Assembly: GCA_963663765.2 (NCBI GenBank)
Contig: CAXXUA010000013.1
Coordinates: 32,001-96,000, forward strand
Length of the DNA: 64,000 bases
Direction: 5' to 3'
Source: Candidatus Poribacteria bacterium
GTDB lineage: Bacteria; Poribacteria; WGA-4E; WGA-3G
In this document: piece by piece, positions 1 through 64,000 of the stretch
Numbering within the stretch: the stretch's first letter is position 1
Layout of the letters: every line of letters begins with the position of its first letter
The notes under the pieces: generated by a model
Told to the model about the DNA's origin: nothing
The model's input: the letters and a program-made list of their open reading frames with translations, nothing else
Database searches by the model: none
Translations under genes and position numbers: made by a program

Positions 1-785
1 TTTTAAAAAGTTGTTCGGAAATATATTTAGAAACAACAAGTATTACAGAACTCTTCAAGTACATTAAAGCCGCTAACTTACATGCAGATGCGTTTCGAGT
101 TTCAGTTGTAAAAAAACCTCGTAGCCTTAAAATTGACTCCATGGATTTGGCGCACAAGATTGGTAGTATGATAGCTGGCAAACCGAATTTATCCGAACCG
201 CAAACGGTATTCTTAACCGTGATTACTACCGAAAAAATCTGGTTTGGCAGACTTCTTTCTGAAGCAGACGGTAAGTGGGTTGAATATAACCAAAGACCCC
301 ATGTAACTTCCAGTTCACTACCCGCAAGGTTAGCGCTGGCACTTGTGAATATAATCTCATCACCAGGTGAACACCTGCTTGACCCGTGCTGTGGAACTGG
401 AACGATTGTCATGTCAGCAGCTCAATACGGTATGAAAGCAAGCGGATCTGATATCAACCCGCGAATGGTAGGCGCTACAACAAAAAACCTTTCACATTTT
501 GGACTTCATGCCGATGTTCAATTAAAAGATGCACGTGAGATCCAAAATACATTTGACGCAATCGCTACAGACCTACCTTACGGTCTCAGCCTCGTAAAGG
601 ATTCAGACGCAACTTACGACATACTTGCTAATCTACGTACATGCGCTCCTAAAGCCGCTTTCATTGATATTCGTGACATAAGCCAACAACTTACGGACAT
701 AGGGTATAGAGTTGAAACAATTATTCCTGTCCCAAAATTACAACTTATTCGTCGCGTCTTTATAACCTCTAACGCTGATCAATAA
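1..785 (+). CDS. SAM-dependent RNA methyltransferase (THUMP/Trm11/Trm14-like), 5' truncated by the window edge
   Basis: Frame is open from position 3. Motif I LLDPCCGTGT and motif IV TDLPYG are present. Confidence 0.75.
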   Translation, partial: LKSCSEIYLETTSITELFKYIKAANLHADAFRVSVVKKPRSLKIDSMDLAHKIGSMIAGKPNLSEPQTVFLTVITTEKIWFGRLLSEADGKWVEYNQRPHVTSSSLPARLALALVNIISSPGEHLLDPCCGTGTIVMSAAQYGMKASGSDINPRMVGATTKNLSHFGLHADVQLKDAREIQNTFDAIATDLPYGLSLVKDSDATYDILANLRTCAPKAAFIDIRDISQQLTDIGYRVETIIPVPKLQLIRRVFITSNADQ

Positions 786-1228
786 TCATCAATGTCTTCA
801 AAAAAATCTGTTTCTGGTAAGTACTCACCCTCATCTAGTTCATCTTCCTCATAATCTTCGTATTCTTCAAGTGTCATTAACGATTCCAATTCGCTTAGGT
901 TGTCAATATAAATTTTGCAAATCCAACCATCCCCTTCTGGTAGACTATTTATTATATCAATATCATCTTCAAGTACTGGGTTGACTTCGTATATTTCTCC
1001 TGCTACAGGTGCATAGAGGTAGAAATTACTCCCGGCTTCAGTTTCAATCCTGCCAATAATCTCACCTTGTTCACAATCTTGTTCAGGTGAAATATCAATG
1101 TAAATAATCTCTCCATGTATGTGTTGGGCGCGCTCTGTAATGCCGATGGTTCCATCTGAGTCAACAACTTCAATCCATTCATGTGTTGTTGTATATTTTA
1201 CTTTACTCAACGTGCATACCTCCAACAA
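779..1228 (-). CDS. Glycine cleavage H-like protein lacking the lipoyl-lysine, with an acidic C-terminal tail
   Basis: KYTTTHEWI..GTIGIT, YAPVAGEIYEVN and GWICKI match GcvH. The ESVK lipoylation site reads ETEAG. Confidence 0.75.
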   Translation of the reverse strand: MLEVCTLSKVKYTTTHEWIEVVDSDGTIGITERAQHIHGEIIYIDISPEQDCEQGEIIGRIETEAGSNFYLYAPVAGEIYEVNPVLEDDIDIINSLPEGDGWICKIYIDNLSELESLMTLEEYEDYEEDELDEGEYLPETDFFEDIDDY

Positions 1229-1237
1229 GTATTTTCA

Positions 1238-1840
1238 TCAATGTATTTCGTTTATTGTAATTCCAATGCTTTGAAGCTGTGCTTGGAAAGTTTCCAATTC
1301 ATTTGTCTGAATTTGTATATTAATGAGTGGGTTTGGGTTATATTCTATGTTGTTTATTTTACCTCCTAAACGTATACAGAGTGAAACTACTCTGCCAATC
1401 TGATGATAAGATGTACTAATCTTGAGGTTGTTGTAATTCAAAAGTTTCTTAACTGAAGCATTCTCAAGACAGGACCGAGCACATGCACCGTAAGCCCTAA
1501 TCAATCCTCCTATACCGAGGTTGATTCCCCCATAGTACCGTGCAACCACTAAGATTGTATTAGATAGACCTTTATTGCGAATCGCTGCAAGAATTGGAGG
1601 TCCTGCAGAATTCTTCGGTTCACCCGCATCAGAAGCATATTCCGTTGTTTCAACACCACCACCGAGAGTATACGCATAACAGTAGTGTGTGGCTTGCCGA
1701 ACTCGTGCTTGAACATCAGCAACAAACAACTTAACTTCTGTGAGGGCACCAATAGCTGTAGCTTCGGCAATAAACCTTGACTTCTTCACTACATGTTTAG
1801 CAGAAGCAATTCCAACAATGGTTCTGTTTTCTCCTGACAT
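1238..1840 (-). CDS. yigZ: YigZ/IMPACT family protein
   Basis: KKSRFIA, ATHYCYAY, SDAGEPKNSAG, RYYGGINLGIGGLIRAY. Confidence 0.9.
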   Translation of the reverse strand: MSGENRTIVGIASAKHVVKKSRFIAEATAIGALTEVKLFVADVQARVRQATHYCYAYTLGGGVETTEYASDAGEPKNSAGPPILAAIRNKGLSNTILVVARYYGGINLGIGGLIRAYGACARSCLENASVKKLLNYNNLKISTSYHQIGRVVSLCIRLGGKINNIEYNPNPLINIQIQTNELETFQAQLQSIGITINEIH

Positions 1841-1866
1841 AATAAGCAGATGATCAGTAACCCCGA

Positions 1867-1892
1867 TTTACCGGACACGTGATCCGGTAAAT
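1867..1892. terminator. Short hairpin (tttaccgga/tccggtaaa) between the barrel gene and yigZ
   Basis: A 9-10 bp inverted repeat with a 7-nt loop. Confidence 0.4.
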
Positions 1893-1948
1893 TTAGACAA
1901 AATTGCATTTATGAGATACACTGAAAATAAATTAGATAGTTTTGACCT

Positions 1949-3091
1949 TTAAAATGTCTGTCCAATTGAGAAGGTGTATACAGATGCACCTTGAACAATA
2001 TGTAACCGTTCATCAGTTCCTACAGTTGGTGTGTATTGCGGCGTATATGCTGTATTAAGTGTCCAGTTCCCGATACGTACACCTAATCCCAAACAGATAC
2101 CTTCTGCTTTCCATATTCGTTCCTCCATTTCAACGGACGTATTTTCCAAAAGAGAAACTGACGCATAACGACTATCTGTGTCCCTAATGTAACCTATTCG
2201 TAAACCAAAACGAGTAAGATACCAGATTTCAGTTCCAACGTTGGTTCGTATACCATTATTAAATGGTGGATGAATATCAAAACTAAGACTCAACGAGGCG
2301 TTTGAAAAATCATGTTTATAGACACAACCGGCACTGATACTCCGTTGGATTCTGTCAGGTATAATCGGATCAATAAATGACAGACCATTACTTAAACTAT
2401 GTGCAACTACGCCAAACTGAAAACGTCCTCCAATCCGTTGAATGAGACCAACATTGTAGGCATAACCGCGGCCAAAATGTTCAAAACCAGACTCATCAGT
2501 TATCTTGGAACGTAACCACTTCACATCAAATCCAATATAGGTGTTATCAATGAATTTTATACCATAACTTGCTCCAGCTGCAAGGTTATTTTCTGGATAA
2601 TTGTTGAGTGCTTTTCCTTCGTGATTGACACGACGAAAAGTACCTTCATGTGATGTCGAAATGGATATTCCCAAAGTACCGAACTTACCTATCGGAAATG
2701 CACAATTCAATGTTTCTATACCAGAAGCAAGTTCTTCATACTGACTATAGTCCTCATAGTTGTCATCATAATTTTGTTTGGATAGAAGTGCAATCGTCCG
2801 CGGGAAGCGAACCATGTGAATTGAAAATCTATTCCCTGAATCCATGGATATACCCGCAGGATTGTTACCCAAAGCATCAGCTCCATCGGTTAACCCCACA
2901 AAACTACCACCCATACCACGATACTCAGCACCAAATAGTTGTTTCAAGAATATATCAGCTTTAGCATTTGCAGCCGTTTCTGATGCGAATCCAACTGGAA
3001 CCACAGCAAAACAAATTATGCAAAATCCCAATAATAACAAACTACCGAAACGATGTCTATAGAGTACCATAAGACTTAGTAAATTTAACAT
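1949..3091 (-). CDS. PorV/PorQ (UPF0164)-like outer-membrane beta-barrel protein
   Basis: Signal peptide, then the motif FLKQLFGAEYRGMGGSFVGLTDGADALGNNPAG; amphipathic strands; terminal Phe. The true start may be downstream of 3091. Confidence 0.7.
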   Translation of the reverse strand: MLNLLSLMVLYRHRFGSLLLLGFCIICFAVVPVGFASETAANAKADIFLKQLFGAEYRGMGGSFVGLTDGADALGNNPAGISMDSGNRFSIHMVRFPRTIALLSKQNYDDNYEDYSQYEELASGIETLNCAFPIGKFGTLGISISTSHEGTFRRVNHEGKALNNYPENNLAAGASYGIKFIDNTYIGFDVKWLRSKITDESGFEHFGRGYAYNVGLIQRIGGRFQFGVVAHSLSNGLSFIDPIIPDRIQRSISAGCVYKHDFSNASLSLSFDIHPPFNNGIRTNVGTEIWYLTRFGLRIGYIRDTDSRYASVSLLENTSVEMEERIWKAEGICLGLGVRIGNWTLNTAYTPQYTPTVGTDERLHIVQGASVYTFSIGQTF

Positions 3092-3121
3092 TTCGTATTT
3101 TTTCTATTTGCTAACGTTATT

Positions 3122-3505
3122 TAGTTATACTAATATTTTGATTTTTTGAAAAATCAGTCCGCGGTAGGAGCGACCTCCCGGTCGCGATTATCTCACAAAA
3201 TAGTTATTCTAATATTTTGATACTTAAAATCAGTCCGCGGTAGGAGCGACCTCCCGGTCGCGATTATCTTACAAAATAGTTATTCTAATATTTTGATACT
3301 TAAAATCAGTCCGCGGTAGGAGCGACCTCCCGGTCGCGATTATCTCACAAAATAGTTATTCTAATATTTTGATACTTAAAATCAGTCCGCGGTAGGAGCG
3401 ACCTCCCGGTCGCGATTATCTCACAAAATAGTTATTCTAATATTTTGATACTTAAAATCAGTCCGCGGTAGGAGCGACCTCCCGGTCGCGATTATCTTAC
3501 AAAAT
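3122..3505 (+). repeat. Tandem array of five 76-bp units, each with a GTAG REP (GTAGGAGCGACCTCCCGGTCGCGA)
   Basis: cagtccgcgg recurs at 3155, 3231, 3307, 3383 and 3459. Units are nearly identical. Confidence 0.95.
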
Positions 3506-3563
3506 TGTAATAAATGATCAAAACTAAATAACCATGATTATTTGTAGAAAAGTAATCTGTAGC

Positions 3564-3956
3564 TTATTCTGAACAAAGAGTTACTTGTGCGACTGCATAA
3601 TTCACCGAGTGTGATAGACTGACAAATGTTGCAACAACACCAAGTTCTACGGCATATTCCTTAACTTTACCATGTAAATCTATAGACGGCTTACCGACAC
3701 TATTTGAACATATTTCTACATCTTGCCAATTCATCCCTGTCGTTAACCCAGTTCCAAGTGCTTTCAATGTTGCCTCTTTAGCAGCAAACCGTGCTGCAAG
3801 TCGAGCATAACGCGTTGGTGTGATTCCACAATAGTCAAGTTCTCTTAGCGTAAAAACGCGATGCTCAAACCGCTTTCCCCATTTAATAGAAAGTTGTCTA
3901 ATTCGTTCAACTTCAATAATATCAATGCCGATCCCATATATTCTTTGTTGAAACAT
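3564..3956 (-). CDS. acpS: Holo-[acyl-carrier-protein] synthase
   Basis: GIGIDIIEVERI, ARFAAKEATLKALGTG, VSLSHS. Confidence 0.95.
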   Translation of the reverse strand: MFQQRIYGIGIDIIEVERIRQLSIKWGKRFEHRVFTLRELDYCGITPTRYARLAARFAAKEATLKALGTGLTTGMNWQDVEICSNSVGKPSIDLHGKVKEYAVELGVVATFVSLSHSVNYAVAQVTLCSE

Positions 3957-3979
3957 CTATTAATATAATTTTATTTATT

Positions 3980-4807
3980 TTATCGGTATAGTACATCTGT
4001 TATTCGCGCTACACGTATTGTTGCCTGGACATCATGAACACGAACAATATCAGCCCCATGTGCTATTGCCCAGCACACCGTTGCAAGAGTACCTTCAAGC
4101 CTTTCAGTTACAGGTAAATCTAACAATTTGCCAATAAAGGATTTTCTGGATGTTCCGATTAGAACTGGTTTGTTAAGTTGTTTAAATACTTCAAGGTGCT
4201 TTAATATCTCTAAGTTCTGATTGATCGTTTTGCCAAACCCTAATCCAGGGTCAATAATAATACTGTCTGGGTCAATATCGTTTTCTGTAGCAAAAAAAAT
4301 CCATCTTTCCAATGAATCACAAACATCCTTGACAACATTATCGTACTTCGGGGAACGTTGCATTGTTTCGGGTGTTCCCTGCATGTGCATCAAGATTACA
4401 CCAGCATCCATTTCAGCTGCAACATTTACCATCGCAGAATCACCGCGTAAAGCAGTAATATCGTTAATGATGTGTGCCCCTGCTTCAAGCGCTTTTCTTG
4501 CAACTACAGCTTTTGTGGTATCTACTGAGTATAATACGTCCAATTGCTCAGAAATAAGTGCTTTAATCACAGGTATTACTCGGTTGATTTCTACATCTGT
4601 AGGTACAGGGTCAGCACCAGGACGTGAAGATTCACCCCCAATGTCAACAATAGTTGCACCTTCTACGACCATTGTCTTGGCATGCAACACAGCAGAATCA
4701 ATATCTAAGTAAGTTCCACCATCCGAAAATGAATCTGGGGTAACGTTTAGAACACCCATGATATGAGTGTGTTCACCAAAAATAAGTTCTTTGCCTCGGC
4801 AGTTCAT
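3980..4807 (-). CDS. folP: Dihydropteroate synthase
   Basis: [47 protein letters not shown]. Confidence 0.95.
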
Positions 4808-6738
4808 GTAATAGGTTTTGATGGTAACTGCGGTCTGGGACCGAGGATTTCTTCTATCTCTTCAGTGATAAGGGTCTCTCGTTCTAACAATGCATCAGCA
4901 AGAAGTTTTAATCCATCAAGGTTGGTTTCTATGATTTTTCTCGCCTTTTCATAACACTCCATAACGATGTCATAAACTGCTTTGTCAATTGAAATAGCTG
5001 TCTCCTCGCTGTAGTCTTGGTGAACTGCTAATTCTTTACCGAGAAAGATCTGTTCATCCCTTCTACCGAAAGTCAAAGGTCCTAATGGACTCATGCCCCA
5101 TTGAGTCACCATCCTACGTGCCAATTGTGTAGCTTGTTCAAAATCATTCTGCGCACCGGTAGTCTGCTCATCAAAAATGATCTCTTCAGCAACACGTCCA
5201 CCTAACGCAAAAATGATATGCGCAAGGAGACCTTTTCTGTTCAGATTGTGACGCTCTTCAAGAGGGAGTTTTGCAGTTACACCCAATGCTCTACCACGAG
5301 GAACGATAGTACATTTGTAGTTTGGATCACTTTCGGGAACAAAATGTAACATCAGCGCATGTCCAGCTTCATGATAGGCAGTGATACGTCTTTCTTCTTC
5401 ACTAATAACCAGACTCCGCCGCTCCGGTCCCATCAGAACTCGGTCTTTCGCCTCATCAAAGCATCTCATATCAATATTTTCTTTGTCCTCTCTTGCTGCA
5501 AGCAATGCGGCTTCGTTTGCCATATTCTTCAAGTCAGCACCTGAAAAACCGGGAGTTGCTTTCGCTAAGATCTCTAAATTTACATCTTCAGAAAGTTTGT
5601 AAGGTTCTTTCGTATGCACGCCAAGAATGGCTTCTCTCCCACGCACATCTGGTAAATCTACAATAACTTGTCTATCAAATCTTCCGGGACGAAGTAAGGC
5701 AGGATCAAGAACATCGGGACGGTTTGTCGCTGCAATTAAAATAACACTTTCAGATTCCTCAAAACCTTGCATTTGTACAAGCAATGCATTTAATGTCTGT
5801 TCCCTTTCATCATGACCGCCACCAATACCCGCTCCACGGTGACGACCTACAGCGTCAAGTTCATCTATAAATATAATACAAGGGGCGTTTTTCTTACCCG
5901 TTTCAAAAAGATCACGAACACGGGATGCACCAACACCGACAAACATTTCTACAAAGTCTGAACCACTGATAGTATAAAACGGTACATCTGCTTCACCCGC
6001 AACTGCCCTCGCAAGCATCGTTTTTCCCGTACCTGGCGGTCCAACTAACAAAACACCTTTCGGAATAGTACCACCCAGTCGCTCATACTTTTTCGGAGCT
6101 TTCAGGAATTCAATCACCTCTTCAAGAGCATCTTTTGCTTCATCCACTCCCGCGACATCATCAAATGTTATAGGTTTATCATTTTCCGTATGCAACCTCG
6201 CTTTGCTCTTACCAAAAGAAAGCGCACGATTCCCACTCCCTTGCATCTGACGTGACAAGAATATCATCAAACCCAGAAATATCATCAACGGTACGACTGT
6301 AGTACCGATAACAAGCAACCAGTCAGGAAAACCGGATGGCGTTTTTACAGTATAACCTATCCCTTTCAGATCCAACTTTTCTTGATAATTGTAATCTTCA
6401 ATTGTATCCCGACTTGTTTTAAATAAGCCTTTCCAATCTTTAGAAATCGGTATTTGTCTCACTTCAAAGTCTCGAAATACATGTCCTAAGAAATTTGGAT
6501 GAAACTTCCCTTCTATCCATTCGTCATCAAGAAGCAGATAACCTTCAAAGTAAGGATTTTCTTCTTCAATTTTAATATCTTCTTTATCATCAATTTGATT
6601 GATGTAATAATGAAAATCGTATGTTGCTAATTCAATAACTTGGTCATTTCGATTAATAAGTTGATAGATAGCGACAACAACCACCAAACCCAAAATAAAC
6701 CAAACGAACATGTTTTTAGTGTTCTTGTTCAAAACCAA
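4804..6738 (-). CDS. ftsH: ATP-dependent zinc metalloprotease FtsH
   Basis: Two TM segments, [28 protein letters not shown]; sits upstream of folP. Confidence 0.97.
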
Positions 6739-7134
6739 TCGCCTCGTATTTTAACGTCATTAATTATTTGCATAAACAACTATGCAGCAGACTATGGCGC
6801 GCATCAAAGAATGACATTCAATCTTGAGTCCACACAACCTAATAGATACGCTAAATTTTTGATGTAGTGTCTGTTATAGTAAAATATGTATATGATATTT
6901 TCTGAAAGAATTATAACATACTTTTTACTTAATGGCAACTGAAAATAGAATTTACTCTCAAAAACCTAACCACAATAAGTATATTATGAAGAAGTAAACT
7001 CAAATTGTTACATGGAAGAACATCGTAAATCTTTGAACATGATTTTAAAGATTTATTCAATATTTCCAATTATTCTGTAGAAAAACAATAAAGTATATTT
7101 TAATTTGGCAATAGATAATTTTATACTATAGTTT

Positions 7135-8684
7135 CCTTGTTTTTGTCCAATGAATACATATTTTCATTATTTACTTTAGAGTGTCTGAAAGTAGGAATAA
7201 TATACCATTGAACATCTAAAAAGGTTATACTAAAAGTATTTAAGCCTTAGACTTTTAGAGGTATACAATGGCAAAAAGAAGTATAGCAAGAAAACGGAGC
7301 AAGCACAATGTAAAAAAATGGGTCGTAACGCCTCAGGCACCGTTGTGTGCTCTCGGAGAGGTGTTGCGTGTTCGTGAGGTATTTCAGCCGATCCATGACC
7401 GCGTGAGCATTCCGCAGAAAACAGTTGTGTATCGTCCGACAGACAAGTTAGTTTTCGTCGTGTTAGGGATACTATCCGGAGCGGAGACGGTATCTGAAAT
7501 CCAAACCAAAGTTCGCCCGGATCGTGGTTTGTTAGCGGCGTTTGGTTACGAAAGATGTGCGGATGCCTCAGTGATCCAGCAAACATTAGATGCATCAACG
7601 GAGGCGACTGTTGCTTCTCTTGAAGCGACTTTAGCGGAGATGCGTCTCCAGCAAGGTCATAAGCGTCAGGTGTCTCTGGCGTCTCAAGAGGCGATACATG
7701 TGGATATAGACCTCTCTTCCTTGCCGATTAGCAAGCGTGCCGAGGGTTCAGAGAAAGGTTACGTTGCGAAAAAGCCGAACACTTATACCCGTCAGTTGGC
7801 CCGGATGGTCTGTGGAGACACCCAAGAGATATTTACGCAGGGGTTATACTCCGGTAAAACCAACAGTAATACTGTTTTCAAGCCGATGCTTGGTAAACTT
7901 GAGACTGTTTTGACACTTGATACGGTTGAGAAACGGAACCGAGTTCGGATTCGCTTTGATGCTGGATTCGGCACGGATGCCAATATCAATTATGCGTTAT
8001 GGCGCGGATATCAACTGCTTGGGAAGATGTATAACACCCGCCGCATCCAGAAGTTAGTAGGAACCGTGGAGGCGTGGGAGCCTGTTCCGACTTCCAAAGG
8101 CGTAAAGGGTAGAGAAGCGGGATGGGTTAGAGAGCCGCATCGGTATGCAAGACGGACAGTTCAAGTCGCTGTGAGAACACCGAAAAAAGATGGCAGTTGG
8201 AGTTATGCGGTGTTGGTTTCAACCGACACTACCGCTACGCTTGAAGACCTTGTGTGTGAATATGACCTACGCAGTGGGGGGCCGGAGAACTCATTCTGCC
8301 AGGATTATCAAGCACTCTCTTTACGAAAATACCGAAAAGCAGGATTTATCGCACAGCAAGTTTTGCTTCTACTCTTTGAACTCGCTCACAACTTGATGAT
8401 TTGGATGAAAGAGTGGTTCATAGAAGCGGTTGAGACACCTCAAGATGCCTCGGAGAAAACCGAAAACGCACACCGAAAGGCGACAAAGATGCTTGAAGAA
8501 CGAGGACTGAAACGGTTGAGGAGAGACATCTTGGTGATCCCAGGAAAAGTCTGCATCGAAAGAGGTAAGAAGGTCGTTGGCATACGGATCAACCCATTAT
8601 ACCCCTTCGGACAGCAAATCACCACTGCTACCAAGGCACTTTTCGGACAGTATGAGATACTCTTGTTAATGGACAAAATCTAGG
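7135..8684 (+). mobile_element. IS1380-like insertion sequence (~1550 bp)
   Basis: Imperfect TIRs ccttgtttttgtcca (7135) and tggacaaaatctagg (ending 8684) enclose a DDE transposase. No clear TSD. Confidence 0.7.
7268..8683 (+). CDS. DDE transposase (IS1380/IS4-like)
   Basis: HVDID.S, RIRFDAGF and Y..R...EN signature motifs. Confidence 0.85.
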   Translation: MAKRSIARKRSKHNVKKWVVTPQAPLCALGEVLRVREVFQPIHDRVSIPQKTVVYRPTDKLVFVVLGILSGAETVSEIQTKVRPDRGLLAAFGYERCADASVIQQTLDASTEATVASLEATLAEMRLQQGHKRQVSLASQEAIHVDIDLSSLPISKRAEGSEKGYVAKKPNTYTRQLARMVCGDTQEIFTQGLYSGKTNSNTVFKPMLGKLETVLTLDTVEKRNRVRIRFDAGFGTDANINYALWRGYQLLGKMYNTRRIQKLVGTVEAWEPVPTSKGVKGREAGWVREPHRYARRTVQVAVRTPKKDGSWSYAVLVSTDTTATLEDLVCEYDLRSGGPENSFCQDYQALSLRKYRKAGFIAQQVLLLLFELAHNLMIWMKEWFIEAVETPQDASEKTENAHRKATKMLEERGLKRLRRDILVIPGKVCIERGKKVVGIRINPLYPFGQQITTATKALFGQYEILLLMDKI

Positions 8685-8928
8685 TAAATACCCATCCCGG
8701 TATGCGTGCTTTGTAAGTGCGCCGATAAACACAGGATTGGCAACGGCGCACTTACAAAGCACGCCTGCGGGGGAGGGCAGTTAGGGGGCCGCGCTTACAA
8801 AGCACGCCTGCAGGTGAGGGCGGGTGAGTACGGGGCGCGCTTACAAAGCACGCCTACCTTGAGTGAGAAAATCGTGGTTTCAAGGTTTCCCTCCAACAAT
8901 AATATGAATCGCTAAGTTGACACCTATG
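8685..8928. mobile_element. Left-truncated copy of the IS231-like MITE carrying GCGCGCTTACAAAGCACGCCT REPs
   Basis: Near-identical to 8980-9213 and ends taagttgacacctatg. Its left end is replaced by the IS1380-like right end. Confidence 0.8.
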
Positions 8929-8947
8929 GGTATCGTGATTTGAGACC

Positions 8948-9213
8948 CATAGGTGTCAACTTAAGAAAAAGTCAAGTGCTAAATACCCCATCCCGGTATG
9001 CGTGCTTTGTAAGTGCGCCGATAAACACAGGATTGGCAACGGCGCGCTTACAAAGCACACCTGCGGGGGAGGGCAGTTAGGGGCCGCGCTTACAAATCAC
9101 GCCTGCAGGTGAGTACGGGGCGCGCTTACAAAGCACGCCTACCTTGAGTGAGAAAATCGTGGTTTCAAGGTTTCCCACCTACAATAATATGAATCGGTAA
9201 GTTGACACCTATG
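8948..9213. mobile_element. IS231-like MITE (266 bp) with REP cargo and a 19-bp flanking duplication
   Basis: TIRs cataggtgtcaactta / taagttgacacctatg. Flanks ggtatcgtgatttgagacc (8929-8947) and ggtatcgtaatttgagacc (9214-9232). Confidence 0.85.
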
Positions 9214-9334
9214 GGTATCGTAATTTGAGACCTTTCGATCCCTTTTGAAATTAGATAGGGACTGGGATTGATAGCCTCTCATTGATCAACTGGATCCCGA
9301 AATGTTTGGACGAAAACAAGGAAACTATAGTAAT
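9214..9334 (+). repeat. ~120-bp IS1380-like end segment, directly repeated at 17886-18006
   Basis: Near-identical sequence ending ggacgaaaacaaggaaactatagtaat in both places. Confidence 0.9.
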
Positions 9335-9486
9335 AGTAAGCAAAGAAATTTCATTACACATCTCGTGTTGATTGATGCGCGGATGACACGGTACGTGCGG
9401 ATCACGTAGTTTGTGTTTTTGATGTTATCTATCCAAACAATCTAAAGAATGTGTCACAAAGAACCTGCACGTTAAATGACACATCA

Positions 9487-9537
9487 GGTGCGGTTTCCCG
9501 CTGAATCCGTGTATGGTATTTGTCGGGAAACCGCACC
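9487..9537. repeat. REP-like inverted repeat ggtgcggtttccc/gggaaaccgcacc (family also at 13801, 26500 and, degenerate, 57133)
   Basis: 14-bp stem downstream of the WD40 gene; may act as a terminator. Confidence 0.7.
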
Positions 9538-9562
9538 AACTTTTCGCGTGGCATCAAACGTG

Positions 9563-11776
9563 CTATTCTTCAGAGGCAGCAACCGTATTCCCAAATGCTT
9601 GTGCAACAATCACCAAATCCTGAATATTGACAATCCCATCGCCGTTGAGATCCGGTGCCGCTTCGCCAAACGAATTTGCCACAATCACCAAATCCTGAAT
9701 ATTGACAACACCGTCCATGTTCACATCTTCAGTCAGTGGTAAAGGTGTAATATCCCACAAAAGCACCGTGCCATCACCGCTGCCACTTGCGATTTTTTCT
9801 CCATCTGGGCTGAACGCAACGCTATTGACATTATCCCTATGCCCCGTGATTGTGCGGAGATGTTGTCCCGTGTCTGCGTCCCACAAGCGGACGGTGCCGC
9901 CGCGCAAACGGATGTCCCCACTGCCGCTTGCGATTTTTTTTCCATCTGGGCTAAACGCAACACTATAGACAGGCCTCGTATGTCCTGTTAGGGTGTGGAT
10001 GTGTTCTCCCGTTTCTGCGTCCCACAAACGGATGGTGCTGTCAAAACTGCCGCTTGCGATTTTTTTTCCATCTGGGCTGAACGCAACGCTATAGACAGGC
10101 CTCGTATGCCCTGTGATTGTACGGAGCTGCTCGCCCGTGTCTGCGTCCCACAAGCGGATGGTATCGTCGTCACTTCCGCTTACTATTTTTTTTCCATCTG
10201 GGCTGAACGCAACGCTATAAACATCATTTATATGCCCAGTGAGTGTGTGGATGTGTTCTCCTGTGTCTGCGTCCCACAAACGGAGCGTTCTGTCGTCACT
10301 TCCGCTTACTATTTTTTTTCCATCTGGGCTGAACGCAACGCTATTGACATACCTCGTATGCCCATCCGGGTCGAAACCGCCGACAAACGGATCCCCATTG
10401 ATTGTGCGGAGATGTTCGTCCGTGCCTACGTCCCACAAGACGATGGTCTTATAACTTCCGTATACGATTGTTTTCCCATCTGGACTGAACGCAACGCTAC
10501 GAATTGTATACCAATTCCCCCCACGGAGGCCGATCAAGTGTCCTGTGTCTGTGTCCCATAAACTGAAGTTTTGGTCTTCACCTCCGCTTGCGATTTTTTT
10601 TCCATCTGGGCTGAACGCAATGCTATTGACAGGCCCCGTATGCTCTCTGATTGTGCGGATATGTTCGCCCGTGTCTGCGTCCCAAAATTTGAGGGTGCCG
10701 TCATCACTGCCGCTTGCGATTTTTTTTCCATCTGGGCTGAACGCAACGCTATAAACATCATTTGTATGCCCAGTGAGTGTGTGGAGGTGTTCTCCTGAGT
10801 CTGCGTCCCACAAACGGAGCGTTCTGTCGTCACTTCCGCTTACTATTTTTTTTCCATCCGGGCTGAACGCAACGCTATTGACATCTCTCGTATGCTCTCT
10901 GATTGTCCGGATATGTTCTCCCGTTTCTGCGTCCCAAAATTTGAGGGTGCCATCGGAATCGCCGCTTGCGATTTTTTTTCCATCCGGGCTAAATTCGACG
11001 CTACGGACCGTACTACCCGTACGCCCTATGAGCGTTTGGAGAATTTTTCCTGTGTTCGTATCCCAGATATAGATGTCCGAATATGGATACTCGCTTGCGA
11101 CTGTTTTGCTATCTGGACTGAATGTTACACTCCCATATATCACATGCGTTATACTATGCGGTGCCCTGAGAATTGTTCTTTTGCCTGTGTCCACATCCCA
11201 CAGAATGTACCCCATGAAGATGCCGTGAACGTGATTGAAGCTTGCGAGTTTTTTGCCATCCGGGCTAAATTCTAGGTATCGAATAGGATGTGGGGTACCC
11301 GTGTACTGATCCTGTCTAATGGTGCGGATGAGTTTGCCTGTGTCCACATCCCACAGATGGATAGTGTATCTACCATTTTCCAAATCATCTTCACTGCTAC
11401 TTGCGATTGTTTTTCCATCCGGACTTAACGCGACAGTAGTGCCCCTTCCAGGCTCTGCGATCTCCAGAATGTGTGTGGCGGGGCGCAGGTGTTGTCCTGT
11501 GTCCGCATCATCCCACAAGATGATGCCCTTTTGTCCTGTGAGTAGGTCAAGTTCCTCACCCGTTTGTGCGTCGTAGAGCCAAATGCCGAGAGCACTAGAC
11601 ACCGCAAGCCGCGTGCCATCCGGAGAATATTCAATATTGTAAATTACGCTTTTACCGAGTCGCAGGACGGCTCCATCGGGTAGATGCCAGTGTGGTGAAT
11701 TTTGGGCAAAGGTGTTGGGTATAAATGTAAGCATCGTAAACAAAACGACTAAAATTAAAAATAATTTGGATTTCAT
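9563..11776 (-). CDS. Secreted WD40-repeat protein with a C-terminal dockerin
   Basis: Signal peptide; many 42-aa GH..V.SVAFSPDGKKIASGS.D.T.RLWD repeats; duplicated DVNMDGVVNIQDLV / DLNGDGIVNIQDLV loops. Confidence 0.9.
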   Translation of the reverse strand: MKSKLFLILVVLFTMLTFIPNTFAQNSPHWHLPDGAVLRLGKSVIYNIEYSPDGTRLAVSSALGIWLYDAQTGEELDLLTGQKGIILWDDADTGQHLRPATHILEIAEPGRGTTVALSPDGKTIASSSEDDLENGRYTIHLWDVDTGKLIRTIRQDQYTGTPHPIRYLEFSPDGKKLASFNHVHGIFMGYILWDVDTGKRTILRAPHSITHVIYGSVTFSPDSKTVASEYPYSDIYIWDTNTGKILQTLIGRTGSTVRSVEFSPDGKKIASGDSDGTLKFWDAETGEHIRTIREHTRDVNSVAFSPDGKKIVSGSDDRTLRLWDADSGEHLHTLTGHTNDVYSVAFSPDGKKIASGSDDGTLKFWDADTGEHIRTIREHTGPVNSIAFSPDGKKIASGGEDQNFSLWDTDTGHLIGLRGGNWYTIRSVAFSPDGKTIVYGSYKTIVLWDVGTDEHLRTINGDPFVGGFDPDGHTRYVNSVAFSPDGKKIVSGSDDRTLRLWDADTGEHIHTLTGHINDVYSVAFSPDGKKIVSGSDDDTIRLWDADTGEQLRTITGHTRPVYSVAFSPDGKKIASGSFDSTIRLWDAETGEHIHTLTGHTRPVYSVAFSPDGKKIASGSGDIRLRGGTVRLWDADTGQHLRTITGHRDNVNSVAFSPDGEKIASGSGDGTVLLWDITPLPLTEDVNMDGVVNIQDLVIVANSFGEAAPDLNGDGIVNIQDLVIVAQAFGNTVAASEE

Positions 11777-12047
11777 TATAGTGTTCTCCTTTTAAAGACA
11801 AGACAGATAAAGACAGGACAGACGCATTTTCCCTTTAAGGTCCTCTTCCCCACTTTCGGGGGGTTAAAAGGGGACTTTTTAGGAAAATGTGACTGTTCCA
11901 GCTCACGTCGCGTCAGTCCTGAAAGATATGAATATAGTGTAAAAGGTTATTTCTTGTCTTATGTCTTTACAGTTTTCACTGGAGCAAATTTGAGACTCAG
12001 CCTCCACCTATGCCGTGTCATTGTAGACACAGGGATAGACTGGCGGA

Positions 12048-13742
12048 CTACTGTGAAGAAGTAGCAACCGTATTCCCAAACGCATCTGCTACAAGATTCA
12101 AGTCCGTCTCATTCACTTTACCATCCGCGTTAACATCTTCAGGAATGGCTCTTATAAGACTTGAACCCAATTCTGATACGACCCGGATAAGGTCCAAAAT
12201 ATTGACAACTCCGTCCGCATTCACATCTTCTCGAAGACTGGTAAAACACACGGATCCCGTAGTCGTCATTGCGTTAGCAACCCTCACTAAATCAAGTATA
12301 TTAACAGCGTCGTCACCGTTAACATTGGCAATATGCGGGACACTTGTGCCGAAGTTTAACGCAATAATGACTAAGTCTGAAGCATTAACAACACCGTCCG
12401 CATTCACATCTTCCACTTGGCGTGCACGTATTCCCACCCCCTCCACATAGATTCTATCAACATAATAGGCGTTGTAATCTGCTATCCGTGGCCAGAAGTA
12501 ACCATCAAATACTAAATTATAGTCACCATTATGATGACTCGCAAATACATTTTCATGGTGAACCACATCATCAGGTAGGTTCCACATGTAGCAGTTGAGA
12601 TCATCCAAGCATGGACAGTGCCCGAGATTAACAGCGTGCCCGATCTCATGGGCAATGACAGCATTTATATAATCTGTTCTTATAGTATTTAAATCATCGT
12701 CTTTATAATAATACGATAACCGTTCGGTGTAGATGGTCCCCAATGAGTTTACTGATGGAGGTCCCACATACATACTTCCCAGACGATTATCTATAACATT
12801 ATCATCTTCAACATTATCATCTTCGTCCAGTTCCACTTCGGCTGTATCCTGCTGAAGTCTAATGGCGTAAACGCTTGGAGATGGCCCACCGCTTCCACCT
12901 GCGATTTCATAAGGAAAGACGTATCCATCAACCATATTCACCCACGGTGCTTCGTGAATAGTCATTGGTAAAGCGTACGCACCGCTGATGCTATATGCCA
13001 TAGCGAGATCAGGACCGATTTTGACGAAGACATCCCATCCATTTGGATCGGTATCTGTCAAACTCTCGTTGACATGGAAACCTCGGTACTCATTGATGAC
13101 AGTGATATTATCGCCAGTCCTTGTATTGGGGCCCGTATCGTTATCGTCATCGCGCCCATAGTTCATGGTTGCGTCGTTTTGCCAGCAGTCGGCGATTTGA
13201 TTCCCATTATCATCTTTGGGAATTTTGACAGTGGCGGTGTTGGAGGTATAGCCGGATCCGGATGCAGTCAATGCTAATTCGCCATAAGCGGCAGAGTCGT
13301 AACAATTAACAGTAAGGTTTATTGACTTCTTATTCGTTCCGTTGAGCGCGTAGCTAAGCTGACTTTCGCTTCCAGTCCAATTCGTCGTTTCATCAAGTCC
13401 TAGATCTGGAGCTATTGTTAACGCGCCGGTTGTAGCATCGAGTTTGTCATTTGGGTCAGATACATTTCCACTCTTACCTGCATACTGAGTCACATTCTGG
13501 AGAGTTGCGACAAGTTTACCACTATTGAAATCAGTAGGAACGGTGATCTCTATTGCAAACGTCAGATCGTTACTAATGTCTGGTTCGTTACTAATGTCTG
13601 GTCTCCAATTTTGAAGCAAGGTTTCATGGTTTGTCACTGCAATCTCAATGGATGGTGTTTGTTGTGCTACAAGTTTGGTGTTTCCGGGGGTAAAAAGGCA
13701 TAGGAGGCATAAGATGCCGAGTAAAATATATGTGAATTTCAT
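12048..13742 (-). CDS. Secreted zinc metalloprotease-like protein with two tandem dockerins
   Basis: Signal peptide; Asp-rich Ca-binding segments; HEIGHAVNLGH metzincin-like motif; four DVNxDGxVNxxDL loops. Confidence 0.75.
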   Translation of the reverse strand: MKFTYILLGILCLLCLFTPGNTKLVAQQTPSIEIAVTNHETLLQNWRPDISNEPDISNDLTFAIEITVPTDFNSGKLVATLQNVTQYAGKSGNVSDPNDKLDATTGALTIAPDLGLDETTNWTGSESQLSYALNGTNKKSINLTVNCYDSAAYGELALTASGSGYTSNTATVKIPKDDNGNQIADCWQNDATMNYGRDDDNDTGPNTRTGDNITVINEYRGFHVNESLTDTDPNGWDVFVKIGPDLAMAYSISGAYALPMTIHEAPWVNMVDGYVFPYEIAGGSGGPSPSVYAIRLQQDTAEVELDEDDNVEDDNVIDNRLGSMYVGPPSVNSLGTIYTERLSYYYKDDDLNTIRTDYINAVIAHEIGHAVNLGHCPCLDDLNCYMWNLPDDVVHHENVFASHHNGDYNLVFDGYFWPRIADYNAYYVDRIYVEGVGIRARQVEDVNADGVVNASDLVIIALNFGTSVPHIANVNGDDAVNILDLVRVANAMTTTGSVCFTSLREDVNADGVVNILDLIRVVSELGSSLIRAIPEDVNADGKVNETDLNLVADAFGNTVATSSQ

Positions 13743-13874
13743 AATGATTCTCCTTCTTTGATAGTTAAATCAATAACAGTTAAACATTTTCTTTCATTTT
13801 GGTGCGGTTAGGAAACCGCACCTACCGTGGTTGGGATTTTTTGTTAGGAACAGTTCGAAACATAGAACTCCTTT

Positions 13875-15389
13875 TCACTTCCTGTTTTGCGGATTATTGC
13901 GGCGAGGGGGTCGTCTTTCTTCAATAAGACGTTCCATCTGTTCCGCAAGTTCAGGGTCTTTTTCCTTAAGCCGTTGCAAGCCTTCTTCGGGACCGTATCG
14001 TTCAATCATTTCAAAAGCGCGGACAGTACGTTCTGGTGCAAACAGAGGATCGCCGCCCTTGAGATGTGCAGCAAACTCCTTGGAAAGGAAGTCATCAAAG
14101 TCAATAGACTCCTCAGCGTTCATGATACTCTCTGCCCATTTGAGGAATTTCTCAAATTCCTGCTGTGCGGTTGTTTGCTGTCGTTGGAATTCTGTGCGTG
14201 CAGCTTCGGCACGTGCAGCTTTTCGACTTTCCTTATCTGTTAGTTGATTTTCCGATGTGTCATGCTCTTCAGGTGGGAGTTCCGGGATCCAAGGGGTTTC
14301 TTGATCAACTGGGGCAAACGATTCTTCGTGTGTCATCTCTCCGATATCTATTAGCATTTCATCGAATTCGGGTATCAAGGAAGGTGTGCGCGAAATCGGT
14401 TTATATAATGGTTTGCCCATTTCAATCGCGCGTTTACGCAGTTCAGTCAAACCACTGTTCAGTATCGTTTGCTGCTTTCTGTAGTAAAGCCATGCGGTTT
14501 TGAGATCTCCGAGTCGCTCGGATGCCAACCCTAACCCTAAATATCCGAGTGTAGCGTCAAGACTGTTCACCTTCTTTAGGTACTGAATCGCCTCTTCTGG
14601 ATAGTCATAATGCAATCGGTGTCCTAATGCACTAAGGGCACGAAGATTCTCAGGGTCCCTGTTAACGATCTCTCGGTAACCAGCTGCTGCTATAACGTTG
14701 TCCGGTTCTGTACTTAGCAGCACCAGTTGTGCATCTGTGTTGTCTGGGTCCCTGGCAAGCACACGTCTCGCGTAAGTTTCTCTGTATTCCTGAGGTGCAT
14801 TTACTTTATAGAGGTAGTCTATAGCGCGACGGGTTTCCAGCTTATCTAAAATGAGAGGATTATAGATTCCGTGTGTTTCAAGGAAGACTACAGCGTCCTC
14901 TGGTAACATATCGCCAACGAGAACCTCATATTCTCTTTCATAGGCTTCCACTGTGATAACGTTTTCGCCACCCACCACCTCATACCGGGTACCTGCGATA
15001 ATCATTTCCTGATATATCCGGTTGAGACGTGCCTGAAGATGTGTTGGCAGGGGTGCGGGGTGTGGTAAAATGGCACAAGTGATGGGAAGCGGAGGACCAC
15101 TGTTCTTCAACACAAGGTTTTGGCGGGTATTCGTCTTGGTACGCGCGCGTTTGATTTTTGGCGTTGTGTCGTGAGGTGTATCGTGCCATTCGTCTCCGTG
15201 CCAGTGTCCGCCAGGTGCTGCACCGGGTGGAGGTGGTTTTGTGGTGTGGTGGGTGCCATCATCTGCTACTTCTGATGTTGTGCCCTGGGTCAGCCCATTG
15301 TAAATAAAGAGTCCGATGTAGAGCAACACAAGTGCGCCAAGTGCACCGAGTAGAAAAGATTTCCAAAAGTCTCTTATAAATGTCATCAT
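13875..15389 (-). CDS. Membrane-anchored TPR-like protein with a GHWHGDEWH motif
   Basis: N-terminal TM helix, PPPP..GGHWHGDEWHDTPH, helical repeats (DPDNTDAQ, DPENLRAL..LG). Confidence 0.6.
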   Translation of the reverse strand: MMTFIRDFWKSFLLGALGALVLLYIGLFIYNGLTQGTTSEVADDGTHHTTKPPPPGAAPGGHWHGDEWHDTPHDTTPKIKRARTKTNTRQNLVLKNSGPPLPITCAILPHPAPLPTHLQARLNRIYQEMIIAGTRYEVVGGENVITVEAYEREYEVLVGDMLPEDAVVFLETHGIYNPLILDKLETRRAIDYLYKVNAPQEYRETYARRVLARDPDNTDAQLVLLSTEPDNVIAAAGYREIVNRDPENLRALSALGHRLHYDYPEEAIQYLKKVNSLDATLGYLGLGLASERLGDLKTAWLYYRKQQTILNSGLTELRKRAIEMGKPLYKPISRTPSLIPEFDEMLIDIGEMTHEESFAPVDQETPWIPELPPEEHDTSENQLTDKESRKAARAEAARTEFQRQQTTAQQEFEKFLKWAESIMNAEESIDFDDFLSKEFAAHLKGGDPLFAPERTVRAFEMIERYGPEEGLQRLKEKDPELAEQMERLIEERRPPRRNNPQNRK

Positions 15390-15989
15390 ATCCGTTCTCC
15401 TTTATTTGTTGTATCCATATATGGGATGTATTCTAATAATTTACTGGATGATCAGTGGGATTCTGTCTTGTGTCCATTCACTTGAATACCAAACAAGACA
15501 GCAACACTCGCAAAGACAATAGTGATGTTTCTTTAGTTGATGGTAGTTGATTTTCTCTGTAAATAAATTTCTTTATCTAAAAATTGTCAACAATGTAAAT
15601 CTTAAGTTAGAAATCATGCAACACATAGATAATCTATATAACAATAAGCATATATTAACTGACTGACTGCAAATCTTTGTTTTTGATGGATAACAATGCA
15701 ACCTAATCATAACCATATAATATCATTAAGTATATTATTGCATAGTTTATAATATAAATCTGACTTTATATGATTATATTATCTTATGCAAAAAAAAATC
15801 AAGTTAATTTTGAGAAAAATAGAATATTTTGTGGAATTTAGACAAAAAATCGTGAAATATGCTGAAATTGTTTGGACATGGCAGATAAAATTGGACAAAT
15901 TTGTGTATTTGATTCTGATTACGCTACTGGTTTAGTTCAGCAATTCCTGCAGTGTTTGTGAACGGTATTCAAATATCTTTTCTATCGTG

Positions 15990-16267
15990 AGTTTGGACAG
16001 TTTTTTTAGGCGTGATGCTTTTCATTTTCATTTTGAATCTCGTGCTAAAACACATTTCGCCCTCTGTGGCTTGGAGTGGGACTGGTAATGATCTATACAC
16101 ATTCCGTCCTTCTGTGACCGCCACTTTGATCTCTGATATATTTTCGTTGAGTTACAGCACTGTCTGAAACTCATAGAAAAAGAATTCTTTTGTCAATATT
16201 GGCAGCACCTGCGGTGTGAAAGGTGTAAAAAACATTTACAAACGAAAACACGAAAACTGTCCAAACT
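15990..16267. mobile_element. MITE with TIR agtttggacagtttt / aaaactgtccaaact
   Basis: 15-bp inverted repeats; same end family as 42486-42855 and 56578-56899. Confidence 0.7.
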
Positions 16268-16459
16268 ACCTTGTTTTTGTCCTATGAATGTGGAAAACCA
16301 TACCAACTATGAGCGAACACAAACCCATACCCGCATTGAGAAAATAACACCTCAAAAGGTAGCACAGAACTTGTACGGACCTTTTAAAGAAAAAGTAAAC
16401 AAAAACTACGATTTTTACCGCTTTTTCCGACACCAAAGATGCCTTGAAAATGTTGGTGC

Positions 16460-16603
16460 CTAGTGCTTAGTCAACATACTATTGTAGGTCGCGATTCGGA
16501 GATCGCTCCTACAGAAGTCTTGTGTATTGTGTGTATTGTAGGAGGGAACTCCGATTCCCGACTACTTTTTAGACCCATCAATAAACAGTTGACTAAGCAC
16601 TAG
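16460..16603. mobile_element. MITE with TIR ctagtgcttagtcaac / gttgactaagcactag carrying a GTAG REP pair
   Basis: Perfect 16-bp inverted repeat. Inside are gtcgcgattcggagatcgctcctac and gtaggagggaactccgattcccgac. Confidence 0.8.
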
Positions 16604-16653
16604 TAGATAGTCCAGACTAAAAGTTTGTATTTATTTTTTTGTTTCTTAGTATC

Positions 16654-16682
16654 TTGACAAACAAGAGATTTTCTCTTATAGT
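16654..16682 (+). promoter_or_regulatory. Sigma70-type promoter of the IS630 transposase
   Basis: TTGACA-N17-TATAGT, then the RBS aaggagg. Confidence 0.65.
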
Positions 16683-16710
16683 ATAGCAAAACTTAAGGAG
16701 GAACACAACC

Positions 16711-17844
16711 TTGACTAAGAAATATGTTGTAAAACTCACTGATTCGGAGCGGCAGGAGTTGTTAGATTGTATAAACACAGGTAAAAAAGAGGCGTATAAG
16801 ATAAGGAATGCTCATATTTTGCTGAAATCAGATGTCAATGGCCCCGGTTGGACTGATGGGAAAATAGCTGAAGCGTATGAGTGCACTGATAGGACAGTCG
16901 CGAAAGTGCGTAAGCGTTTTGCTGAAGGTGGTTTTTCTCGTGTCTTATTTCGTGCTAAGCGAGAGCATCCTCCCACACCTCGTAAACTTGATGGTGAAGC
17001 TGAAGCCCACTTGATAGCACTGAGTTGTAGCGAACCTCCCGAAGGTGCTGCTAAATGGACTTTACGCCTACTTGCGTCAGAATTGGTAAGACTTGAAATC
17101 GTGGAAAACATTTCTCCAGAAACGGTAAGACAGACACTAAAAAAAAACGCTTTGAAGCCACACCTTCAGCAACAATGGGTGATCCCCCCTGAAAAAGATG
17201 CTGAGTTTGTAAAGTCGATGGAAGAAGTGCTTGATCTTTACCAGAAACCTTTGGATACAGAAATACCTATTGTGAACATGGACGAACAATCTGTCACGCT
17301 TAGGGATGATGTTCGGGATCCGCATCCTGTGAAACCGGGGCAAGTCAAGCGTATAGATAATGAGTATAAACGCAAAGGTACGGCAAATATCTTCCTATTC
17401 ACAGAAGCATTATCGGGATGGAGGCGTGTGTCTGTTCGGACGCACGGAAAGACAGAGGATTGGGCATGGGCAGAAGAAGTAAAAATACTATTGGATCAGG
17501 ACTACCCTTTAGCAGAAAGTGTGATTTTAGTTTGTGACAACCTGAATATACACAAACTTTCGTCGCTCAATAAAGTGTTTGGAGATGAGGAAGCAAATAG
17601 GTTGCGTAAGCGTTTAGAAATCGTGCATACGCCAGTACATGGGAGTTGGTTGAATATAGCGGAAATAGAACTGAGTGTCCTTACGCGTCAATGTTTGTGT
17701 CGGCGTATCCCAGATATAGAGACACTCCGTAGAGAGACACAAGCCTGGCAAAAACGGCGAAATGCAGAGCAAAAGCAGGTAGACTGGCAATTTACAACGG
17801 ACGATGCGCGCGTACGATTAAAACATCTATACCCGAACAATTAG
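16711..17844 (+). CDS. IS630 family transposase (single ORF)
   Basis: HTH region KWTLRLLA; catalytic MDE, CDNLNIH and HGSWLNIAEIE. Confidence 0.93.
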   Translation: MTKKYVVKLTDSERQELLDCINTGKKEAYKIRNAHILLKSDVNGPGWTDGKIAEAYECTDRTVAKVRKRFAEGGFSRVLFRAKREHPPTPRKLDGEAEAHLIALSCSEPPEGAAKWTLRLLASELVRLEIVENISPETVRQTLKKNALKPHLQQQWVIPPEKDAEFVKSMEEVLDLYQKPLDTEIPIVNMDEQSVTLRDDVRDPHPVKPGQVKRIDNEYKRKGTANIFLFTEALSGWRRVSVRTHGKTEDWAWAEEVKILLDQDYPLAESVILVCDNLNIHKLSSLNKVFGDEEANRLRKRLEIVHTPVHGSWLNIAEIELSVLTRQCLCRRIPDIETLRRETQAWQKRRNAEQKQVDWQFTTDDARVRLKHLYPNN

Positions 17845-18059
17845 TCTGGACTATCTACTAGTTATGATGAGGGTTTCAAAGGTAGGGAATCGTGATTTGA
17901 GACCATTCGATCCCTTTTGAAATCAGATAGGGACTGGGATTGATACCCTCTCATTGATCAACTGGATCCCGATATGTTTGGACGAAAACAAGGAAACTAT
18001 AGTAATTTTATATGTTATACCATTTTCATGTGATAATGTCTCATTAGCAGCGAAAATCT

Positions 18060-18103
18060 GGTAGGAGCGACCTCCCGGTCGCGACCGGGAGGTCGCTCCT
18101 ACC
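18060..18103. repeat. Perfect 44-bp palindrome of two head-to-head GTAG REPs
   Basis: ggtaggagcgacctcccggtcg|cgaccgggaggtcgctcctacc; identical copy at 43832-43875. Confidence 0.95.
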
Positions 18104-18524
18104 GAAGAGAGTAACCCCCTGCCAGTAAATAGTAGAATTCCTTAATGAGACAAGATTTATTTGAATTAGTACTATACTATATTTAACATATTGTTTTAGT
18201 GTTAGATCAATATTACATCTACCGAAAATATAGGTGTGAATCAAATGAATTTATCACCAATCAACAGGAAACAAAAAACTACAAAATTACTCAAAAATTA
18301 TATGTCAAAAATGCAGAATTTCAAAATAATCTAAAATGTTACACTTTTCCAAGAGATATTTTTTTGAAATTCACAAAAAAATATCTCTAACCCTTACTAC
18401 ATCTGGGATAACATCCATTTTAAAAAGTTACCAAAAAACGAAAAATGTTTTCATTTGAAAACATTTTAAGAAAATGATCATCCAGAAAAACAGATGAATT
18501 ATAATTAAAACCCTTCACAAAAAT

Positions 18525-19181
18525 CAATACCTTCGCCATTTTTAAGTGTTTCAATTGAATGAGTATATAGTGTTGATCTACCATTGCTCTGTGATATTGT
18601 TAGGATTACATAAATAAAAATAACTTCAGGTTTTCGTTGAAGTATTTTTAATTACAATAGCGTCTAATTTGACAATAGAAATGACTATATCAGCAATCTG
18701 TCAGAATGTCTATTATTGGCCAGGGTTATTTAGTTTTCAATATTTTAGATATTATTTTGCTATGTCGTTAATTTTATGGGGTACCATCTTGTCCAGTTCT
18801 TTAGTGGTTCACTCGCTAAACATTTATCATGTAGAGAACGGACAGAATAAACCCAAAAGCCCCTTCCCCCCGCTTTCGGGGGGAAGGGGGTGGATTTAGG
18901 GAATTTAAAACACAAATACTTAGCGAGTCAACCATTTAGTCCCGTAGGGACGATATGTTTATAGAAAATGTTTTCCACCCTAATTGAGTTCCGTAGGAAC
19001 GACATAGAAGAATAAACATATCGTCCCTACGGGACTAAAGAGCGATGTTCATGTTTCAATAATCTAAAACTGATGCAGAAAGTTCGTTTAGGAAATCGAA
19101 CCTTGGTATTAACTTTCAGTAAATCTCAATAACAGAAAACTCTTAAAACTAAATAACCCTGTATTATTGGCGAAGGTATTG
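18525..19181. mobile_element. MITE with TIR caataccttcgcca / tggcgaaggtattg (IS4-like ends)
   Basis: 14-bp perfect inverted repeat; second copy at 43919-44617. Confidence 0.8.
18721..19161. mobile_element. ISAs1-like MITE (CAGGG ends) with gtagggacgatatg REP cargo and a 10-bp TSD
   Basis: TIR cagggttatttagtttt / aaaactaaataaccctg; tattattggc on both sides. Confidence 0.85.
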
Positions 19182-19370
19182 AAAAATTAGATATAATAAA
19201 TACAAACTTTTCTACACAAATTTAGCATTGACATACAAATCTAAATTCCAGCATAAAAAATGAAATACTTGAAATATTAATACCTCTAACCAACTGTTTT
19301 CTTGTTGAATTATTTGTGTATTTATGTGAAACTATGATAATTCCATATACATATAGAGGAACAACAGAAA

Positions 19371-19784
19371 ATGAGCAGAAATGCATTGATAATTGATTTT
19401 GATAGACTGAAACCTATTGACCGAGGCACTGGTGTACGGACCGTCCCTTTAGCAGGTAAGTGGAACAATTCAACTTCACTCACCAACGGAATTACAATGT
19501 TTGAACCCGGTGCAGCAATTGCAAGACACTTCCATAACTGTGATGAATCCGTTACAATCCTTGAGGGGAAAGCACAATGCGAAGTTGACGGTGATGTCTT
19601 CACATTGCACACCTACGACACCACTTATGTTCCAACTGGAATTCCACATCGGTTTTGGAATGAAAGTAATGCACCAATGAAGATCTTGTGGACCTATGCG
19701 TCCGTTGATGTTACTCGCACTTTTACCGACACAGGTGAAACAGTCGCACATTTATCTGCAGGTGATCAAGCGGTTGTCTCCTAA
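19371..19784 (+). CDS. Cupin domain protein
   Basis: RHFHNCDESVTILEG ... VPTGIPHRFWN. Confidence 0.85.
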   Translation: MSRNALIIDFDRLKPIDRGTGVRTVPLAGKWNNSTSLTNGITMFEPGAAIARHFHNCDESVTILEGKAQCEVDGDVFTLHTYDTTYVPTGIPHRFWNESNAPMKILWTYASVDVTRTFTDTGETVAHLSAGDQAVVS

Positions 19785-19802
19785 ACTAAAGGATATATTA
19801 AA

Positions 19803-21041
19803 ATGTCCATACAAGCATATATTAAGGACAAACAAGAATCCTTGTGCCGTCTACTACAAGAACTTGTCAGAATCCCTACCGTTAATCCACCAGGAGAAAA
19901 CTATACAGAGATGGTGGAACTTCTTGAGGAAAAGTGCAAGACAATGGGTATGAAAACAAAGGTGGTAAAGGTACCAAAACGACGTGCTGATCAGGTAATT
20001 TCAAACAGCAAAACTCATCCCCGATTAAACCTCATTGCAAGGTGGGATGTCGGTGCCAAAAGGACAGTCCATTTCAATGCACATTACGATGTTGTACCTA
20101 TTGCAGGTGAATGGCGGTTTGGAGACCCGTTCAGTGCCAAAATTGAAGGTGATTGGCTGTATGGACGCGGTGCCGATGACATGAAGGATAGCATCGCTGC
20201 ACTGCTATTTGCAATCCAAACTATTCAAGAATACAAACTTGAACCTTCCTTTAACATTGAATGCTCGTTTACTTGTGATGAGGAAACAGGAGGACAATTA
20301 GGTGCTGGGTATATTGTCGAAAAGGGATTAGTCAAAGCGGACTACGTTGTCAACTGTGAAGGTGGAACAGAAATGAACATCGGCAACGGACACAACGGTG
20401 TACTCTGGTTAGAAATTGAAGTCCAGGGGAAAGCAGCACACGCTTCTCAACCAGACAAAGGCGTAAATGCTTTTGAGAAGACTGCTGAACTTGTGTTTGC
20501 ACTCCAAAGAATTAAAAGAGATTTAAAATCAAATACACGAGCATTTAAATTACGCGATGGGAATGAACGCTTTCCAACTATGAACATCGGCGGAACGTTC
20601 CATGGAACCGAAGGAGATAAAGTTAATACGGTCCCCGCACATCTCACGTTCTCAATTGACCGAAGAGTTACCCCTAATGAAAAACTGGAATTAGCAGAAC
20701 TTGAACTGCGCGAAGCAATTTTAGGTGCTTGTGATTACTATGAAAATCTTAAAGCAGAAATGAAAACTATCCTACGCATTGAGCCTTGTCTCACAAATAC
20801 AGAGTCCGTGTTAGCAGAAAAATTTGCAGATGCTGTGCGTACTGTACGTTACAACCAACCGAAGTTCAAAAGCACGGCAGGATTCACAGACCTACACTAT
20901 TTTGTAAATGCAGGTATACCGGGAATAGGCTACGGTCCGCGCGGGGAAGGCGGACATGCAATAAATGAACGAGTCTATATTCCCGATCTGGTACGAACTT
21001 GTGCTATATACGCCATTTTTATGACACGCTCGGAATTATAA
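19803..21041 (+). CDS. M20 family metallopeptidase/deacylase (ArgE/DapE-like)
   Basis: HFNAHYDVVP, YGRGADDMK, DEETGG, GKAAHAS, HAINE. Confidence 0.9.
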   Translation: MSIQAYIKDKQESLCRLLQELVRIPTVNPPGENYTEMVELLEEKCKTMGMKTKVVKVPKRRADQVISNSKTHPRLNLIARWDVGAKRTVHFNAHYDVVPIAGEWRFGDPFSAKIEGDWLYGRGADDMKDSIAALLFAIQTIQEYKLEPSFNIECSFTCDEETGGQLGAGYIVEKGLVKADYVVNCEGGTEMNIGNGHNGVLWLEIEVQGKAAHASQPDKGVNAFEKTAELVFALQRIKRDLKSNTRAFKLRDGNERFPTMNIGGTFHGTEGDKVNTVPAHLTFSIDRRVTPNEKLELAELELREAILGACDYYENLKAEMKTILRIEPCLTNTESVLAEKFADAVRTVRYNQPKFKSTAGFTDLHYFVNAGIPGIGYGPRGEGGHAINERVYIPDLVRTCAIYAIFMTRSEL

Positions 21042-21057
21042 TCAAGGAGTTACATCA

Positions 21058-23256
21058 TTGCCTAACCCAAAACCAGCACCTTTGAACGTTATACCTGAAG
21101 ACCCAACAGGAGATACTTGGGCATTACCGGAAGACGCAATTGCACGATTTGGAAAAGGCACACATACTCGTCACGCAAATTTGGGTGATGTTGCCCTTTC
21201 TCCTGATGGTAGACATTTTGTTGCTAGGACCAACATGGGGTTGTGGTGGTATGATGTGTCGTCCATGTTGCCAATCGCCTTGTGGGAAACGGAACGAGGC
21301 TTAATCATGGCGGTTGATTTTTCCCCAAACGGAAAGTGGATTGTTACCGCTAATTGGGATGGCGAAATTAAAATATTAGATGTTGAGAGCGGAGAATGCG
21401 TAGCAAAAGTAAAACACTACATGTATTCATCTGTCCACTGTATTGGATTTTCACCAGACAGTAGGTGGATTGCTACGGACAATCAAAACGGTGAGATTGA
21501 GGTGTTAGATGTTCAACGAGACATGCACGTCACAAAAATGGAATTAGAACCAGCTGATCCTTTTGGGGAACACGATGAAAAAGACGAACTTAAATTTTCA
21601 CCTGACGGGCAATATCTTGCTGTAACAGGAATTCCATTGCGCAGTTCACGACATGAAAAGGGAGTATCTGTTGTTGCTTATGAACTTTCGCAAACTATTA
21701 TCTGGGATCCGAAGACTGGCAAACAAATAGCCAAATTTCCCTGCAGTAAATTTGCATTTTCACCAGACAGTCGTCTGATTGCAGGCGCGAGTTCAGACGG
21801 TAGTAGTGATAAGACATATTGTTCACACCATCACTCCATTTCAGTATGGGAGATAGCAACGGGGAAACGCATCGCATGCTTGCAAGGAAACAAACCTTGG
21901 ATTGATGCTGTTACCTTTTCACCGTGTGGTCAGTTTCTTACGTCATGTGATAGAGGCGGAACATTACGCATGTGGGAACTGGCAACTGGTAAGCTAAATA
22001 AGAATTATATATACTCAGAAAATGTTTCAAAGAATTTGATTGTGAAATTATTGCACTGGATGAGTAAAAAGATTGATTCAAAAAACGCTGGATGGATCAT
22101 GCCTCGGGTTGAACCATTCTATTCGCAGAAAGGCACGTTATACGCTGCCGTTTTACCCCGTAAAACTGATATTATTGAAGTATGGGATGTTGACCGCAAT
22201 GAAAAACTACGCACTTATGAACGGCAAACGGAAAGCATCGGTGCTGTCTGGTTTTCAGAATGTCCACAATTGGCAATAGTCCACACACTTTCTGATAAAG
22301 GAAAGACATCCGTTAAAACGCACACATTTTTGACATTGCGTGAACCTACCTGTTTTCCAGAACCGATAGTATTTTCACCGGATGGAAAGACTTTAGCAAG
22401 TACAGGAGTCTGGAATGGTATTATAATATGGGACGTTGAACGCAAGCAAGCACAGAAAGGATTAATGAAAGATGGACATATTTGTTCTTTCACATTTTTA
22501 GATAACGGTAGTCTGCTTGCGGCTGACAGATTTAATGAAAATTCACTTAAGATATGGAATTTGGGTAAACAATCCAAGTTAATTGCTCGTTTCTCAATCC
22601 GTAGATTAGGAGCTCATGTCGTATTCGCTACAACAGGTGATCGAATTGCAATGCTGCGTATCAAGTCTAACAAAGAACGTAGTGATGAGCAAACACTCTA
22701 TATTTGGAATTTTCAATCTCGCAAAAAGATTGAAGTGGACACAAGACATAAGGATTACATTCCTTGTATGATGTTTTCTAAGGATGGGAGTCGATTGGTT
22801 ACAGGTAGTTGGAATGGAATTGCCCAATTATGGGATGTTAATACTGGTGAAGAAATTGCCACAGCAGAAACCGGTCAAACAATTCGGACAATAACCTATT
22901 CTCAGTGTGGCAGTATAATTGCTGGTGGAATTGAGGGCGAAATTCGTTTGTGGTGTGCTGAAAGATTGAGCCTCATTCGGACGATACCGCAACCTGGGAA
23001 CAACCGACAACCGTATGCACTCGCTTTTTCTTCATGTGGTCGGTATCTTGCCTCTGGGAGTTGGTGGGAGCATGGAATGAAAAAAACAACAATCCGTTTA
23101 TGGAATGTTGAAACCGCCGAAAATATCCATACATTTTGTGGACATAACACAGACGTACAATCCCTTGCATTCTCTCCAAATGGCAAACTTCTGGCAAGTG
23201 GCGGATATGATGGTATTATCCTGTTATGGGATTTAATACCTTTTATAGATATGTAA
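21058..23256 (+). CDS. Cytoplasmic WD40-repeat protein
   Basis: WALPEDAIARFGKG head, repeated FSPDG..A...WD; no signal peptide or dockerin. Confidence 0.85.
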   Translation: MPNPKPAPLNVIPEDPTGDTWALPEDAIARFGKGTHTRHANLGDVALSPDGRHFVARTNMGLWWYDVSSMLPIALWETERGLIMAVDFSPNGKWIVTANWDGEIKILDVESGECVAKVKHYMYSSVHCIGFSPDSRWIATDNQNGEIEVLDVQRDMHVTKMELEPADPFGEHDEKDELKFSPDGQYLAVTGIPLRSSRHEKGVSVVAYELSQTIIWDPKTGKQIAKFPCSKFAFSPDSRLIAGASSDGSSDKTYCSHHHSISVWEIATGKRIACLQGNKPWIDAVTFSPCGQFLTSCDRGGTLRMWELATGKLNKNYIYSENVSKNLIVKLLHWMSKKIDSKNAGWIMPRVEPFYSQKGTLYAAVLPRKTDIIEVWDVDRNEKLRTYERQTESIGAVWFSECPQLAIVHTLSDKGKTSVKTHTFLTLREPTCFPEPIVFSPDGKTLASTGVWNGIIIWDVERKQAQKGLMKDGHICSFTFLDNGSLLAADRFNENSLKIWNLGKQSKLIARFSIRRLGAHVVFATTGDRIAMLRIKSNKERSDEQTLYIWNFQSRKKIEVDTRHKDYIPCMMFSKDGSRLVTGSWNGIAQLWDVNTGEEIATAETGQTIRTITYSQCGSIIAGGIEGEIRLWCAERLSLIRTIPQPGNNRQPYALAFSSCGRYLASGSWWEHGMKKTTIRLWNVETAENIHTFCGHNTDVQSLAFSPNGKLLASGGYDGIILLWDLIPFIDM

Positions 23257-23399
23257 AGAATTTGCTAAGCTTCTATCTGGCGTAATCATGATGCTGTCCA
23301 ATTTATTATGACTACTTATGTTGTATTCTATCCTCAAAACATGCTATCATCTTTATATCACATTTGTGTACATATCCACTGTAGAGGAAACTTATCACT

Positions 23400-24548
23400 A
23401 TGATTGTTAATCGACTTATCGTAAAAAACTGGAGAAATTTTCAGCAAATAAATGTTCCTTTGAGAGAACGAATATTTATCGTAGGTCCAAATGCCTCGGG
23501 TAAATCTAATTTGCTGGACATTTTCCGCTTTCTTCGTGATATTGCTAAAGCGGAAGGTGGAGGAATCCAGAAAGCAGTTAAAGATCGCGGTGGTGTTTCC
23601 AAAATTCGGTGTTTAGCAGCCCAACGTGACCCCAAAGTTGAGATTGAGATCCACATTGCTGATACACCAGATGCACCCGCAACATGGCGATATAGCATTG
23701 GATTCCATCAAGAGAAATATCAAGAAGGTCCCGCTTATCTCACCTATGAACGAGTTTGGCGAGAAGGAGAATTACTGCTAAATAGACCGGATTCGGAGGA
23801 TAACGAAGACCCAGACCGTCTTATCCAAACAGCCCTTGAACAGAACGCTGCCAATGCAAAGTTCCGGGAAATCGGAAAATTCCTTAGAAATGTTAAATAT
23901 CTTCATTTAGTACCGCAATTTATCCGCTATTCGGATGTAATTCAAGGCAAGATAATTGAAGATGATCCATTTGGACAAGGATTTCTTCAAAGAGTAGCAA
24001 GTACACATCACAGCACCCGTCGATCACGTCTTAAAAGGATTGAACGGACGTTGAAACTTGCTATACCGCAGTTTGAGAAATTGGAATTTGTTCGGGATAA
24101 AAACACAGGACACCCACATTTACAAGCACGATATGAACATTGGCATTCAAGTGAAACAACACATCAAGAAGATCAATTCTCTGATGGAATGCTTCGACTT
24201 ATTGGATTGATGTGGTCCCTTCTTGAAAACGACTCTATAATTCTGTTAGAAGAACCTGAACTTTCATTAAACCTTGGAATTGTTGCACAACTTGCCCCTT
24301 TGATATCTAATATGCAAAAGGATAGACGATGTCAAGTGTTAACCAGCACACAAAGTGACACACTCCTTATAGAACCTGGTATTGATGGTTCAGAAGTGAT
24401 TCTGCTTATGACTACAAAAAACGGAACTGAAGTTAAACCTTCCTCTGATTCTGATACGGTGTGTACACTTCTAAAGAATGGCGTTACAGTAGGTGAAATT
24501 GTCATGACAAGATGTCCAAAAGAATCGAGTCTATTAGAATGGCATTAA
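23400..24548 (+). CDS. ABC/AAA_21-type ATPase
   Basis: Walker A GPNASGKSN, signature FSDGMLR, Walker B LLEEPE. Confidence 0.85.
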   Translation: MIVNRLIVKNWRNFQQINVPLRERIFIVGPNASGKSNLLDIFRFLRDIAKAEGGGIQKAVKDRGGVSKIRCLAAQRDPKVEIEIHIADTPDAPATWRYSIGFHQEKYQEGPAYLTYERVWREGELLLNRPDSEDNEDPDRLIQTALEQNAANAKFREIGKFLRNVKYLHLVPQFIRYSDVIQGKIIEDDPFGQGFLQRVASTHHSTRRSRLKRIERTLKLAIPQFEKLEFVRDKNTGHPHLQARYEHWHSSETTHQEDQFSDGMLRLIGLMWSLLENDSIILLEEPELSLNLGIVAQLAPLISNMQKDRRCQVLTSTQSDTLLIEPGIDGSEVILLMTTKNGTEVKPSSDSDTVCTLLKNGVTVGEIVMTRCPKESSLLEWH

Positions 24549-25168
24549 ACAACGTAATTCTTGCAATTGAGGATAGACTCAGTGATGTTGTTGCTACTAA
24601 AATTCTTAATCATTTCGGTGGTGAAATTATACAAAAAGCTGGATATAAGGGTAATTCTTACCTTCAACAGAAAGCACAAAGTTTCAATAAAGGAGCTCGC
24701 AAAGAATGTAGTATCTTTATGTTGACAGATTTAGACTCTCCTCAAGATTGCCCTCCAGGACTCATTCAATCTTGGATTAGAGGTCCACTTAATCCATATT
24801 TCTTGATTCGTGTGGCAGTCATGGAGGTTGAATCTTGGGTGATGGCAGATAGAGTAGGATTTGCTAATTTCCTATCTATACCTATACATCGAATTCCATC
24901 ACCGACAGTCGACATCCTTAACCCTAAAGAATTTTTGGTATCGTTAGCACGAAAGAGTCAAAAGAAAAGAGTACGTCAAGCATTAGTTCCAGGACCAGGT
25001 ACAAACCTTTCTGTTGGACCACAATATAACGAGTATTTAAGTGATTTTATACAAGACCATTGGAATTTAGAACGCGCTGCAACCGTATCTCCATCTCTAA
25101 AACGCACTATAGACCGACTCACACAAGAAATGGTGACAAATGAACAAGAAATTCCAACGCAACATTGA
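24539..25168 (+). CDS. DUF4276-like (TOPRIM-related) partner of the ATPase
   Basis: ILAIED..S, MLTDLD, RVAVMEVESWVMAD, SPSL; overlaps the ATPase stop. Likely start is the ATG at about 24539. Confidence 0.7.
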   Translation: MALNNVILAIEDRLSDVVATKILNHFGGEIIQKAGYKGNSYLQQKAQSFNKGARKECSIFMLTDLDSPQDCPPGLIQSWIRGPLNPYFLIRVAVMEVESWVMADRVGFANFLSIPIHRIPSPTVDILNPKEFLVSLARKSQKKRVRQALVPGPGTNLSVGPQYNEYLSDFIQDHWNLERAATVSPSLKRTIDRLTQEMVTNEQEIPTQH

Positions 25169-25436
25169 AGACTTTACATGCAGCAATTGCGGTCATTTCG
25201 TAAAAGGAAACGGCTATACCAACCACTGTACAGAATGCCTATGGAGTCAACACGTAGATGTCAATCCAGGTGACCGCGCCGAAACTTGTAAAGGTCTAAT
25301 GGAACCTATTGGGTTCGGATTAAAACAAAGTAAATACATTCTTATTCATCATTGCACAAATTGTGGTATAATAAAAAAGAATAAAACATCAGAAGATGAT
25401 AACTTTGATGCAATTCTAAAACTACAAGGAGTATAA
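25140..25436 (+). CDS. RNHCP-domain zinc-binding protein
   Basis: FTCSNCG, YTNHCTECLWSQHVD..PGDR..CKGLMEP, HCTNCG. Confidence 0.85.
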   Translation: MNKKFQRNIEDFTCSNCGHFVKGNGYTNHCTECLWSQHVDVNPGDRAETCKGLMEPIGFGLKQSKYILIHHCTNCGIIKKNKTSEDDNFDAILKLQGV

Positions 25437-25437
25437 G

Positions 25438-26337
25438 ATGGGAACAAAGGGCATAATATCAATCATTTCTATCGTCATTGCTGTTTTCGCTGCCATCGTT
25501 CTGAGTGTGCTGCTATATACAACTTCCGAAGAACTCAAGGAAACACAAACAGAATTGTCTTCAACACAAACAACATTACAGACTACTGAAACAGAAAAAA
25601 CAGCATTAGAAACAAAGTTAACAAAAACTGAGAAGAACCTGAAAGACACACAAACTGAACTTAACCAAACAAAAGAAATCCTGGAAAATGCAAGTGAAGC
25701 TACCAAAAAAATTGCTGCTGAGAGAAACAAATTACAACAAGACAAGAGCAGCCTTGAAACCGAAAAAAACAACCTAAGAACAAAATTGAATGAGATTGAA
25801 GCGGAATTAAAACGTATACGTGATCAATCACAAAAGTCAATCGCATCTATTCAAGAAAGGTTCAAAGATTCGGTCGGGGCAGTACTGGATGAAGCAGGAA
25901 GGCTAACACTTGATGTTAAAGGTAAAATCTTGTTTGAAACAGGGAGTGCAAAACTTAGCAAAGAAGGCAAAGAACTTCTTGACGCAATTGCAGAAGAAGT
26001 TCTATTAAATACAGAATACTCAGAATATGATATACGGATTGAAGGACATACAGACAACAACCCAATCGCCGGGGATGAACTACGCAACTGGGACCTATCC
26101 ACTGACCGATCAATTGCTGCTGTCAAATATCTACAACACAATGCCAAAATTGAACCTGAACGGCTAACTGCAACGGGATATGCATTCTATCAACCTATAG
26201 ATAAAGCAGATACTGAGGAAGCAAAAGCAAAAAATAGACGGATTGAGATTATCCTCGTTCCACCACAAGATTTCTCATCAGAGCTGCTCAAATCACTTCA
26301 AAATGTCATGCAAACAATTGATGCAAACGTGGAGTAA
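25438..26337 (+). CDS. OmpA/MotB-family peptidoglycan-binding membrane protein with a coiled coil
   Basis: TM helix, coiled coil, LFETGSA, IEGHTDN, NWDLSTDRS, KNRRIEI. Confidence 0.9.
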   Translation: MGTKGIISIISIVIAVFAAIVLSVLLYTTSEELKETQTELSSTQTTLQTTETEKTALETKLTKTEKNLKDTQTELNQTKEILENASEATKKIAAERNKLQQDKSSLETEKNNLRTKLNEIEAELKRIRDQSQKSIASIQERFKDSVGAVLDEAGRLTLDVKGKILFETGSAKLSKEGKELLDAIAEEVLLNTEYSEYDIRIEGHTDNNPIAGDELRNWDLSTDRSIAAVKYLQHNAKIEPERLTATGYAFYQPIDKADTEEAKAKNRRIEIILVPPQDFSSELLKSLQNVMQTIDANVE

Positions 26338-26384
26338 AGAGCATTTTTCAAGTATTGCAGAACTATTCAATTGTCACTTACATC

Positions 26385-26500
26385 TCTTGTGGGAGGGGTT
26401 TTCAACCCCGATTTTTTAGTGCATTTCCGCTCAAATCGGGGTTGAAAACCCCTCCCACAAGAGAAAATGCAAACAATATTTTCTTAAATTGACGCTTATG
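26385..26500. mobile_element. Partial IS231-like MITE with a GTGGGAGGGGTTTTCAACCCCG REP pair
   Basis: Matches 42300-42412. The right TIR ttcttaaattgacgcttatg is present; the left TIR is missing. Confidence 0.7.
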
Positions 26501-26669
26501 GTGCGGTTTCCTAACCGCACCTGATTTCAACAGAACAAGATAAATCCTGTTAATTTGGTATTACATCTCTTGTGGGAGGGGTTTGTAACCCCGATAATTT
26601 TGGTAGGAACGACCCGGGGAATGCCATAAGGCATTCATACCGTTGATTAACCGGTCGCTCCTACCAAAA

Positions 26670-27473
26670 TTATTGTACTGATGTCCGCTTTGACTGACCC
26701 GCAAGTTTTGCTGCTTGAAGCGCAAGCCGTTTTGCACTTTCAATCTGACCCATCATCTCAGCATTCGACCACGAGACAGAAGTAAGAAACCGTATTTCTT
26801 CAGATTTGTTCACGGTTTCAACCCCAAGAGCAACACGTAAACCACTATCAGCAATATGCTGCAAACCTGCGTTTACACCGTTACCGTCATATTCCATACT
26901 CAAGACGATTCTTCCTCTTGTAAATGCAGGATCAAATTCAGTACTTATACCAGCAAAAACACCGACAGGACGATCTTCATACGCAAAACGATGATTACCT
27001 ATACCAAAATGACCTGAAATCAAGTGGATTCGGGGGAGATTAAATGTCTTGCTAACACACAGGAAAGCTGACTGAGATTGGTAAGTTTCCCAACTGGTAT
27101 CTAATTTATCACCGAGATTCTCAATACCAATTGCAACATGTGGAATTGCCCCTGATTCTTTTAATAATTGTGCTTTTACATGTGCCAAAGCATAGTTAGT
27201 ATGCTTACTTTCACGTGGCATTAAATTGGATAATCCGAATTCAACGCGGTCATACATGCCAAAGTTGACACGAAATACAATTGAATCATGGCGTAAACCT
27301 GATTCATTCTTAAATGAGGTATACACACCTGCACCAAAAATCCCATGATCTAACACCTTTCCTGATGGTATATCTACAAAACCGGTATCAGTAAATATTT
27401 CAGAAGATACAATATCAGAAACCATGAAGGGCAAAAAAAGCAACAAGGTGACAAGCAATAGGTGTCGAAGCAT
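26670..27473 (-). CDS. YjbH-domain-like outer-membrane protein
   Basis: Signal peptide, TGFVDIPSG, beta-rich body, SMEYDG. Confidence 0.6.
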   Translation of the reverse strand: MLRHLLLVTLLLFLPFMVSDIVSSEIFTDTGFVDIPSGKVLDHGIFGAGVYTSFKNESGLRHDSIVFRVNFGMYDRVEFGLSNLMPRESKHTNYALAHVKAQLLKESGAIPHVAIGIENLGDKLDTSWETYQSQSAFLCVSKTFNLPRIHLISGHFGIGNHRFAYEDRPVGVFAGISTEFDPAFTRGRIVLSMEYDGNGVNAGLQHIADSGLRVALGVETVNKSEEIRFLTSVSWSNAEMMGQIESAKRLALQAAKLAGQSKRTSVQ

Positions 27474-27478
27474 TGCGA

Positions 27479-28159
27479 TTATTCCAAGTAGTGAATACCG
27501 TTTGAAGTTCCAACAAACACTTTGTCTGCAAGCTTAACAAATATACCATTCTCAACGACACCAGGAATATTGTTCAATTGCTGCTCAACTAACTCTGGTC
27601 TCGGTATACCATCAAAGTGACAATCCAATATATAATTACCGTTAACAGTGATCAATGGATTGACAATACCCCCTCGTATATCTGATTCCACACAAATTTT
27701 ATTGACTACACGTTGCGTTGCTTCCCAGCCAAACTTAACAATTTCCACTGGGAGCGCAAAAGAAGTACCAACTATACGTGAAACCTTACTTTCATCAACA
27801 ACAATCAGAATTCGTTCCGATGCATTAGCAATGATCTTTTCTCGAACTAAAGCAGCACCCCCACCTTTAATTAGATTTAAGTGTGGGTCCACTTCATCTG
27901 CTCCGTCAATTGTCAAATCTATCGATGAATATACTGAAAGCGATGACAAAGGGATACCTTGTTCTACTGCGATTTTCTCCGTACCATCCGAGGTAGGAAT
28001 ACCAATTATATTCACCCCGTTTTTCACCATCTGTCCAATCTTTAACAACGCATAGTAGACCGTGGAGCCTGTCCCCAATCCTAATATCATGCCATCTTCT
28101 ATCTCTTCAGTGGCTTTTTCTGCTGCTATTTTTTTCAAGTGTTCTCTGTTCATGCCCAA
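27479..28159 (-). CDS. rpiA: Ribose-5-phosphate isomerase A
   Basis: [27 protein letters not shown]. Confidence 0.95.
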
Positions 28160-29367
28160 CCTTGACTTTCGCCACCAATACGTTCCTTACTGATCTTCTC
28201 ATAATAACCGCTCTTTCGATATGCAGCCAACGGATGTGGATCACGACCCATCTCCAAACGAACCTCTTCCAATAGCGGATTCACATCGGTTTCATAAGCA
28301 CGTTGGATGATGCTTTCTGCTTCTACCAAGTCTTCTGCTTCCTGTGCTTCTGATAACGCTTCCCGATCAACTAACAGTGCCTTCGCATAAGCTTTCTGTA
28401 GATTACATACAGACTGTATACTCGCTTCAACCTTCGGTTTCAAATTATGACTCTGGTCTATCATATAGGCTATGTCTGTTTCCGTTTCTGGATCAAGCTC
28501 AGCTGCAACAAGTTCTGTATAAATTAGGAAGAGTTCCTGTGGATTGATAGAACCTACCGTCAAGTCATCATCTGCATACTTGCGGCAGTTGAAATGGAAA
28601 CCACCAAGTTTGCTTTCATCAATCAAGTATGCAACGATAAACTCAATATTTGTGCCTTGCGGATGGTGTCCAAGGTCAACAAGTACCTGTGCTTTTGCTC
28701 CAAGTTTCGTTGCCATTAAATAAGCAGTACCCCAATCAGCCAAATCCGTGTGGTAAAATGCTGGTTCAAAGAACTTATACTCAATCAACATGCGTGAGTC
28801 TGCTGGAAGTACATCGTAGACCTCACTCAATGCTTCTGTCATCCACTGTTTGCGTTGCCGAAAGTTGGCTTGACCGGGAAAGTTTGTCCCATCAGCAAAC
28901 CACAAACTTAGCAAATCTGAACCCGTTTTCTTCATTATATCAACACATTCCAACATGTGATCTATAGCAAGTCTCCGCACCTCTGCCCTTGGATTGCACA
29001 CACTACCAAGTTTATAGACCTGATCCTGAAATACGTTAGGATTAATCGCACCAATTCCGATGCCAACATCTGCAGCATACTGCTTCAACGCACCCCAATC
29101 GTCTGTCTTGTCCCAAGGAATGTGTAGCGCTACAGTCGGCGCAACACCAGTAAAACGGTGCACAGTCGCAGCATCCTCTAACCGTTCCGCTGCATTTCTC
29201 GCCGCACCTGCTTGTTCAAAAACACCAAAACGTGTACCAGAATTACCATAACCCCAAGATGGTGTCTCAATATGTTGTTGCTTCAGGTGAGTCTTTACTT
29301 CATCCGCCTGAATTCCCTGTTTTTCTAAGGTTTCTGCTAACAAATTATACGCAGGATTATTACTCAT
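28150..29367 (-). CDS. rhaI: L-rhamnose isomerase (RhaI/actinobacterial type)
   Basis: [47 protein letters not shown]. Confidence 0.88.
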
Positions 29368-29747
29368 GTATCTCCTCTCAATCGCTCATGAATTTCTGTG
29401 AATTATAACATAGTAACGATCTATTAGTAAAGTGTTTTTCAGATAATGTCTGTGTAAAGTTCTTAAGCATGGTGTTGTCTGATTCACAGTTGTAACGGAT
29501 TACGCGGATAGAATCTTTGACTAAAGTGATATACTACTCAATAAACATCATATAAGCAATACGATCTATGGTAGATGAATTATCCGCGTTCTCTGTGTAA
29601 TCCGCGTAATCCGCGATTCTGTCTGTGAAAAACGTACACATCCCACTTGATTTTTAATTTGCGTTATTTCTGTTAACTGTGATATAATATATTTATGATA
29701 ATATTTTGAATTCTATTGCTACGAAATTCTTCTATTTGAAATATAAT

Positions 29748-29776
29748 TTGACTTGATTACGTATTTAAGTTAGAAT
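29748..29776 (+). promoter_or_regulatory. Sigma70-type promoter upstream of the cohesin gene
   Basis: TTGACT-N17-TAGAAT. Confidence 0.6.
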
Positions 29777-29959
29777 AAATTTATCCCATAAGTGTATAAA
29801 CACGTTTGAGCGATTCACCTGTGTCGTATTTTCGGTGATACTTAGGCGCGCATGATTCCCGATGGTTTGCGGTGATTTCTTCTCTCAAACGACTATTAAA
29901 ACCTGTACCGAAAGGTAGAGAAAACAATATATTGTAAATGAATTAGTAAGGAGTGTTTT

Positions 29960-32716
29960 ATGAAAAATCAGCTTTTTAAGAGGAAAGTTTTATGTTCCTT
30001 TATGGCTGTTGTAATGTTATTTGGTTTGACAGCATTGAGTTACGGTGCAGCTAACGTTTCAGTTGATCCTGCTACGGTTGAATCTCCTGCTGTCGGCGAA
30101 CAGTTAACAGTGAATATCAATATTGCAGATGGTGAAGGTGTCGGGGGTTTCGAAGCTCAAATTAATTATGACAATACTGCTCTAAAATATGTTTCCGCAG
30201 CAAAGGGAGACTATATTCCCGGCGACCCAGCCGCTGGAACTTTCTTTACACTAATACGACCAGGTGATTCACATGTTGTCATTGCAGGAACATCCATTCA
30301 AGTAGGAACTGGAGAAGGGGATGGCACACTTGCTACAGTGACATTTGAAGTCGTTGAGGTAAAAGCATCTGCTATTACACTTTCGAAAGTTTCACTCGCT
30401 GATGCTGCAGGTCAACAATTAGATGTCACAACTGCAGATGGTGCTGTGACTGTTCCTGCACCTGACCCTGTTTATGGTGTTATGTTAGAAGGTGTAGGTG
30501 AGTTGAAAACAGAAACATCTGATCCAGGTGAAGGTGTTACCTATACGCTCAAAGTCACAAACGCTGGCGATACTGATGATGTGATAGATTTAGCTGCATC
30601 AAATGCTGATGCTACTTTAAGTGAAACCTCTCTATCACTGGAATCAGGTGCTTCAGCAGAAGTAACATTAACTATTCCCGCTACAGCACTTGCTACACCA
30701 GGGGATTATGAAATCAAAGTTACCGCGACTTCACAAGGTGATAGCACAAAAACTGCTGAGGTATCAACAACTACAACTATATCAGAACCCGTTGAACCCG
30801 AACCTGACCCTGTTTATGGAGTCATGTTAGCAGGGGTAGGTGATTTGACAGCAGAAGTATCTGATACAAGTGAAGGTGTTACCTATACGATCAATGTCAC
30901 AAACGCTGGCGATACAGATGATGTGATAGATTTAGCTGCATCAAATGCTGATGCTACTTTAAGTGAGACCTCTGTATCACTGGAATCAGGTGCTTTAGTA
31001 GAAGTAACATTAACTATTCCCGCTACAGCACTTGCTACACCAGGAGATCATGAAGTCAAAGTTACTGCGACTTCACAAGGCGATAATACAAAAACTGCTG
31101 AAGTCACTACAACTACAACTGTGAGCACTGAACCCGTTGCCCCCGAACCACAAGTGTTCAGTATTACTCTTACCAACCTAACTACCGGCGATCCAGGTGT
31201 TGGTGGACAAATCTTCTCACCGCCAATCTTCGCAGCACATCCTGCTGGTGTCAAAATCTATGAAGTCGGTAAAAAAGCTGAACCTTACATGGTTGCACTC
31301 GCTGAAGGTGGAGATGTCACAGGACTTGCCGCACTTGCAACCGTTGCCGGCGCAAACAGTGTTATCGCAGACGGAATGGTACATCCAGGTGCATCTGTTA
31401 CAGTCATGGTTTCTGCTGATGCAATAAATTCAGCTCTCTCTCTCACAACAATGTTAGTATCTACAAACGATGCATTTATCGGTGTTGCAGACTTACCACT
31501 CTACGATGAAGCTGGTATGCCAATCACAACAACACTTGATCTAAGATCTTATGATGCAGGTAGTGAACAGAATACGGAACGTGGAACAGATATTCCAGGA
31601 CCCGTTGGTCTGTCTGCAGAAGAAGACCCTGAAGGTACAAATGCTCGTGTTCCCACTGAAGGTGGCGTTATTACAAATCATCCCGGTATCATGGGTGTCG
31701 GTGATGTCGCTGACTCCTTTGCTTGGACAGAACCAACAGCAATGCTGACCATCGCTCCTTATGTGCCAGAACCACCAGTAATACCACCACCACCCCTACC
31801 CACTTATGATGTTACCCTTGAACCCGGTTTGAACATGATCTCTGTACCGTTGATGCCAGCAGAACCCTATTCAGCAAAAACACTTTCTGAAATGGTCGGT
31901 TCTACTGTTGTTATTAGACTCAACAGTGAAACACAAAGGTTTGAAGGTTATGTCGCAAACGAAGAAAGCCACGGTTTCTATATTGAAGGTGGAAAAGGAT
32001 ATATCGTTAATACTCCCGTTGGTGGAACGGTAACTTTCAGTGGTACTGCTTGGTCTACTGAACCCGCAGATGATGATGGGGAAGCTGCAGCACCAAGTAT
32101 CACAACAAATGGTGCATGGGCGTTTATCGTCGCAAGCGACATACAAAAAGCAGTAGACGGTTCTACATACACCATGGTCGCTAAAAACCTCCGTACTGGG
32201 GTTGTTACATCACAGCAAGTTGTTAACGAAAATGGGCATGTTAATGCTGTCTGGGCTGACCTAACTCGAAAGAGTGTTGTTCAAGCCGGTGATAAAGTTG
32301 AAATCGCACTTGTTGATGAAAACGATACAATTGTCTCTGGACCATTCCAGCGCACCGTACAAACCTCAGATATTCACAACGCATATCTAAGCATAAACAT
32401 GCGTGTTGGCGATGTCCGTCCGAAAGAGACTATGCTCGGACAAAACTTCCCAAATCCGTTCAACCCTGAAACTTGGATTCCTTATCAGTTACATCAAGAT
32501 GCTAACGTTAAGATTTCCATTTTTGATATATCAGGTAATACAGTCAGAACGCTGAACCTCGGTCAAAAGACTACTGGTTCATACATGACCAATTCAACTG
32601 CAGCCTATTGGGATGGCAAAAATGAAACGGGTGAACACGTTGCAAGCGGTGTATATTTCTATGCACTACAAGCATCTAATTTCACTGCAACCCGTCGCAT
32701 GGTCATTCTCAAGTAG
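29960..32716 (+). CDS. Secreted cohesin + 2 NEW3/Ig-like repeats + Spondin_N + FlgD-Ig/T9SS-like CTD protein
   Basis: Cohesin: VGEQLTVNINI..INYDNTALKYV..GDGTLATVTFEV. Spondin_N: GQIFSPPIFAAH..ALAEGGD..MLVSTNDAF..YDAGSEQN. CTD: LGQNFPNPFNPETWIPY..WDGKN..GVYFY. Confidence 0.8.
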   Translation: MKNQLFKRKVLCSFMAVVMLFGLTALSYGAANVSVDPATVESPAVGEQLTVNINIADGEGVGGFEAQINYDNTALKYVSAAKGDYIPGDPAAGTFFTLIRPGDSHVVIAGTSIQVGTGEGDGTLATVTFEVVEVKASAITLSKVSLADAAGQQLDVTTADGAVTVPAPDPVYGVMLEGVGELKTETSDPGEGVTYTLKVTNAGDTDDVIDLAASNADATLSETSLSLESGASAEVTLTIPATALATPGDYEIKVTATSQGDSTKTAEVSTTTTISEPVEPEPDPVYGVMLAGVGDLTAEVSDTSEGVTYTINVTNAGDTDDVIDLAASNADATLSETSVSLESGALVEVTLTIPATALATPGDHEVKVTATSQGDNTKTAEVTTTTTVSTEPVAPEPQVFSITLTNLTTGDPGVGGQIFSPPIFAAHPAGVKIYEVGKKAEPYMVALAEGGDVTGLAALATVAGANSVIADGMVHPGASVTVMVSADAINSALSLTTMLVSTNDAFIGVADLPLYDEAGMPITTTLDLRSYDAGSEQNTERGTDIPGPVGLSAEEDPEGTNARVPTEGGVITNHPGIMGVGDVADSFAWTEPTAMLTIAPYVPEPPVIPPPPLPTYDVTLEPGLNMISVPLMPAEPYSAKTLSEMVGSTVVIRLNSETQRFEGYVANEESHGFYIEGGKGYIVNTPVGGTVTFSGTAWSTEPADDDGEAAAPSITTNGAWAFIVASDIQKAVDGSTYTMVAKNLRTGVVTSQQVVNENGHVNAVWADLTRKSVVQAGDKVEIALVDENDTIVSGPFQRTVQTSDIHNAYLSINMRVGDVRPKETMLGQNFPNPFNPETWIPYQLHQDANVKISIFDISGNTVRTLNLGQKTTGSYMTNSTAAYWDGKNETGEHVASGVYFYALQASNFTATRRMVILK

Positions 32717-32740
32717 AATACATTACCATTTTACGCAATA

Positions 32741-32812
32741 AAAAGACACCCCGACTGCCGGTTTTTCGACCGCGAATCAACAATGATTAGCGTCGGCGGT
32801 GGGGTGTCTTTT
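32741..32812. terminator. Intergenic stem-loop with U-tracts on both strands
   Basis: 12-bp stem aaaagacacccc / ggggtgtctttt. Confidence 0.65.
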
Positions 32813-32837
32813 CGCGTATACGGTAAGGAGGTAAAAT

Positions 32838-35800
32838 TTGATTAATCTCAGTAGAATATCCACTCTTTCAATTATACTACTACTCATCTTCGTTGTCAGC
32901 AACAATGTTTTCGCCTATTCTTTCAATCCACCCGATGAAAAGACCGGAGCACCAAATCAAAGTGACTGTACCGACTGTCACCTTGGAAATGTCCTAAACA
33001 GCGCTGGCGGTTCATTCGTATTGACAGTACCTACAGTCTATGTTCCCGGTGAAGAGTATAGTATTGTCGTAGATTTAATGCGGACAGGCCAAAGTCGTTG
33101 GGGTTTTCAGATGACCGCACTAAATGGTAATAATGCAAGGGCAGGTACCTTTACTACCGTTGATGCAAATACACAATTGTCAGTAGCGAACAGCAAGCAA
33201 TATATTGAGCAGACAACAGCTGGAACTGCTCAAGGAACACGAAACAGAAACCAATGGTCGTTCAAATGGACTGCACCGTCTACTGATGTCGGACCAATTA
33301 CGTTCTATTCCACAGGAAATGCTGCAAATAACAATAGTGCTTCTTCGGGAGATTATATCTATACGACATCCGCCACTGCAAATGCTGCTGCTTACGGTGT
33401 TGCAATAACCGGTGTAGGGGAAATAACCAAAAGCATATCCGATGCCAGTTCGGGAGTGAATTACACATTACGGGTGACAAACAACGGAAATATAACTGAT
33501 ACTTTCAATTTGGAAACTTCAGGTGATGTCACGGGAACACTAAGCCAAACCTCGGTCCAACTCAACGCAGGAGCTTCCGCTAACATAACTTTATCACTGC
33601 CCGGATCCGCATTAGCAACTGCAGATAATTACGGAGTAAAGGTGAAAGCAACTTCACGGGGGGATAACTCAAAGACCTCTGAAATTACAACGACGACTAC
33701 AATCCTTCCTGTCTATGATGTTGCATTAACAGGTGTCGGTAGTTTACAGAAAACGACCAATGCAGAAACCGGCGCAAGTTATACTCTCCGAATTACCAAT
33801 AATGGAAATACTGAAGACACAATACGATTAACGACTTCAGGGGATGTCAACGCAACAATCAGTTCCAGTTCTGTGACTCTCAAGCAAAATACATCCTCTA
33901 ACGTCACCCTAAGAGTTTCTGGTGATGCACTTGCAAAAGCAGGTGATTACAAAGTAAAGGTAACTGCAACATCTCAAGGTGATGATACAATAACAGATGA
34001 AATCACAACAACTACAACCATTTCTAAAGTTTATGGTTTCACATTTGAGGGTGTAGGTGAGTTAACAACCGAAACATCGGATGCAAGTGAAGGTGTAAGT
34101 TTTACACTTAAAATCACGAATACTGGGAACACAGATGATGTTATTACTTTAGCAAAAACAGGCACAAAAGCCACCTTGAGCCAAAATGAAGTATCAATCG
34201 CCTATGGTGAATCAACACAAGTGACATTGACTATTTCTGCTGATGATTTAGCAAAAGCAGGTGATTACGAAGTCAAGCTAACTGCAACTTCTAAAGGTGA
34301 CAATACAATCACTCATGAAGTCACAACTAGTACTAATATTCTACCTGTTTACAGTGTTAAGTTAGATTCAAAAGGACCGTCCGCAAACTCAACGCAGGAC
34401 AGTGTCGCAGGTGTCACCTACAACCTTACTGTTACAAACACTGGTAACACAGAGGATACGATTATTCTCGGGTCATCAGCTGAGATCAGTATAGGCGGAG
34501 CAGTACTCGGTGCGTTCAAAAGAACAGAAGAACAAGCAATACCTACCACACAGTTGGAGATTACTCTCGCAGCAGGAACATCCACAGATGTGTTGTTCAT
34601 TGCTTCAGGTGACCTGCTAACAAGAACAGGGGAGTATCCAATCACTGTTACTGCAACTTCAAAAGGGGATAACACAAAATCCGCTGAAGTCACTACGACT
34701 ACAACTATCCTACCAGTTTACAGCGTCACGTTGATATCAAAGAGTCCAAATACAGGTTCAACGCAGGACAGTGTCGCAGGTGTCACCTATAACCTTACTG
34801 TTACAAACACAGGAAACACTGAGGATACGATTATTCTCGGGTCATCAGCTGAGATCGGTATAGGTGGAGCAGTACTCGGTGTTTTCAAAAGAACAGAAGA
34901 ACAAGCAATACCTACCACACAGTTGGAGATTACTCTCGCAGCAGGAACATCCACAGATGTGTTGTTCATTGCTTCAGGTGACCTGCTAACAAGAACAGGG
35001 GAGTATCCAATCACTGTTACTGCAACTTCAAAAGGGGATAACACAAAATCCGCTGAAGTCACTACGACTACAACTATCCTACCAGTTTACAGCGTCACGT
35101 TGATATCAAAGAGTCCAAATACAGGTTCAACGCAGGACAGTGTCGCAGGTGTCACCTATAACCTTACTGTTACAAACACAGGAAACACTGAGGATACGAT
35201 TATTCTCGGGTCATCAGCTGAGATCGGTATAGGCGGAGCAGTACTCGGTGCGTTCAAAAGAACAGAAGAACAAGAAATACCTACCGCACAGTTGGAGATT
35301 ACTCTCGCAGCAGGAACATCCACTGATGTGTTGTTCATTGCTTCAGGTGACCTGCTAACAAGATCAGGGGAGTATCCAATCACTGTTACTGCAACTTCAA
35401 AAGGGGATAACACAAAATCCGCTGAAGTCACAACGACTACTACTATCCTACCTGTCTACAACGTCACGTTGAAAACTAATGGTCCAAATATAGGTTCAAC
35501 ACAGGACAGTGTATCAGGTGTCACCTATAACCTTACTGTTACAAATACTGGTAACACAGAGGATACGATTATTCTCGGGTCATCAGCTGAGATCGGTATA
35601 GGCGGAGCAGTACTCGGTGCTTTCAAAAGAACAGAAGAACAAGAAATACCTACCGCACAGTTGGAGATAACACTCGCAGCAGGAGCATCCGTTGATGTGT
35701 TGTTCATAGCTACAGGTGACCTGCTAACAAGATCAGGGGAGTATCCAATCACAGTTACCGCATCTTCAAAAGGGGATAACACAAAATCCACTGAAGTCAC

Positions 35801-38800
35801 AACGACTACAACTATCCTACCAGTTTACAGCGTCACGTTGATATCAAAGAGTCCAACTACAGGTTCAACGCAGGACAGTGTCACAGGTGTCACCTATAAC
35901 CTTACTGTTACAAATACTGGTAACACAGAGGATACGATTATTCTCGGGTCATCAGCTGAGATCGGTATAGGCGGAGCAGTACTCGGTGCTTTCAAAAGAA
36001 CAGAAGAACAAGAAATACCTACCGCACAGTTGGAGATAACACTCGCAGCAGGAGCATCCACAGATGTGTTGTTCATAGCTTCAGGTGACCTGCTAACAAG
36101 ATCAGGTAAGTATCCAATCACAGTTACTGCAACTTCAAAAGGGGATAACACAAAATCCGCTGAAGTCACAACGACTACTACTATCCTACCAGTTTACAGC
36201 GTCACGTTGATATCAAAGAGTCCAACTACAGGTTCAACGAAAGACAGTGTGACAGGTGTCACCTATAACCTTACTGTTACAAACACAGGAAACACTGAGG
36301 ATACGATTATTCTCGGGTCATCAGCTGAGATCGGTATAGGGGGAGCAGTACTCGGTGCTTTCAAAAGAACAGAAGAACAAGAAATACCTACCGCACAGTT
36401 GGAGATAACTCTCGCAGCAGGCGCATCCACTGATGTGTTGTTCATTGCTTCAGGTGACCTGCTAACAAGATCAGGGGAGTATCCAATCACAGTTACCGCG
36501 ACTTCAAAAGGGGATACAACAAAATCCGATGAAGTCACAACGACTACTATTATCCTACCTGTCTATGGTTTTACGTTGGAAGGGGTAGGTGAGTTATCAA
36601 CCGAAACAGCGGATGCAACTGAAGATGTCAGTTATACGTTCAAAATCACTAACAATGGAAACACAGAAGATGTATTTACTTTAGCAACATCAGGTACAAA
36701 AGCGATCTTGAGCCAAAATGAAATATCAATCGCCTATGGTGAATCCGCAGAAGTGACATTGACTATTTCTGCTGATGATTTAGCAAGAGCAGGTAATTTC
36801 GAAGTCAAGATAACTGCAACATCTAAAAGTGACAATACTATCACTCATGAAGTCACAACAACTACAACCGTCCTACCTGTTTACGGTGTCACGTTGAAAT
36901 CTGAAACTACAACTACAGCTTCAACGCAAGACAGTGTGGCAGGTGTCACCTATAACCTTACTGTTACAAACACAGGAAACACAGAAGATACGATTATTCT
37001 CGGGTCATCAGCTGAGGTCGGTATAGGGGGAGCAGTACTCGGTGCTTTCAAAAGAACAGAAGAACAAGAAATACCTACCGCACAGTTGGAGATAACTCTC
37101 GCAGCAGGCGCATCCACTGATGTGTTGTTTATTGCTTCAGGTGACCTGCTAACAAGAATAGGAGAGTATCCAATCACAGTTACCGCGACTTCAAAAGGGG
37201 ATAACACAAAATCCAATGAAGTCACAACGACTACTACTATCCTACCAGTCTACAGCGTCACGTTGATATCAAAGAGTCCAACTACAGGTTCAACGCAAGA
37301 CAGTGTGACAGGTGTCACCTATAACCTTACTGTTACAAACACAGGAAACACTGAGGATACGATTATTCTCGGGTCATCAGCTGAGGTCGGTATAGGGGGG
37401 GCAGTACTCGGTGCTTTCAAAAGAACAGAAGAACAAGAAATACCTACTGCGCAGTTGGAGATAACACTCGCAGCAGGCGCATCTACTGATGTGTTGTTTA
37501 TTGCTTCAGGTGACCTGCTAACAAGTCTTGGTGAGTATCCAATCACTGTTACTGCAACCTCAAAAGGAGATAGCACAAAGACTGCTGAAGTCCAGACAAC
37601 GACTATAATTGTTGCCGTCCCTCCTGTCTACGGTGTGGAATTAACAGGAAAAGGTAAACTCACAAGTTCTACAGAAGATGCAGTGGAAGGTATTTCATAT
37701 ACACTCACAGTCACAAACACTGGTAACACGCATGATACGATTGTTCTCGGGTCATCAGCTGAAACAGGAAGTAAAGGGAGTATCCTTGGTACTTTCAAAC
37801 AAACTGACGATCAAGATACTACTTCAAGCCAGTTGGAGATTGAACTCGCTGAAGATGAATCCAAGGACGTGTTATTTACTATTGCTGGCGATTCATATAC
37901 AGAATCAGGTGAGTATGAAGTCAACGTTTCCGCAATATCAAAAACCGATAGCACAAAAACCGCAGAAGTCAGTACGACAACGACTATTCTCCCTGTCTTC
38001 AATGTCACATTAGTTGGTAAAGGAGATATTACAACTGAAACCACTGAAGTAAGCAATTGGATAAGATATGTATTTACAGTAAAAAATACTGGTAACACTT
38101 CTGGTACGGTGGATCTGGTTGCTCAAGCTGAAATCCCAGTTGAAATAAGAGTACATACTGTGACAAATTTAGAAGATGGTAAGGAATTAATTCTTGTGAT
38201 TGATTATATCGCACCAAGTGTTGATACAGCAAGTAATCAAACTACTACATTTCTTAGACCCGGTGGTACAGCAGAAATTTCAATTTATGTTTTTGCTGAA
38301 AGTCTTCAAAAAGCAGGTGAGTATGATGTTAAAGTCATTGCAACACATCAAGGAGATAAGACAAAATCTGCTGAAGTCACAACCAAAACGACTATTACTC
38401 CCACCTACGGTGTAAAGTTACAGGGTAAAGACGAACTGATAGGTGAAACAATGGATCCCTTAAAAGGTGTAAGTTATGTGTTGACCGTTACAAACGAAGG
38501 TAATGCTGAAGATACTTTCTTACTCGGTTCGTCAGCAGAAGTTGGTATTGAGGGAACCGTTATCGGATTATTCACTGCATCAGATGATCAAGAAATACCC
38601 ACAAGCCAGATCGAGGTAATGCTTGCACCCGGTGCCTCTAAGGAAGTTACATTCACTGCTAAAGGTGACTTTTTCACAAAACCAGGTGAAAATGAAATCG
38701 TTGTAACAGGCACTTCAAAATCTGACGATACGAAAACTGCTGAAATAACGACTACAACAACGATTACTCCTGTCCCTTGGGATCTCAACGCTGATGGTAC

Positions 38801-38966
38801 AGTAAACATCTTGGATCTGGTACTCGTTTCCAATCAGTTTGGTGAATCCGGTGATGGTCTTTCTGGTGATGTGAACATGGATGGCACTGTGAATATCCTT
38901 GACCTTGTTCAGGTAGCGTCATATTTCGGCAAATCACATGTTGAAATTGTTCAAGAGAATCAGTAA
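32838..38966 (+). CDS. Giant secreted protein: Reeler-like (choice-of-anchor V, CxxCH) head, about 15 NEW3/Ig-like repeats, C-terminal dockerin
   Basis: TGAPNQSDCTDCH, WGFQMTA, WSFKWTAP..GPITFY..GNAAN; YNLTVTNTGN.EDT repeats; WDLNADGTVNILDLV / DVNMDGTVNILDLV. Confidence 0.85.
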   Translation: MINLSRISTLSIILLLIFVVSNNVFAYSFNPPDEKTGAPNQSDCTDCHLGNVLNSAGGSFVLTVPTVYVPGEEYSIVVDLMRTGQSRWGFQMTALNGNNARAGTFTTVDANTQLSVANSKQYIEQTTAGTAQGTRNRNQWSFKWTAPSTDVGPITFYSTGNAANNNSASSGDYIYTTSATANAAAYGVAITGVGEITKSISDASSGVNYTLRVTNNGNITDTFNLETSGDVTGTLSQTSVQLNAGASANITLSLPGSALATADNYGVKVKATSRGDNSKTSEITTTTTILPVYDVALTGVGSLQKTTNAETGASYTLRITNNGNTEDTIRLTTSGDVNATISSSSVTLKQNTSSNVTLRVSGDALAKAGDYKVKVTATSQGDDTITDEITTTTTISKVYGFTFEGVGELTTETSDASEGVSFTLKITNTGNTDDVITLAKTGTKATLSQNEVSIAYGESTQVTLTISADDLAKAGDYEVKLTATSKGDNTITHEVTTSTNILPVYSVKLDSKGPSANSTQDSVAGVTYNLTVTNTGNTEDTIILGSSAEISIGGAVLGAFKRTEEQAIPTTQLEITLAAGTSTDVLFIASGDLLTRTGEYPITVTATSKGDNTKSAEVTTTTTILPVYSVTLISKSPNTGSTQDSVAGVTYNLTVTNTGNTEDTIILGSSAEIGIGGAVLGVFKRTEEQAIPTTQLEITLAAGTSTDVLFIASGDLLTRTGEYPITVTATSKGDNTKSAEVTTTTTILPVYSVTLISKSPNTGSTQDSVAGVTYNLTVTNTGNTEDTIILGSSAEIGIGGAVLGAFKRTEEQEIPTAQLEITLAAGTSTDVLFIASGDLLTRSGEYPITVTATSKGDNTKSAEVTTTTTILPVYNVTLKTNGPNIGSTQDSVSGVTYNLTVTNTGNTEDTIILGSSAEIGIGGAVLGAFKRTEEQEIPTAQLEITLAAGASVDVLFIATGDLLTRSGEYPITVTASSKGDNTKSTEVTTTTTILPVYSVTLISKSPTTGSTQDSVTGVTYNLTVTNTGNTEDTIILGSSAEIGIGGAVLGAFKRTEEQEIPTAQLEITLAAGASTDVLFIASGDLLTRSGKYPITVTATSKGDNTKSAEVTTTTTILPVYSVTLISKSPTTGSTKDSVTGVTYNLTVTNTGNTEDTIILGSSAEIGIGGAVLGAFKRTEEQEIPTAQLEITLAAGASTDVLFIASGDLLTRSGEYPITVTATSKGDTTKSDEVTTTTIILPVYGFTLEGVGELSTETADATEDVSYTFKITNNGNTEDVFTLATSGTKAILSQNEISIAYGESAEVTLTISADDLARAGNFEVKITATSKSDNTITHEVTTTTTVLPVYGVTLKSETTTTASTQDSVAGVTYNLTVTNTGNTEDTIILGSSAEVGIGGAVLGAFKRTEEQEIPTAQLEITLAAGASTDVLFIASGDLLTRIGEYPITVTATSKGDNTKSNEVTTTTTILPVYSVTLISKSPTTGSTQDSVTGVTYNLTVTNTGNTEDTIILGSSAEVGIGGAVLGAFKRTEEQEIPTAQLEITLAAGASTDVLFIASGDLLTSLGEYPITVTATSKGDSTKTAEVQTTTIIVAVPPVYGVELTGKGKLTSSTEDAVEGISYTLTVTNTGNTHDTIVLGSSAETGSKGSILGTFKQTDDQDTTSSQLEIELAEDESKDVLFTIAGDSYTESGEYEVNVSAISKTDSTKTAEVSTTTTILPVFNVTLVGKGDITTETTEVSNWIRYVFTVKNTGNTSGTVDLVAQAEIPVEIRVHTVTNLEDGKELILVIDYIAPSVDTASNQTTTFLRPGGTAEISIYVFAESLQKAGEYDVKVIATHQGDKTKSAEVTTKTTITPTYGVKLQGKDELIGETMDPLKGVSYVLTVTNEGNAEDTFLLGSSAEVGIEGTVIGLFTASDDQEIPTSQIEVMLAPGASKEVTFTAKGDFFTKPGENEIVVTGTSKSDDTKTAEITTTTTITPVPWDLNADGTVNILDLVLVSNQFGESGDGLSGDVNMDGTVNILDLVQVASYFGKSHVEIVQENQ
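34340..37610 (+). repeat. Intragenic 369-bp (123-aa) tandem repeats: 6 copies, a different Ig unit, then 2 copies
   Basis: The antisense ORF track repeats with a 369-bp period (34418 to 36263; 36950, 37319). Confidence 0.95.
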
Positions 38967-39005
38967 GTTCAAGATAACGAACAACCGTTAGGCACGCTAA
39001 TTGGC

Positions 39006-40103
39006 GTGCCTATCCTTATGGAGAACAATATATATATGGCATCAAAATATCGTGTTGGGATTATTGGCTGTGGTGGCATCGCTAATGCACATGCACGCGG
39101 GTATCAAGGTGTTGAAGAAACTGATATTGTCGCACTCGCTGACCCCGTTCAAGCAGCACTATATAAATTCGCTGACAACTACGATGTATCAAAGGATAAC
39201 TGTTATTTAGATGCGCGCGAGATGTTAGATAACGAAAACTTGGACATCGTCAGTGTTACCACATGGCATAAACTGCATGCACCGATGACTATTGCAGCCT
39301 GCGCAAGAGCACCAAAGGCTGTTCTCTGCGAAAAACCTATGGGGGTTAGCCTCGGAGAATGTAATGAGATGTCAATCGCTGCCAACCGAAATAATGTCAA
39401 ACTTGTTATAGGACATCAACGCCGCTTTAATCCCGCATGGACTGATGCACGCAACCTCATCGCTGACGGCGCTATCGGGGAACCTCGGCAAATTGTTTGC
39501 AACGGTGGACAGGGATTATTAAATGACTGCTCACATCTATTCGATATGATGCGCTATCTACTAAATGACCCCGATCCGCAATGGGTTATCGGAAACGTTG
39601 AACGCAAAACTGAAAGGTTTGAACGAGATATACAAATTGAAGACCGTAGCGCAGGAATTGTCGGTTTTTCAAACGGATGCATCGGCATGCTGTTACAGGA
39701 AATCGGTAGACCGAATTATCAAGGGGGTATCGTCTACGGTACTGATGGAATTGCGGATGTAACAGAACGCCGCGTACGAATATTAAACAACAAAACCGCA
39801 GATTGGGAAGAACGTCCATCTGAAGGAATCGACCAACATGTCGCTCAAGCAAGGGAACTGGTTGATTGGCTTGAAGGTGGTCCAGAACACCGAGGTGAAG
39901 CAAAACACGGACGCGCAGCTGTTGAAATTATCATGGCTATCTATGAATCAGCACGAATGCACGAAGTCGTACAATTACCACTTCGTACACATGCGAACCC
40001 ACTGGACTTGATGATTGAAAGCGGTGAATTACCTGTTGTACGACCCGGTAGATACGACATCCGAGCATTCTTGTTACGCGGGGAATCCATGCAACCGGAA
40101 TAA
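39006..40103 (+). CDS. Gfo/Idh/MocA oxidoreductase
   Basis: VGIIGCGGIA, VLCEKP, GHQRRF. Likely start is MASKY. Confidence 0.9.
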   Translation: MPILMENNIYMASKYRVGIIGCGGIANAHARGYQGVEETDIVALADPVQAALYKFADNYDVSKDNCYLDAREMLDNENLDIVSVTTWHKLHAPMTIAACARAPKAVLCEKPMGVSLGECNEMSIAANRNNVKLVIGHQRRFNPAWTDARNLIADGAIGEPRQIVCNGGQGLLNDCSHLFDMMRYLLNDPDPQWVIGNVERKTERFERDIQIEDRSAGIVGFSNGCIGMLLQEIGRPNYQGGIVYGTDGIADVTERRVRILNNKTADWEERPSEGIDQHVAQARELVDWLEGGPEHRGEAKHGRAAVEIIMAIYESARMHEVVQLPLRTHANPLDLMIESGELPVVRPGRYDIRAFLLRGESMQPE

Positions 40104-40131
40104 CATACATTCAAATTGAGACTATTATAGC

Positions 40132-41373
40132 ATGCAGATAACGCAAGGACTTAGTGTTGGCATCTCAGCACTCAGACGCAATAAGTTACGTTCCGTCCTT
40201 ACAACACTCGGTATCATCATAGGTATAGCAGCCGTAGTGGCTGTCGTCTCGGTCGGCGGCGGTGCAGAACACCTCGTCCTAATTGAACTGGAACGCACTG
40301 GTGGTGCAGGTATGATCGTTTGCTTCCGACGGTCACATCTCCAAAGAACTGATGGTTCGTATATTGAAAACAAGCATCCTGAATTCATTGAATACGAAGA
40401 CCTACCATTTATCCTTGCAAAATGTCCTTCACTTAAAACAGCAAGTGCTCAGTCTGGAATGGAAAGACGCGTCTCACACAGACATGTCAATCAGTCCCTT
40501 CAGGTACACGGGGTTACCCCTTCATTTCAGGTAGTCAATAACTGGCACATAGATACTGGAAGGTTTTTCACCGAAAGTGACATGGAACTCAGAGACCCTA
40601 TCTGTATTATCGGTTCAAAAGTAAAGGAAGACTTCTTTGACTGGACAAATCCCATCGGACAAGAAATAAAAATTGCTAATGAACGGTTCACCGTCGTTGG
40701 TGTCATGGAAGAAAAAGGCAATCAGATGGCAACAGAAGGATGGGATAATCGGGTCATAATACCCATTACCACTATGCAAATTCGCTTTATGGGAAAACGG
40801 AAAGGATGGATTGCCATTTTTGCTCAAGCAGTCAGTTATGAAAAAGTAGAGCAAGCAGTCGCTGAAATAAAGGTAGCATTCAGACAACAGCACGGTGATG
40901 AAAAATACTTCGATTTTTTCACCGCCAAACAGGTCATACAACAGGTAGGCAATGTTAGTCAGATCATACAGGTACTCCTCGGAGCAGTTGCAAGTATAGC
41001 ACTATTCGTCGGTGGTATCGGTATAATGAATATCATGTTAGTCTCTGTAACTGAACGTACTCGCGAAATCGGTTTACGCAAAGCGATCGGTGCAAGACGC
41101 ATTGACATTTTATTGCAGTTCCTGATTGAAGCGATTGTCCTAAGTATTTGTGGCGGATTAATAGGTATTCTTATTGGTAGTTCTCTGGCTACAGGATCGG
41201 GTTGGGTTATATCAAAATTCTTGATTAAAGATGCAAATTGGCCCGCGGTTGTTTCTGTTCAAGCTGCAGTCATAGCATTTTGTGTCTCTGCTTTCATCGG
41301 TGTATTCTTTGGAATCTATCCCGCAAACAAAGCCGCCGGACTTACACCAACTGAAGCATTACGACATGAATAA
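40132..41373 (+). CDS. MacB/FtsX-family ABC permease
   Basis: LRSVLTTLGIIIG, GGIGIMNIMLVSVTERTREIGLRKAIGA. Confidence 0.92.
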   Translation: MQITQGLSVGISALRRNKLRSVLTTLGIIIGIAAVVAVVSVGGGAEHLVLIELERTGGAGMIVCFRRSHLQRTDGSYIENKHPEFIEYEDLPFILAKCPSLKTASAQSGMERRVSHRHVNQSLQVHGVTPSFQVVNNWHIDTGRFFTESDMELRDPICIIGSKVKEDFFDWTNPIGQEIKIANERFTVVGVMEEKGNQMATEGWDNRVIIPITTMQIRFMGKRKGWIAIFAQAVSYEKVEQAVAEIKVAFRQQHGDEKYFDFFTAKQVIQQVGNVSQIIQVLLGAVASIALFVGGIGIMNIMLVSVTERTREIGLRKAIGARRIDILLQFLIEAIVLSICGGLIGILIGSSLATGSGWVISKFLIKDANWPAVVSVQAAVIAFCVSAFIGVFFGIYPANKAAGLTPTEALRHE

Positions 41374-41490
41374 GTAAACCATTCGTATAGATGATGTCTC
41401 ATTCACTGAAAAGAAAATAACCATCACGAACATTTCACTATCCAGTAAGTCTAAATATCAATAGACATAATTAAGCCATCACCCTGCATA

Positions 41491-41647
41491 TATAGTAAAC
41501 TTTGAAATTATTAGGGCACTCAATAAATCTATTTTGCAACATAACGGACAACAGAAGTTGTAGCATAAACTATTAGTTTGTGTCATAAGAGCGCAAATTA
41601 AAAGTTTACGCTACAACAGTGCACCATTAATTATATGTTTTACTATA
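41491..41647. mobile_element. TATAGT-ended MITE with a gtagcataaact / agtttacgctac REP pair
   Basis: Imperfect inverted repeat tatagtaaac..aatta / taatt..ttactata. Confidence 0.55.
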
Positions 41648-41661
41648 AATACTATAGTTTA

Positions 41662-41832
41662 CGAGTTGTGCTAAATGACTTTATGTAAACCATTGTTTTA
41701 CATAAGCATAACGTTTTGCAGGTGTCCCTCATAGGTTGAAACGATATTCAGTCCTGTAGGGACGAAATGTTTATATATCATACCCAACATATGTGAATTT
41801 AGTATAAATATTTAGTTAACTGGCACAAATCA
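41662..41832. mobile_element. MITE with cgagttgtgctaa / ctggcacaa ends and a gtagggacg REP (family: 42155-42485, 47979-48150, 55996-56548)
   Basis: Shared ends and internal similarity among four copies. Confidence 0.7.
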
Positions 41833-41852
41833 GGATTTTGCTCAATTTACGT

Positions 41853-42057
41853 TATAGTGGATTTTAGAATTATTTTTACACTTTCAAGTGTAGGAGGGAA
41901 CTCCGATTCCCGACTATCAAGACGTTCAGTCGCGATTCGGAGATCGAAATCAAGTAATCAACGGTATGAATACCTTATGGTATTCCCCGGGTATGAATGC
42001 CTATTGGCATTCCCCGCCTACAGAAAAAGTGTAAACTTAATTGTATATTTCACTATA
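41853..42057. mobile_element. TATAGTG...CACTATA MITE with a GTAG REP pair interrupted by hairpin cassettes
   Basis: Inverted ends; the REPs match those at 16488-16563. Confidence 0.65.
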
Positions 42058-42270
42058 AGTTACTAATTGGTAAAATTGGTAATTTTTTCTTCGGAAAAAC
42101 CCCGTCATAGACAAGATTCGTGTACAGAAAAAATTACCAATTGCCTGAAAGTAGCGACTTGTGCTAAATAACTATTTATTAAAAATTACTTCACATAGAC
42201 AAGAGGATTTAACCGTCCTTCTTTTGCTTGGATGATCTTTAGTCCCGTAGGGACGAAATGTTTATATACC

Positions 42271-42412
42271 CATAAGCGTCAATTTAAGGATTTTGGCCTC
42301 TTGTGGGAGGGGTTTTCAACCCCGAATTTATGCGCTTTTCCACTCAAATCGGGGTTGAAAACCCCTCCTATAAGAGAAATGCTAACACTTTTTTCTTAAA
42401 TTGACGCCTATG
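42271..42412. mobile_element. IS231-like MITE (142 bp) with a perfect 20-bp TSD
   Basis: TIR cataagcgtcaatttaag / cttaaattgacgcctatg; ggacgaaatgtttatatacc at 42251-42270 and 42413-42432. Confidence 0.9.
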
Positions 42413-42485
42413 GGACGAAATGTTTATATACCATACCCAATATATGTGAATTTAGTATAAACATTTAGTTAACTGGTACAAGTCG

Positions 42486-42855
42486 TATAGTTTGCACAGT
42501 TTCTATATGTTTCTTGCTGAGCTATCAACGAGGAGTCTATTTTCTACGAGTTCCTTATGAGGGTTATCTCCAAATAAAACCATGCACTCCAGCGGAGTGC
42601 TATGTTTATAGAAGCTGTATTCAAGTTTTCTTGCACTCCAGCGGAGTACTGTGTTTATAGAAGCTGTATACAAGTTTTCTTGCACTCCAGCGGAGTGCCA
42701 TGTTTGAAATCACATACCGCTCCGCTGGAACGGAGATGTCGGTTTATTTTGCCGCTATAAACATATTGCTCCGCTGGAGCAAAGAGGACTTCCGTTTTAT
42801 CCATTGTATCTTCATAAGACTTATCAACTTTTGTAAAAAAATTGTCCAAACTATA
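42486..42855. mobile_element. GTTTGGAC-ended MITE with cactccagcggagtg REPs (inverted homolog at 56578-56899)
   Basis: Aligns end to end with the reverse complement of 56578-56899, plus one extra ~49-bp internal unit. Confidence 0.85.
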
Positions 42856-42985
42856 GTATAATTAGAACAGCAGCTTTTTATAATCAGAATCCTTGTTTCA
42901 ATAGACACACAGTCCTTAAATACAAATCAAGTTGCATTCTACGCTGTTTTTAGGGTATCCTATATAATCTGAATGAACTTAAAAA

Positions 42986-43624
42986 TTGAAACAGTTACTG
43001 CAACACAAAACTATGAAGTTAGATACATCCTCCACACGTCACGCATCCGTTAATAATAGTGTAAAAGAACTATTTATCGCACAGTCTGATAGACCTGCAA
43101 CTTTCAAGGATATTAGTCTAAACCGATTAACAGCATTTCAACGCTCATTATTGGTAGCGGACGGCACCGTCACACGATTCATTGAAGCATATAAACTTTC
43201 ACCAGTACAGGTTGTGCTTCTATCACAGGCAAGACGCACTCTCCACAACGAACATATTTGGCTGGGTCTACCAACAGGGGGAAGTATTATCGCAAGAGAA
43301 GTAGTCCTACAATCCCCTTCCACGGAATTCAAAACACCAAACATACACGCCTATGCTGTGTCTCAAATCGTCTATGGACGTTTACCAAATATTGTCGTAG
43401 AAGGAGTAGATGCTGGAATAAACGGGTTGGGTGTTCTCCTACAACACAGCAGATTAGAAACCCTCCGCGACCTGCTCTGGTGGGGTATTGAAAGGGTAAA
43501 AGGACTACCCAGTAGTATTGCACATTTAGAAGGTCAACCTTTCCTCTGTAGAACCTATAGAATCATTGCAAATGGCAAACCTCTTATGCTTATCACAGAA
43601 AAATTCCCACTTGACGCTTCTTAA
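42986..43624 (+). CDS. Chorismate pyruvate-lyase-like (DUF98/UbiC fold) protein
   Basis: LLVADGTVTRFIEA, REVVL, RTYRII.NGKPLMLITEKFP. Confidence 0.8.
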   Translation: MKQLLQHKTMKLDTSSTRHASVNNSVKELFIAQSDRPATFKDISLNRLTAFQRSLLVADGTVTRFIEAYKLSPVQVVLLSQARRTLHNEHIWLGLPTGGSIIAREVVLQSPSTEFKTPNIHAYAVSQIVYGRLPNIVVEGVDAGINGLGVLLQHSRLETLRDLLWWGIERVKGLPSSIAHLEGQPFLCRTYRIIANGKPLMLITEKFPLDAS

Positions 43625-43831
43625 ACGAATACTTGGTAGGATGGGAACTCGGGTAAGAAACCCCGTCCTACAATAGGTGAAGGACATGTTGCATAAATAG
43701 ACACCTATGAAGTATAAGTAGAGCGTATCTCATAAATATTAAATGGTTTGATTTTTTCTTTTAATTTCTCATCATCTCTGCTAAATTATATCTATTTTCA
43801 TGTGATAATGTCTCATTAGCAGCGGAAATCT

Positions 43832-43875
43832 GGTAGGAGCGACCTCCCGGTCGCGACCGGGAGGTCGCTCCTACC
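43832..43875. repeat. Second perfect 44-bp REP palindrome within a ~125-bp repeat shared with 18021-18146
   Basis: Direct sequence comparison. Confidence 0.95.
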
Positions 43876-43918
43876 GAAGAGAGTAACCCCCTGCCAGTAA
43901 ACAGTAGAATTCCTTAAT

Positions 43919-44617
43919 CAATACCTTCGCCATTTTTGAGTGCTTCAGTTGAATGAGTATATAGTGTTGATCTACCATTGCTCTGTGATATTGTTAGGAT
44001 TATATAAATAAAAATAACTTCAGGTTTTCGTTGAAGTATTTTTTTATCATAGCAGGGTTATTTAGTTTTAAGAGTTTTCTGTTATTGAGATTTACTGAAA
44101 GTTAATACCCAGGTTTGGTTTCCTAACCGAACTTTCTGCATCAGTTTTAGATTATTGAAAAATGAATATCGCTCTTTAGTCCCGACAAATGCCATACGCG
44201 CATTTGGCGTTGATTTGGTAGGGACGATATGTTTATAGAAAACGAATACCCTCCCCAGTTCTTTAGTCCCGACAAATGCCATACGCGCATTTGGCGTTGA
44301 TTTGGTAGGGACGATATGTTTATTTTTCTATGTCGTTCCTACGGAACTCAAGAGGGATAGATAACATGTTTATATAAACATATCGTCCCTACGGGACTAA
44401 AGACATGGACAAGATGGCAACACATAAAATTAACGACATAGCAAAATATTATCAATAATATTGAAAACTGAATAACCCTGTTATCACATCCTCTAATTTG
44501 ACAATAGAAATGACTATATCAGCAATCTGACAGAATAATTTATAGGCACAATCTGGCAGAATGTGCTACCACTGCCCGCACAATCTGGAAGAATGTCTAT
44601 TATTGGCGAAGGTATTG
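43919..44617. mobile_element. CAATACC-ended MITE, copy 2
   Basis: Same TIR and body as 18525-19181. Confidence 0.8.
44053..44480. mobile_element. ISAs1-like MITE, copy 2, in inverted orientation
   Basis: Begins with the reverse complement of the 19161 end; ends aaaactgaataaccctg. Confidence 0.85.
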
Positions 44618-44644
44618 TAGACTTAAGATAATTATCTAAATTAC

Positions 44645-44871
44645 TTGGTGTCTCTTATGCCAGCAAAACAATATAAAGACATTCTTGATCATGATCAACG
44701 AGATTATCTCATTGATTTAATTTCTTCTGGTATTGATTCTGCACGAAAACTTACGCGTGTTAGGTTCTTATGGAAAGCCGACGAAGGCGAGTGTGGATCC
44801 GCCTATGACGAAAATCAGATAAAAGAAGCTCTTGACGTATCAAAACATACTATTGAGAGAACACGTAAAAC
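44645..44871 (+). pseudogene. IS630 transposase N-terminal fragment interrupted by IS3
   Basis: MPAKQY..L...RDYL..LI..G..SARKLTR..LWKADE resembles the N-terminus of the 16711 ORF. Confidence 0.75.
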
Positions 44872-45807
44872 TGTACTGCCATCGGAAATTCTGGCCACTC
44901 TCTAAAACAAGATTGTGGTATAATAGCAAAACTACTGAAAGGAGTATCCGATGGCGAAACGAAAACGATGAAACTTCACTCCCGAGTTTAAAGCCGAAGT
45001 CGTTCTTGAGGCACTTATGGGTGAAAGTTCACAGGCAGAACTGTGTCGGAGACACAGCCTCAGCGATGAACAACTCTCAAAGTGGAAGCGACAACTTCAT
45101 AAAATGCTACGACCCTCTTTGAACCCTCTGATAAGCGGTCTAATGCTGATGCGGAGCGGATTGCACACCTTGAGCAACTCGTTGGACGGTTGACCGTAGC
45201 ACTTGACATCCAAAAAAAAGACTCGACTTGGTTGAGTTTACCCCAATGGAGCAGCGGGAAATGGTTCAGGCACTACAGACAGACTATTCGGTTCGGTAGA
45301 TATGTGATACACTCGGTTTTATCCGAAGCAATCTCTATTATCACCTGAAAAGGGATCCTTCTGAAACGGGTCTGCGAGAGGAAATAGAGGCGTTGTATCT
45401 TCAGTATCCGACATACGGTTATAGGCGTATCACAACATTTAAAGGCAGCATTACGTCAAAGTGTTCCAGAAATCCATCATTCTGATCAAGGCGTTCAGTA
45501 TCTGTCATAAGCCTACGTTTCAATGTTAGAGCAACATAAGGTTGAGGTATCGGTTGCCCGTAGAGGCTGTCCTTGGGAGAATGGATATGCTGAAAGACTT
45601 ATCCGCACTCTCAAATAAGAAGAAATTCACCTCAACAACTATAAGGAAATCCACGAAGCAATAACCCACATTGGGCATTTTATTACACAAGTGTCCAATC
45701 ACAAACGTCCTCACTCTGCTTTAGGGTATTTGACACCTGTGGAATTTCAACTAAAAAACTTGTCTTAACTATGCTGATTTTTGATCTGAATTACCGTTGG
45801 CACTTCA
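44872..45807 (+). mobile_element. Degenerate IS3-family element (deleted, with internal stops)
   Basis: TG..CA TIRs tgtactgccatcggaaattc / gaattaccgttggcacttca; orfA FTPEFKAEVV; orfB remnants YGYRRI, HHSDQGVQY, PWENGYAER, RPHSALGYLTP. Confidence 0.85.
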
Positions 45808-46133
45808 TTGTTTACACCTACCTGTTAGTTTAACATAGAGTTTTTTCGTATGTTTTTGATGTGAATATATTGTAAGTGATTTTTGATTGTGTATATAGTT
45901 TGTTGTGTGATTGTATATTGGGATTTCCAATTGATATCCATAGATACTGAGTTTGATAATTCGGGGTGAGAAGCTGCTAAAATAAATATGCTTTTTGACA
46001 ATTGAATGCCTCTGACATCTACTACAAATTCTATTGACAGATACCGAAGATTGCTATAAGATAAACTCATAATTGAATATAGATATTTTTTCAAATACGC
46101 ATTTCATATTACAAATTTAGAAGGAGCATCACA

Positions 46134-47012
46134 ATGCCCGAACGGGTTAATAAAGCGATTGAATTATTAGAAGCTGAACAGCCAGTTTTCTATACTGGCA
46201 GCCACACAGGTGCTGACTTAAACTATGACGCTGGACGCGCTATGGCAAAAACATGGGCAGACTATATCAACATCGGTATGGAACACGGGTGCTTTGACCT
46301 ATCCGGATTAGACCAATTTATGCGCGGACTAGCAGATGGCGGTCCCACAAATAGTGGACATAAAACTCCCGCTGTCATTGTTGAACTTCCCGTAGACGGC
46401 ATCAGTTCAGAGACAATTCGTGCAAACGGATGGCAGATGCGGCAGCTGCTTGCGCGTGGCGTGCATGGATTATTGCTCTGCCATGCAGAATCTCCTGAAG
46501 CCGTAAAAGCATTCGTTGAAGCATGTCGCTACCCATTCCAGACAATCGGAGTTGGGACGCAATTGGACGTAGGACGACGCGGCTCAGCAGGACAAGGTTC
46601 CGCTGCACCCATCTGGGGTATCTCTACTGATAAATATCTGGATGTCGCTGACCCGTGGCCCCTTAATCCGGACGGGGAACTGCTACTCGGACTCAAGTTT
46701 GAAAACAAACGCGCTTTAGCAAACGTTGAAATGACTGCAAGGGTGCCAGGAATCGCTTTTGCAGAATGGGGTCCGGGAGATATGAGCATGTCTTTCGGTC
46801 ATAAACACCAACCAAACCCACGACCACAGGAACTCCAAGATGCACGAGATCGTATCTTCGCAGCATGCAAATCTGCTGGTCTTCGCTTTTTAGAGAGTGC
46901 ATCACCAGACACAATAGAAGCAAGCATTGATGCTGGTGTCAGAATCTGCGGGTCAGGTGAACAATCAGCTCGTATCGGACGCGCATATACTAAAAGAACA
47001 ATGCCTGTTTAA
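46134..47012 (+). CDS. HpcH/HpaI aldolase/citrate lyase family protein
   Basis: MEHG.FD, LARGVHG, GLKFEN, EWGPGDM. Confidence 0.8.
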   Translation: MPERVNKAIELLEAEQPVFYTGSHTGADLNYDAGRAMAKTWADYINIGMEHGCFDLSGLDQFMRGLADGGPTNSGHKTPAVIVELPVDGISSETIRANGWQMRQLLARGVHGLLLCHAESPEAVKAFVEACRYPFQTIGVGTQLDVGRRGSAGQGSAAPIWGISTDKYLDVADPWPLNPDGELLLGLKFENKRALANVEMTARVPGIAFAEWGPGDMSMSFGHKHQPNPRPQELQDARDRIFAACKSAGLRFLESASPDTIEASIDAGVRICGSGEQSARIGRAYTKRTMPV

Positions 47013-47049
47013 CCGAACTCAATTGGCACTTCAAGAAAAGAGGTAAACG

Positions 47050-47787
47050 ATGCCATTTACAGAACAAGAAATACTATCCGAATTACGAAAATATGATACC
47101 CCATCAATAACAAATGTAGTCGCGACATATCCAAATAACCCACTCTGTCTTGGACTTTACAACCCTTGGACAGAAAACTGGTACACAGATACCACAATCC
47201 GATGCATGTATCCAGAGTTGGGTGCAGTTGCGGGGTATGCAGTCACATGCGTCTACGGTATGCCAGATCCTGATTATTCCCGTCTATCCTTTATGGACGT
47301 AGTTGATGTGTTGGACGGATCCAAGAAACCAACAATTCTGGCACTTCAACAAAAGTTCCCACCAGAATTGGCAAACAAAGTCGGTTTAGCAGGTGGCAAT
47401 ATGACTGCTGCTATGAAGTCTGTTGGGTGTTTAGGGGCAATATCAAACGGACCCTCGCGCGACATTGATGAAATCCGTCCAATGGATTTCCAATATCTAT
47501 TGAGCGGAATCTCACCCGGACACGGTGGCATGGCGGTGCATGCTGTCAATGTCCCTGTCTCAATAGCAGGAATGGATGTATCACCCGGAGAAATTATCCA
47601 CATGGACGAAAACGGAGCATGTAAGTTCCCAGGAGAGAAATTAGAAACTGTATTGACAAACGTGCAAGCATTGTTGAAAGCGGAAGGGAACAGGATTGAG
47701 CAACTGTTGTCAGGACCAAAAACAGCTAAACAGGTCCGTGCGATCTTCAGCGGACATTCTTACGCAGAAGATGAGAAGGAATCGTAA
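47050..47787 (+). CDS. RraA family protein (HMG/CHA aldolase-like)
   Basis: GGNMT, GAISNGPSRDIDEI, VSPGEIIHMDENG. Confidence 0.85.
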   Translation: MPFTEQEILSELRKYDTPSITNVVATYPNNPLCLGLYNPWTENWYTDTTIRCMYPELGAVAGYAVTCVYGMPDPDYSRLSFMDVVDVLDGSKKPTILALQQKFPPELANKVGLAGGNMTAAMKSVGCLGAISNGPSRDIDEIRPMDFQYLLSGISPGHGGMAVHAVNVPVSIAGMDVSPGEIIHMDENGACKFPGEKLETVLTNVQALLKAEGNRIEQLLSGPKTAKQVRAIFSGHSYAEDEKES

Positions 47788-47978
47788 ACAGCAATCAATA
47801 CTGATAAATAATAGACATTATAACGGTTTAATTGTACAGGTTTTTGGTACCGAATAAATCTAAATTTTGTAGGTTAGATAGAGAGAAGTATAACCAAAAA
47901 TCAACAGTATAAATTCCGTTTTGACATTCGCCGGGTCGTTCCTACCAGATCTCCGCTGCTAATGAGACATACTATATG

Positions 47979-48150
47979 CGACTTGTGTCAGTTAACAGAA
48001 TGCTGTGTTGGTTTTCAGAAATATGCACATTAGTGCTATTAACATATCGTCTCTACGGGACTAAAGAGTATATCAACATAAGTGAAGTCACCATAATGCG
48101 TTCTGCTTATATGAAGAAATATATTTTAATTAGTTAATTAGCACGACTCG
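47979..48150. mobile_element. cgacttgtg-ended MITE; the empty allele of 55996-56548
   Basis: Aligns with both ends of 55996-56548, without the nested inserts. Confidence 0.8.
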
Positions 48151-48295
48151 TAATATATTGGAAATAGTATTATTTCAAAAACTGTATAGGCCTATCTTGC
48201 ATGTTTTTCCTTTGACTCCACAGTCATATATGTAATATAATACATTACATATTTAAGCTGTTCACAATTAAGTTTTCTAAATAGGAGTAGTAAAT

Positions 48296-48526
48296 GTGAA
48301 AAAAGAACGCTTGACTATAGGACAAATGAAAGATAAATATCCAAATCAGTGGTTGTTTATTATTGATTGTGAAATTAATGAAAATACTACAGAACTTGTG
48401 TCAGGTGTAGTTACTGTCAATAGCCCTTCAAGGCACGATGTGGACAAAGCATCAAGTGAATATATAGGCAGTGCAGCTATACATTTTACTGGTGAGATCC
48501 CTGAAGGAAGATTGTATTTACTGTAA
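48296..48526 (+). CDS. Small DUF5678-like protein
   Basis: YPNQWLFI..GVV...S..R..V..; RBS aggag; overlaps the next gene (TAATG). Confidence 0.6.
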   Translation: MKKERLTIGQMKDKYPNQWLFIIDCEINENTTELVSGVVTVNSPSRHDVDKASSEYIGSAAIHFTGEIPEGRLYLL

Positions 48527-48957
48527 TGACTACAATTAGTCTTAGACGTTTAGCAGACGGTTTAATTATAGTTGAATCCCAAATATATGATGCTAATTGT
48601 GACAGTATATTTAGAAAGTTAAATTTAGCATTGGATACTGCTGCATCACTTACCACAATCAGATCAGATGTCTTATGCAGTTTAAACTATGATATATTTA
48701 ATCCCATAAATACATTAAATATTATTACTGGGAATGGATATATGGATATGGGATGTATAAAACTAAGTATGTTAACGGTATTTGGTTGCAGTTTCAAAAA
48801 TGTTCGTGTAGGAATTATTGAATTGACCAAAGAAGAATACATAGATGGGGTGTTAGGACAGAATATACTTTCTATGTTTGATTATACCGTCAGAAATTCT
48901 AATAATACTATGGAAATTGAACGTATAAAAAACCAAGAAACAACAATTACTCCTTGA
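48526..48957 (+). CDS. Retropepsin-like aspartyl protease
   Basis: LALDTAASLT, TGNG flap, DGVLGQNIL. Confidence 0.75.
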   Translation: MTTISLRRLADGLIIVESQIYDANCDSIFRKLNLALDTAASLTTIRSDVLCSLNYDIFNPINTLNIITGNGYMDMGCIKLSMLTVFGCSFKNVRVGIIELTKEEYIDGVLGQNILSMFDYTVRNSNNTMEIERIKNQETTITP

Positions 48958-49109
48958 ATTTAATATCTTTTAATTTGAGTTGCTCTATAATCTTATGGAA
49001 TGTAAAAATCTATGTAACATTAACTAAGACCTATAGAATTATATTTAAGGTGCTGTAACACCACGTGTTGCAACACCAAAATCTAACACTTATGGAGAAC
49101 TTTCAATAG

Positions 49110-49571
49110 ATGAAAATAGAAAAACGACTGGAAGAATTGGGTATTGAATTGCCCCCGCCTGCAACACCTGTTGCGAATTACGTTACGACCGTTCAAACAG
49201 GAAACCTTGTTTTTACATCTGGGCACGGTCCTGGTACAGGTGAAGGAAAAATCTATAAAAGTCAACTGGGAACGGATGCATCAGTTGAAGAAGGTTACGC
49301 ATCTGCACGACAGGTTGCACTTGGATTGATCAGCACACTTAAACATGCGTTAGGGGATTTGGATCGGATTAAACGCGTTGTGAAGGTCGTAGGATTTATC
49401 AACTCCTCTGCAGATTTCACTGACCAACCGGCTGTACTAAACGGTGCATCGGATCTGTTTGTAGAAGTTTTCGGTGATAAAGGCAAACATGCACGTTCTG
49501 CAGTCGGTATGGTGCAATTGCCCGGTGGTATTCCTGTTGAAATTGAAATGATCGTAGAAATTGAAGACTAA
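49110..49571 (+). CDS. RidA/YjgF family protein
   Basis: PVANYV, FTSGH, NGASDL, HARSAVG, PVEIE. Confidence 0.9.
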   Translation: MKIEKRLEELGIELPPPATPVANYVTTVQTGNLVFTSGHGPGTGEGKIYKSQLGTDASVEEGYASARQVALGLISTLKHALGDLDRIKRVVKVVGFINSSADFTDQPAVLNGASDLFVEVFGDKGKHARSAVGMVQLPGGIPVEIEMIVEIED

Positions 49572-49594
49572 CCTCTTTAGGAAAGAAGATTATA

Positions 49595-50788
49595 ATGGCA
49601 GTTCAAATAGTTCGACCTCGTATTCGCGGGTTTATCTGCACAAACGCCCATCCTGCCGGTTGTCAAGCAAACATTCAAAATCAGATAGCATATATAAGAG
49701 AGAATACATCACACAATGCCTCAGGTCTCAACGCGCTTGTTGTCGGTGCGTCAACGGGATATGGACTTGCTTCTCGTATCGCCTTGACGTGGGGATACGG
49801 TGCAAATACTTTGGGGCTACTTTACGAACGTCCTGCGGATGCCAGAAGGACAGCATCAGCAGGTTATTACAACACTGTTGCTTTTCATCAATATGCACAG
49901 CAAGATGGTTTTCTTGCTGAAAGTATCAACGGTGATGCCTTTTCGGACGAGGTGAAGCAAGGGACAATAACACAACTCAAAGAGAATTTTGGGAAAATAG
50001 ATTTTCTGGTTTATAGTATCGCTGCACCGCGCCGAACCCATCCACGTAACGGTGAAACGCATAATTCTGTGCTGAAACCGATAGGTGATTCCTACACGGG
50101 AAAAACGATTGATCTAAACAACGAATCCGTTGTGCCCGTGACAATTGAACCCGCTGATGACAAAGAAATTGCTGACACAATCGCTGTGATGGGGGGTGAG
50201 GACTTAGAAATGTGGGTTGATACTTTAGATGACGCTGAGTTGCTTGCACCAGAGGTTACGGTCGTTGCATATACTTACATCGGTAGTGCGTTAACTTGGG
50301 CAATTTACCGTGATGGTACTATCGGGAAGGCGAAAGATGACCTGAAGCAACGAGTTGATGCACTTGATGAAAAACTTGCAAATCTGTTTGGTGGTAATGC
50401 ATATATATCAGTGAATAAGGCTGTCGTCACACAAGCCTCTGCGGCAATCCCTGTTGTACCTCTCTACATCAGTATTCTCTACGATATTATGAATGAAAAG
50501 GGGATTAATGAGGCACCAATCGGACAGATGCAGCGATTATTTTCGGAACATCTTGGTCCTGGGTTACAACCCCTGCTTGATAGTGACCGTTACATTCGAC
50601 TTGATGATAGAGAATTAGGACAAGATGTGACAGATGCGGTTACTGAACGATGGGAAAAAATTGATACCGACAATTTTCATGACCTTTCTGATTATGTTGG
50701 TTACAGAAGACGTTTCCGAAATCTCTTCGGATTTGAAGTTGAAGACGTTGCCTATGATGAAGCAGTGGAAACAGAATTAACATTTTAA
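49595..50788 (+). CDS. fabV: Enoyl-ACP/trans-2-enoyl-CoA reductase FabV
   Basis: [45 protein letters not shown]. Confidence 0.93.
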
Positions 50789-50798
50789 GGAGAAACTT

Positions 50799-51521
50799 AT
50801 GTCACAACCTTTTGTAACAGTTTGGAACGAATTTAGACACGAAAAATCCAACGAAAGGATTCGCGCTCTTTACCCCGAAGGTATTCACGCCACGATTGCC
50901 GATGGATTAAGCGAACATGGTATTGAAACGTTAACAGCAACGTTAGATGAGCCAGAACACGGTTTAACTGACAAAGTACTGGATAAGACAGACGTGTTGA
51001 TCTGGTGGGGACATGCTGCACACGGTGCTGTTGAAGATGCAATTGCTAATAAAGTCAAAAACCGCGTGCTGCAAGGCATGGGACTGATTGTGTTGCATTC
51101 TGGACACTATTCAAAACCTTTCACGCGTCTGATGGGAACATCATGTAGTCTTAAATGGCGAGAAGCAGCAGAAAAGGAACGTATCTGGGTGATTGAACAC
51201 GGACACCCCATCGTTGAAGGTCTTGATGAATACTTTGAGATTGAAAAGACCGAAATGTATGGCGAACCCTTTGACATTCCAGAACCGGACACACTTATTT
51301 TCATTAGTTGGTTCCCTGGTGGTGAAGTATTCCGTAGTGGCTGTTGTTACTATCGGGGTAGAGGTAAGATTTTCTATTTTCGTCCCGGACATGAAACATA
51401 TCCAATCTATTACGATAAGAATGTGCGTCAGGTGATTGCGAATGCGGCGCGATGGGCTGCACCTGGAGATACTCCCAAACCTGTATTTGGACATTCACAA
51501 CCATTAGAACCACTTAGTTAA
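50799..51521 (+). CDS. ThuA (trehalose utilization) domain protein
   Basis: [33 protein letters not shown]. Confidence 0.9.
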
Positions 51522-51630
51522 CAGCAGATAGTAACTTATGACTTATGCAAGCACTTTGAGACAGTTTAAAGTCTTGTGTTGTACTGAGATGGTCGCAGTT
51601 TACCTTTTTTGCTAAGGAGGTATTACCAAA

Positions 51631-53652
51631 ATGTATATCAAACGTTTGTTCTTTACTGTCATATTTTTATTTTGTTTCTTAGCATTGAGTTTTGCAGAAG
51701 ATGACCGTCAGATAGTACGTCTCAATAAAGGTAGTGTTAGCGAAGTAGTATATTCACCAGATGGACAAAGTTTAGCGGTTGCTGGTGGTTTAGGCGTTTG
51801 GCTTTACCCGACGCAAACTAGTGAAGACCCAGAATTAATTGAACACCCAAATTCTGTAATAAACATATCGTTTAGTTCGGATGGTAAAACCGTTGCCGGT
51901 TCAGATGTGCGAGGTTCCGTTCTCGTGTGGGATCTTGAAACAAGAGAACTTCAACAGACATTCAGAACAATAAATCTTATATTAGACGTATCAATCAGTC
52001 CAGATGGCCAGTTCGTCGCTATTGCAAGTTCAAATGGACTGATTCGCATGTGGGATATTATGACAGATGAACTTCTCTATACAGTTGAAGCTCATGTAAA
52101 TAGATATGTCAGTACCTTATCCTTCAGTCCAGATGGACAAATACTCGCAAGTGGTGGAACAGACGCTGTAGTCAACTTGTGGGATGTCAAATCAGGTAAC
52201 CTCCTTCATACACTTAGAGGAAATCTGAATAGAGTCACTCGTGTGACGTTCAGTCCTAATGGGCAATTACTTGCAACTTGCAGTCTTGACAATGCTATCC
52301 TTTTATGGGACGTTCAGACAGGTAAACTCCACAACGCAATCACTGGAAGTGCAGATTGGGGCTTTAGTTTATCGTTCAGTCCAGATGGGGAGATGCTTGC
52401 GTCTGGAGGGGTAGATCGTAATGTCCATATATGGGATGTTAGAACCGTTAAACACCTTCAGACACTCACAGGCCACCAATATAGTGTCGATGGTTTATCG
52501 TTCAGTCCGGATGGGGAGACATTAGCAAGCGTGAGTACTCAGGACAGTGACGTCCAAATATGGAATCTTAGTACAAGTAGCCTCAGATACACACTCTTGG
52601 GACATAGCGGTGGTATCTGGAGTTTATCGTTTAGTCCGGATGGTCGTACACTTGCCAATATAAGTCAGGGAACCGTTAGTTTGTTGGAAGTTGGTACTGG
52701 TGACATTCAACACACGTTTCTGGGAAATACGGTTTCTTTCAGTCCAGAGGGGCAAACGGTTGCTATCGCAGGATTAAATCCCAATGTTAGTTTGATGAAT
52801 ATTAGTACAGGTAAAATCCAACAAACCCTTGAGTTAGATACTGATCCTTTATATATATCGTTCAACCGTGATGGACAGAAACTTGGTATTCTGGATAGGG
52901 ATGGTACAATCTATTCATGGGATGTAAAAACGAATGGTCTTCATCATACATTCTCGGAACTTGCTCGTTATATTAGCATCCGTTTTCATGGTCATATCTT
53001 GTTCAGTCCAGATTTGCGATTTCTTGCAATAACGCATTATGATAAGCACACCGATTCGTATAGTACCATACATTTGTTGGATGTTGGTACAGGTAAACTT
53101 CTTCACACACTCTATGGGCATGGGGATTCGGTCAGGAGTCTATCTTTCAGTGTGGATGGAAAGACGCTTGTAAGTGGAAGTTGGGACTCGACCATCCGAT
53201 TGTGGGATGTTGAAACCGGTCGTCTTCTGCAGGTACCCATAAGACAAGGTGGACTGATTTACAGTGTATCGCTCAGCCCAGATGGACAAACACTCGCAAG
53301 CGGAGGTTTTGACGGTACCATCTATTTGTGGGATGTTGAGTCAGGTAATCTGAAAGACACGCTCACGGGGAATAGTAACAGGGTTACAAATGTGTTGTTC
53401 AGTCCAGATGGACAGGTCCTTGCAATCAGCAGAGTGGGTGGCACCATTTTCTTGTGGGATAATATCCCCGCGCCACCTGAACCAGAAAAACACTTAGCAG
53501 ATGTCAACGCGGACGGTGTTGTCAACATACAAGATTTGAGATTGGTTGCGGCAGACTTCGGTAAGACAGGTGTATACGTTACGGATGTCAATGGTGATGG
53601 CACAGTCAACATTCAGGACCTTGTTTTTGTGGTAGCGGCTTTTGATGATTAA
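51631..53652 (+). CDS. Secreted WD40-repeat protein with a C-terminal dockerin
   Basis: Signal peptide, FSPDG..LAS..WD repeats, DVNADGVVNIQDL / DVNGDGTVNIQDL. Confidence 0.9.
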   Translation: MYIKRLFFTVIFLFCFLALSFAEDDRQIVRLNKGSVSEVVYSPDGQSLAVAGGLGVWLYPTQTSEDPELIEHPNSVINISFSSDGKTVAGSDVRGSVLVWDLETRELQQTFRTINLILDVSISPDGQFVAIASSNGLIRMWDIMTDELLYTVEAHVNRYVSTLSFSPDGQILASGGTDAVVNLWDVKSGNLLHTLRGNLNRVTRVTFSPNGQLLATCSLDNAILLWDVQTGKLHNAITGSADWGFSLSFSPDGEMLASGGVDRNVHIWDVRTVKHLQTLTGHQYSVDGLSFSPDGETLASVSTQDSDVQIWNLSTSSLRYTLLGHSGGIWSLSFSPDGRTLANISQGTVSLLEVGTGDIQHTFLGNTVSFSPEGQTVAIAGLNPNVSLMNISTGKIQQTLELDTDPLYISFNRDGQKLGILDRDGTIYSWDVKTNGLHHTFSELARYISIRFHGHILFSPDLRFLAITHYDKHTDSYSTIHLLDVGTGKLLHTLYGHGDSVRSLSFSVDGKTLVSGSWDSTIRLWDVETGRLLQVPIRQGGLIYSVSLSPDGQTLASGGFDGTIYLWDVESGNLKDTLTGNSNRVTNVLFSPDGQVLAISRVGGTIFLWDNIPAPPEPEKHLADVNADGVVNIQDLRLVAADFGKTGVYVTDVNGDGTVNIQDLVFVVAAFDD

Positions 53653-53705
53653 CGCGTGCGAAGACAATAATCAAATTCCTTGACATCTTCATAAGAAGGA
53701 AAAAC

Positions 53706-54428
53706 ATGGAAAATAAGAAAACCAAGATTGACCAACTGTTACGGGATGGATTCATCTTAATAGATGGTGCGTTAACCCCAGACGAAACAGAAAATATACG
53801 GCAACGGGTGAACTACGCTCGCGAACAGGGTTGGGAAGAAGGTTTGAACGCGGTTGGCAATATGTGGTTTGATTCCTTACTGGATAAGGAACCTGACACC
53901 TACGCGCCGCTTGTTGGGCATCCGAGTGTTCGACCCTATCTTGAAGGTTTAATGGGGAAGCAGTGTCAACTTCGTAGCCTGCGCGCGCATATCAATCCAG
54001 GTCCCTATTTACAAGAATGGCACATGGATTTTTACGGTTATTGGCACGAAAAACGATACGTTGAAGAACACCCGTTCGCAATGGCTCCAGCTGGTATCAA
54101 CACTACCTACTATTTTCAAGATAATGCACCAGGTGAAGGACACCTAAAGTTTGTGAAAGATGGACACTTAAACGAACCGCCATATCTGTATCCAATGGAT
54201 CGTCCCAAATTTGAGACGTGGTGTGAATCCCAAGAACATGTAATTCTGTATCCGAAAGCGGGTGATTGCGTTGTGTTTATCAACCATATCCCACATCAAG
54301 GTGCAAAGGAACGGGACGACATGGAACGCAGCAATGTTGTTTGCCATTATCAGGTCACCCCGATGTATGATGGTGTTTGGCATGTTTCGCGTCCACGCGG
54401 GTATCAAGGCACATTTCCATTTGCTTAG
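53706..54428 (+). CDS. Phytanoyl-CoA dioxygenase (PhyH) family protein
   Basis: DGF, WHMD, KAGDCVVF...H. Confidence 0.85.
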   Translation: MENKKTKIDQLLRDGFILIDGALTPDETENIRQRVNYAREQGWEEGLNAVGNMWFDSLLDKEPDTYAPLVGHPSVRPYLEGLMGKQCQLRSLRAHINPGPYLQEWHMDFYGYWHEKRYVEEHPFAMAPAGINTTYYFQDNAPGEGHLKFVKDGHLNEPPYLYPMDRPKFETWCESQEHVILYPKAGDCVVFINHIPHQGAKERDDMERSNVVCHYQVTPMYDGVWHVSRPRGYQGTFPFA

Positions 54429-54496
54429 ATGAGAATCATTCTTATTCGACGACTATTGTAACCCTATCCAGAATCAATTTTAATATGTAAAAACTT

Positions 54497-55303
54497 ATGC
54501 AAAGCATAAAGATTTTTCTATTGACTGTAATCTCTCTGGCATTGAGTTTTCCAATTAGCAGTACAGCGGACAAATTGGAAGGATTAGTCGTTTATTTTGG
54601 ATTTGAAGATGGGGAAGGTGATACTGTCACTGATTTGTCTGGTAACAGACAGCACGGGACATTAGAAGGTGACACAGACTGGACAGATGGCAAATTTGGT
54701 AAAGGTCTCAAATTCGGCGGTGAGAATGGTATTGTAAGCGTTGTTCATTCACATTACTTTGAGTTTACCGAAGGTATTACCGTTTGTGCTTGGATTCGTC
54801 CGACGTTGATTGAAGGTCCCGGTGAATGGCAACTGATAGCAGCGAAAGGTTCTGATATAGACGAGTTTTTTGAAGTGCTCTTACATCCGCAAGGTTTTAT
54901 ATGGATGGGTTGGCGATTTACTACGGGACGGGTTGCACCGAATAAGAGCTCTAACGTTGTGGTTAAAGCAAAATGGCAGCATGTAGCCGTATCGTTTCAG
55001 TCAGGAGATTGGTGGAGAGTCTACCTTGATGGCGAAAAACTGATGGATTATCCAGAAGTGGATGCGGAACTATATCCTGTTGAAGCACCACTACTACTGG
55101 GAACTGAACAACCTTTCACTTTACAACGTTACTATAATGGTGATATGGATGAGTTCGCTATTTATAATCGTGGACTGTCTCAGAGTGAAATTAGGCAAAT
55201 TCAAAGAGGTATCAAGAAAACTTTGGCAGTTGAACCGACTGGGAAGCTCTCAACAACATGGGGAATCCTTAAGCAAAAAGGTATTCGCAGTGTGCCAAAT
55301 TGA
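54497..55303 (+). CDS. Secreted LamG-like jellyroll protein with an AVEPxGKLxTTWG tail
   Basis: GLVVYFGFE, DGKFGKGL, WQHVA, YLDG, GDMDEFAIYNR. Confidence 0.88.
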   Translation: MQSIKIFLLTVISLALSFPISSTADKLEGLVVYFGFEDGEGDTVTDLSGNRQHGTLEGDTDWTDGKFGKGLKFGGENGIVSVVHSHYFEFTEGITVCAWIRPTLIEGPGEWQLIAAKGSDIDEFFEVLLHPQGFIWMGWRFTTGRVAPNKSSNVVVKAKWQHVAVSFQSGDWWRVYLDGEKLMDYPEVDAELYPVEAPLLLGTEQPFTLQRYYNGDMDEFAIYNRGLSQSEIRQIQRGIKKTLAVEPTGKLSTTWGILKQKGIRSVPN

Positions 55304-55387
55304 CAGATATTGTTAGTACATTCATTGATGCAAGACTGCCAATTTGACCTATTATCCAACCAAACTTGTTATTATTAGGTATAAAAG

Positions 55388-55403
55388 TTGGCATAGATAT
55401 TGC
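55388..55403 (+). promoter_or_regulatory. Sigma54 -24/-12 motif, duplicate of the one upstream of dnaK
   Basis: TTGGCATAGATATTGC. Confidence 0.55.
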
Positions 55404-55419
55404 GTTATATATTTAACAT

Positions 55420-55877
55420 GATTTTCGCACCACTTGAAGGATTTCGGCACGTTGAAGTAACCGACACATGCACAAGTATTGATTTTGATCATATCTGCCG
55501 AGATTTAGTTGATGTTTATTTCCTTAATGCTGATAAGATCATTCTTGTTTGCGATAATCTCAATACTCACAAGTCGACTTCGTTGTATAAAGCTTTCCAA
55601 CCAGATCAAGCCAGGCGAATTGCCGAAAAACTTGAGTTCCACTATACACCTAAACATGGAAGTTGGTTGAATATGGCTGAGATTGAGTTATCAGTGTTAT
55701 CCAGGGGTTGTCTTTCAAGGCGTATCCCCGGCCAAGAAACTTTAAAGCAGGAGATCCGTTCATGGCAACCCCGTAGAAATGAATAACGAACAAGTATGAA
55801 TTGGCGATTTAGAACAGATGATGCGCGAATAAAACTCAAACGACTATACCCATCTATTAGCGATTGATTGAACACTA
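55420..55877 (+). pseudogene. IS630 transposase 3' remnant with internal stop and right end
   Basis: CDNLNTH, KHGSWLNMAEIE, then after the stop NWRFRTDDARIKLKRLYP. Confidence 0.85.
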
Positions 55878-55987
55878 GTGCATATCTCATAAATATATTT
55901 TTTTGATTTAACGGGCGGGGAAACCCCGCCCCTACGATGTTATCCAAATAGGACAATCCAATAATTGGATTTATGAGATACGCTCTA
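55876..55987. mobile_element. MITE with tatctcataaat / atttatgagata ends and a gggcggggaaaccccgcccctac REP
   Basis: Inverted ends; solo ends also at about 1907-1922 and 43719-43737. Confidence 0.65.
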
Positions 55988-55995
55988 CATACAAT

Positions 55996-56548
55996 GACTT
56001 GTGCCAGTTAACAGATTGTTTTGTTGGTTTTCACATATATTCGCATTAGTGCTATAATCATATCGTCCCTACGGGACTAAGTGGTTTTCTTGCTAAGTAT
56101 TTGTTATATGTTCCCATTGACGATCTTCTACTTAAACAGATGACGACTGGGTTCTTCAGCATTGAAATTTTATTTTATGCTAAAATTAATTGCCGAAAGA
56201 ACCACTAAGTGGTTTTCTTGCTAAGTATTTATTATATGCAGGACTTACGCAGTTTTCATGATCCAATCAAGAATTAAGACGAAAACGATGTAATTTTCAG
56301 CATTTTTTGGTTTCCGGCGCGCTTACAAAGCACGCCTACCGTTGGGTGCATAAGTTCTGATATGTTTCCATTGACGATCTACTACTTAAACATAAGACTA
56401 CGGGGTTCTTCAGCATTGGACTTTTATTTCATGCAAAAATTAATTGCCGAAAGAACCACTAAAGAGTATGTCAATATAAGTGAAATCACAATAATACACT
56501 TTTCTTATGTGTAGAAATATGTTGCAATCAGTTCTTTAGTACAACTCG
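55996..56548. mobile_element. Nested MITE stack (host MITE > two tandem GTGGTT..AACCAC MITEs > CAGGACTTACGCA MITE)
   Basis: 56081-56205 and 56209-56459 are separated and flanked by TAA; 56239-56359 is flanked by ATATG. Confidence 0.85.
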
Positions 56549-56577
56549 TTACATACAAGAACAATGTATTATTGATA

Positions 56578-56899
56578 CTATTGTTTGGACAATTTTATTC
56601 ATAAGTTGATAAACCTTATCAGGATACAATTGGCATAACGGAAGTCCTCTTTGCTCCAGCGGAACAATATGTTTATAGTAGCATAATGAACCGACATGTC
56701 CGTTCCAGCGGAGCGGTATGTGATTTCTAACATAGCACTTCGCTCAAGGGCAAGAAGACTTATATACAATTTTCTATAACATAACACTCTGCTGGAGTGC
56801 GTCGTTTTACTTGAGGTTGCCCTTATAAGTAAATTTGTAGAAAATAGACTTCTGGTTGATAACTCTACAAGAAACTGATAGAAAATGTCCAAACTATAG
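56578..56899. mobile_element. GTTTGGAC-ended MITE, inverted homolog of 42486-42855
   Basis: TIR gtttggaca / tgtccaaac; ctccagcgga REPs. Confidence 0.85.
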
Positions 56900-56905
56900 T
56901 AAATA

Positions 56906-57088
56906 CAGGACTTACGCACTCAACGGTAGGCGGGGAATGCCTAAAGAAGCATGCGCGTGTGGCATGCTCCATGATTCATACCGTTGATTTGGTGCTTTGT
57001 AAGTGCGCTGGAAACCGGAAAAATGCTGAAAATTACACCCATTTTCGTCATAATTCTTCATTAAAACATGAAAACTGCGTAAGTCCTG
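56906..57088. mobile_element. CAGGACTTACGCA MITE with a REP interrupted by a 60-nt cassette
   Basis: Perfect 13-bp inverted repeat; homologous to 56239-56359 and 60362-60484. Confidence 0.85.
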
Positions 57089-57181
57089 ATATATTAAAGT
57101 GAGATCGCGATATAAGTAATTTGGGAGAATAGTTGCAGTTAGGAAACCGCATCCGCCGAATACCACACGGGGAATGCCTAA

Positions 57182-60100
57182 ATGGCATTGGTCCCGTCTA
57201 AAAATATGAGGACAATTATGAAATTCAAATGTTTGTTTGTTATGATAATTGCGCTCTGGACTTTTTTGCTTCCTTGTTTTGCCCAGAAAGATACACCGGA
57301 AAAATATATAGTAAAACTGGTCTATTTTGTTGCAAAAGACCGAAAACCTCAAAAGGAAATAGATACTAAGATCAAAAAAATACTGAAGCGTGCGCAGAAG
57401 TTTTACGGCGACGAGATGGAAAAGTATAGGTATAATAGAAAAACCTTTAGACTGGAAACTGATACAAACGGAGATATAGTGGTGCACCATGTAACTGGAA
57501 AAAAAGATAGCACACAATATCAGAAAAAACCTTATGAAGTGTTTAATGAATGTGCAAGTAGGATTCAAACGCCAAACACGATCTTATTTGTTGTGCTAGA
57601 CCATGGTAGTCGTAGAGTAGCTGGTTATTATGGCGTGGCTTATGCAGGAGAGCGTATACTGATCCCAGTGTCGGGAGGCTGGGAGGTCGCTGCGCATGAG
57701 CTCGGACACGCTTTCGGATTACCACACGCTCTCCGTGATGGTAGACCTAGAATGTCCTACGGAAAATGTGCAGCAGCATGGTTGGATCTCAATCCCTATT
57801 TCAATGGCGGTAGAATTCGTGAGGTTGAAAGAAGGGTAAAGGTTGAGATGCTTCCATCTTCTATAGCATATCCACCAGATAATATGCATCTCTTTTTTAA
57901 GATAACGGATCCTGATGGACTCTATCTTGTCCGATTTCGACACGCTAATCGACTTATGCATAGTTGCCAGTCTATATCCGGAGATCAGGCAATCGTCCAA
58001 TTCAATACCTCAAAAGTAATGGGTAAAGGAGTCAATGTTGCAACCGTTGATCTCAATGGAAATGCAAAGAAGTTAGGTTTGTTTTCATTTGACAATATTA
58101 AGCCGAATTTGATAGTAGACATTTCTGGTGAGGTCATAGATGCGCCAGATCAACACTATAACAACATTCGGGGACCATGGCTCTGGATGATCGCGCCAAC
58201 GAAACAAAATCAAGGTGGAAAGGATTCAACTCATATTGATTCTTTAGTCGTTGTCAGTGCAGATACGGTTAACGAAGGAACTATATCTAAATACGGGGCA
58301 AATGAAGGAGACACCGTAGGAGAGTATAAGTGGACACTCGGTGAAATTCCTGCAAATGGAAATATCAACACGATGCTCACAAATATAGGCATGACAGAAA
58401 ACACCGATCTCGACGATTTTACGTCTTATGCACTCACCACACTTGTATCCAAAACAGATCAACCTAATGTGAAAATGAAAGTTGGGAGTGACGATTCTAT
58501 CAAAGTTTGGCTTAACGGTGAAGTCGTTTTTAGTAACGCAACAAACCGAGTCTATAGGAAAAACGATGATGTTTTCCCAGTTAACCTGAAAAAAGGTGAT
58601 AATCTCCTGCTTGTGAAGGTTAGTGAGCGACAAGGCCCCTGGGGCATGCATGTTGGCGTGGCTGCTGAGATATTCCCTGTCTATAGAGTTCCAACGACTA
58701 CCTCTGTTTATGGTCCTGCCTTAGCAGCGGTATGCAATTTGACACCTGAAATGAGCAATCCAAGCGCAGATATTGAGTATATCCTTACAGTGATAAACAC
58801 TGGTAATACAAAGGACACAATAAAATTGGCAATATCAGGCAATACCACCTATCTACGTGGTAAGAAGGAACTTGGTGACAATGATGTATCGGTTGATACG
58901 ACATTGAGTCCAGTATCTGTATCACTTGCTCCCGGTGCTTCTTCAAAAGTGACATTGGTGGTTCCGGGGTTTGTGCGTGCTACTGCTGGCGATTATGAGA
59001 TCAAAGTCACAGCCACTTCAGAAAGCGACATCACAAAAACCGCTCAAGTCACAACCACCGCCACCATTATACCTGTTCACGGTGTCGCTTTAGCAGGTGT
59101 GGATGACTTGACTGCTAAGACCATTGATGTGAATGCAGATGTTAAGTACGCCCTTACAGTGACAAACACTGGCAATACAAAAGACACAATAAAATTGGCA
59201 ACATCAGGTGAGGTAGCCTCAACACTAAATCAGAAATCTGTATCACTTGTTCCCGGTGCTTCTTCAAAAGTGATATTGATGATTCCAGGCACAGCTCTCG
59301 TTACTGCTGGCAATTATGCGGTTAATGTCATAGCCACTTCAGAAAGTGATGATACGAAGACAGATCAAATCAGAACCATCACCAATGTTCACTCAGATAC
59401 TGTCCCTGATGCAGAAGATATTGTGGACCCTCCAGTGATGCCGATTTATAAAGTCTATAATAGCATTCGTGGTCCGTGGCTTTGGATGATCGCTCCAACT
59501 GTACAAAATCAAGGGGGAAAGAATTCTACGCATATTGATTCCTTAGCCGTTGTCAGTGGTAATACAGTTAATGAAAAAACAGTATCTAAGTATGGGGCTA
59601 CTAAGGGGGACACCGTCGGCGATTATACGTGGACGCTCGGTGAAATTCCTGCAAATGGAAATATCAACACGATGCTCGTGAATATAGGTATGACAGAAAA
59701 CACCGATCTCGACGATTTTACGTCTTATGCGCTTACTACACTTGTGTCCAAAACGGATCAACCTAATGTGAAAATGAGAGTTGGAAGTGACGATTCTATA
59801 AAAGTTTGGCTTAACGGTGAAGTCGTTTGGAGTCACTCAACAAACCGAGTCTATCGGAAAAACAATGATGTTTTCACAGTTAACTTGAATAAAGGTGATA
59901 ATCTCCTGATTGTGAAGGTTAGTGAGCGGCAAGGTCCCTGGGGCATGCATGTTAGAGTAAATGCTGAGGTATTCACTGTCTATAGAGTTCCAACAACTAC
60001 TCCTGTTTTTGGTGCTACTTTAGAAGGTGTGAGCAATTTAAAAACTGAGGCGACGGATGTAAGGACAGGTATCAAGTATATTTTTAAAGTCACAAATACC

Positions 60101-60328
60101 GGCAATACAAAAGATACGATAAAATTAGCAACATCGGGCAATATAAATGCGACGTTAAGTCAACCCTCAGTATGGCTTGCGCCTGGTGTTTCTGCAAAAG
60201 TGACGTTGACGATTCCGGCTACTGCACTTGCATCTGTCGGCGATTATAAGGTTAAAGTTATAGCCACTTCGGAAAGTGATAGCGCGAAAACAGACCAAAT
60301 TACAACCCAAACCACTATTAGACCTTGA
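57182..60328 (+). CDS. Secreted zinc metalloprotease with two PA14/GLEYA-like domains and three NEW3/Ig-like repeats
   Basis: HELGHAFGLPH; duplicated GPWLWMIAP...GSDDSIKVWLNG..LLVKV domain; NTGNTKDTIKL repeats. Likely start is MKFK at about 57218. Confidence 0.8.
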   Translation: MALVPSKNMRTIMKFKCLFVMIIALWTFLLPCFAQKDTPEKYIVKLVYFVAKDRKPQKEIDTKIKKILKRAQKFYGDEMEKYRYNRKTFRLETDTNGDIVVHHVTGKKDSTQYQKKPYEVFNECASRIQTPNTILFVVLDHGSRRVAGYYGVAYAGERILIPVSGGWEVAAHELGHAFGLPHALRDGRPRMSYGKCAAAWLDLNPYFNGGRIREVERRVKVEMLPSSIAYPPDNMHLFFKITDPDGLYLVRFRHANRLMHSCQSISGDQAIVQFNTSKVMGKGVNVATVDLNGNAKKLGLFSFDNIKPNLIVDISGEVIDAPDQHYNNIRGPWLWMIAPTKQNQGGKDSTHIDSLVVVSADTVNEGTISKYGANEGDTVGEYKWTLGEIPANGNINTMLTNIGMTENTDLDDFTSYALTTLVSKTDQPNVKMKVGSDDSIKVWLNGEVVFSNATNRVYRKNDDVFPVNLKKGDNLLLVKVSERQGPWGMHVGVAAEIFPVYRVPTTTSVYGPALAAVCNLTPEMSNPSADIEYILTVINTGNTKDTIKLAISGNTTYLRGKKELGDNDVSVDTTLSPVSVSLAPGASSKVTLVVPGFVRATAGDYEIKVTATSESDITKTAQVTTTATIIPVHGVALAGVDDLTAKTIDVNADVKYALTVTNTGNTKDTIKLATSGEVASTLNQKSVSLVPGASSKVILMIPGTALVTAGNYAVNVIATSESDDTKTDQIRTITNVHSDTVPDAEDIVDPPVMPIYKVYNSIRGPWLWMIAPTVQNQGGKNSTHIDSLAVVSGNTVNEKTVSKYGATKGDTVGDYTWTLGEIPANGNINTMLVNIGMTENTDLDDFTSYALTTLVSKTDQPNVKMRVGSDDSIKVWLNGEVVWSHSTNRVYRKNNDVFTVNLNKGDNLLIVKVSERQGPWGMHVRVNAEVFTVYRVPTTTPVFGATLEGVSNLKTEATDVRTGIKYIFKVTNTGNTKDTIKLATSGNINATLSQPSVWLAPGVSAKVTLTIPATALASVGDYKVKVIATSESDSAKTDQITTQTTIRP

Positions 60329-60361
60329 CTTCCACAGAGGATAGTAACACGAAAACCTTAT

Positions 60362-60484
60362 CAGGACTGATGCACACAATTGTAGACGTGCTTTGTAAAC
60401 GCGCTGGAAACCAATAAAAATGCTGATAATTATATCATTTTCATCATAATTCTTGATTAAATCAAGAAAACTGCGTAAGTCCTG
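60362..60484. mobile_element. Degenerate CAGGACTTACGCA MITE
   Basis: caggactgatgca ... tgcgtaagtcctg, with the gtagacgtgctttgtaa REP. Confidence 0.75.
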
Positions 60485-60503
60485 ATATATAAGTTAATAT
60501 AGG

Positions 60504-60520
60504 TTGGCATAGATATTGCA
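60504..60520 (+). promoter_or_regulatory. Sigma54 (-24/-12) promoter of dnaK
   Basis: TTGGCATAGATATTGCA fits TGGCA(C/T)-N5-TTGC(A/T), about 60 bp before the ATG. Confidence 0.7.
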
Positions 60521-60566
60521 CTTTTATTATTAACAAGATTTTACATATTAACAATTTTATTACGAT

Positions 60567-62501
60567 TTGGAGAATAAAATGAGTAAAGTAATTGGAATTG
60601 ATTTAGGAACAACTAACTCGTGTGTCGCAGTATTAGAGAGTGGCGATGCGAAGGTGATTGAAAACGCGGAGGGTAATCGAACCACACCCTCAATCGTCGG
60701 TTTCACTAAAGAAGGAGAACGTCCTGTCGGACAAGTCGCAAAAAGACAAGCTATCACAAATCCTGAAAACACAATTTTTTCAATAAAAAGGTTCATGGGG
60801 AGAAAATTCAGTGAAATCGGTGATGAATCTTCCCGTGTACCTTATGAATTAAAAGGCGACAAAGATGGAGACGTTTGCGTAAATATAGACGGCAAAGAAT
60901 ACTCTCCGCCAGAAATCTCAGCAATGGTTTTGCGGAAGATGAAAGAAACCGCGGAGGCGTATCTCGGTGAAGAGGTTACACAAGCAGTAATCACTGTGCC
61001 TGCTTATTTCAACGATTCGCAACGGCAAGCGACTGCAGATTCGGGGAAGATTGCAGGCTTAGAAGTATTGCGGATCATCAACGAACCGACTGCTGCTTCA
61101 CTCGCTTACGGGTTGCAAAATGAAGGTGATAAGAAGATCGCTGTTTACGATCTTGGTGGTGGAACATTTGACATCTCTATTCTTGAAATCGGTGATGGTG
61201 TTTTTGAAGTTAAAAGCACAAATGGAGATACACACCTCGGTGGTGATGATTTTGACCAAGAGATTATTGATTGGATGGCACAGGAATTTCTGAGTAGTCA
61301 AGGGATTGATCTGCGAAATGACCAGATGGCACTGCAACGGTTGAAAGAGGCAGCAGAAACAGCAAAATGCGAACTTTCCAGCACTCTACAAACGGATATT
61401 AACTTGCCATTTATCACGGTGGATGCGAGTGGTCCCAAGCACCTTAACTTGACTCTTACGCGAGCAAAACTGGAACAGATAACAGACGATTTGGTAGAAC
61501 GTTCGCTTGCACCTTGTAGACAGGCATTATCGGATGCAGAGATGCAGCCCAACGAGATCGACGAAGTGATACTTGTCGGTGGACAAACACGGATGCCAAA
61601 AGTGCAGGAGGCGGTGCAACAGCTCTTTGGAAAAGAACCTCACAAGGGTGTCAATCCCGATGAGGTTGTTGCGGTCGGTGCAGCAATCCAAGGTGGTGTG
61701 CTTGCTGGTGATGAGGAAGTCAAGGACATTTTATTGCTTGATGTAACTCCGCTTTCACTTGGTATTGAGACACTCGGTGGAATGTTTACTCGATTGATAG
61801 AAAAGAATACCACTATCCCAACAAAGAAGTCAGAGAAGTTCACTACTGCAGAAGATAGTCAGACTGCTGTTGATGTGCATGTGCTTCAAGGGGAACGGGA
61901 ACAAGCAGTATACAACAAAACGATTGGTCGGTTCCGATTGGGTGACATTCCACCTGCTCCCAGAGGTGTCCCACAAATTGAGGTAACGTTTGATATTGAT
62001 GCAAATGGTATTCTCAATGTATCTGCTAAGGACACAGCAACGGGGAAGGAACAGAAGATCACGATTACTGCGTCTTCCGGTCTCAGCGATGCCGAAATCG
62101 AACAGATGGTGAAAGATGCGGAGGCACATGCTGAAGAAGATAAGCAAAAGCGGGAAGAAGTTGAAACACGCAATCGCGCCGATTCTTTAGTCTATGAAAC
62201 CGAGAAAAATCTGAAGGAATTCGGGGACAAGGTGGAAGATGCGACTAAGGAGAAGGTCAATGCGGGTGTGGAACGCGTGAAACAAGCACTTGAAGCGAAT
62301 AACAATGCTGAGATTAAGGCTGCGACAGATGACTTGATGCAGATTTGGCATGAGGCATCAGCGCAAATGTATCAGCAGACTGCGGAAGCTGAACAGGATG
62401 CTACCCAACAAGATGCTCCATCTGAAAATGCTGCTGAAGGCGAAGTCGTTGACGCTGAATACGAAGTCGTTGACGAGGATGAGAATAAGGACGAGAAGTA
62501 G
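60567..62501 (+). CDS. dnaK: Molecular chaperone DnaK
   Basis: [32 protein letters not shown]. Likely start is MSKV at about 60580. Confidence 0.98.
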
Positions 62502-62544
62502 GTAGCCCATTATTAACTGCATACTTATATCTAAGAGGCGTTAT

Positions 62545-63154
62545 TGAAGTCTTATAGTGAGTTTACCTTAGAATTGGTAGTTACGACATTTTAACTTGAA
62601 ACGATTGACACCGTCGGTCTGTTTTCTGACGTAGAGACGGTGTCTCCAAGTGCATATCTCACAACAGGGTTGGAGAGAAAGGCATCATTAGCTACCGTTA
62701 TCGGCACAGAGAAAGCACGATCGGAACTGATTGTCGCTGATATACTGGTTGAACTCCGCGAGTATTGTGAAAAGCGTATCAGTTTCTTCTCTGGAATTGA
62801 CTTTAACGTTGATGTAGAATCTGGTTTAACTGGTGTATGTAATTTTTTAGTAAGCCTATCACCAAACCAATTTTACTTGGAAGCACCTGTCCTTATACTT
62901 GTTGAAGCAAAAAACCTTGACTTGAAACTTGGGCTTGGGCAGTGTATCGCGGAGATGATCGCTGCCCAACGTTTTAACGCAGAAATAGGAAATGATATCC
63001 TTTGCGTAAATGGTGCCAGTACCACAGGAGTTGAGTGGGGTTGTTCCTGAAGTTGCACGGAAAGTGCTTGCAACTTGATATGTCAACCTATACGATTGAG
63101 CGATGTGACAGGATCCTCGGAATCCTCTCCAGCATGGTAGCACAAAAGGTGTGA
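62545..63154 (+). pseudogene. Restriction-endonuclease-fold protein, broken
   Basis: TEKARSELIV..VEAK...GLGQCIAEMIAAQRFN. In-frame stop near 62593; frameshift near 63040 (FLKL continues in another frame). Confidence 0.7.
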
Positions 63155-63232
63155 AATAACGTTCAACATCATAGAAATAATGTTTTTGTTCACAAACCTA
63201 CAACGCACAAATAATTACAAAGGAGAATAAAA

Positions 63233-63523
63233 ATGGTTACTAAACATGATAAAACCGCCCAAAGTATTGCTGACAAGAAAGGTGCCGATTATAATAAGGG
63301 ACCAGGTCCAGATATTAAGACATCCCGTCAAACCATTGAAGTGGAAACGCCTAACACCATTGGAGATGCTGGTCGTCAACTTCGGGGACATAAAGGTCCC
63401 GTCTATGTCGCAGTAACAGATGATAAGGCTATTCCAAAGGCTTTGGATCGTTACGAAGACACAACGATTGGCGTTATGGATTCTTCAGGCAAGATCCGAA
63501 AACGTTCTACACGTAAAAGTTAG
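63233..63523 (+). CDS. Small hypothetical protein, possible PD-(D/E)xK-like fold
   Basis: Strong RBS aaggag; GPDI....IEVET..GRQL. Confidence 0.55.
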   Translation: MVTKHDKTAQSIADKKGADYNKGPGPDIKTSRQTIEVETPNTIGDAGRQLRGHKGPVYVAVTDDKAIPKALDRYEDTTIGVMDSSGKIRKRSTRKS

Positions 63524-63568
63524 TCGTAATTTGATTATATGGGGTTGCATGCAAATGTAGTTTTGATT

Positions 63569-64000
63569 ATGAATGAAGCCGATACGCGTATCAAAAATAT
63601 AGATCCTTTGCTAAGAGAAGCTGATTGGAGTGATTCAAACAACCCGGATGTACCATCTTTTAAACGGGAACACTATTTCACCGATGGAAAAATAAAAGGT
63701 GAAGGAATACGCGGAAAAGCAAGACGTGCCGATTATCTCCTCTACTACCGGCAACCCCATTTTCCTATTGCTGTTGTTGAGGCAAAAGCAGACTATAAAC
63801 GTCCATCTGATGGTCTCCAACAGGCAAAAACCTATGCACAAATGTTAGGGCTTAAATTTGCGTACTCTACAAATGGTGAACTTTTCGTAGAGCATGATTT
63901 TATTTTAGGTGTAGAAACTAAATTCTACAAAATACCCTCACCGTTGGAACTTTGGGAACGTCTGAAAAAGCATGAAGGTTTTTCTTCACAAGAAGAAAAT
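63569..64000 (+). CDS. hsdR: Type I restriction enzyme subunit R (EcoAI/EcoEI-like), 3' truncated by the window edge
   Basis: My translation: MNEADTRIKNIDPLLREADW..RADYLLY..IAVVEAK..GLQQAKTYA..FAYSTNG; open to the window end. Confidence 0.88.
   Translation, partial: MNEADTRIKNIDPLLREADWSDSNNPDVPSFKREHYFTDGKIKGEGIRGKARRADYLLYYRQPHFPIAVVEAKADYKRPSDGLQQAKTYAQMLGLKFAYSTNGELFVEHDFILGVETKFYKIPSPLELWERLKKHEGFSSQEEN

Follow-up and report, generated by a model that had tools for sequence, protein, structure and literature searches.

It has long been asked how REPs and other very short repeats multiply. The RAYT gene is typically flanked by its own REPs. Elhai et al. (2008) are said to have reported the SDR4-6 repeats of Nostocaceae as hairpins of 21-27 nt nested in other repeats. 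To our knowledge, the cyanobacterial SDRs are the only earlier case made for mobile elements of less than 40 nt, and their mechanism was never found. Yeast mitochondria carry mobile G+C clusters, palindromes of roughly 30-50 bp, single or in tandem, with preferred short target words and a mechanism that is not known. IS200/IS605 elements possess two different subterminal hairpins, recognize a target word of 4-5 nt located outside the left end, and show a bias for the lagging-strand template. REPs and BIMEs are extragenic, high-copy, imperfect palindromes of 20-40 nt tagged with GTAG or CGTC (PMC3733652, PMC3479197, PMC3116915), some REP families are reported to be inserted inside other palindromes (PMC3733652), and the RAYT (TnpA-REP) nuclease binds a 5' tetranucleotide plus hairpin (PMC3479197). 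SDR5 is reported to use the palindrome HIP1 as insertion site (PMC5861425), IS608 has single-strand hairpin ends and inserts 3' of a short word without duplication (PMC5027513), and ISDra2 integrates 3' of TTGAT, which lies outside the element at its left flank (PMC8612924). MITEs are 70-300 bp in length and have TIRs and direct-repeat target duplications (PMC3184786).

The window analyzed here, a whole stretch of 64 kb from a Candidatus Poribacteria genome, includes seven sites occupied by a hairpin cassette: five as first listed in the initial annotation, one that is truncated, and one degenerate addition. The annotated sites, (a) to (e), are all present in their places, and six of the units matched a covariance model (CM) with E values from 5e-13 to 6e-5. 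The cassettes are as follows.

26615-26651, forward strand: (d), type-1 cassette with CG, a GAATGCC/GGCATTC hairpin, ATACCG, and TTGATT; CM R1 52.4 bits, E 4.9e-13.
41947-42016, reverse strand: (c), array of a hairpin-only unit (42016-41990), a full unit (41989-41953), and a doubled tail (to 41947).
44183-44218, forward strand: (a1), second-type cassette in the left TIR of a MITE; CM 38.2 bits.
44270-44305, forward strand: (a2), second-type cassette identical to a1, within an 87-nt repeated segment.
47896-47933, reverse strand: (f), degenerate type-1 cassette, a fuzzy match that follows GGTAGGAACGACC; CM 23.7 bits, E 6e-5.
56931-56992, forward strand: (b), 62-nt variant with an inner hairpin, in the right ~120-nt arm of an inverted-repeat element.
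57154-57189, forward strand: (e), truncated nested composite in which a type-1 unit lies in the loop of a second-type unit, of which the 5' half (57154-57169) is present.

Cassette (d) sits between REP arms at 26602-26614 and 26653-26665, which as DNA fold around it (-18 kcal/mol, z -5.4). Array (c), whose CM matches score 50.1 and 30.1 bits, follows CTGTAGG in a REP whose intact form is found elsewhere in the window. The 36-nt cassettes a1 and a2, consisting of CG, the imperfect stem CAAATGC/GCATTTG, and GCGTTGATTTGG, interrupt a MITE sequence between TAGTCCCG and TAGGGACG; since the repeated segment has identical flanks, they represent one event and not two. The ~850-bp element that carries (b) has arms at 56239-56359 and 56906-57088 that are collinear except for 56933-56991. 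The nesting in (b) is not a private event: 13 further copies of the 62-nt variant were found in loci of other MAGs, at the usual targets. The hairpin of (f) has decayed and its folding is lost. Composite (e) ends after GGCATT (a partial CM match of 16 bits), and complete forms of the same nesting are found in three related loci (L009, L043, and L050).

A scan of 185,579 species genomes identified at least 97 loci with the cassette. Of the 80 loci listed, 77 belong to MAGs of Poribacteria, and chance accounts for two of the remaining three; as far as sampled, the family is restricted to Candidatus Poribacteria. The Poribacteria carrying cassettes are sponge-associated. The 1.49 Mb of DNA around the 97 loci produced 236 CM matches at E<=0.001 and a catalogue of 158 units in 139 arrays, only two of the units being within ORFs. 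Cassette types that had not been used for selection occur in these loci at 37 arrays per Mb. The octamer CGTTGATT alone is weak evidence, since its six occurrences in the window (2.66 expected) were reached in 6 of 100 shuffles. In the related loci a hairpin of at least 6 bp precedes TTGATT in 184 of 1587 instances versus 51 of 1591, 18 of 696, and 21 of 918 for control hexamers, an excess that is inflated because every locus was chosen for carrying one unit.

Alignment of the catalogued units showed a length of 34-38 nt and a common organization, CG-hairpin-CG-TTGATT, in all 158. From the 5' end, a unit consists of CG, a stem of 7-10 bp, a loop of 4-8 nt, the return stem, CG, and TTGATT; the last is followed by T or C, often by GG, and the 3' end can be written TTGATT(TGG). 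In 39 alignment columns of 100 distinct units, G2, A7, and CGTTGATT are invariant. In the main type (type-1) the word at the foot reads ATACC on the top and GGTAT on the bottom strand; the second type has GCG/TAGCG. Base pairing of the outer CG(G) with the inner (C)CG closes the hairpin foot over the 5' junction and leaves TTGATT as a single-stranded 3' tail. The stem is conserved by covariation: 92.2% of the cells are paired while slid controls gave 27-51%, seven of ten stem pairs vary on both sides (64 cells, a level reached by none of 500 shuffles), and stems are perfect in 106 of 127 type-1 units. Besides the 35-36-nt unit there are the 62-nt form and composites of 71-113 nt. Of the 139 arrays, 124 have just one unit that ends in TTGATT; where there are more, they follow one another in direct tandem. 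Few copies are inverted or palindromised (L067 is palindromised, and L038 is a further case), and tails can expand in a microsatellite-like manner: L034 has five copies of TTGATT and L017 a run of GATTCT.

The window also includes empty counterparts of the filled sites, and several REP families have been entered, in agreement with the initial annotation.

16484-16512, forward strand: intact REP, the empty allele for (c).
16538-16565, forward strand: REP GTAGGAGGGAACTCCGATTCCCGACTAC, empty here and also at 41890-41917.
18060-18103, forward strand: perfect 44-nt palindromic REP, also at 43832-43875, empty here.
19022-19037, reverse strand: empty allele for (a) in a homologous MITE, with a second empty end at 18937-18952.
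44384-44399, reverse strand: empty right TIR of the MITE carrying a1 and a2.
56320-56344, reverse strand: empty allele for (b), CAACGGTAGGCG joined to TGCTTTGTAAGCG, in the left arm of the same ~850-bp element.

Filled and empty partners therefore coexist within single elements, in the two arms of the ~850-bp element and in the two TIRs of one MITE. The alignment of (a) to its empty homologue at about 19030 extends over flanks of 132 and 97 nt, with 95% and 91% identity. Nine copies of REP GTAGGAGGGAACTCCGATTCCCGACTAC in other MAGs are filled after CTCCG, and the 44-nt palindromic REP is filled near its centre in L022 and L094. As had been noted from the window, the cassette has no TIR, and target duplication is absent from every filled/empty pair examined.

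The 35-36-nt unit, and also the 62-nt form and the composites of 71-113 nt, interrupt about 11 unrelated targets, the unit having the same ends in each. The proposal of a discrete, very small cassette is supported. The junction between GGGAACTCCG and ATTCCC is split by this unit and also by composites of 44, 71, 72, and 113 nt. Units of 36 nt separate GGTAGGCG from CGTTTTGTAAACGCGCC and GAGTTCCG from TAGGAACG, a 105-nt composite lies between GGCACACTCCG and TGTGCC, and a 141-nt insert occupies a cassette loop after CCATACG. A unique intergenic orthologous site contains a 69-nt nested composite in the L038 MAG and is empty in the L008 MAG, the flanks (257 and 269 nt, 88% identical) reaching into a gene start. 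The view of the cassette as a REP parasite was right for several REP families and too narrow otherwise, as the targets also include MITE ends, hairpin repeats lacking GTAG, unique intergenic DNA, and resident cassettes, which are entered in the loop or tail, or between ACC and G, generating nested and tandem arrays.

Insertion is orientation-specific, takes place in structured DNA, and usually follows a CG of the host. As judged by reading the alignments, the CG comes from the target in about 7 of the 11 target types; in the others it arrives with the insert and one host base is replaced. Upstream of the CG, 65 distinct flanks have C at -1 in 36 and at -2 in 31, and most filled sites have no CG at the right junction. 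While insertion after CG was correctly anticipated, a location within ~12 nt of GTAG was not confirmed as a rule: GTAG/CTAC is near 56 of 139 arrays versus 15% of controls. Virtual empty sites fold at -6.06 kcal/mol compared with -3.59 (n=972) and -3.42 (n=275) in controls (Mann-Whitney p 1e-16), and the junction is within a hairpin loop in 60 of 139 sites compared with 28% and 31%. One near-symmetric REP loop has nine filled copies with the cassette in one orientation and 0-1 with it in the opposite one, besides 25 empty copies.

The cassettes share with REPs and BIMEs the imperfect palindrome, extragenic location, and high copy number. In both, a short conserved word adjoins the foot of the hairpin and the internal loop is asymmetric. 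The REPs in the window carry GGTAGG...CCTACC, and the 3' CATACCG of the cassette is one base from their CCTACCG. However, the cassette tag is not GTAG/CGTC, the invariant word is CGTTGATT, filled and empty alleles are clean across many targets, and no RAYT gene was found in the sampled loci. Unlike REPINs, which are inverted doublets, cassettes form direct tandem or nested arrays. Compared by description only, SDR4-6 are likewise tiny repeats for which mobility has been proposed and no enzyme is known, but they belong to another phylum, and the cassettes are longer and have the invariant 3' word. The cassette may share with IS200/IS605 elements and their miniature derivatives (PATEs) the use of hairpin ends in single-stranded form and insertion on the 3' side of a short word, and like them it makes no target duplication; in contrast, it has one hairpin, a 2-nt CG, and no skew signal. 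An analogy to ISDra2 had been drawn from TTGAT, and it does not carry over because TTGATT is internal, at the 3' end of the cassette, and not outside its 5' end. Like the classical MITEs (Nezha, Correia, ERIC), cassettes are non-autonomous, lie between genes, and show filled and empty sites when relatives are compared, but they lack TIRs and duplications and are themselves found inside MITE TIRs in the window. The yeast G+C clusters differ in being organellar, GC-rich, and unrelated in sequence.

Very probably the cassette inserts, or once inserted, as an element in its own right, and it is probably a novel form of very small mobile repeat. Our preferred reading, adopted tentatively, is that the cassettes form a family of mobile DNA hairpins that are very small, non-autonomous, and built like REPs, among the smallest DNA elements in bacteria that appear to be mobile. 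In this model, a trans-acting enzyme would recognize the hairpin as single-stranded DNA, the most likely candidate being a Y1 HUH nuclease of the RAYT or IS200/IS605 TnpA kind, and would cut at the 5' foot and 3' of the TTGATT tail. The excised piece would be joined to the exposed CG of a foldable target, be it a REP loop or foot, a MITE end, another hairpin repeat, or a resident cassette. An HUH Y1 protein may be the agent, a proposal we make with reserve and by analogy with the rules that IS608 follows (PMC5027513) and with the binding of RAYT to a tetranucleotide plus hairpin (PMC3479197). The bottom strand of the main type, GGTAT plus hairpin, is one base from the GGTAG plus hairpin of the resident REPs and constitutes a lead. 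Counting against an HUH enzyme, one hairpin does not supply the separate left and right ends of IS200/IS605. The junctions, fuzzy by 1-3 nt, are compatible with microhomology as well as with a precise nuclease.

A RAYT or TnpA gene, which the initial annotation had suggested looking for between the same hairpins, appeared neither in the window nor among 1300 ORFs of the 1.49 Mb, a sample that would mostly miss a single-copy gene of this type. No RAYT, Y1, or TnpA gene was detected among the ORFs of the window, even at E 0.1 for the six ORFs without a family. With E. coli RayT as query, phmmer against the 1300 ORFs gave nothing below E 0.48 and tblastn against the 1.49 Mb nothing below E 0.54. 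Ten candidates, eight picked by screening for the HUH-Y motif and two by the search with RayT, proved in a Pfam scan to be ordinary enzymes and one TnpB. Two tnpB-only elements (L030 and L077) have end hairpins unlike the cassette, and no tnpA was seen in the 1.49 Mb. Using the local GC skew of the 15-20-kb loci as proxy for the replication strand, no bias was found (55 arrays on the G-rich and 64 on the C-rich strand, of 119); at an absolute skew of at least 0.06 the numbers were 5 and 12.

It is unlikely that the cassette is instead a module of mosaic BIME-like REP clusters, spread by gene conversion, template switching, microhomology repair, or amplification of whole composites. The 1-3-nt ambiguity of the junctions, the G/CG microhomology, and the single replaced host bases would fit such a process, as would the palindromised copies, the microsatellite-like tails, and the empty enzyme search in the window and the 1.49 Mb. 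Composites of host repeat plus cassette do amplify as wholes (seven near-identical copies in L025/L026), so many copies are not independent insertions. But gene conversion between repeat copies cannot reach a new sequence context, and therefore the recurrence of the same unit and ends in about 11 unrelated targets and a unique orthologous site argues against it, as does the orientation preference, 9 versus 0-1, in the near-symmetric loop.

The remaining explanations are improbable. REPs are IS insertion targets in Pseudomonas, Neisseria, and Sinorhizobium (PMC3733652). A serine, tyrosine, or IS110/IS1111-like recombinase targeting hairpin repeats, with CG as crossover core, would be consistent with absorption of the target CG into the cassette foot, and some IS1111-group elements target REPs and attC hairpins; yet a shared core is expected at both junctions and is missing from most right ones, 36 nt is very short for two recombinase-binding arms, and no site-specific recombinase is among the protein families that recur near cassettes. 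About equally improbable is that the cassette is retained chiefly because it serves the host, as a protein binding site, mRNA stabiliser, terminator, or part of a promoter, its spread being secondary. The covarying hairpin, the extragenic location, and a mild co-orientation with genes speak for it, but TTGATT does not act as a -35 box (TAnnnT 16-18 nt downstream in 6 of 139 arrays versus 94 of 1403 other TTGATT), no U-run follows the hairpin, nested insertion would go unexplained, and decayed copies exist, such as (f). Movement via RNA, in which the transcribed hairpin is reverse-transcribed in a retron- or group-II-like manner and then integrated, is slightly less probable still. That co-orientation, which also favours it, is modest: 56 versus 28 between tandem genes and, judged by the gene bias of the locus, 72 versus 47 (of 119, p 0.027); GC skew gives no signal. 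Against it, single mismatches among the 127 stems (6 G.T and 5 A.C) show no RNA-type asymmetry, no RT is found among the recurrent neighbour families, and Rfam at gathering score has no match in the window.

The hairpin family bears on the multiplication of REPs and very short repeats, and its features are unusually clear: its 8-nt word is invariant, its hairpin covaries, filled/empty pairs number in the dozens, and its preferred targets are defined. Several complete Poribacteria chromosomes exist for analysis of gene co-occurrence. A bolder version, which we consider doubtful, is that the cassette is the smallest target-specific transposable unit in bacteria, a bare single 36-nt hairpin with a 6-nt tail that holds all cis information for its excision or copying and for placement behind a CG exposed in the loop of another hairpin, and whose agent is of an enzyme class new to repeats (a RAYT clade retuned from GTAG to GTAT, or a non-HUH enzyme). 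If true, cassettes landing in each other would make self-assembling nested hairpin arrays, and the cassette would be a tractable minimal substrate for single-strand DNA transposition. REPs and MITE ends themselves host smaller parasites, and these matter wherever such repeats serve as markers or are read as regulatory hairpins.

The alignment of 100 distinct units defined the cassette as CG-stem-loop-stem-CG-TTGATT, with G2, A7 and CGTTGATT invariant. Of the two main stem types, type 1 has GAATGCC/GGCATTC with outer pairs CGG/CCG, and its internal loop is asymmetric, with G facing ATA; the type 2 stem is continuous (e.g., CGCCAAATGC...GCATTTGGCG). Paired stem variants include GAACGCC/GGCGTTC, GAAGCCC/GGGCTTC, GAATGAC/GTCATTC and TTCATGCC/GGCATGAA. 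Pairing was observed in 92.2% of the cells and both sides change in 7 of the 10 pairs, which was matched by 0 of 500 shuffles, and slid-structure controls were 27–51% paired; the test is favoured by a structure drawn from the same sequences, while the second-type rows, with the inner helix out of register, work against it. A covariance model was built from these related units and run on the window with filters off. All the cassette items listed in the initial annotation were present.

Cassette copies in the window (position, strand, feature, covariance-model score)
26615-26651, +, cassette, 52.4 bits
41953-41989, -, cassette, 50.1 bits
41990-42015, -, hairpin without tail, 30.1 bits
44183-44218, +, cassette, 38.2 bits
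44270-44305, +, cassette, 38.2 bits
47896-47933, -, degenerate cassette copy, absent from the initial annotation, 23.7 bits
57168-57197, +, partial cassette, 16 bits
56960-56992, +, 3′ part of a 62-nt form, 15.3 bits

The remaining matches in the window scored <10 bits, except for reverse-strand echoes of the listed hairpins. The cassettes at 44183-44218 and 44270-44305 are identical copies that share their flanks inside an 87-nt repeated segment and thus represent one event. The MITE at 44255-44408 has an intact right TIR (44384-44399) and an interrupted left TIR. At 56931-56992 the second hairpin was present as described, and the 62-nt form proved to be a recurrent variant, of which other MAGs carry 13 further copies at the usual targets, a count that omits one row (L017) with two tandem hairpins. 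The partial copy at 57154-57189 corresponds to the 5′ part of a nested arrangement, cut short here but complete in three loci of other MAGs (L009, L043 and L050). The arms 56239-56359 and 56906-57088 of one ~850-bp inverted-repeat element are collinear with the exception of 56933-56991. The filled/empty evidence within the window is stronger than originally stated.

The window has a G+C content of 41.6% and encodes WD40 proteins, dockerin/cohesin proteins, ThuA, GFO/IDH/MocA enzymes, DnaK and FtsH. Its intergenic DNA is rich in REP-like palindromes with GGTAGG...CCTACC, several of which are parts of MITE-like elements; it contains no HIP1 sites and no Rfam match at gathering score. The ~120-nt terminal inverted arms of the ~850-bp element (56239-57088) form four collinear inverted-repeat blocks, and both carry a REP (GGTAGGCGTGCTTTGTAAGCGC) whose core has six further copies at 8742-9155. 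A 106-aa ORF inside this element (56599-56919, -) has no Pfam match. A REP-bearing minisatellite lies between two genes at 3074-3529, with five tandem 76-nt units and the REP half GGTAGGAGCGACCTCCCGGTCGCGA in each. A 144-bp MITE-like element (16460-16603), with 25-nt inverted ends (84% complementary) and two different REPs inside, is located directly upstream of an IS630-like transposase gene (16711-17844; DDE_3, HTH_32). Other transposase traces are a DDE_3 fragment (55400-55786) and a DDE_Tnp_1_4 gene (7268-8683). The ORF at 32838-38966 (2042 aa) ends in a dockerin domain and is made up of roughly ten repeats of 369 nt (123 aa) with identities of up to 100%; its repeat modules are common to the neighbouring genes 29960-32716 and 57182-60328. 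In the region 23400-25168, a 218-aa ORF with a weak, below-cut-off match to DUF4276 (E 0.008) overlaps with an AAA_21 ATPase gene. This region resembles a two-gene ATPase + DUF4276 pair and is possibly a defence module.

A genome search was run with the pattern CGGGGAATRCC, 3–33 nt, ATTCATACC, in which GTTGATT was not required. At least 97 stretches matched, and as far as sampled the family is restricted by lineage, with Poribacteria titles for 77 of the 80 among the matches listed. One locus outside these 77 (L069) holds a true cassette, and two others (L012 and L051) were dismissed as chance matches that have no hairpin, no GTTGATT and no covariance-model match. The fetched loci add up to 1.49 Mb (1.38 Mb unique) and none overlaps the window. 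In these loci a perfect stem of ≥6 bp occurs within 8 nt before TTGATT in 184 of 1587 cases, compared with 3.2%, 2.6% and 2.3% for control hexamers, an excess that is partly built in because the loci were chosen by the cassette pattern. Arrays of types that the pattern could not select numbered 51 of 136 (~37 per Mb). The catalogue of the 1.49 Mb comprises 139 arrays holding 158 TTGATT-ended units, and the covariance model gave 236 matches at E ≤ 0.001 with overlapping loci counted. Placement is extragenic, as 2 of the 158 units lie inside ORFs. An origin as a fragment of some known plasmid or phage element was rejected, as a blastn search with the 70-nt array had zero matches in the plasmid and phage collections.

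Filled and empty versions of the same targets were collected by exact left-flank look-ups and split-alignment searches. Since some of the 34 candidate pairs from split alignment were artefacts between cassette arrays, the named targets were relied on. The target GGGAACTCCG|ATTCCC was found with inserts of 35, 36, 44, 71, 72 and 113 nt. Other targets are GGTAGGCG|CGTTTTGTAAACGCGCC, the MITE ends GAGTTCCG|TAGGAACG and TAGTCCCG|TAGGGACG, GGCACACTCCG|TGTGCC, the loop of second-type cassettes (CCATACG|CG), GGCGAGG|TTTCCTAACCTCGCC, CCCCCTGATAAGGGG|GATTTAGGGGG, GGGTCTCT|GTGCC, GGGGTCCC|TGTGCC, GATCGCTCC|TAC and the centre of a 44-nt palindromic REP. The most telling case lies in unique DNA, where a 69-nt nested composite is found just upstream of a gene in L038 and the corresponding locus L008 is empty, with flanks of 257 and 269 nt that are 88% identical. 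On chromosome OX638351.1 (L016, L030, L038 and L045) copies of one repeat are empty, have one unit or have a two-hairpin form at the same point. Composites also multiply as wholes (L025/L026), so copy counts exceed the number of independent events.

Neither duplication nor terminal inverted repeat was detected at the filled/empty junctions, as initially annotated. In about 7 of the 11 target types we read the CG that starts the hairpin foot as already present in the empty site; in the others the insert brings the CG and takes the place of one host base. The boundaries carry an uncertainty of 1–3 nt, since paralogous repeat copies make up most of the comparisons. C is favoured before the CG (-1 in 36/65, -2 in 31/65), and TTGATT is followed by T (48/83) or C (32/83), never by G, often with GG next. 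A crossover-core model was rejected, as the right junction lacks a CG at most filled sites. Virtual empty sites folded at -6.06 kcal/mol vs. -3.59 and -3.42 for intergenic controls, and the junction fell in a hairpin loop at 60 of 139 sites vs. 28–31% of controls. The near-symmetric loop of GGGAACTCCGATTCCC was filled 9 times in one orientation and 0–1 times in the opposite one, with 25 copies empty. The proximity to GTAG noted initially is enriched but not universal: GTAG/CTAC is near 56 of the 139 arrays vs. 15% of controls, so REPs are favoured yet not sole hosts.

Hairpin-only units end in ATACC, and the CG of the next unit comes immediately after. Forms with two hairpins have the ending GTTGATTTCTTGATTTGG in nearly every case and reappear as one block in several genomes and at several targets, and complete cassettes also occur in series (...TTGATTTGG|GGGAAT...). 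The longest pure tandem array among the loci, L043 18109-18280, has five head-to-tail second-type cassettes repeated every 34 nt, of which the first four are CAAATGC units and the last is a TGAATGC unit. Tails expand to up to five TTGATT in L034 and to GATTCT runs in L017, a microsatellite-like behaviour (five TTGATTT(C) repeats at L034 2834-2930; GATTCT runs at about L017 9990-10330). A rule of one tail repeat per nested hairpin fails, with one hairpin and two TTGATT in L090 and two hairpins and five TTGATT in L034. In palindromised cassettes (L067 9886-9934 and L038 439-483) a mirror copy of the 3′ half, TTGATT included, occupies the 5′ side (AATCAACGGTATGAATGC...GCATTCATACCGTTGATT), giving perfect long palindromes within the host hairpin.

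The inserted piece is a conserved hairpin of single-strand type whose 3′ word is invariant, and it enters foldable DNA after CG, without duplication and in a specific orientation. The mover would be a trans-acting single-strand nuclease-ligase, for which IS608 TnpA and RAYT are the closest working models. IS608 TnpA acts on ends that form hairpins, and its insertions fall 3′ of a short word with no duplication (PMC5027513); RAYT binds a hairpin together with a 5′ tetranucleotide and cleaves at a dinucleotide (PMC3479197). CATACCG, the 3′ flank of the main type, and CCTACCG of the REPs are one base apart, so that on the bottom strand the cassette has GGTAT + hairpin where REPs have GGTAG + hairpin. 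Against the HUH enzyme of the initial annotation stand the lack of a Y1 gene in the window and the sampled loci, the lack of skew-based strand bias, the single hairpin and the fuzzy junctions. No Y1, RAYT or TnpA gene was found in the window or in the 1.49 Mb of loci; RayT phmmer/tblastn searches and an HUH-Y motif screen with Pfam returned only ordinary enzymes and two TnpB from the loci. Clustering of 1300 locus ORFs gave 23 recurrent families, and a Pfam scan of 19 of them showed ordinary Poribacteria paralogs only (GFO/IDH/MocA, Laminin_G_3, PhyH, sulfatase and the like). The proposed analogy with the TTGAT of ISDra2 does not hold, since that motif lies outside the element, at its left end (PMC8612924), and the geometry is wrong.

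Replication-strand bias was absent by local GC skew (55 vs. 64 arrays). Co-orientation with genes was mild (56 vs. 28 between tandem genes; 72 vs. 47, p 0.027): the cassette top strand is ~2:1 co-oriented with neighbouring genes, yet has no local GC-skew preference. The stems show no RNA-type wobble asymmetry (6 vs. 5) that would account for it. Promoter delivery with TTGATT as -35 box was rejected, as TAnnnT at 16–18 nt was not in excess (6/139 vs. 94/1403), and does not explain the co-orientation either.

Two tnpB genes without tnpA nearby were found, L030 3994-5106 (+), with Pfam OrfB_IS605 and Cas12f1-like TNB matches, and L077 8749-9840 (-), a tblastn homologue 31% identical. Hairpins with GGTAG, as in the resident REPs, lie after the former (CCCCTACC...GGTAGTGGG) and before the latter (GTGGTAGGAGC...CTCCTGCCAC). 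TnpB elements were discarded as cassette masters because these end hairpins are GGTAG-type, unlike the cassette; a tail-less cassette is found ~165 nt upstream of the L077 tnpB on the opposite strand. The GGTAG hairpins near tnpB hint that Poribacteria GTAG REPs may be related to IS605-family ends.

The cassette differs from REPs at the GTAG tag, from REPINs in the doublet, and from IS200/IS605 in the two ends and the strand; nor is it a MITE. Among mobile units of similar size, the SDR families of Nostocaceae come closest as a precedent, as judged from second-hand descriptions. REPs inserted inside other palindromes were noted before (PMC3733652, section 7), and the literature searched, with most subscription journals outside its coverage, yielded nothing on such repeats in Poribacteria. 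From these comparisons and the literature search, we place the cassette among the very small palindromic mobile repeats. In the way it works it resembles a REP, of which it may be an offshoot.

Follow-up and report, generated by a model that had tools for sequence, protein, structure and literature searches.

A putative stalk-mounted, cytochrome f-like monohaem c protein beside its candidate cohesin anchor in Poribacteria

In animal F-spondin, a Reeler domain is followed within one chain by an FS (spondin) domain and then by TSRs, and the animal Reeler is described as a non-haem domain (PMC4429474). A Reeler-fold cytochrome itself was already predicted in 2015 for archaeal proteins. That is, the CxxCH proteins Igni_0759 and Igni_1052 of Ignicoccus hospitalis were modelled on the reelin-N domain of F-spondin (3COO) and proposed, as a prediction only, to be cytochromes c (Kletzin et al. 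2015, PMC4429474), with Cys77 or His111 suggested as the sixth ligand (PMC4429474). Cytochrome f is named 0 times in that paper's text and in the part of its supplement that was covered (PMC4429474), and reviews describe it as structurally unrelated to c1 (PMC5600118, PMC7908018). Cellulosomes combine a multi-cohesin scaffoldin with catalytic clients.

Here, we study a pair of genes from a 64,000-nucleotide stretch of Candidatus Poribacteria DNA (the window; Table 1). In contrast to F-spondin, Reeler and spondin domains are on separate genes and no TSR match is found; in contrast to cellulosomes, there is a single cohesin, and Pfam and NCBIfam searches find no catalytic domain in either gene and no sorting tail on gene 2. 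The first-pass annotation had described two same-strand ORFs 121 nt apart, which we confirm, and its domain calls hold as well: all four profile types that were checked (Cohesin, Spond_N, Reeler/choice-of-anchor V, Dockerin_1) score above cut-off. For gene 1, these are Pfam Cohesin (aa 35-165, 51 bits, cut-off 24.1) and the Spondin_N domain (Pfam Spond_N, 30 bits, cut-off 24; NCBIfam NF038123, aa 399-596, 124.9 bits, cut-off 40), joined by the secretion-type C-terminal domain (Por_Secre_tail TIGR04183, 36.1 bits, cut-off 23). The Reeler-like head of gene 2 matches NF041895 (choice-of-anchor V, in the following V; aa 17-179, 109.9 bits, cut-off 42) and its C-terminus Dockerin_1 (aa 1982-2030, 33.2 bits, cut-off 22.9). 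In line with the annotation, genome-trained profiles give 2 Ig repeats for gene 1 and 15 for gene 2; the signal peptides were assigned by visual inspection and conservation. The annotation overlooked the CxxCH motif of gene 2, the mid region of gene 1 (~208 aa) and a 72-nt intergenic hairpin.

Table 1. Features of the gene pair, in positions of the window
Feature	Position	Strand	Remarks
Gene 1	29960..32716	+	918 aa; ORF confirmed; signal peptide, cohesin, 2 Ig, spondin, mid region, T9SS-type tail
Cohesin of gene 1	30050..30457	+	aa 31-166; PF00963 51 bits
Two Ig repeats of gene-2 type in gene 1	30464..31135	+	genome-trained profiles
Bacterial spondin (FS, C2-like) domain of gene 1	31148..31765	+	NF038123 124.9 bits; both calcium-site motifs, without Cys
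Mid region of gene 1	31796..32419	+	two unnamed predicted beta-domains preceding the tail; model confidence low
T9SS type A-like C-terminal sorting domain of gene 1	32426..32713	+	TIGR04183 over cut-off
Intergenic stem-loop	32741..32812	+	72 nt; terminator- or processing-like; conserved
Gene 2	32838..38966	+	2042 aa, TTG start; signal peptide, V/Reeler head, 15 Ig, dockerin
Choice-of-anchor V / Reeler head of gene 2	32916..33392	+	NF041895, PF02014, structure model; probable cytochrome f-like monohaem c domain
CxxCH motif of gene 2	32967..32981	+	Cys44, Cys47, His48 (mature 18, 21, 22)
Ig stalk of gene 2	33390..38774	+	15 tandem Ig-like repeats
C-terminal dockerin of gene 2	38781..38939	+	PF00404; both calcium loops

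The cohesin of gene 1 (64% mean identity, 42 orthologues) matches the Acetivibrio ScaB and Clostridium perfringens NagJ cohesins by profile. Its Ig repeats are not conserved (4/54 complete gene-1 copies) and the spondin is missing in 3/54, where cohesin, mid region and tail are retained and a V gene adjoins. The spondin domains carry both calcium-site motifs ([ST]ND[AG]F in 53/54, DAG[ST]E in 54/54), also when aligned to 3D34; the motifs reported for FS domains are PSPDW/DAGTD (PMC3117680). None of the 54 contains a Cys, i.e., there are no FS disulfides, and mindin's LEV triplet, which binds integrin, occurs in one. The spondin is presumably an optional calcium-binding accessory. A model from spondin to tail has a mean pLDDT of 59.9, with mindin (3D34) and F-spondin (3Q13) as first matches. 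The mid region, found in all gene-1 copies and in 5 ORFs of the genome, has no Pfam match over cut-off and no meaningful NCBIfam match. The T9SS-type tail is found on 61 ORFs of the genome. As to the translocon, the genome has 16 PorV-family matches (7 over cut-off) and no SprA_N match, but the positive control for SprA_N was equally silent; for earlier genomes, no Por structural genes are reported (PMC3909097).

Next, we evaluated the head of gene 2 (159 aa, model pLDDT 94.3). Pfam Reeler (PF02014) is silent on the whole of gene 2 and reaches 30.5 bits on the excised head (cut-off 21). The sole significant PDB matches of a 93-sequence head profile are to the human F-spondin Reeler (2ZOU/2ZOT/3COO, E 4e-6 to 7e-6), and the model shows the Reeler fold (3COO, Z 12.4, rmsd 3.1, 127 aligned). 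Cys44 and Cys47 are the only two Cys of gene 2. The pattern C-x(2-7)-C-H is present in 174/175 complete homologues, with Cys21 and His22 invariant and a Cys-Cys spacing that varies from 2 to 7, and in 63/63 Poribacteria copies. In all 173 homologues considered for position, the domain starts <60 residues from the N-terminus; among 52 assignable copies, the first Cys is mature position 18 in 42 and mature residue 1 is Phe or Tyr in 45 (Tyr in gene 2). CcmF-like and CcmE genes for c-type maturation are present in this genome. PF01578 is found in 31/31 non-Poribacteria V-carrying genomes, but since this common family also occurs in 9/14 controls, the support is weak. The head probably carries haem c at CxxCH. 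Three further dockerin-tagged ORFs of the genome contain CxxCH, and V is fused to glucose/sorbosone dehydrogenase in 2/29 long homologues. Overall, the V family comprises 6046 clusters at 50% identity with matches in many non-symbiont lineages, and relatives bear T9SS tails, dockerins or PEP-CTERM tags. A literature search by family name returned no title on choice-of-anchor V, matching only 'spondin domain-containing protein'.

Among 48,161 structure representatives, the head is most similar to cytochrome f (Z 11.5, rmsd 2.9, 139 aligned; Z 11.1, rmsd 3.2, 141 aligned), followed by Reeler 3COO (Z 10.4, rmsd 2.8, 113 aligned). A second comparison yields 3 Reeler (Z 11.5-12.4) and 16 cytochrome f structures (Z 10.5-11.8 over 136-142 residues, at an identity of only 11-15%) as its best 19 matches. 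The cytochrome f matches align model residues 1-3..159 with chain residues 1..247-251, i.e., they start at cytochrome f residue 1 (these are aligned ranges, not residue pairs), while ranks 20-50 begin at model residue 16-34. Cohesins share the fold and score within about 1-1.5 Z units (Z 10.0-10.2), and plain Foldseek lists neither cytochrome f nor Reeler among its best 50 ranks. Cytochrome f (PetA, b6f complex) is likewise a beta-sandwich c-type haem protein, with an aromatic residue 1 after signal cleavage and CxxCH near residue 20 (Tyr1, C21-x-x-C24-H25), as in the head. The head is without the small domain and the C-terminal membrane helix of cytochrome f; Ig repeats follow instead. A profile alignment places CxxCH on CxxCH and Gly134-Asn135 on Gly152-Asn153, with z 6.6 (3.7 without the motif; V-versus-cohesin control 2.6). 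HHalign reports 38 columns at 17% probability, at background level without the motif, and 4.8% with the tool's own alignments. PF16639 (cytochrome f) has no match in the genome at E up to 10, its control being positive in Synechococcus. Sequence support for the cytochrome f link is weak. The motif position and the N-terminal placement of the domain would suit the N-terminal amine as sixth haem ligand of the head, which we regard as somewhat more likely than not.

The stalk repeats show weak FixG_C and choice-of-anchor T matches. In relatives, the stalk has 1-24 repeats, with 1-2 in most genera and 5-24 in this genus. An Ig domain is about 4-4.5 nm long, such that the 15 repeats of gene 2 amount to ~60-70 nm. 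The dockerin (74% mean identity) has invariant calcium-loop Asp/Asn in 43 sequences, and a conserved extension. Profiles and alignments show both cohesin and dockerin modules to be intact, and a dockerin is present in 56/57 complete gene-2 copies.

Between the genes, the 132-nt intergenic stretch folds at -48.7 kcal/mol (z -5.7, 0/200 shuffles as stable). The hairpin is matched in 59/60 intergenic regions, is single copy in the genome, shows little covariation (2/18 pairs) and has no Rfam match. RNA contigs from a close strain span gene 1 and stop at 32752 inside the hairpin in 2 runs, possibly of one campaign; in a run of unrecorded kind, a contig of the same region continues past this position.

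We then compared the distribution of both genes. Conservation of the pair, which the annotation had proposed to check, is borne out: the genes are adjacent in 34/34 loci from 33 genomes of the genus, and adjacency is kept across several genera. Among distinct Poribacteria V genes, 59/63 are in such pairs, and the 4 exceptions are at contig edges. Within the family, 106/111 genomes have the V domain, single-copy in nearly all. Two other families (f2/f3) have spondin in 6/17 and V in 0/17 genomes, with cohesin-spondin-tail genes without a V gene (3/3 loci); in family f4, V is found in 4/7 and spondin in 0/7 genomes, and the V protein has its own tail (3/3 loci). One genome (L305) has a cohesin-mid-tail gene and neither spondin nor V. 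No redox partner gene conserved beside the pair was found.

The reading we favour, at a probability of about 0.5, is a two-part surface display, i.e., a stalk-mounted cytochrome f-like monohaem c protein tethered by cohesin and dockerin. What we observe are the domains, their motif and conservation, the likeness in fold and the maturation genes; haem, iron ligands, docking, surface location and redox role are inferred, as follows. The gene 1 product would be exported, stay on the surface through its T9SS-type tail and present one free cohesin. The gene 2 product would undergo Sec export and signal cleavage, have haem fixed to CxxCH by the Ccm system and be clipped via its dockerin to that cohesin, with the Ig repeats as a spacer that sets the projection distance of the head. 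The head would be a monohaem c cytochrome of cytochrome f architecture with His48 and the free N-terminal amine as iron ligands, most likely exchanging electrons with surface or extracellular redox partners beyond the envelope; we give this electron-exchange role about an even chance. As a point against, one haem at the tip of a stalk that does not conduct is unable to pass electrons to the cell's own membrane.

With regard to the head, the annotation had proposed that docking joins Reeler and spondin into an F-spondin-like mimic of animal matrix for a host. This is not supported, and we consider it very unlikely. Head and spondin are true homologues of the first two F-spondin domains, they are adjacent in 50/54 complete pairs (split copy counted), and of four such rows, two RNA runs with this stretch bear the label sponge metagenome (study P2). 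On the other hand, the dockerin and the head are at opposite ends of a stalk of 1-24 Ig repeats, so docking does not set the head beside the spondin, which itself is lost in the 3/54 copies mentioned above. Spondin and V also occur apart in f2/f3 and f4, no spondin is found near V in 31 non-Poribacteria loci, and no spondin-V fusion exists among 183 plus 115 homologues (298). Furthermore, the head has a haem c motif that the animal Reeler is described as being without, LEV and Cys counts are as given above, RGD occurs in 6/63 gene-2 copies only, and both domains are common bacterial families, V with thousands of clusters in many non-symbiont lineages. Of the annotation's pair logic, domain calls, adjacency and the rationale for a cohesin-dockerin tether stand while the F-spondin rebuild does not, and partner specificity is doubtful because the genome has about 50 dockerin genes. 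A stalked adhesin without haem, with a host or polysaccharide ligand bound by the Reeler head and with C-x(n)-C-H forming a small metal site or a disulfide loop, also appears unlikely, if less so. Fibrillar adhesins usually consist of a tip domain, a variable Ig stalk and a C-terminal anchor, which is the layout of gene 2; Reeler is tied as best structural match at higher identity (21-24% vs. 11-15% for cytochrome f), Cys spacing is variable, and animal reelin_N is reported to bind heparin (PMC3117680). This is countered by the His, which comes right after the second Cys in all complete homologues at any spacing, and by a domain that is always N-terminal with a cytochrome f match from residue 1.

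With regard to docking, the tether of the two proteins is plausible given their adjacency in 34/34 loci, and the gene-2 dockerin probably docks on the gene-1 cohesin. That both modules are stand-alone calcium- or envelope-binding tags of merely co-transcribed genes is improbable: cohesin and dockerin do share one chain in 10 ORFs and dockerins are far more numerous than cohesins, but gene 2 has a sorting tail in 0/63 copies with gene 1 upstream compared to 3/3 in f4, and no complete gene-1 locus is without the cohesin, not even those that have lost spondin. A slightly less than even chance is given to gene 1 serving the cell as a shared docking site for numerous dockerin proteins that have no tail (among them WD40 propellers and cytochromes), with gene 2 as its operon client; this does not conflict with the haem reading, from which it departs only on exclusivity. 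Gene 1 is the sole ORF of the genome with cohesin and tail but without dockerin, facing 34 dockerin-only ORFs (some of them fragments), and the recognition residues of the dockerin (positions 10/11 and 17/18) are common to many others of the genome, such that exclusive pairing is not indicated and gene 1 possibly anchors dockerin proteins in general; seven ORFs with cohesin, dockerin and tail are possible alternative anchors. The V-less cohesin-spondin-tail genes of f2/f3 and the cohesin-mid-tail gene of L305 point the same way, as do, weakly, the RNA contigs of 2 runs ending in the hairpin. Conversely, the dockerins of gene 2 cluster closely (identity to this one 76-100% vs. 29-62% for other dockerins) and have a conserved extension, and the pair is preserved across several genera.

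If the head carries an N-terminally ligated haem, cytochrome f would no longer stand alone as a fold of oxygenic phototrophs, and a single small soluble protein would allow its origin and its link to animal Reeler to be tested. A probable function would be gained for a catalogued family with thousands of clusters, and a cohesin-dockerin system found in almost all genomes of the largest Poribacteria family would bear a redox protein instead of hydrolases, with gene 1 as a candidate means to hold many dockerin proteins at the surface. More tentatively, and rather doubtful at present, V/bacterial Reeler may be the relative of cytochrome f that has long been missing. It would then be a large family of monohaem cytochromes with N-terminal ligation in prokaryotes that do not photosynthesize; acquisition of the small domain and the membrane anchor would have given rise to cytochrome f, and haem loss to animal Reeler. 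Poribacteria would display the domain cellulosome-style for extracellular redox exchange, on a stalk whose length can be adjusted.

Compared to known systems, the Poribacteria proteins have Reeler and FS domains homologous to those of F-spondin and mindin with calcium-site motifs kept, while animal FS disulfides and (but for the one copy above) mindin's LEV are absent from their spondins and the haem motif is found only in their Reeler. Igni_0759 and Igni_1052, as published, share the layout of the head by eye, but are archaeal, short and without stalk. The head is a member of the NF041895/PF02014 family, and here it tops a stalk of 15 Ig repeats that ends in a dockerin alone, with a cohesin gene next to it. 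PgcA of Geobacter sulfurreducens, as described, similarly puts extracellular monohaem domains on a tether, but these are three alpha-helical haem domains with flexible low-complexity linkers and without cohesin-dockerin (PMC10570954). Closest to the gene pair in logic are the 'planctosome' (PMC6461901) and the Ca. Stygibacter scaffoldin with C-terminal sorting domain (PMC8542988), accounts of which predict, for diderm bacteria, dockerin-tagged clients and a cohesin-bearing anchor at the surface; their clients are peptidases and glycosidases, whereas here one cohesin faces a non-hydrolytic, probably haem-bearing client.

HMM searches with curated cut-offs recover both genes and all domains that the first-pass annotation had named. 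The Reeler call on gene 2 passed its cut-off only once the head, i.e., the choice-of-anchor V (NF041895) or Reeler domain (V domain), was excised; it is backed by a profile match of the head to human F-spondin Reeler structures. Mindin and F-spondin likewise match the spondin of gene 1, both in sequence and in fold, which backs that call. Ntox44, Retro_M, DUF2987 and other whole-protein Pfam matches had no single passing stretch and were discarded as repeat-summed noise, and the RGD that gene 2 carries at aa 274 was dropped since it is not conserved. The locus is genuine and conserved, while its earlier interpretation, i.e., that cohesin-dockerin docking rebuilds an F-spondin mimic from the spondin of gene 1 and the Reeler of gene 2, is partly mistaken.

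Coordinates of the gene pair and of other features discussed (G000, this genome; L-numbers, loci from other genomes)
Feature	Position	Description
Gene 1	window 29960..32716 (+)	918 aa; cohesin, two Ig repeats, spondin, 'mid' region, T9SS-type tail
Gene 2	window 32838..38966 (+)	2042 aa; V/Reeler head, 15 Ig repeats, dockerin, no tail
Oxidoreductase and permease	window 39006-41373	Gfo/Idh/MocA oxidoreductase and MacB-like permease, 39 nt past gene 2; no obvious link
Ig-repeat protein	window 57182-60328	1048 aa; HExxH-type metallopeptidase segment, same Ig repeats as the pair
ATPase gene	window 23400-25168	AAA_21-type; overlapped by a 218-aa ORF
Dockerin-only proteins	window 9563-13742 and 51631-53652	three, including two WD40 propellers
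Second spondin gene	G000:C5:978111-980408	spondin-mid-tail; N-terminal domain replacing the cohesin
CcmE gene	G000:C5:1650170-1650460	Cys-x-x-x-Tyr motif instead of His; adjoins CcmF
Dockerin-tagged CxxCH proteins	G000:C4:1123395-1128374 and C6:811-3474	two CxxCH motifs apiece
Tandem V genes	L175:4577-9221 (three), L159:4182-7483 (two), L169:7824-10685 (two)	CX2CH and CX4CH mixed; Blastocatellia and Heliobacteriaceae records
Spondin-less gene-1 copies	L126:5723-7690, L134:5653-7788	long Ala-Asp dipeptide repeats at the spondin's place

The expected adjacency of the two genes beyond this genome is borne out: a spondin gene lies immediately 5' of the V gene at 34/34 genus loci retrieved. As relatives are not independent, this and the following counts show retention and are no statistical test. 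Spondin and V matches occur in the same 33 of 36 other genus genomes, and the remaining three (300-910 contigs each) have neither. The cohesin was found at 33/34 genus loci (once on a separate overlapping ORF, a split copy), the one lacking it being truncated by the contig start. In the genome collection, the records of the 49 nearest V-domain loci all bear the title Candidatus Poribacteria. Pooling them with the genus loci gave 63 distinct V genes (excluding this genome and three loci of f4, another Poribacteria family), 59 of which directly follow a tail-bearing gene; the other 4 are at contig edges. Among the 54 complete upstream genes, 49 encode cohesin and spondin and 3 a cohesin without spondin, while one of the remaining two is a split copy and the other a mid-tail gene that follows the cohesin-spondin gene as an additional insertion. 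The dockerin ends gene 2 in 56/57 complete copies (the exception is split across two ORFs), and a sorting tail was never seen on gene 2 among the pooled copies. One genome bin (G015; contamination 6%) holds two copies of the pair (L076 and L087).

Across the phylum, the V domain was found in 106/111 genomes of this family and 4/7 of f4, and in none of the other Poribacteria families searched. Copies of gene 2 carry 1 to 24 Ig repeats; since most genera have versions of 360-530 aa, the giant form largely reflects an expansion within this genus. Besides the 1048-aa protein of the window, three further paralogues of ~1000 aa and two shorter ones carry the same Ig repeats. Homologues of the neighbouring oxidoreductase and permease are present at 28 and 27 of 34 genus loci, respectively, and at 29/33 further loci. 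Elsewhere in the window, the layout of the ATPase gene and its overlapping ORF resembles that of a defence or toxin-antitoxin pair.

The sole two Cys residues of the head make a CxxCH motif at mature positions 18-22. All of the first 38 heads aligned carry such a motif (C-x2-C-H in 29, C-x4-C-H in 9), and among 183 diverse homologues (the best of 6046 hits), C-x(2-7)-C-H is found in 174 of the 175 left after omitting 8 N-terminal fragments. The V domain is N-terminal in 173/173. Genes for haem maturation are present in this genome and, as a weak test, in 31/31 other V-carrying genomes. The Cys-type CcmE encoded here is one that we take to carry the label 'System I*'.

We then related the head to known folds, starting from its confident AlphaFold model (pLDDT 94.3). 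In an exhaustive structural search, the first two places went to cytochrome f chains and the next to the F-spondin Reeler, and all top 19 rows of a second structural comparison were Reeler or cytochrome f. The Z scores of both are tied, with cohesins (same fold class) about one unit below; cytochrome f is distinguished by its coverage, i.e., 136-142 aligned residues starting from cytochrome f residue 1. Plain Foldseek returned generic beta-sandwiches, with both Reeler and cytochrome f absent from the first 50 ranks, and an atlas search with the head matched Reeler or unnamed clusters only. The single match below E 0.001 in a single-sequence PDB search, a designed beta-trefoil repeat, was judged a chance match.

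Sequence support for the cytochrome f relation is thin: HHalign aligned the motif and the next strands only, and its global mode gave no alignment. Semi-global profile alignment reached z 6.6 (3.7 without the motif; cohesin control 2.6), where z refers to column shuffles that ignore strand periodicity. It places the conserved Gly-Asn of the head on Gly152-Asn153 of cytochrome f; Asn153, which has a role near the haem, is named as a mutated site in a PDB title. In cytochrome f, the N-terminal amine is a haem ligand, and metagenomic cytochrome f sequences show Tyr1 and CxxCH at 21-25. One paper mentions an iron-coordinating Tyr (PMC7908018), and a reference title in another speaks of 'unexpected heme ligation' (PMC5600118). 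PF16639 had no match in this genome and was absent among the 25 families listed of 85 for 93 homologues; when a fragment of cytochrome f was searched against the atlas with its own families left out, there was no usable match, and a cytochrome f motif scan over viral contigs gave 0.

An F-spondin mimic formed by docking would draw on the spondin and Reeler likenesses, but several observations argue against it. The stalk lies between the head and the dockerin and so keeps them apart, the spondin can be missing (in 3/54 complete upstream genes), and spondin and V are found separately in other families. Furthermore, no spondin lies close to 31 non-Poribacteria V loci, and none of the best 183 of 6046 and best 115 of 470 hits is a spondin-V fusion. 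When compared using FS-domain motifs from PMC3117680, the gene 1 spondin keeps the calcium motifs of mindin/F-spondin but is without the Cys and the LEV triplet. Spondin matches of the second, cohesin-less type are present in many genus genomes.

The docking component itself is plausible, but it is probably not exclusive to the pair. Pfam matches in this genome amount to 60 for Dockerin_1 and 12 for Cohesin. Counting ORFs by iterated profiles (fragments included), 34 have a dockerin only, 12 dockerin and tail, and 7 all three modules, while a cohesin occurs with a dockerin in 3, alone in 4 and with a tail in 1, which is gene 1. Gene-2 dockerins form a tight group; at the usual recognition positions (10/11 and 17/18), however, they carry residues common to many other dockerins of the genome. 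The three dockerin-only proteins of the window are possible clients of the same cohesin. Cohesin-bearing relatives of gene 1 are also found in families without V. In f4, no spondin gene was found and the V protein carries its own tail, as expected if gene 1 provides the anchor elsewhere. PorV-family matches occur at 16 places in this genome, some apparently near tail-bearing genes. Por structural genes had not been found in an earlier study of Poribacteria (PMC3909097), though these bacteria may possess a divergent route of T9SS-like type.

We propose that the gene 1 product would serve as anchor for the gene 2 product, which would hold out, by way of a spacer, what is probably a monohaem cytochrome. 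Our best guess is that the head exchanges electrons. This role is aided by the fusion of V to a dehydrogenase in 2/29 long homologues and by the other dockerin-tagged proteins of this genome that contain CxxCH. It is weakened in that there is no obvious route by which a single haem, borne on a stalk of protein, could connect to the cell's own chain.

A conserved hairpin between the two genes (32741-32812) could determine how much anchor is made relative to client; its loop exceeds the limit of the terminator scan, which therefore did not pick it up. Since its covariation is slight, we do not claim a riboswitch, and an Rfam scan of 29300-33000 gave three matches, all at chance level. RNA contigs stop at 32752, a weak hint for a role of the hairpin; the runs comprise contigs only, and the lack of gene 2 coverage in X1 and X6 is uninformative on expression, and 5% of words are present in X9/X10.

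Our literature search, which left most subscription papers outside, found neither a description of the gene pair nor a link between cytochrome f and Reeler, which may thus be in print. The head is a member of a catalogued family, and a Reeler-fold monohaem cytochrome was already predicted in 2015 for Ignicoccus proteins, with cytochrome f unmentioned in the available part of that paper (PMC4429474). The cytochrome f link of the head is testable, tempered by this prior prediction and the weak sequence support. With regard to the display of the head, earlier papers have put forward non-cellulosomal cohesin-dockerin systems in Planctomycetes and in Cloacimonadota (PMC6461901, PMC8542988).
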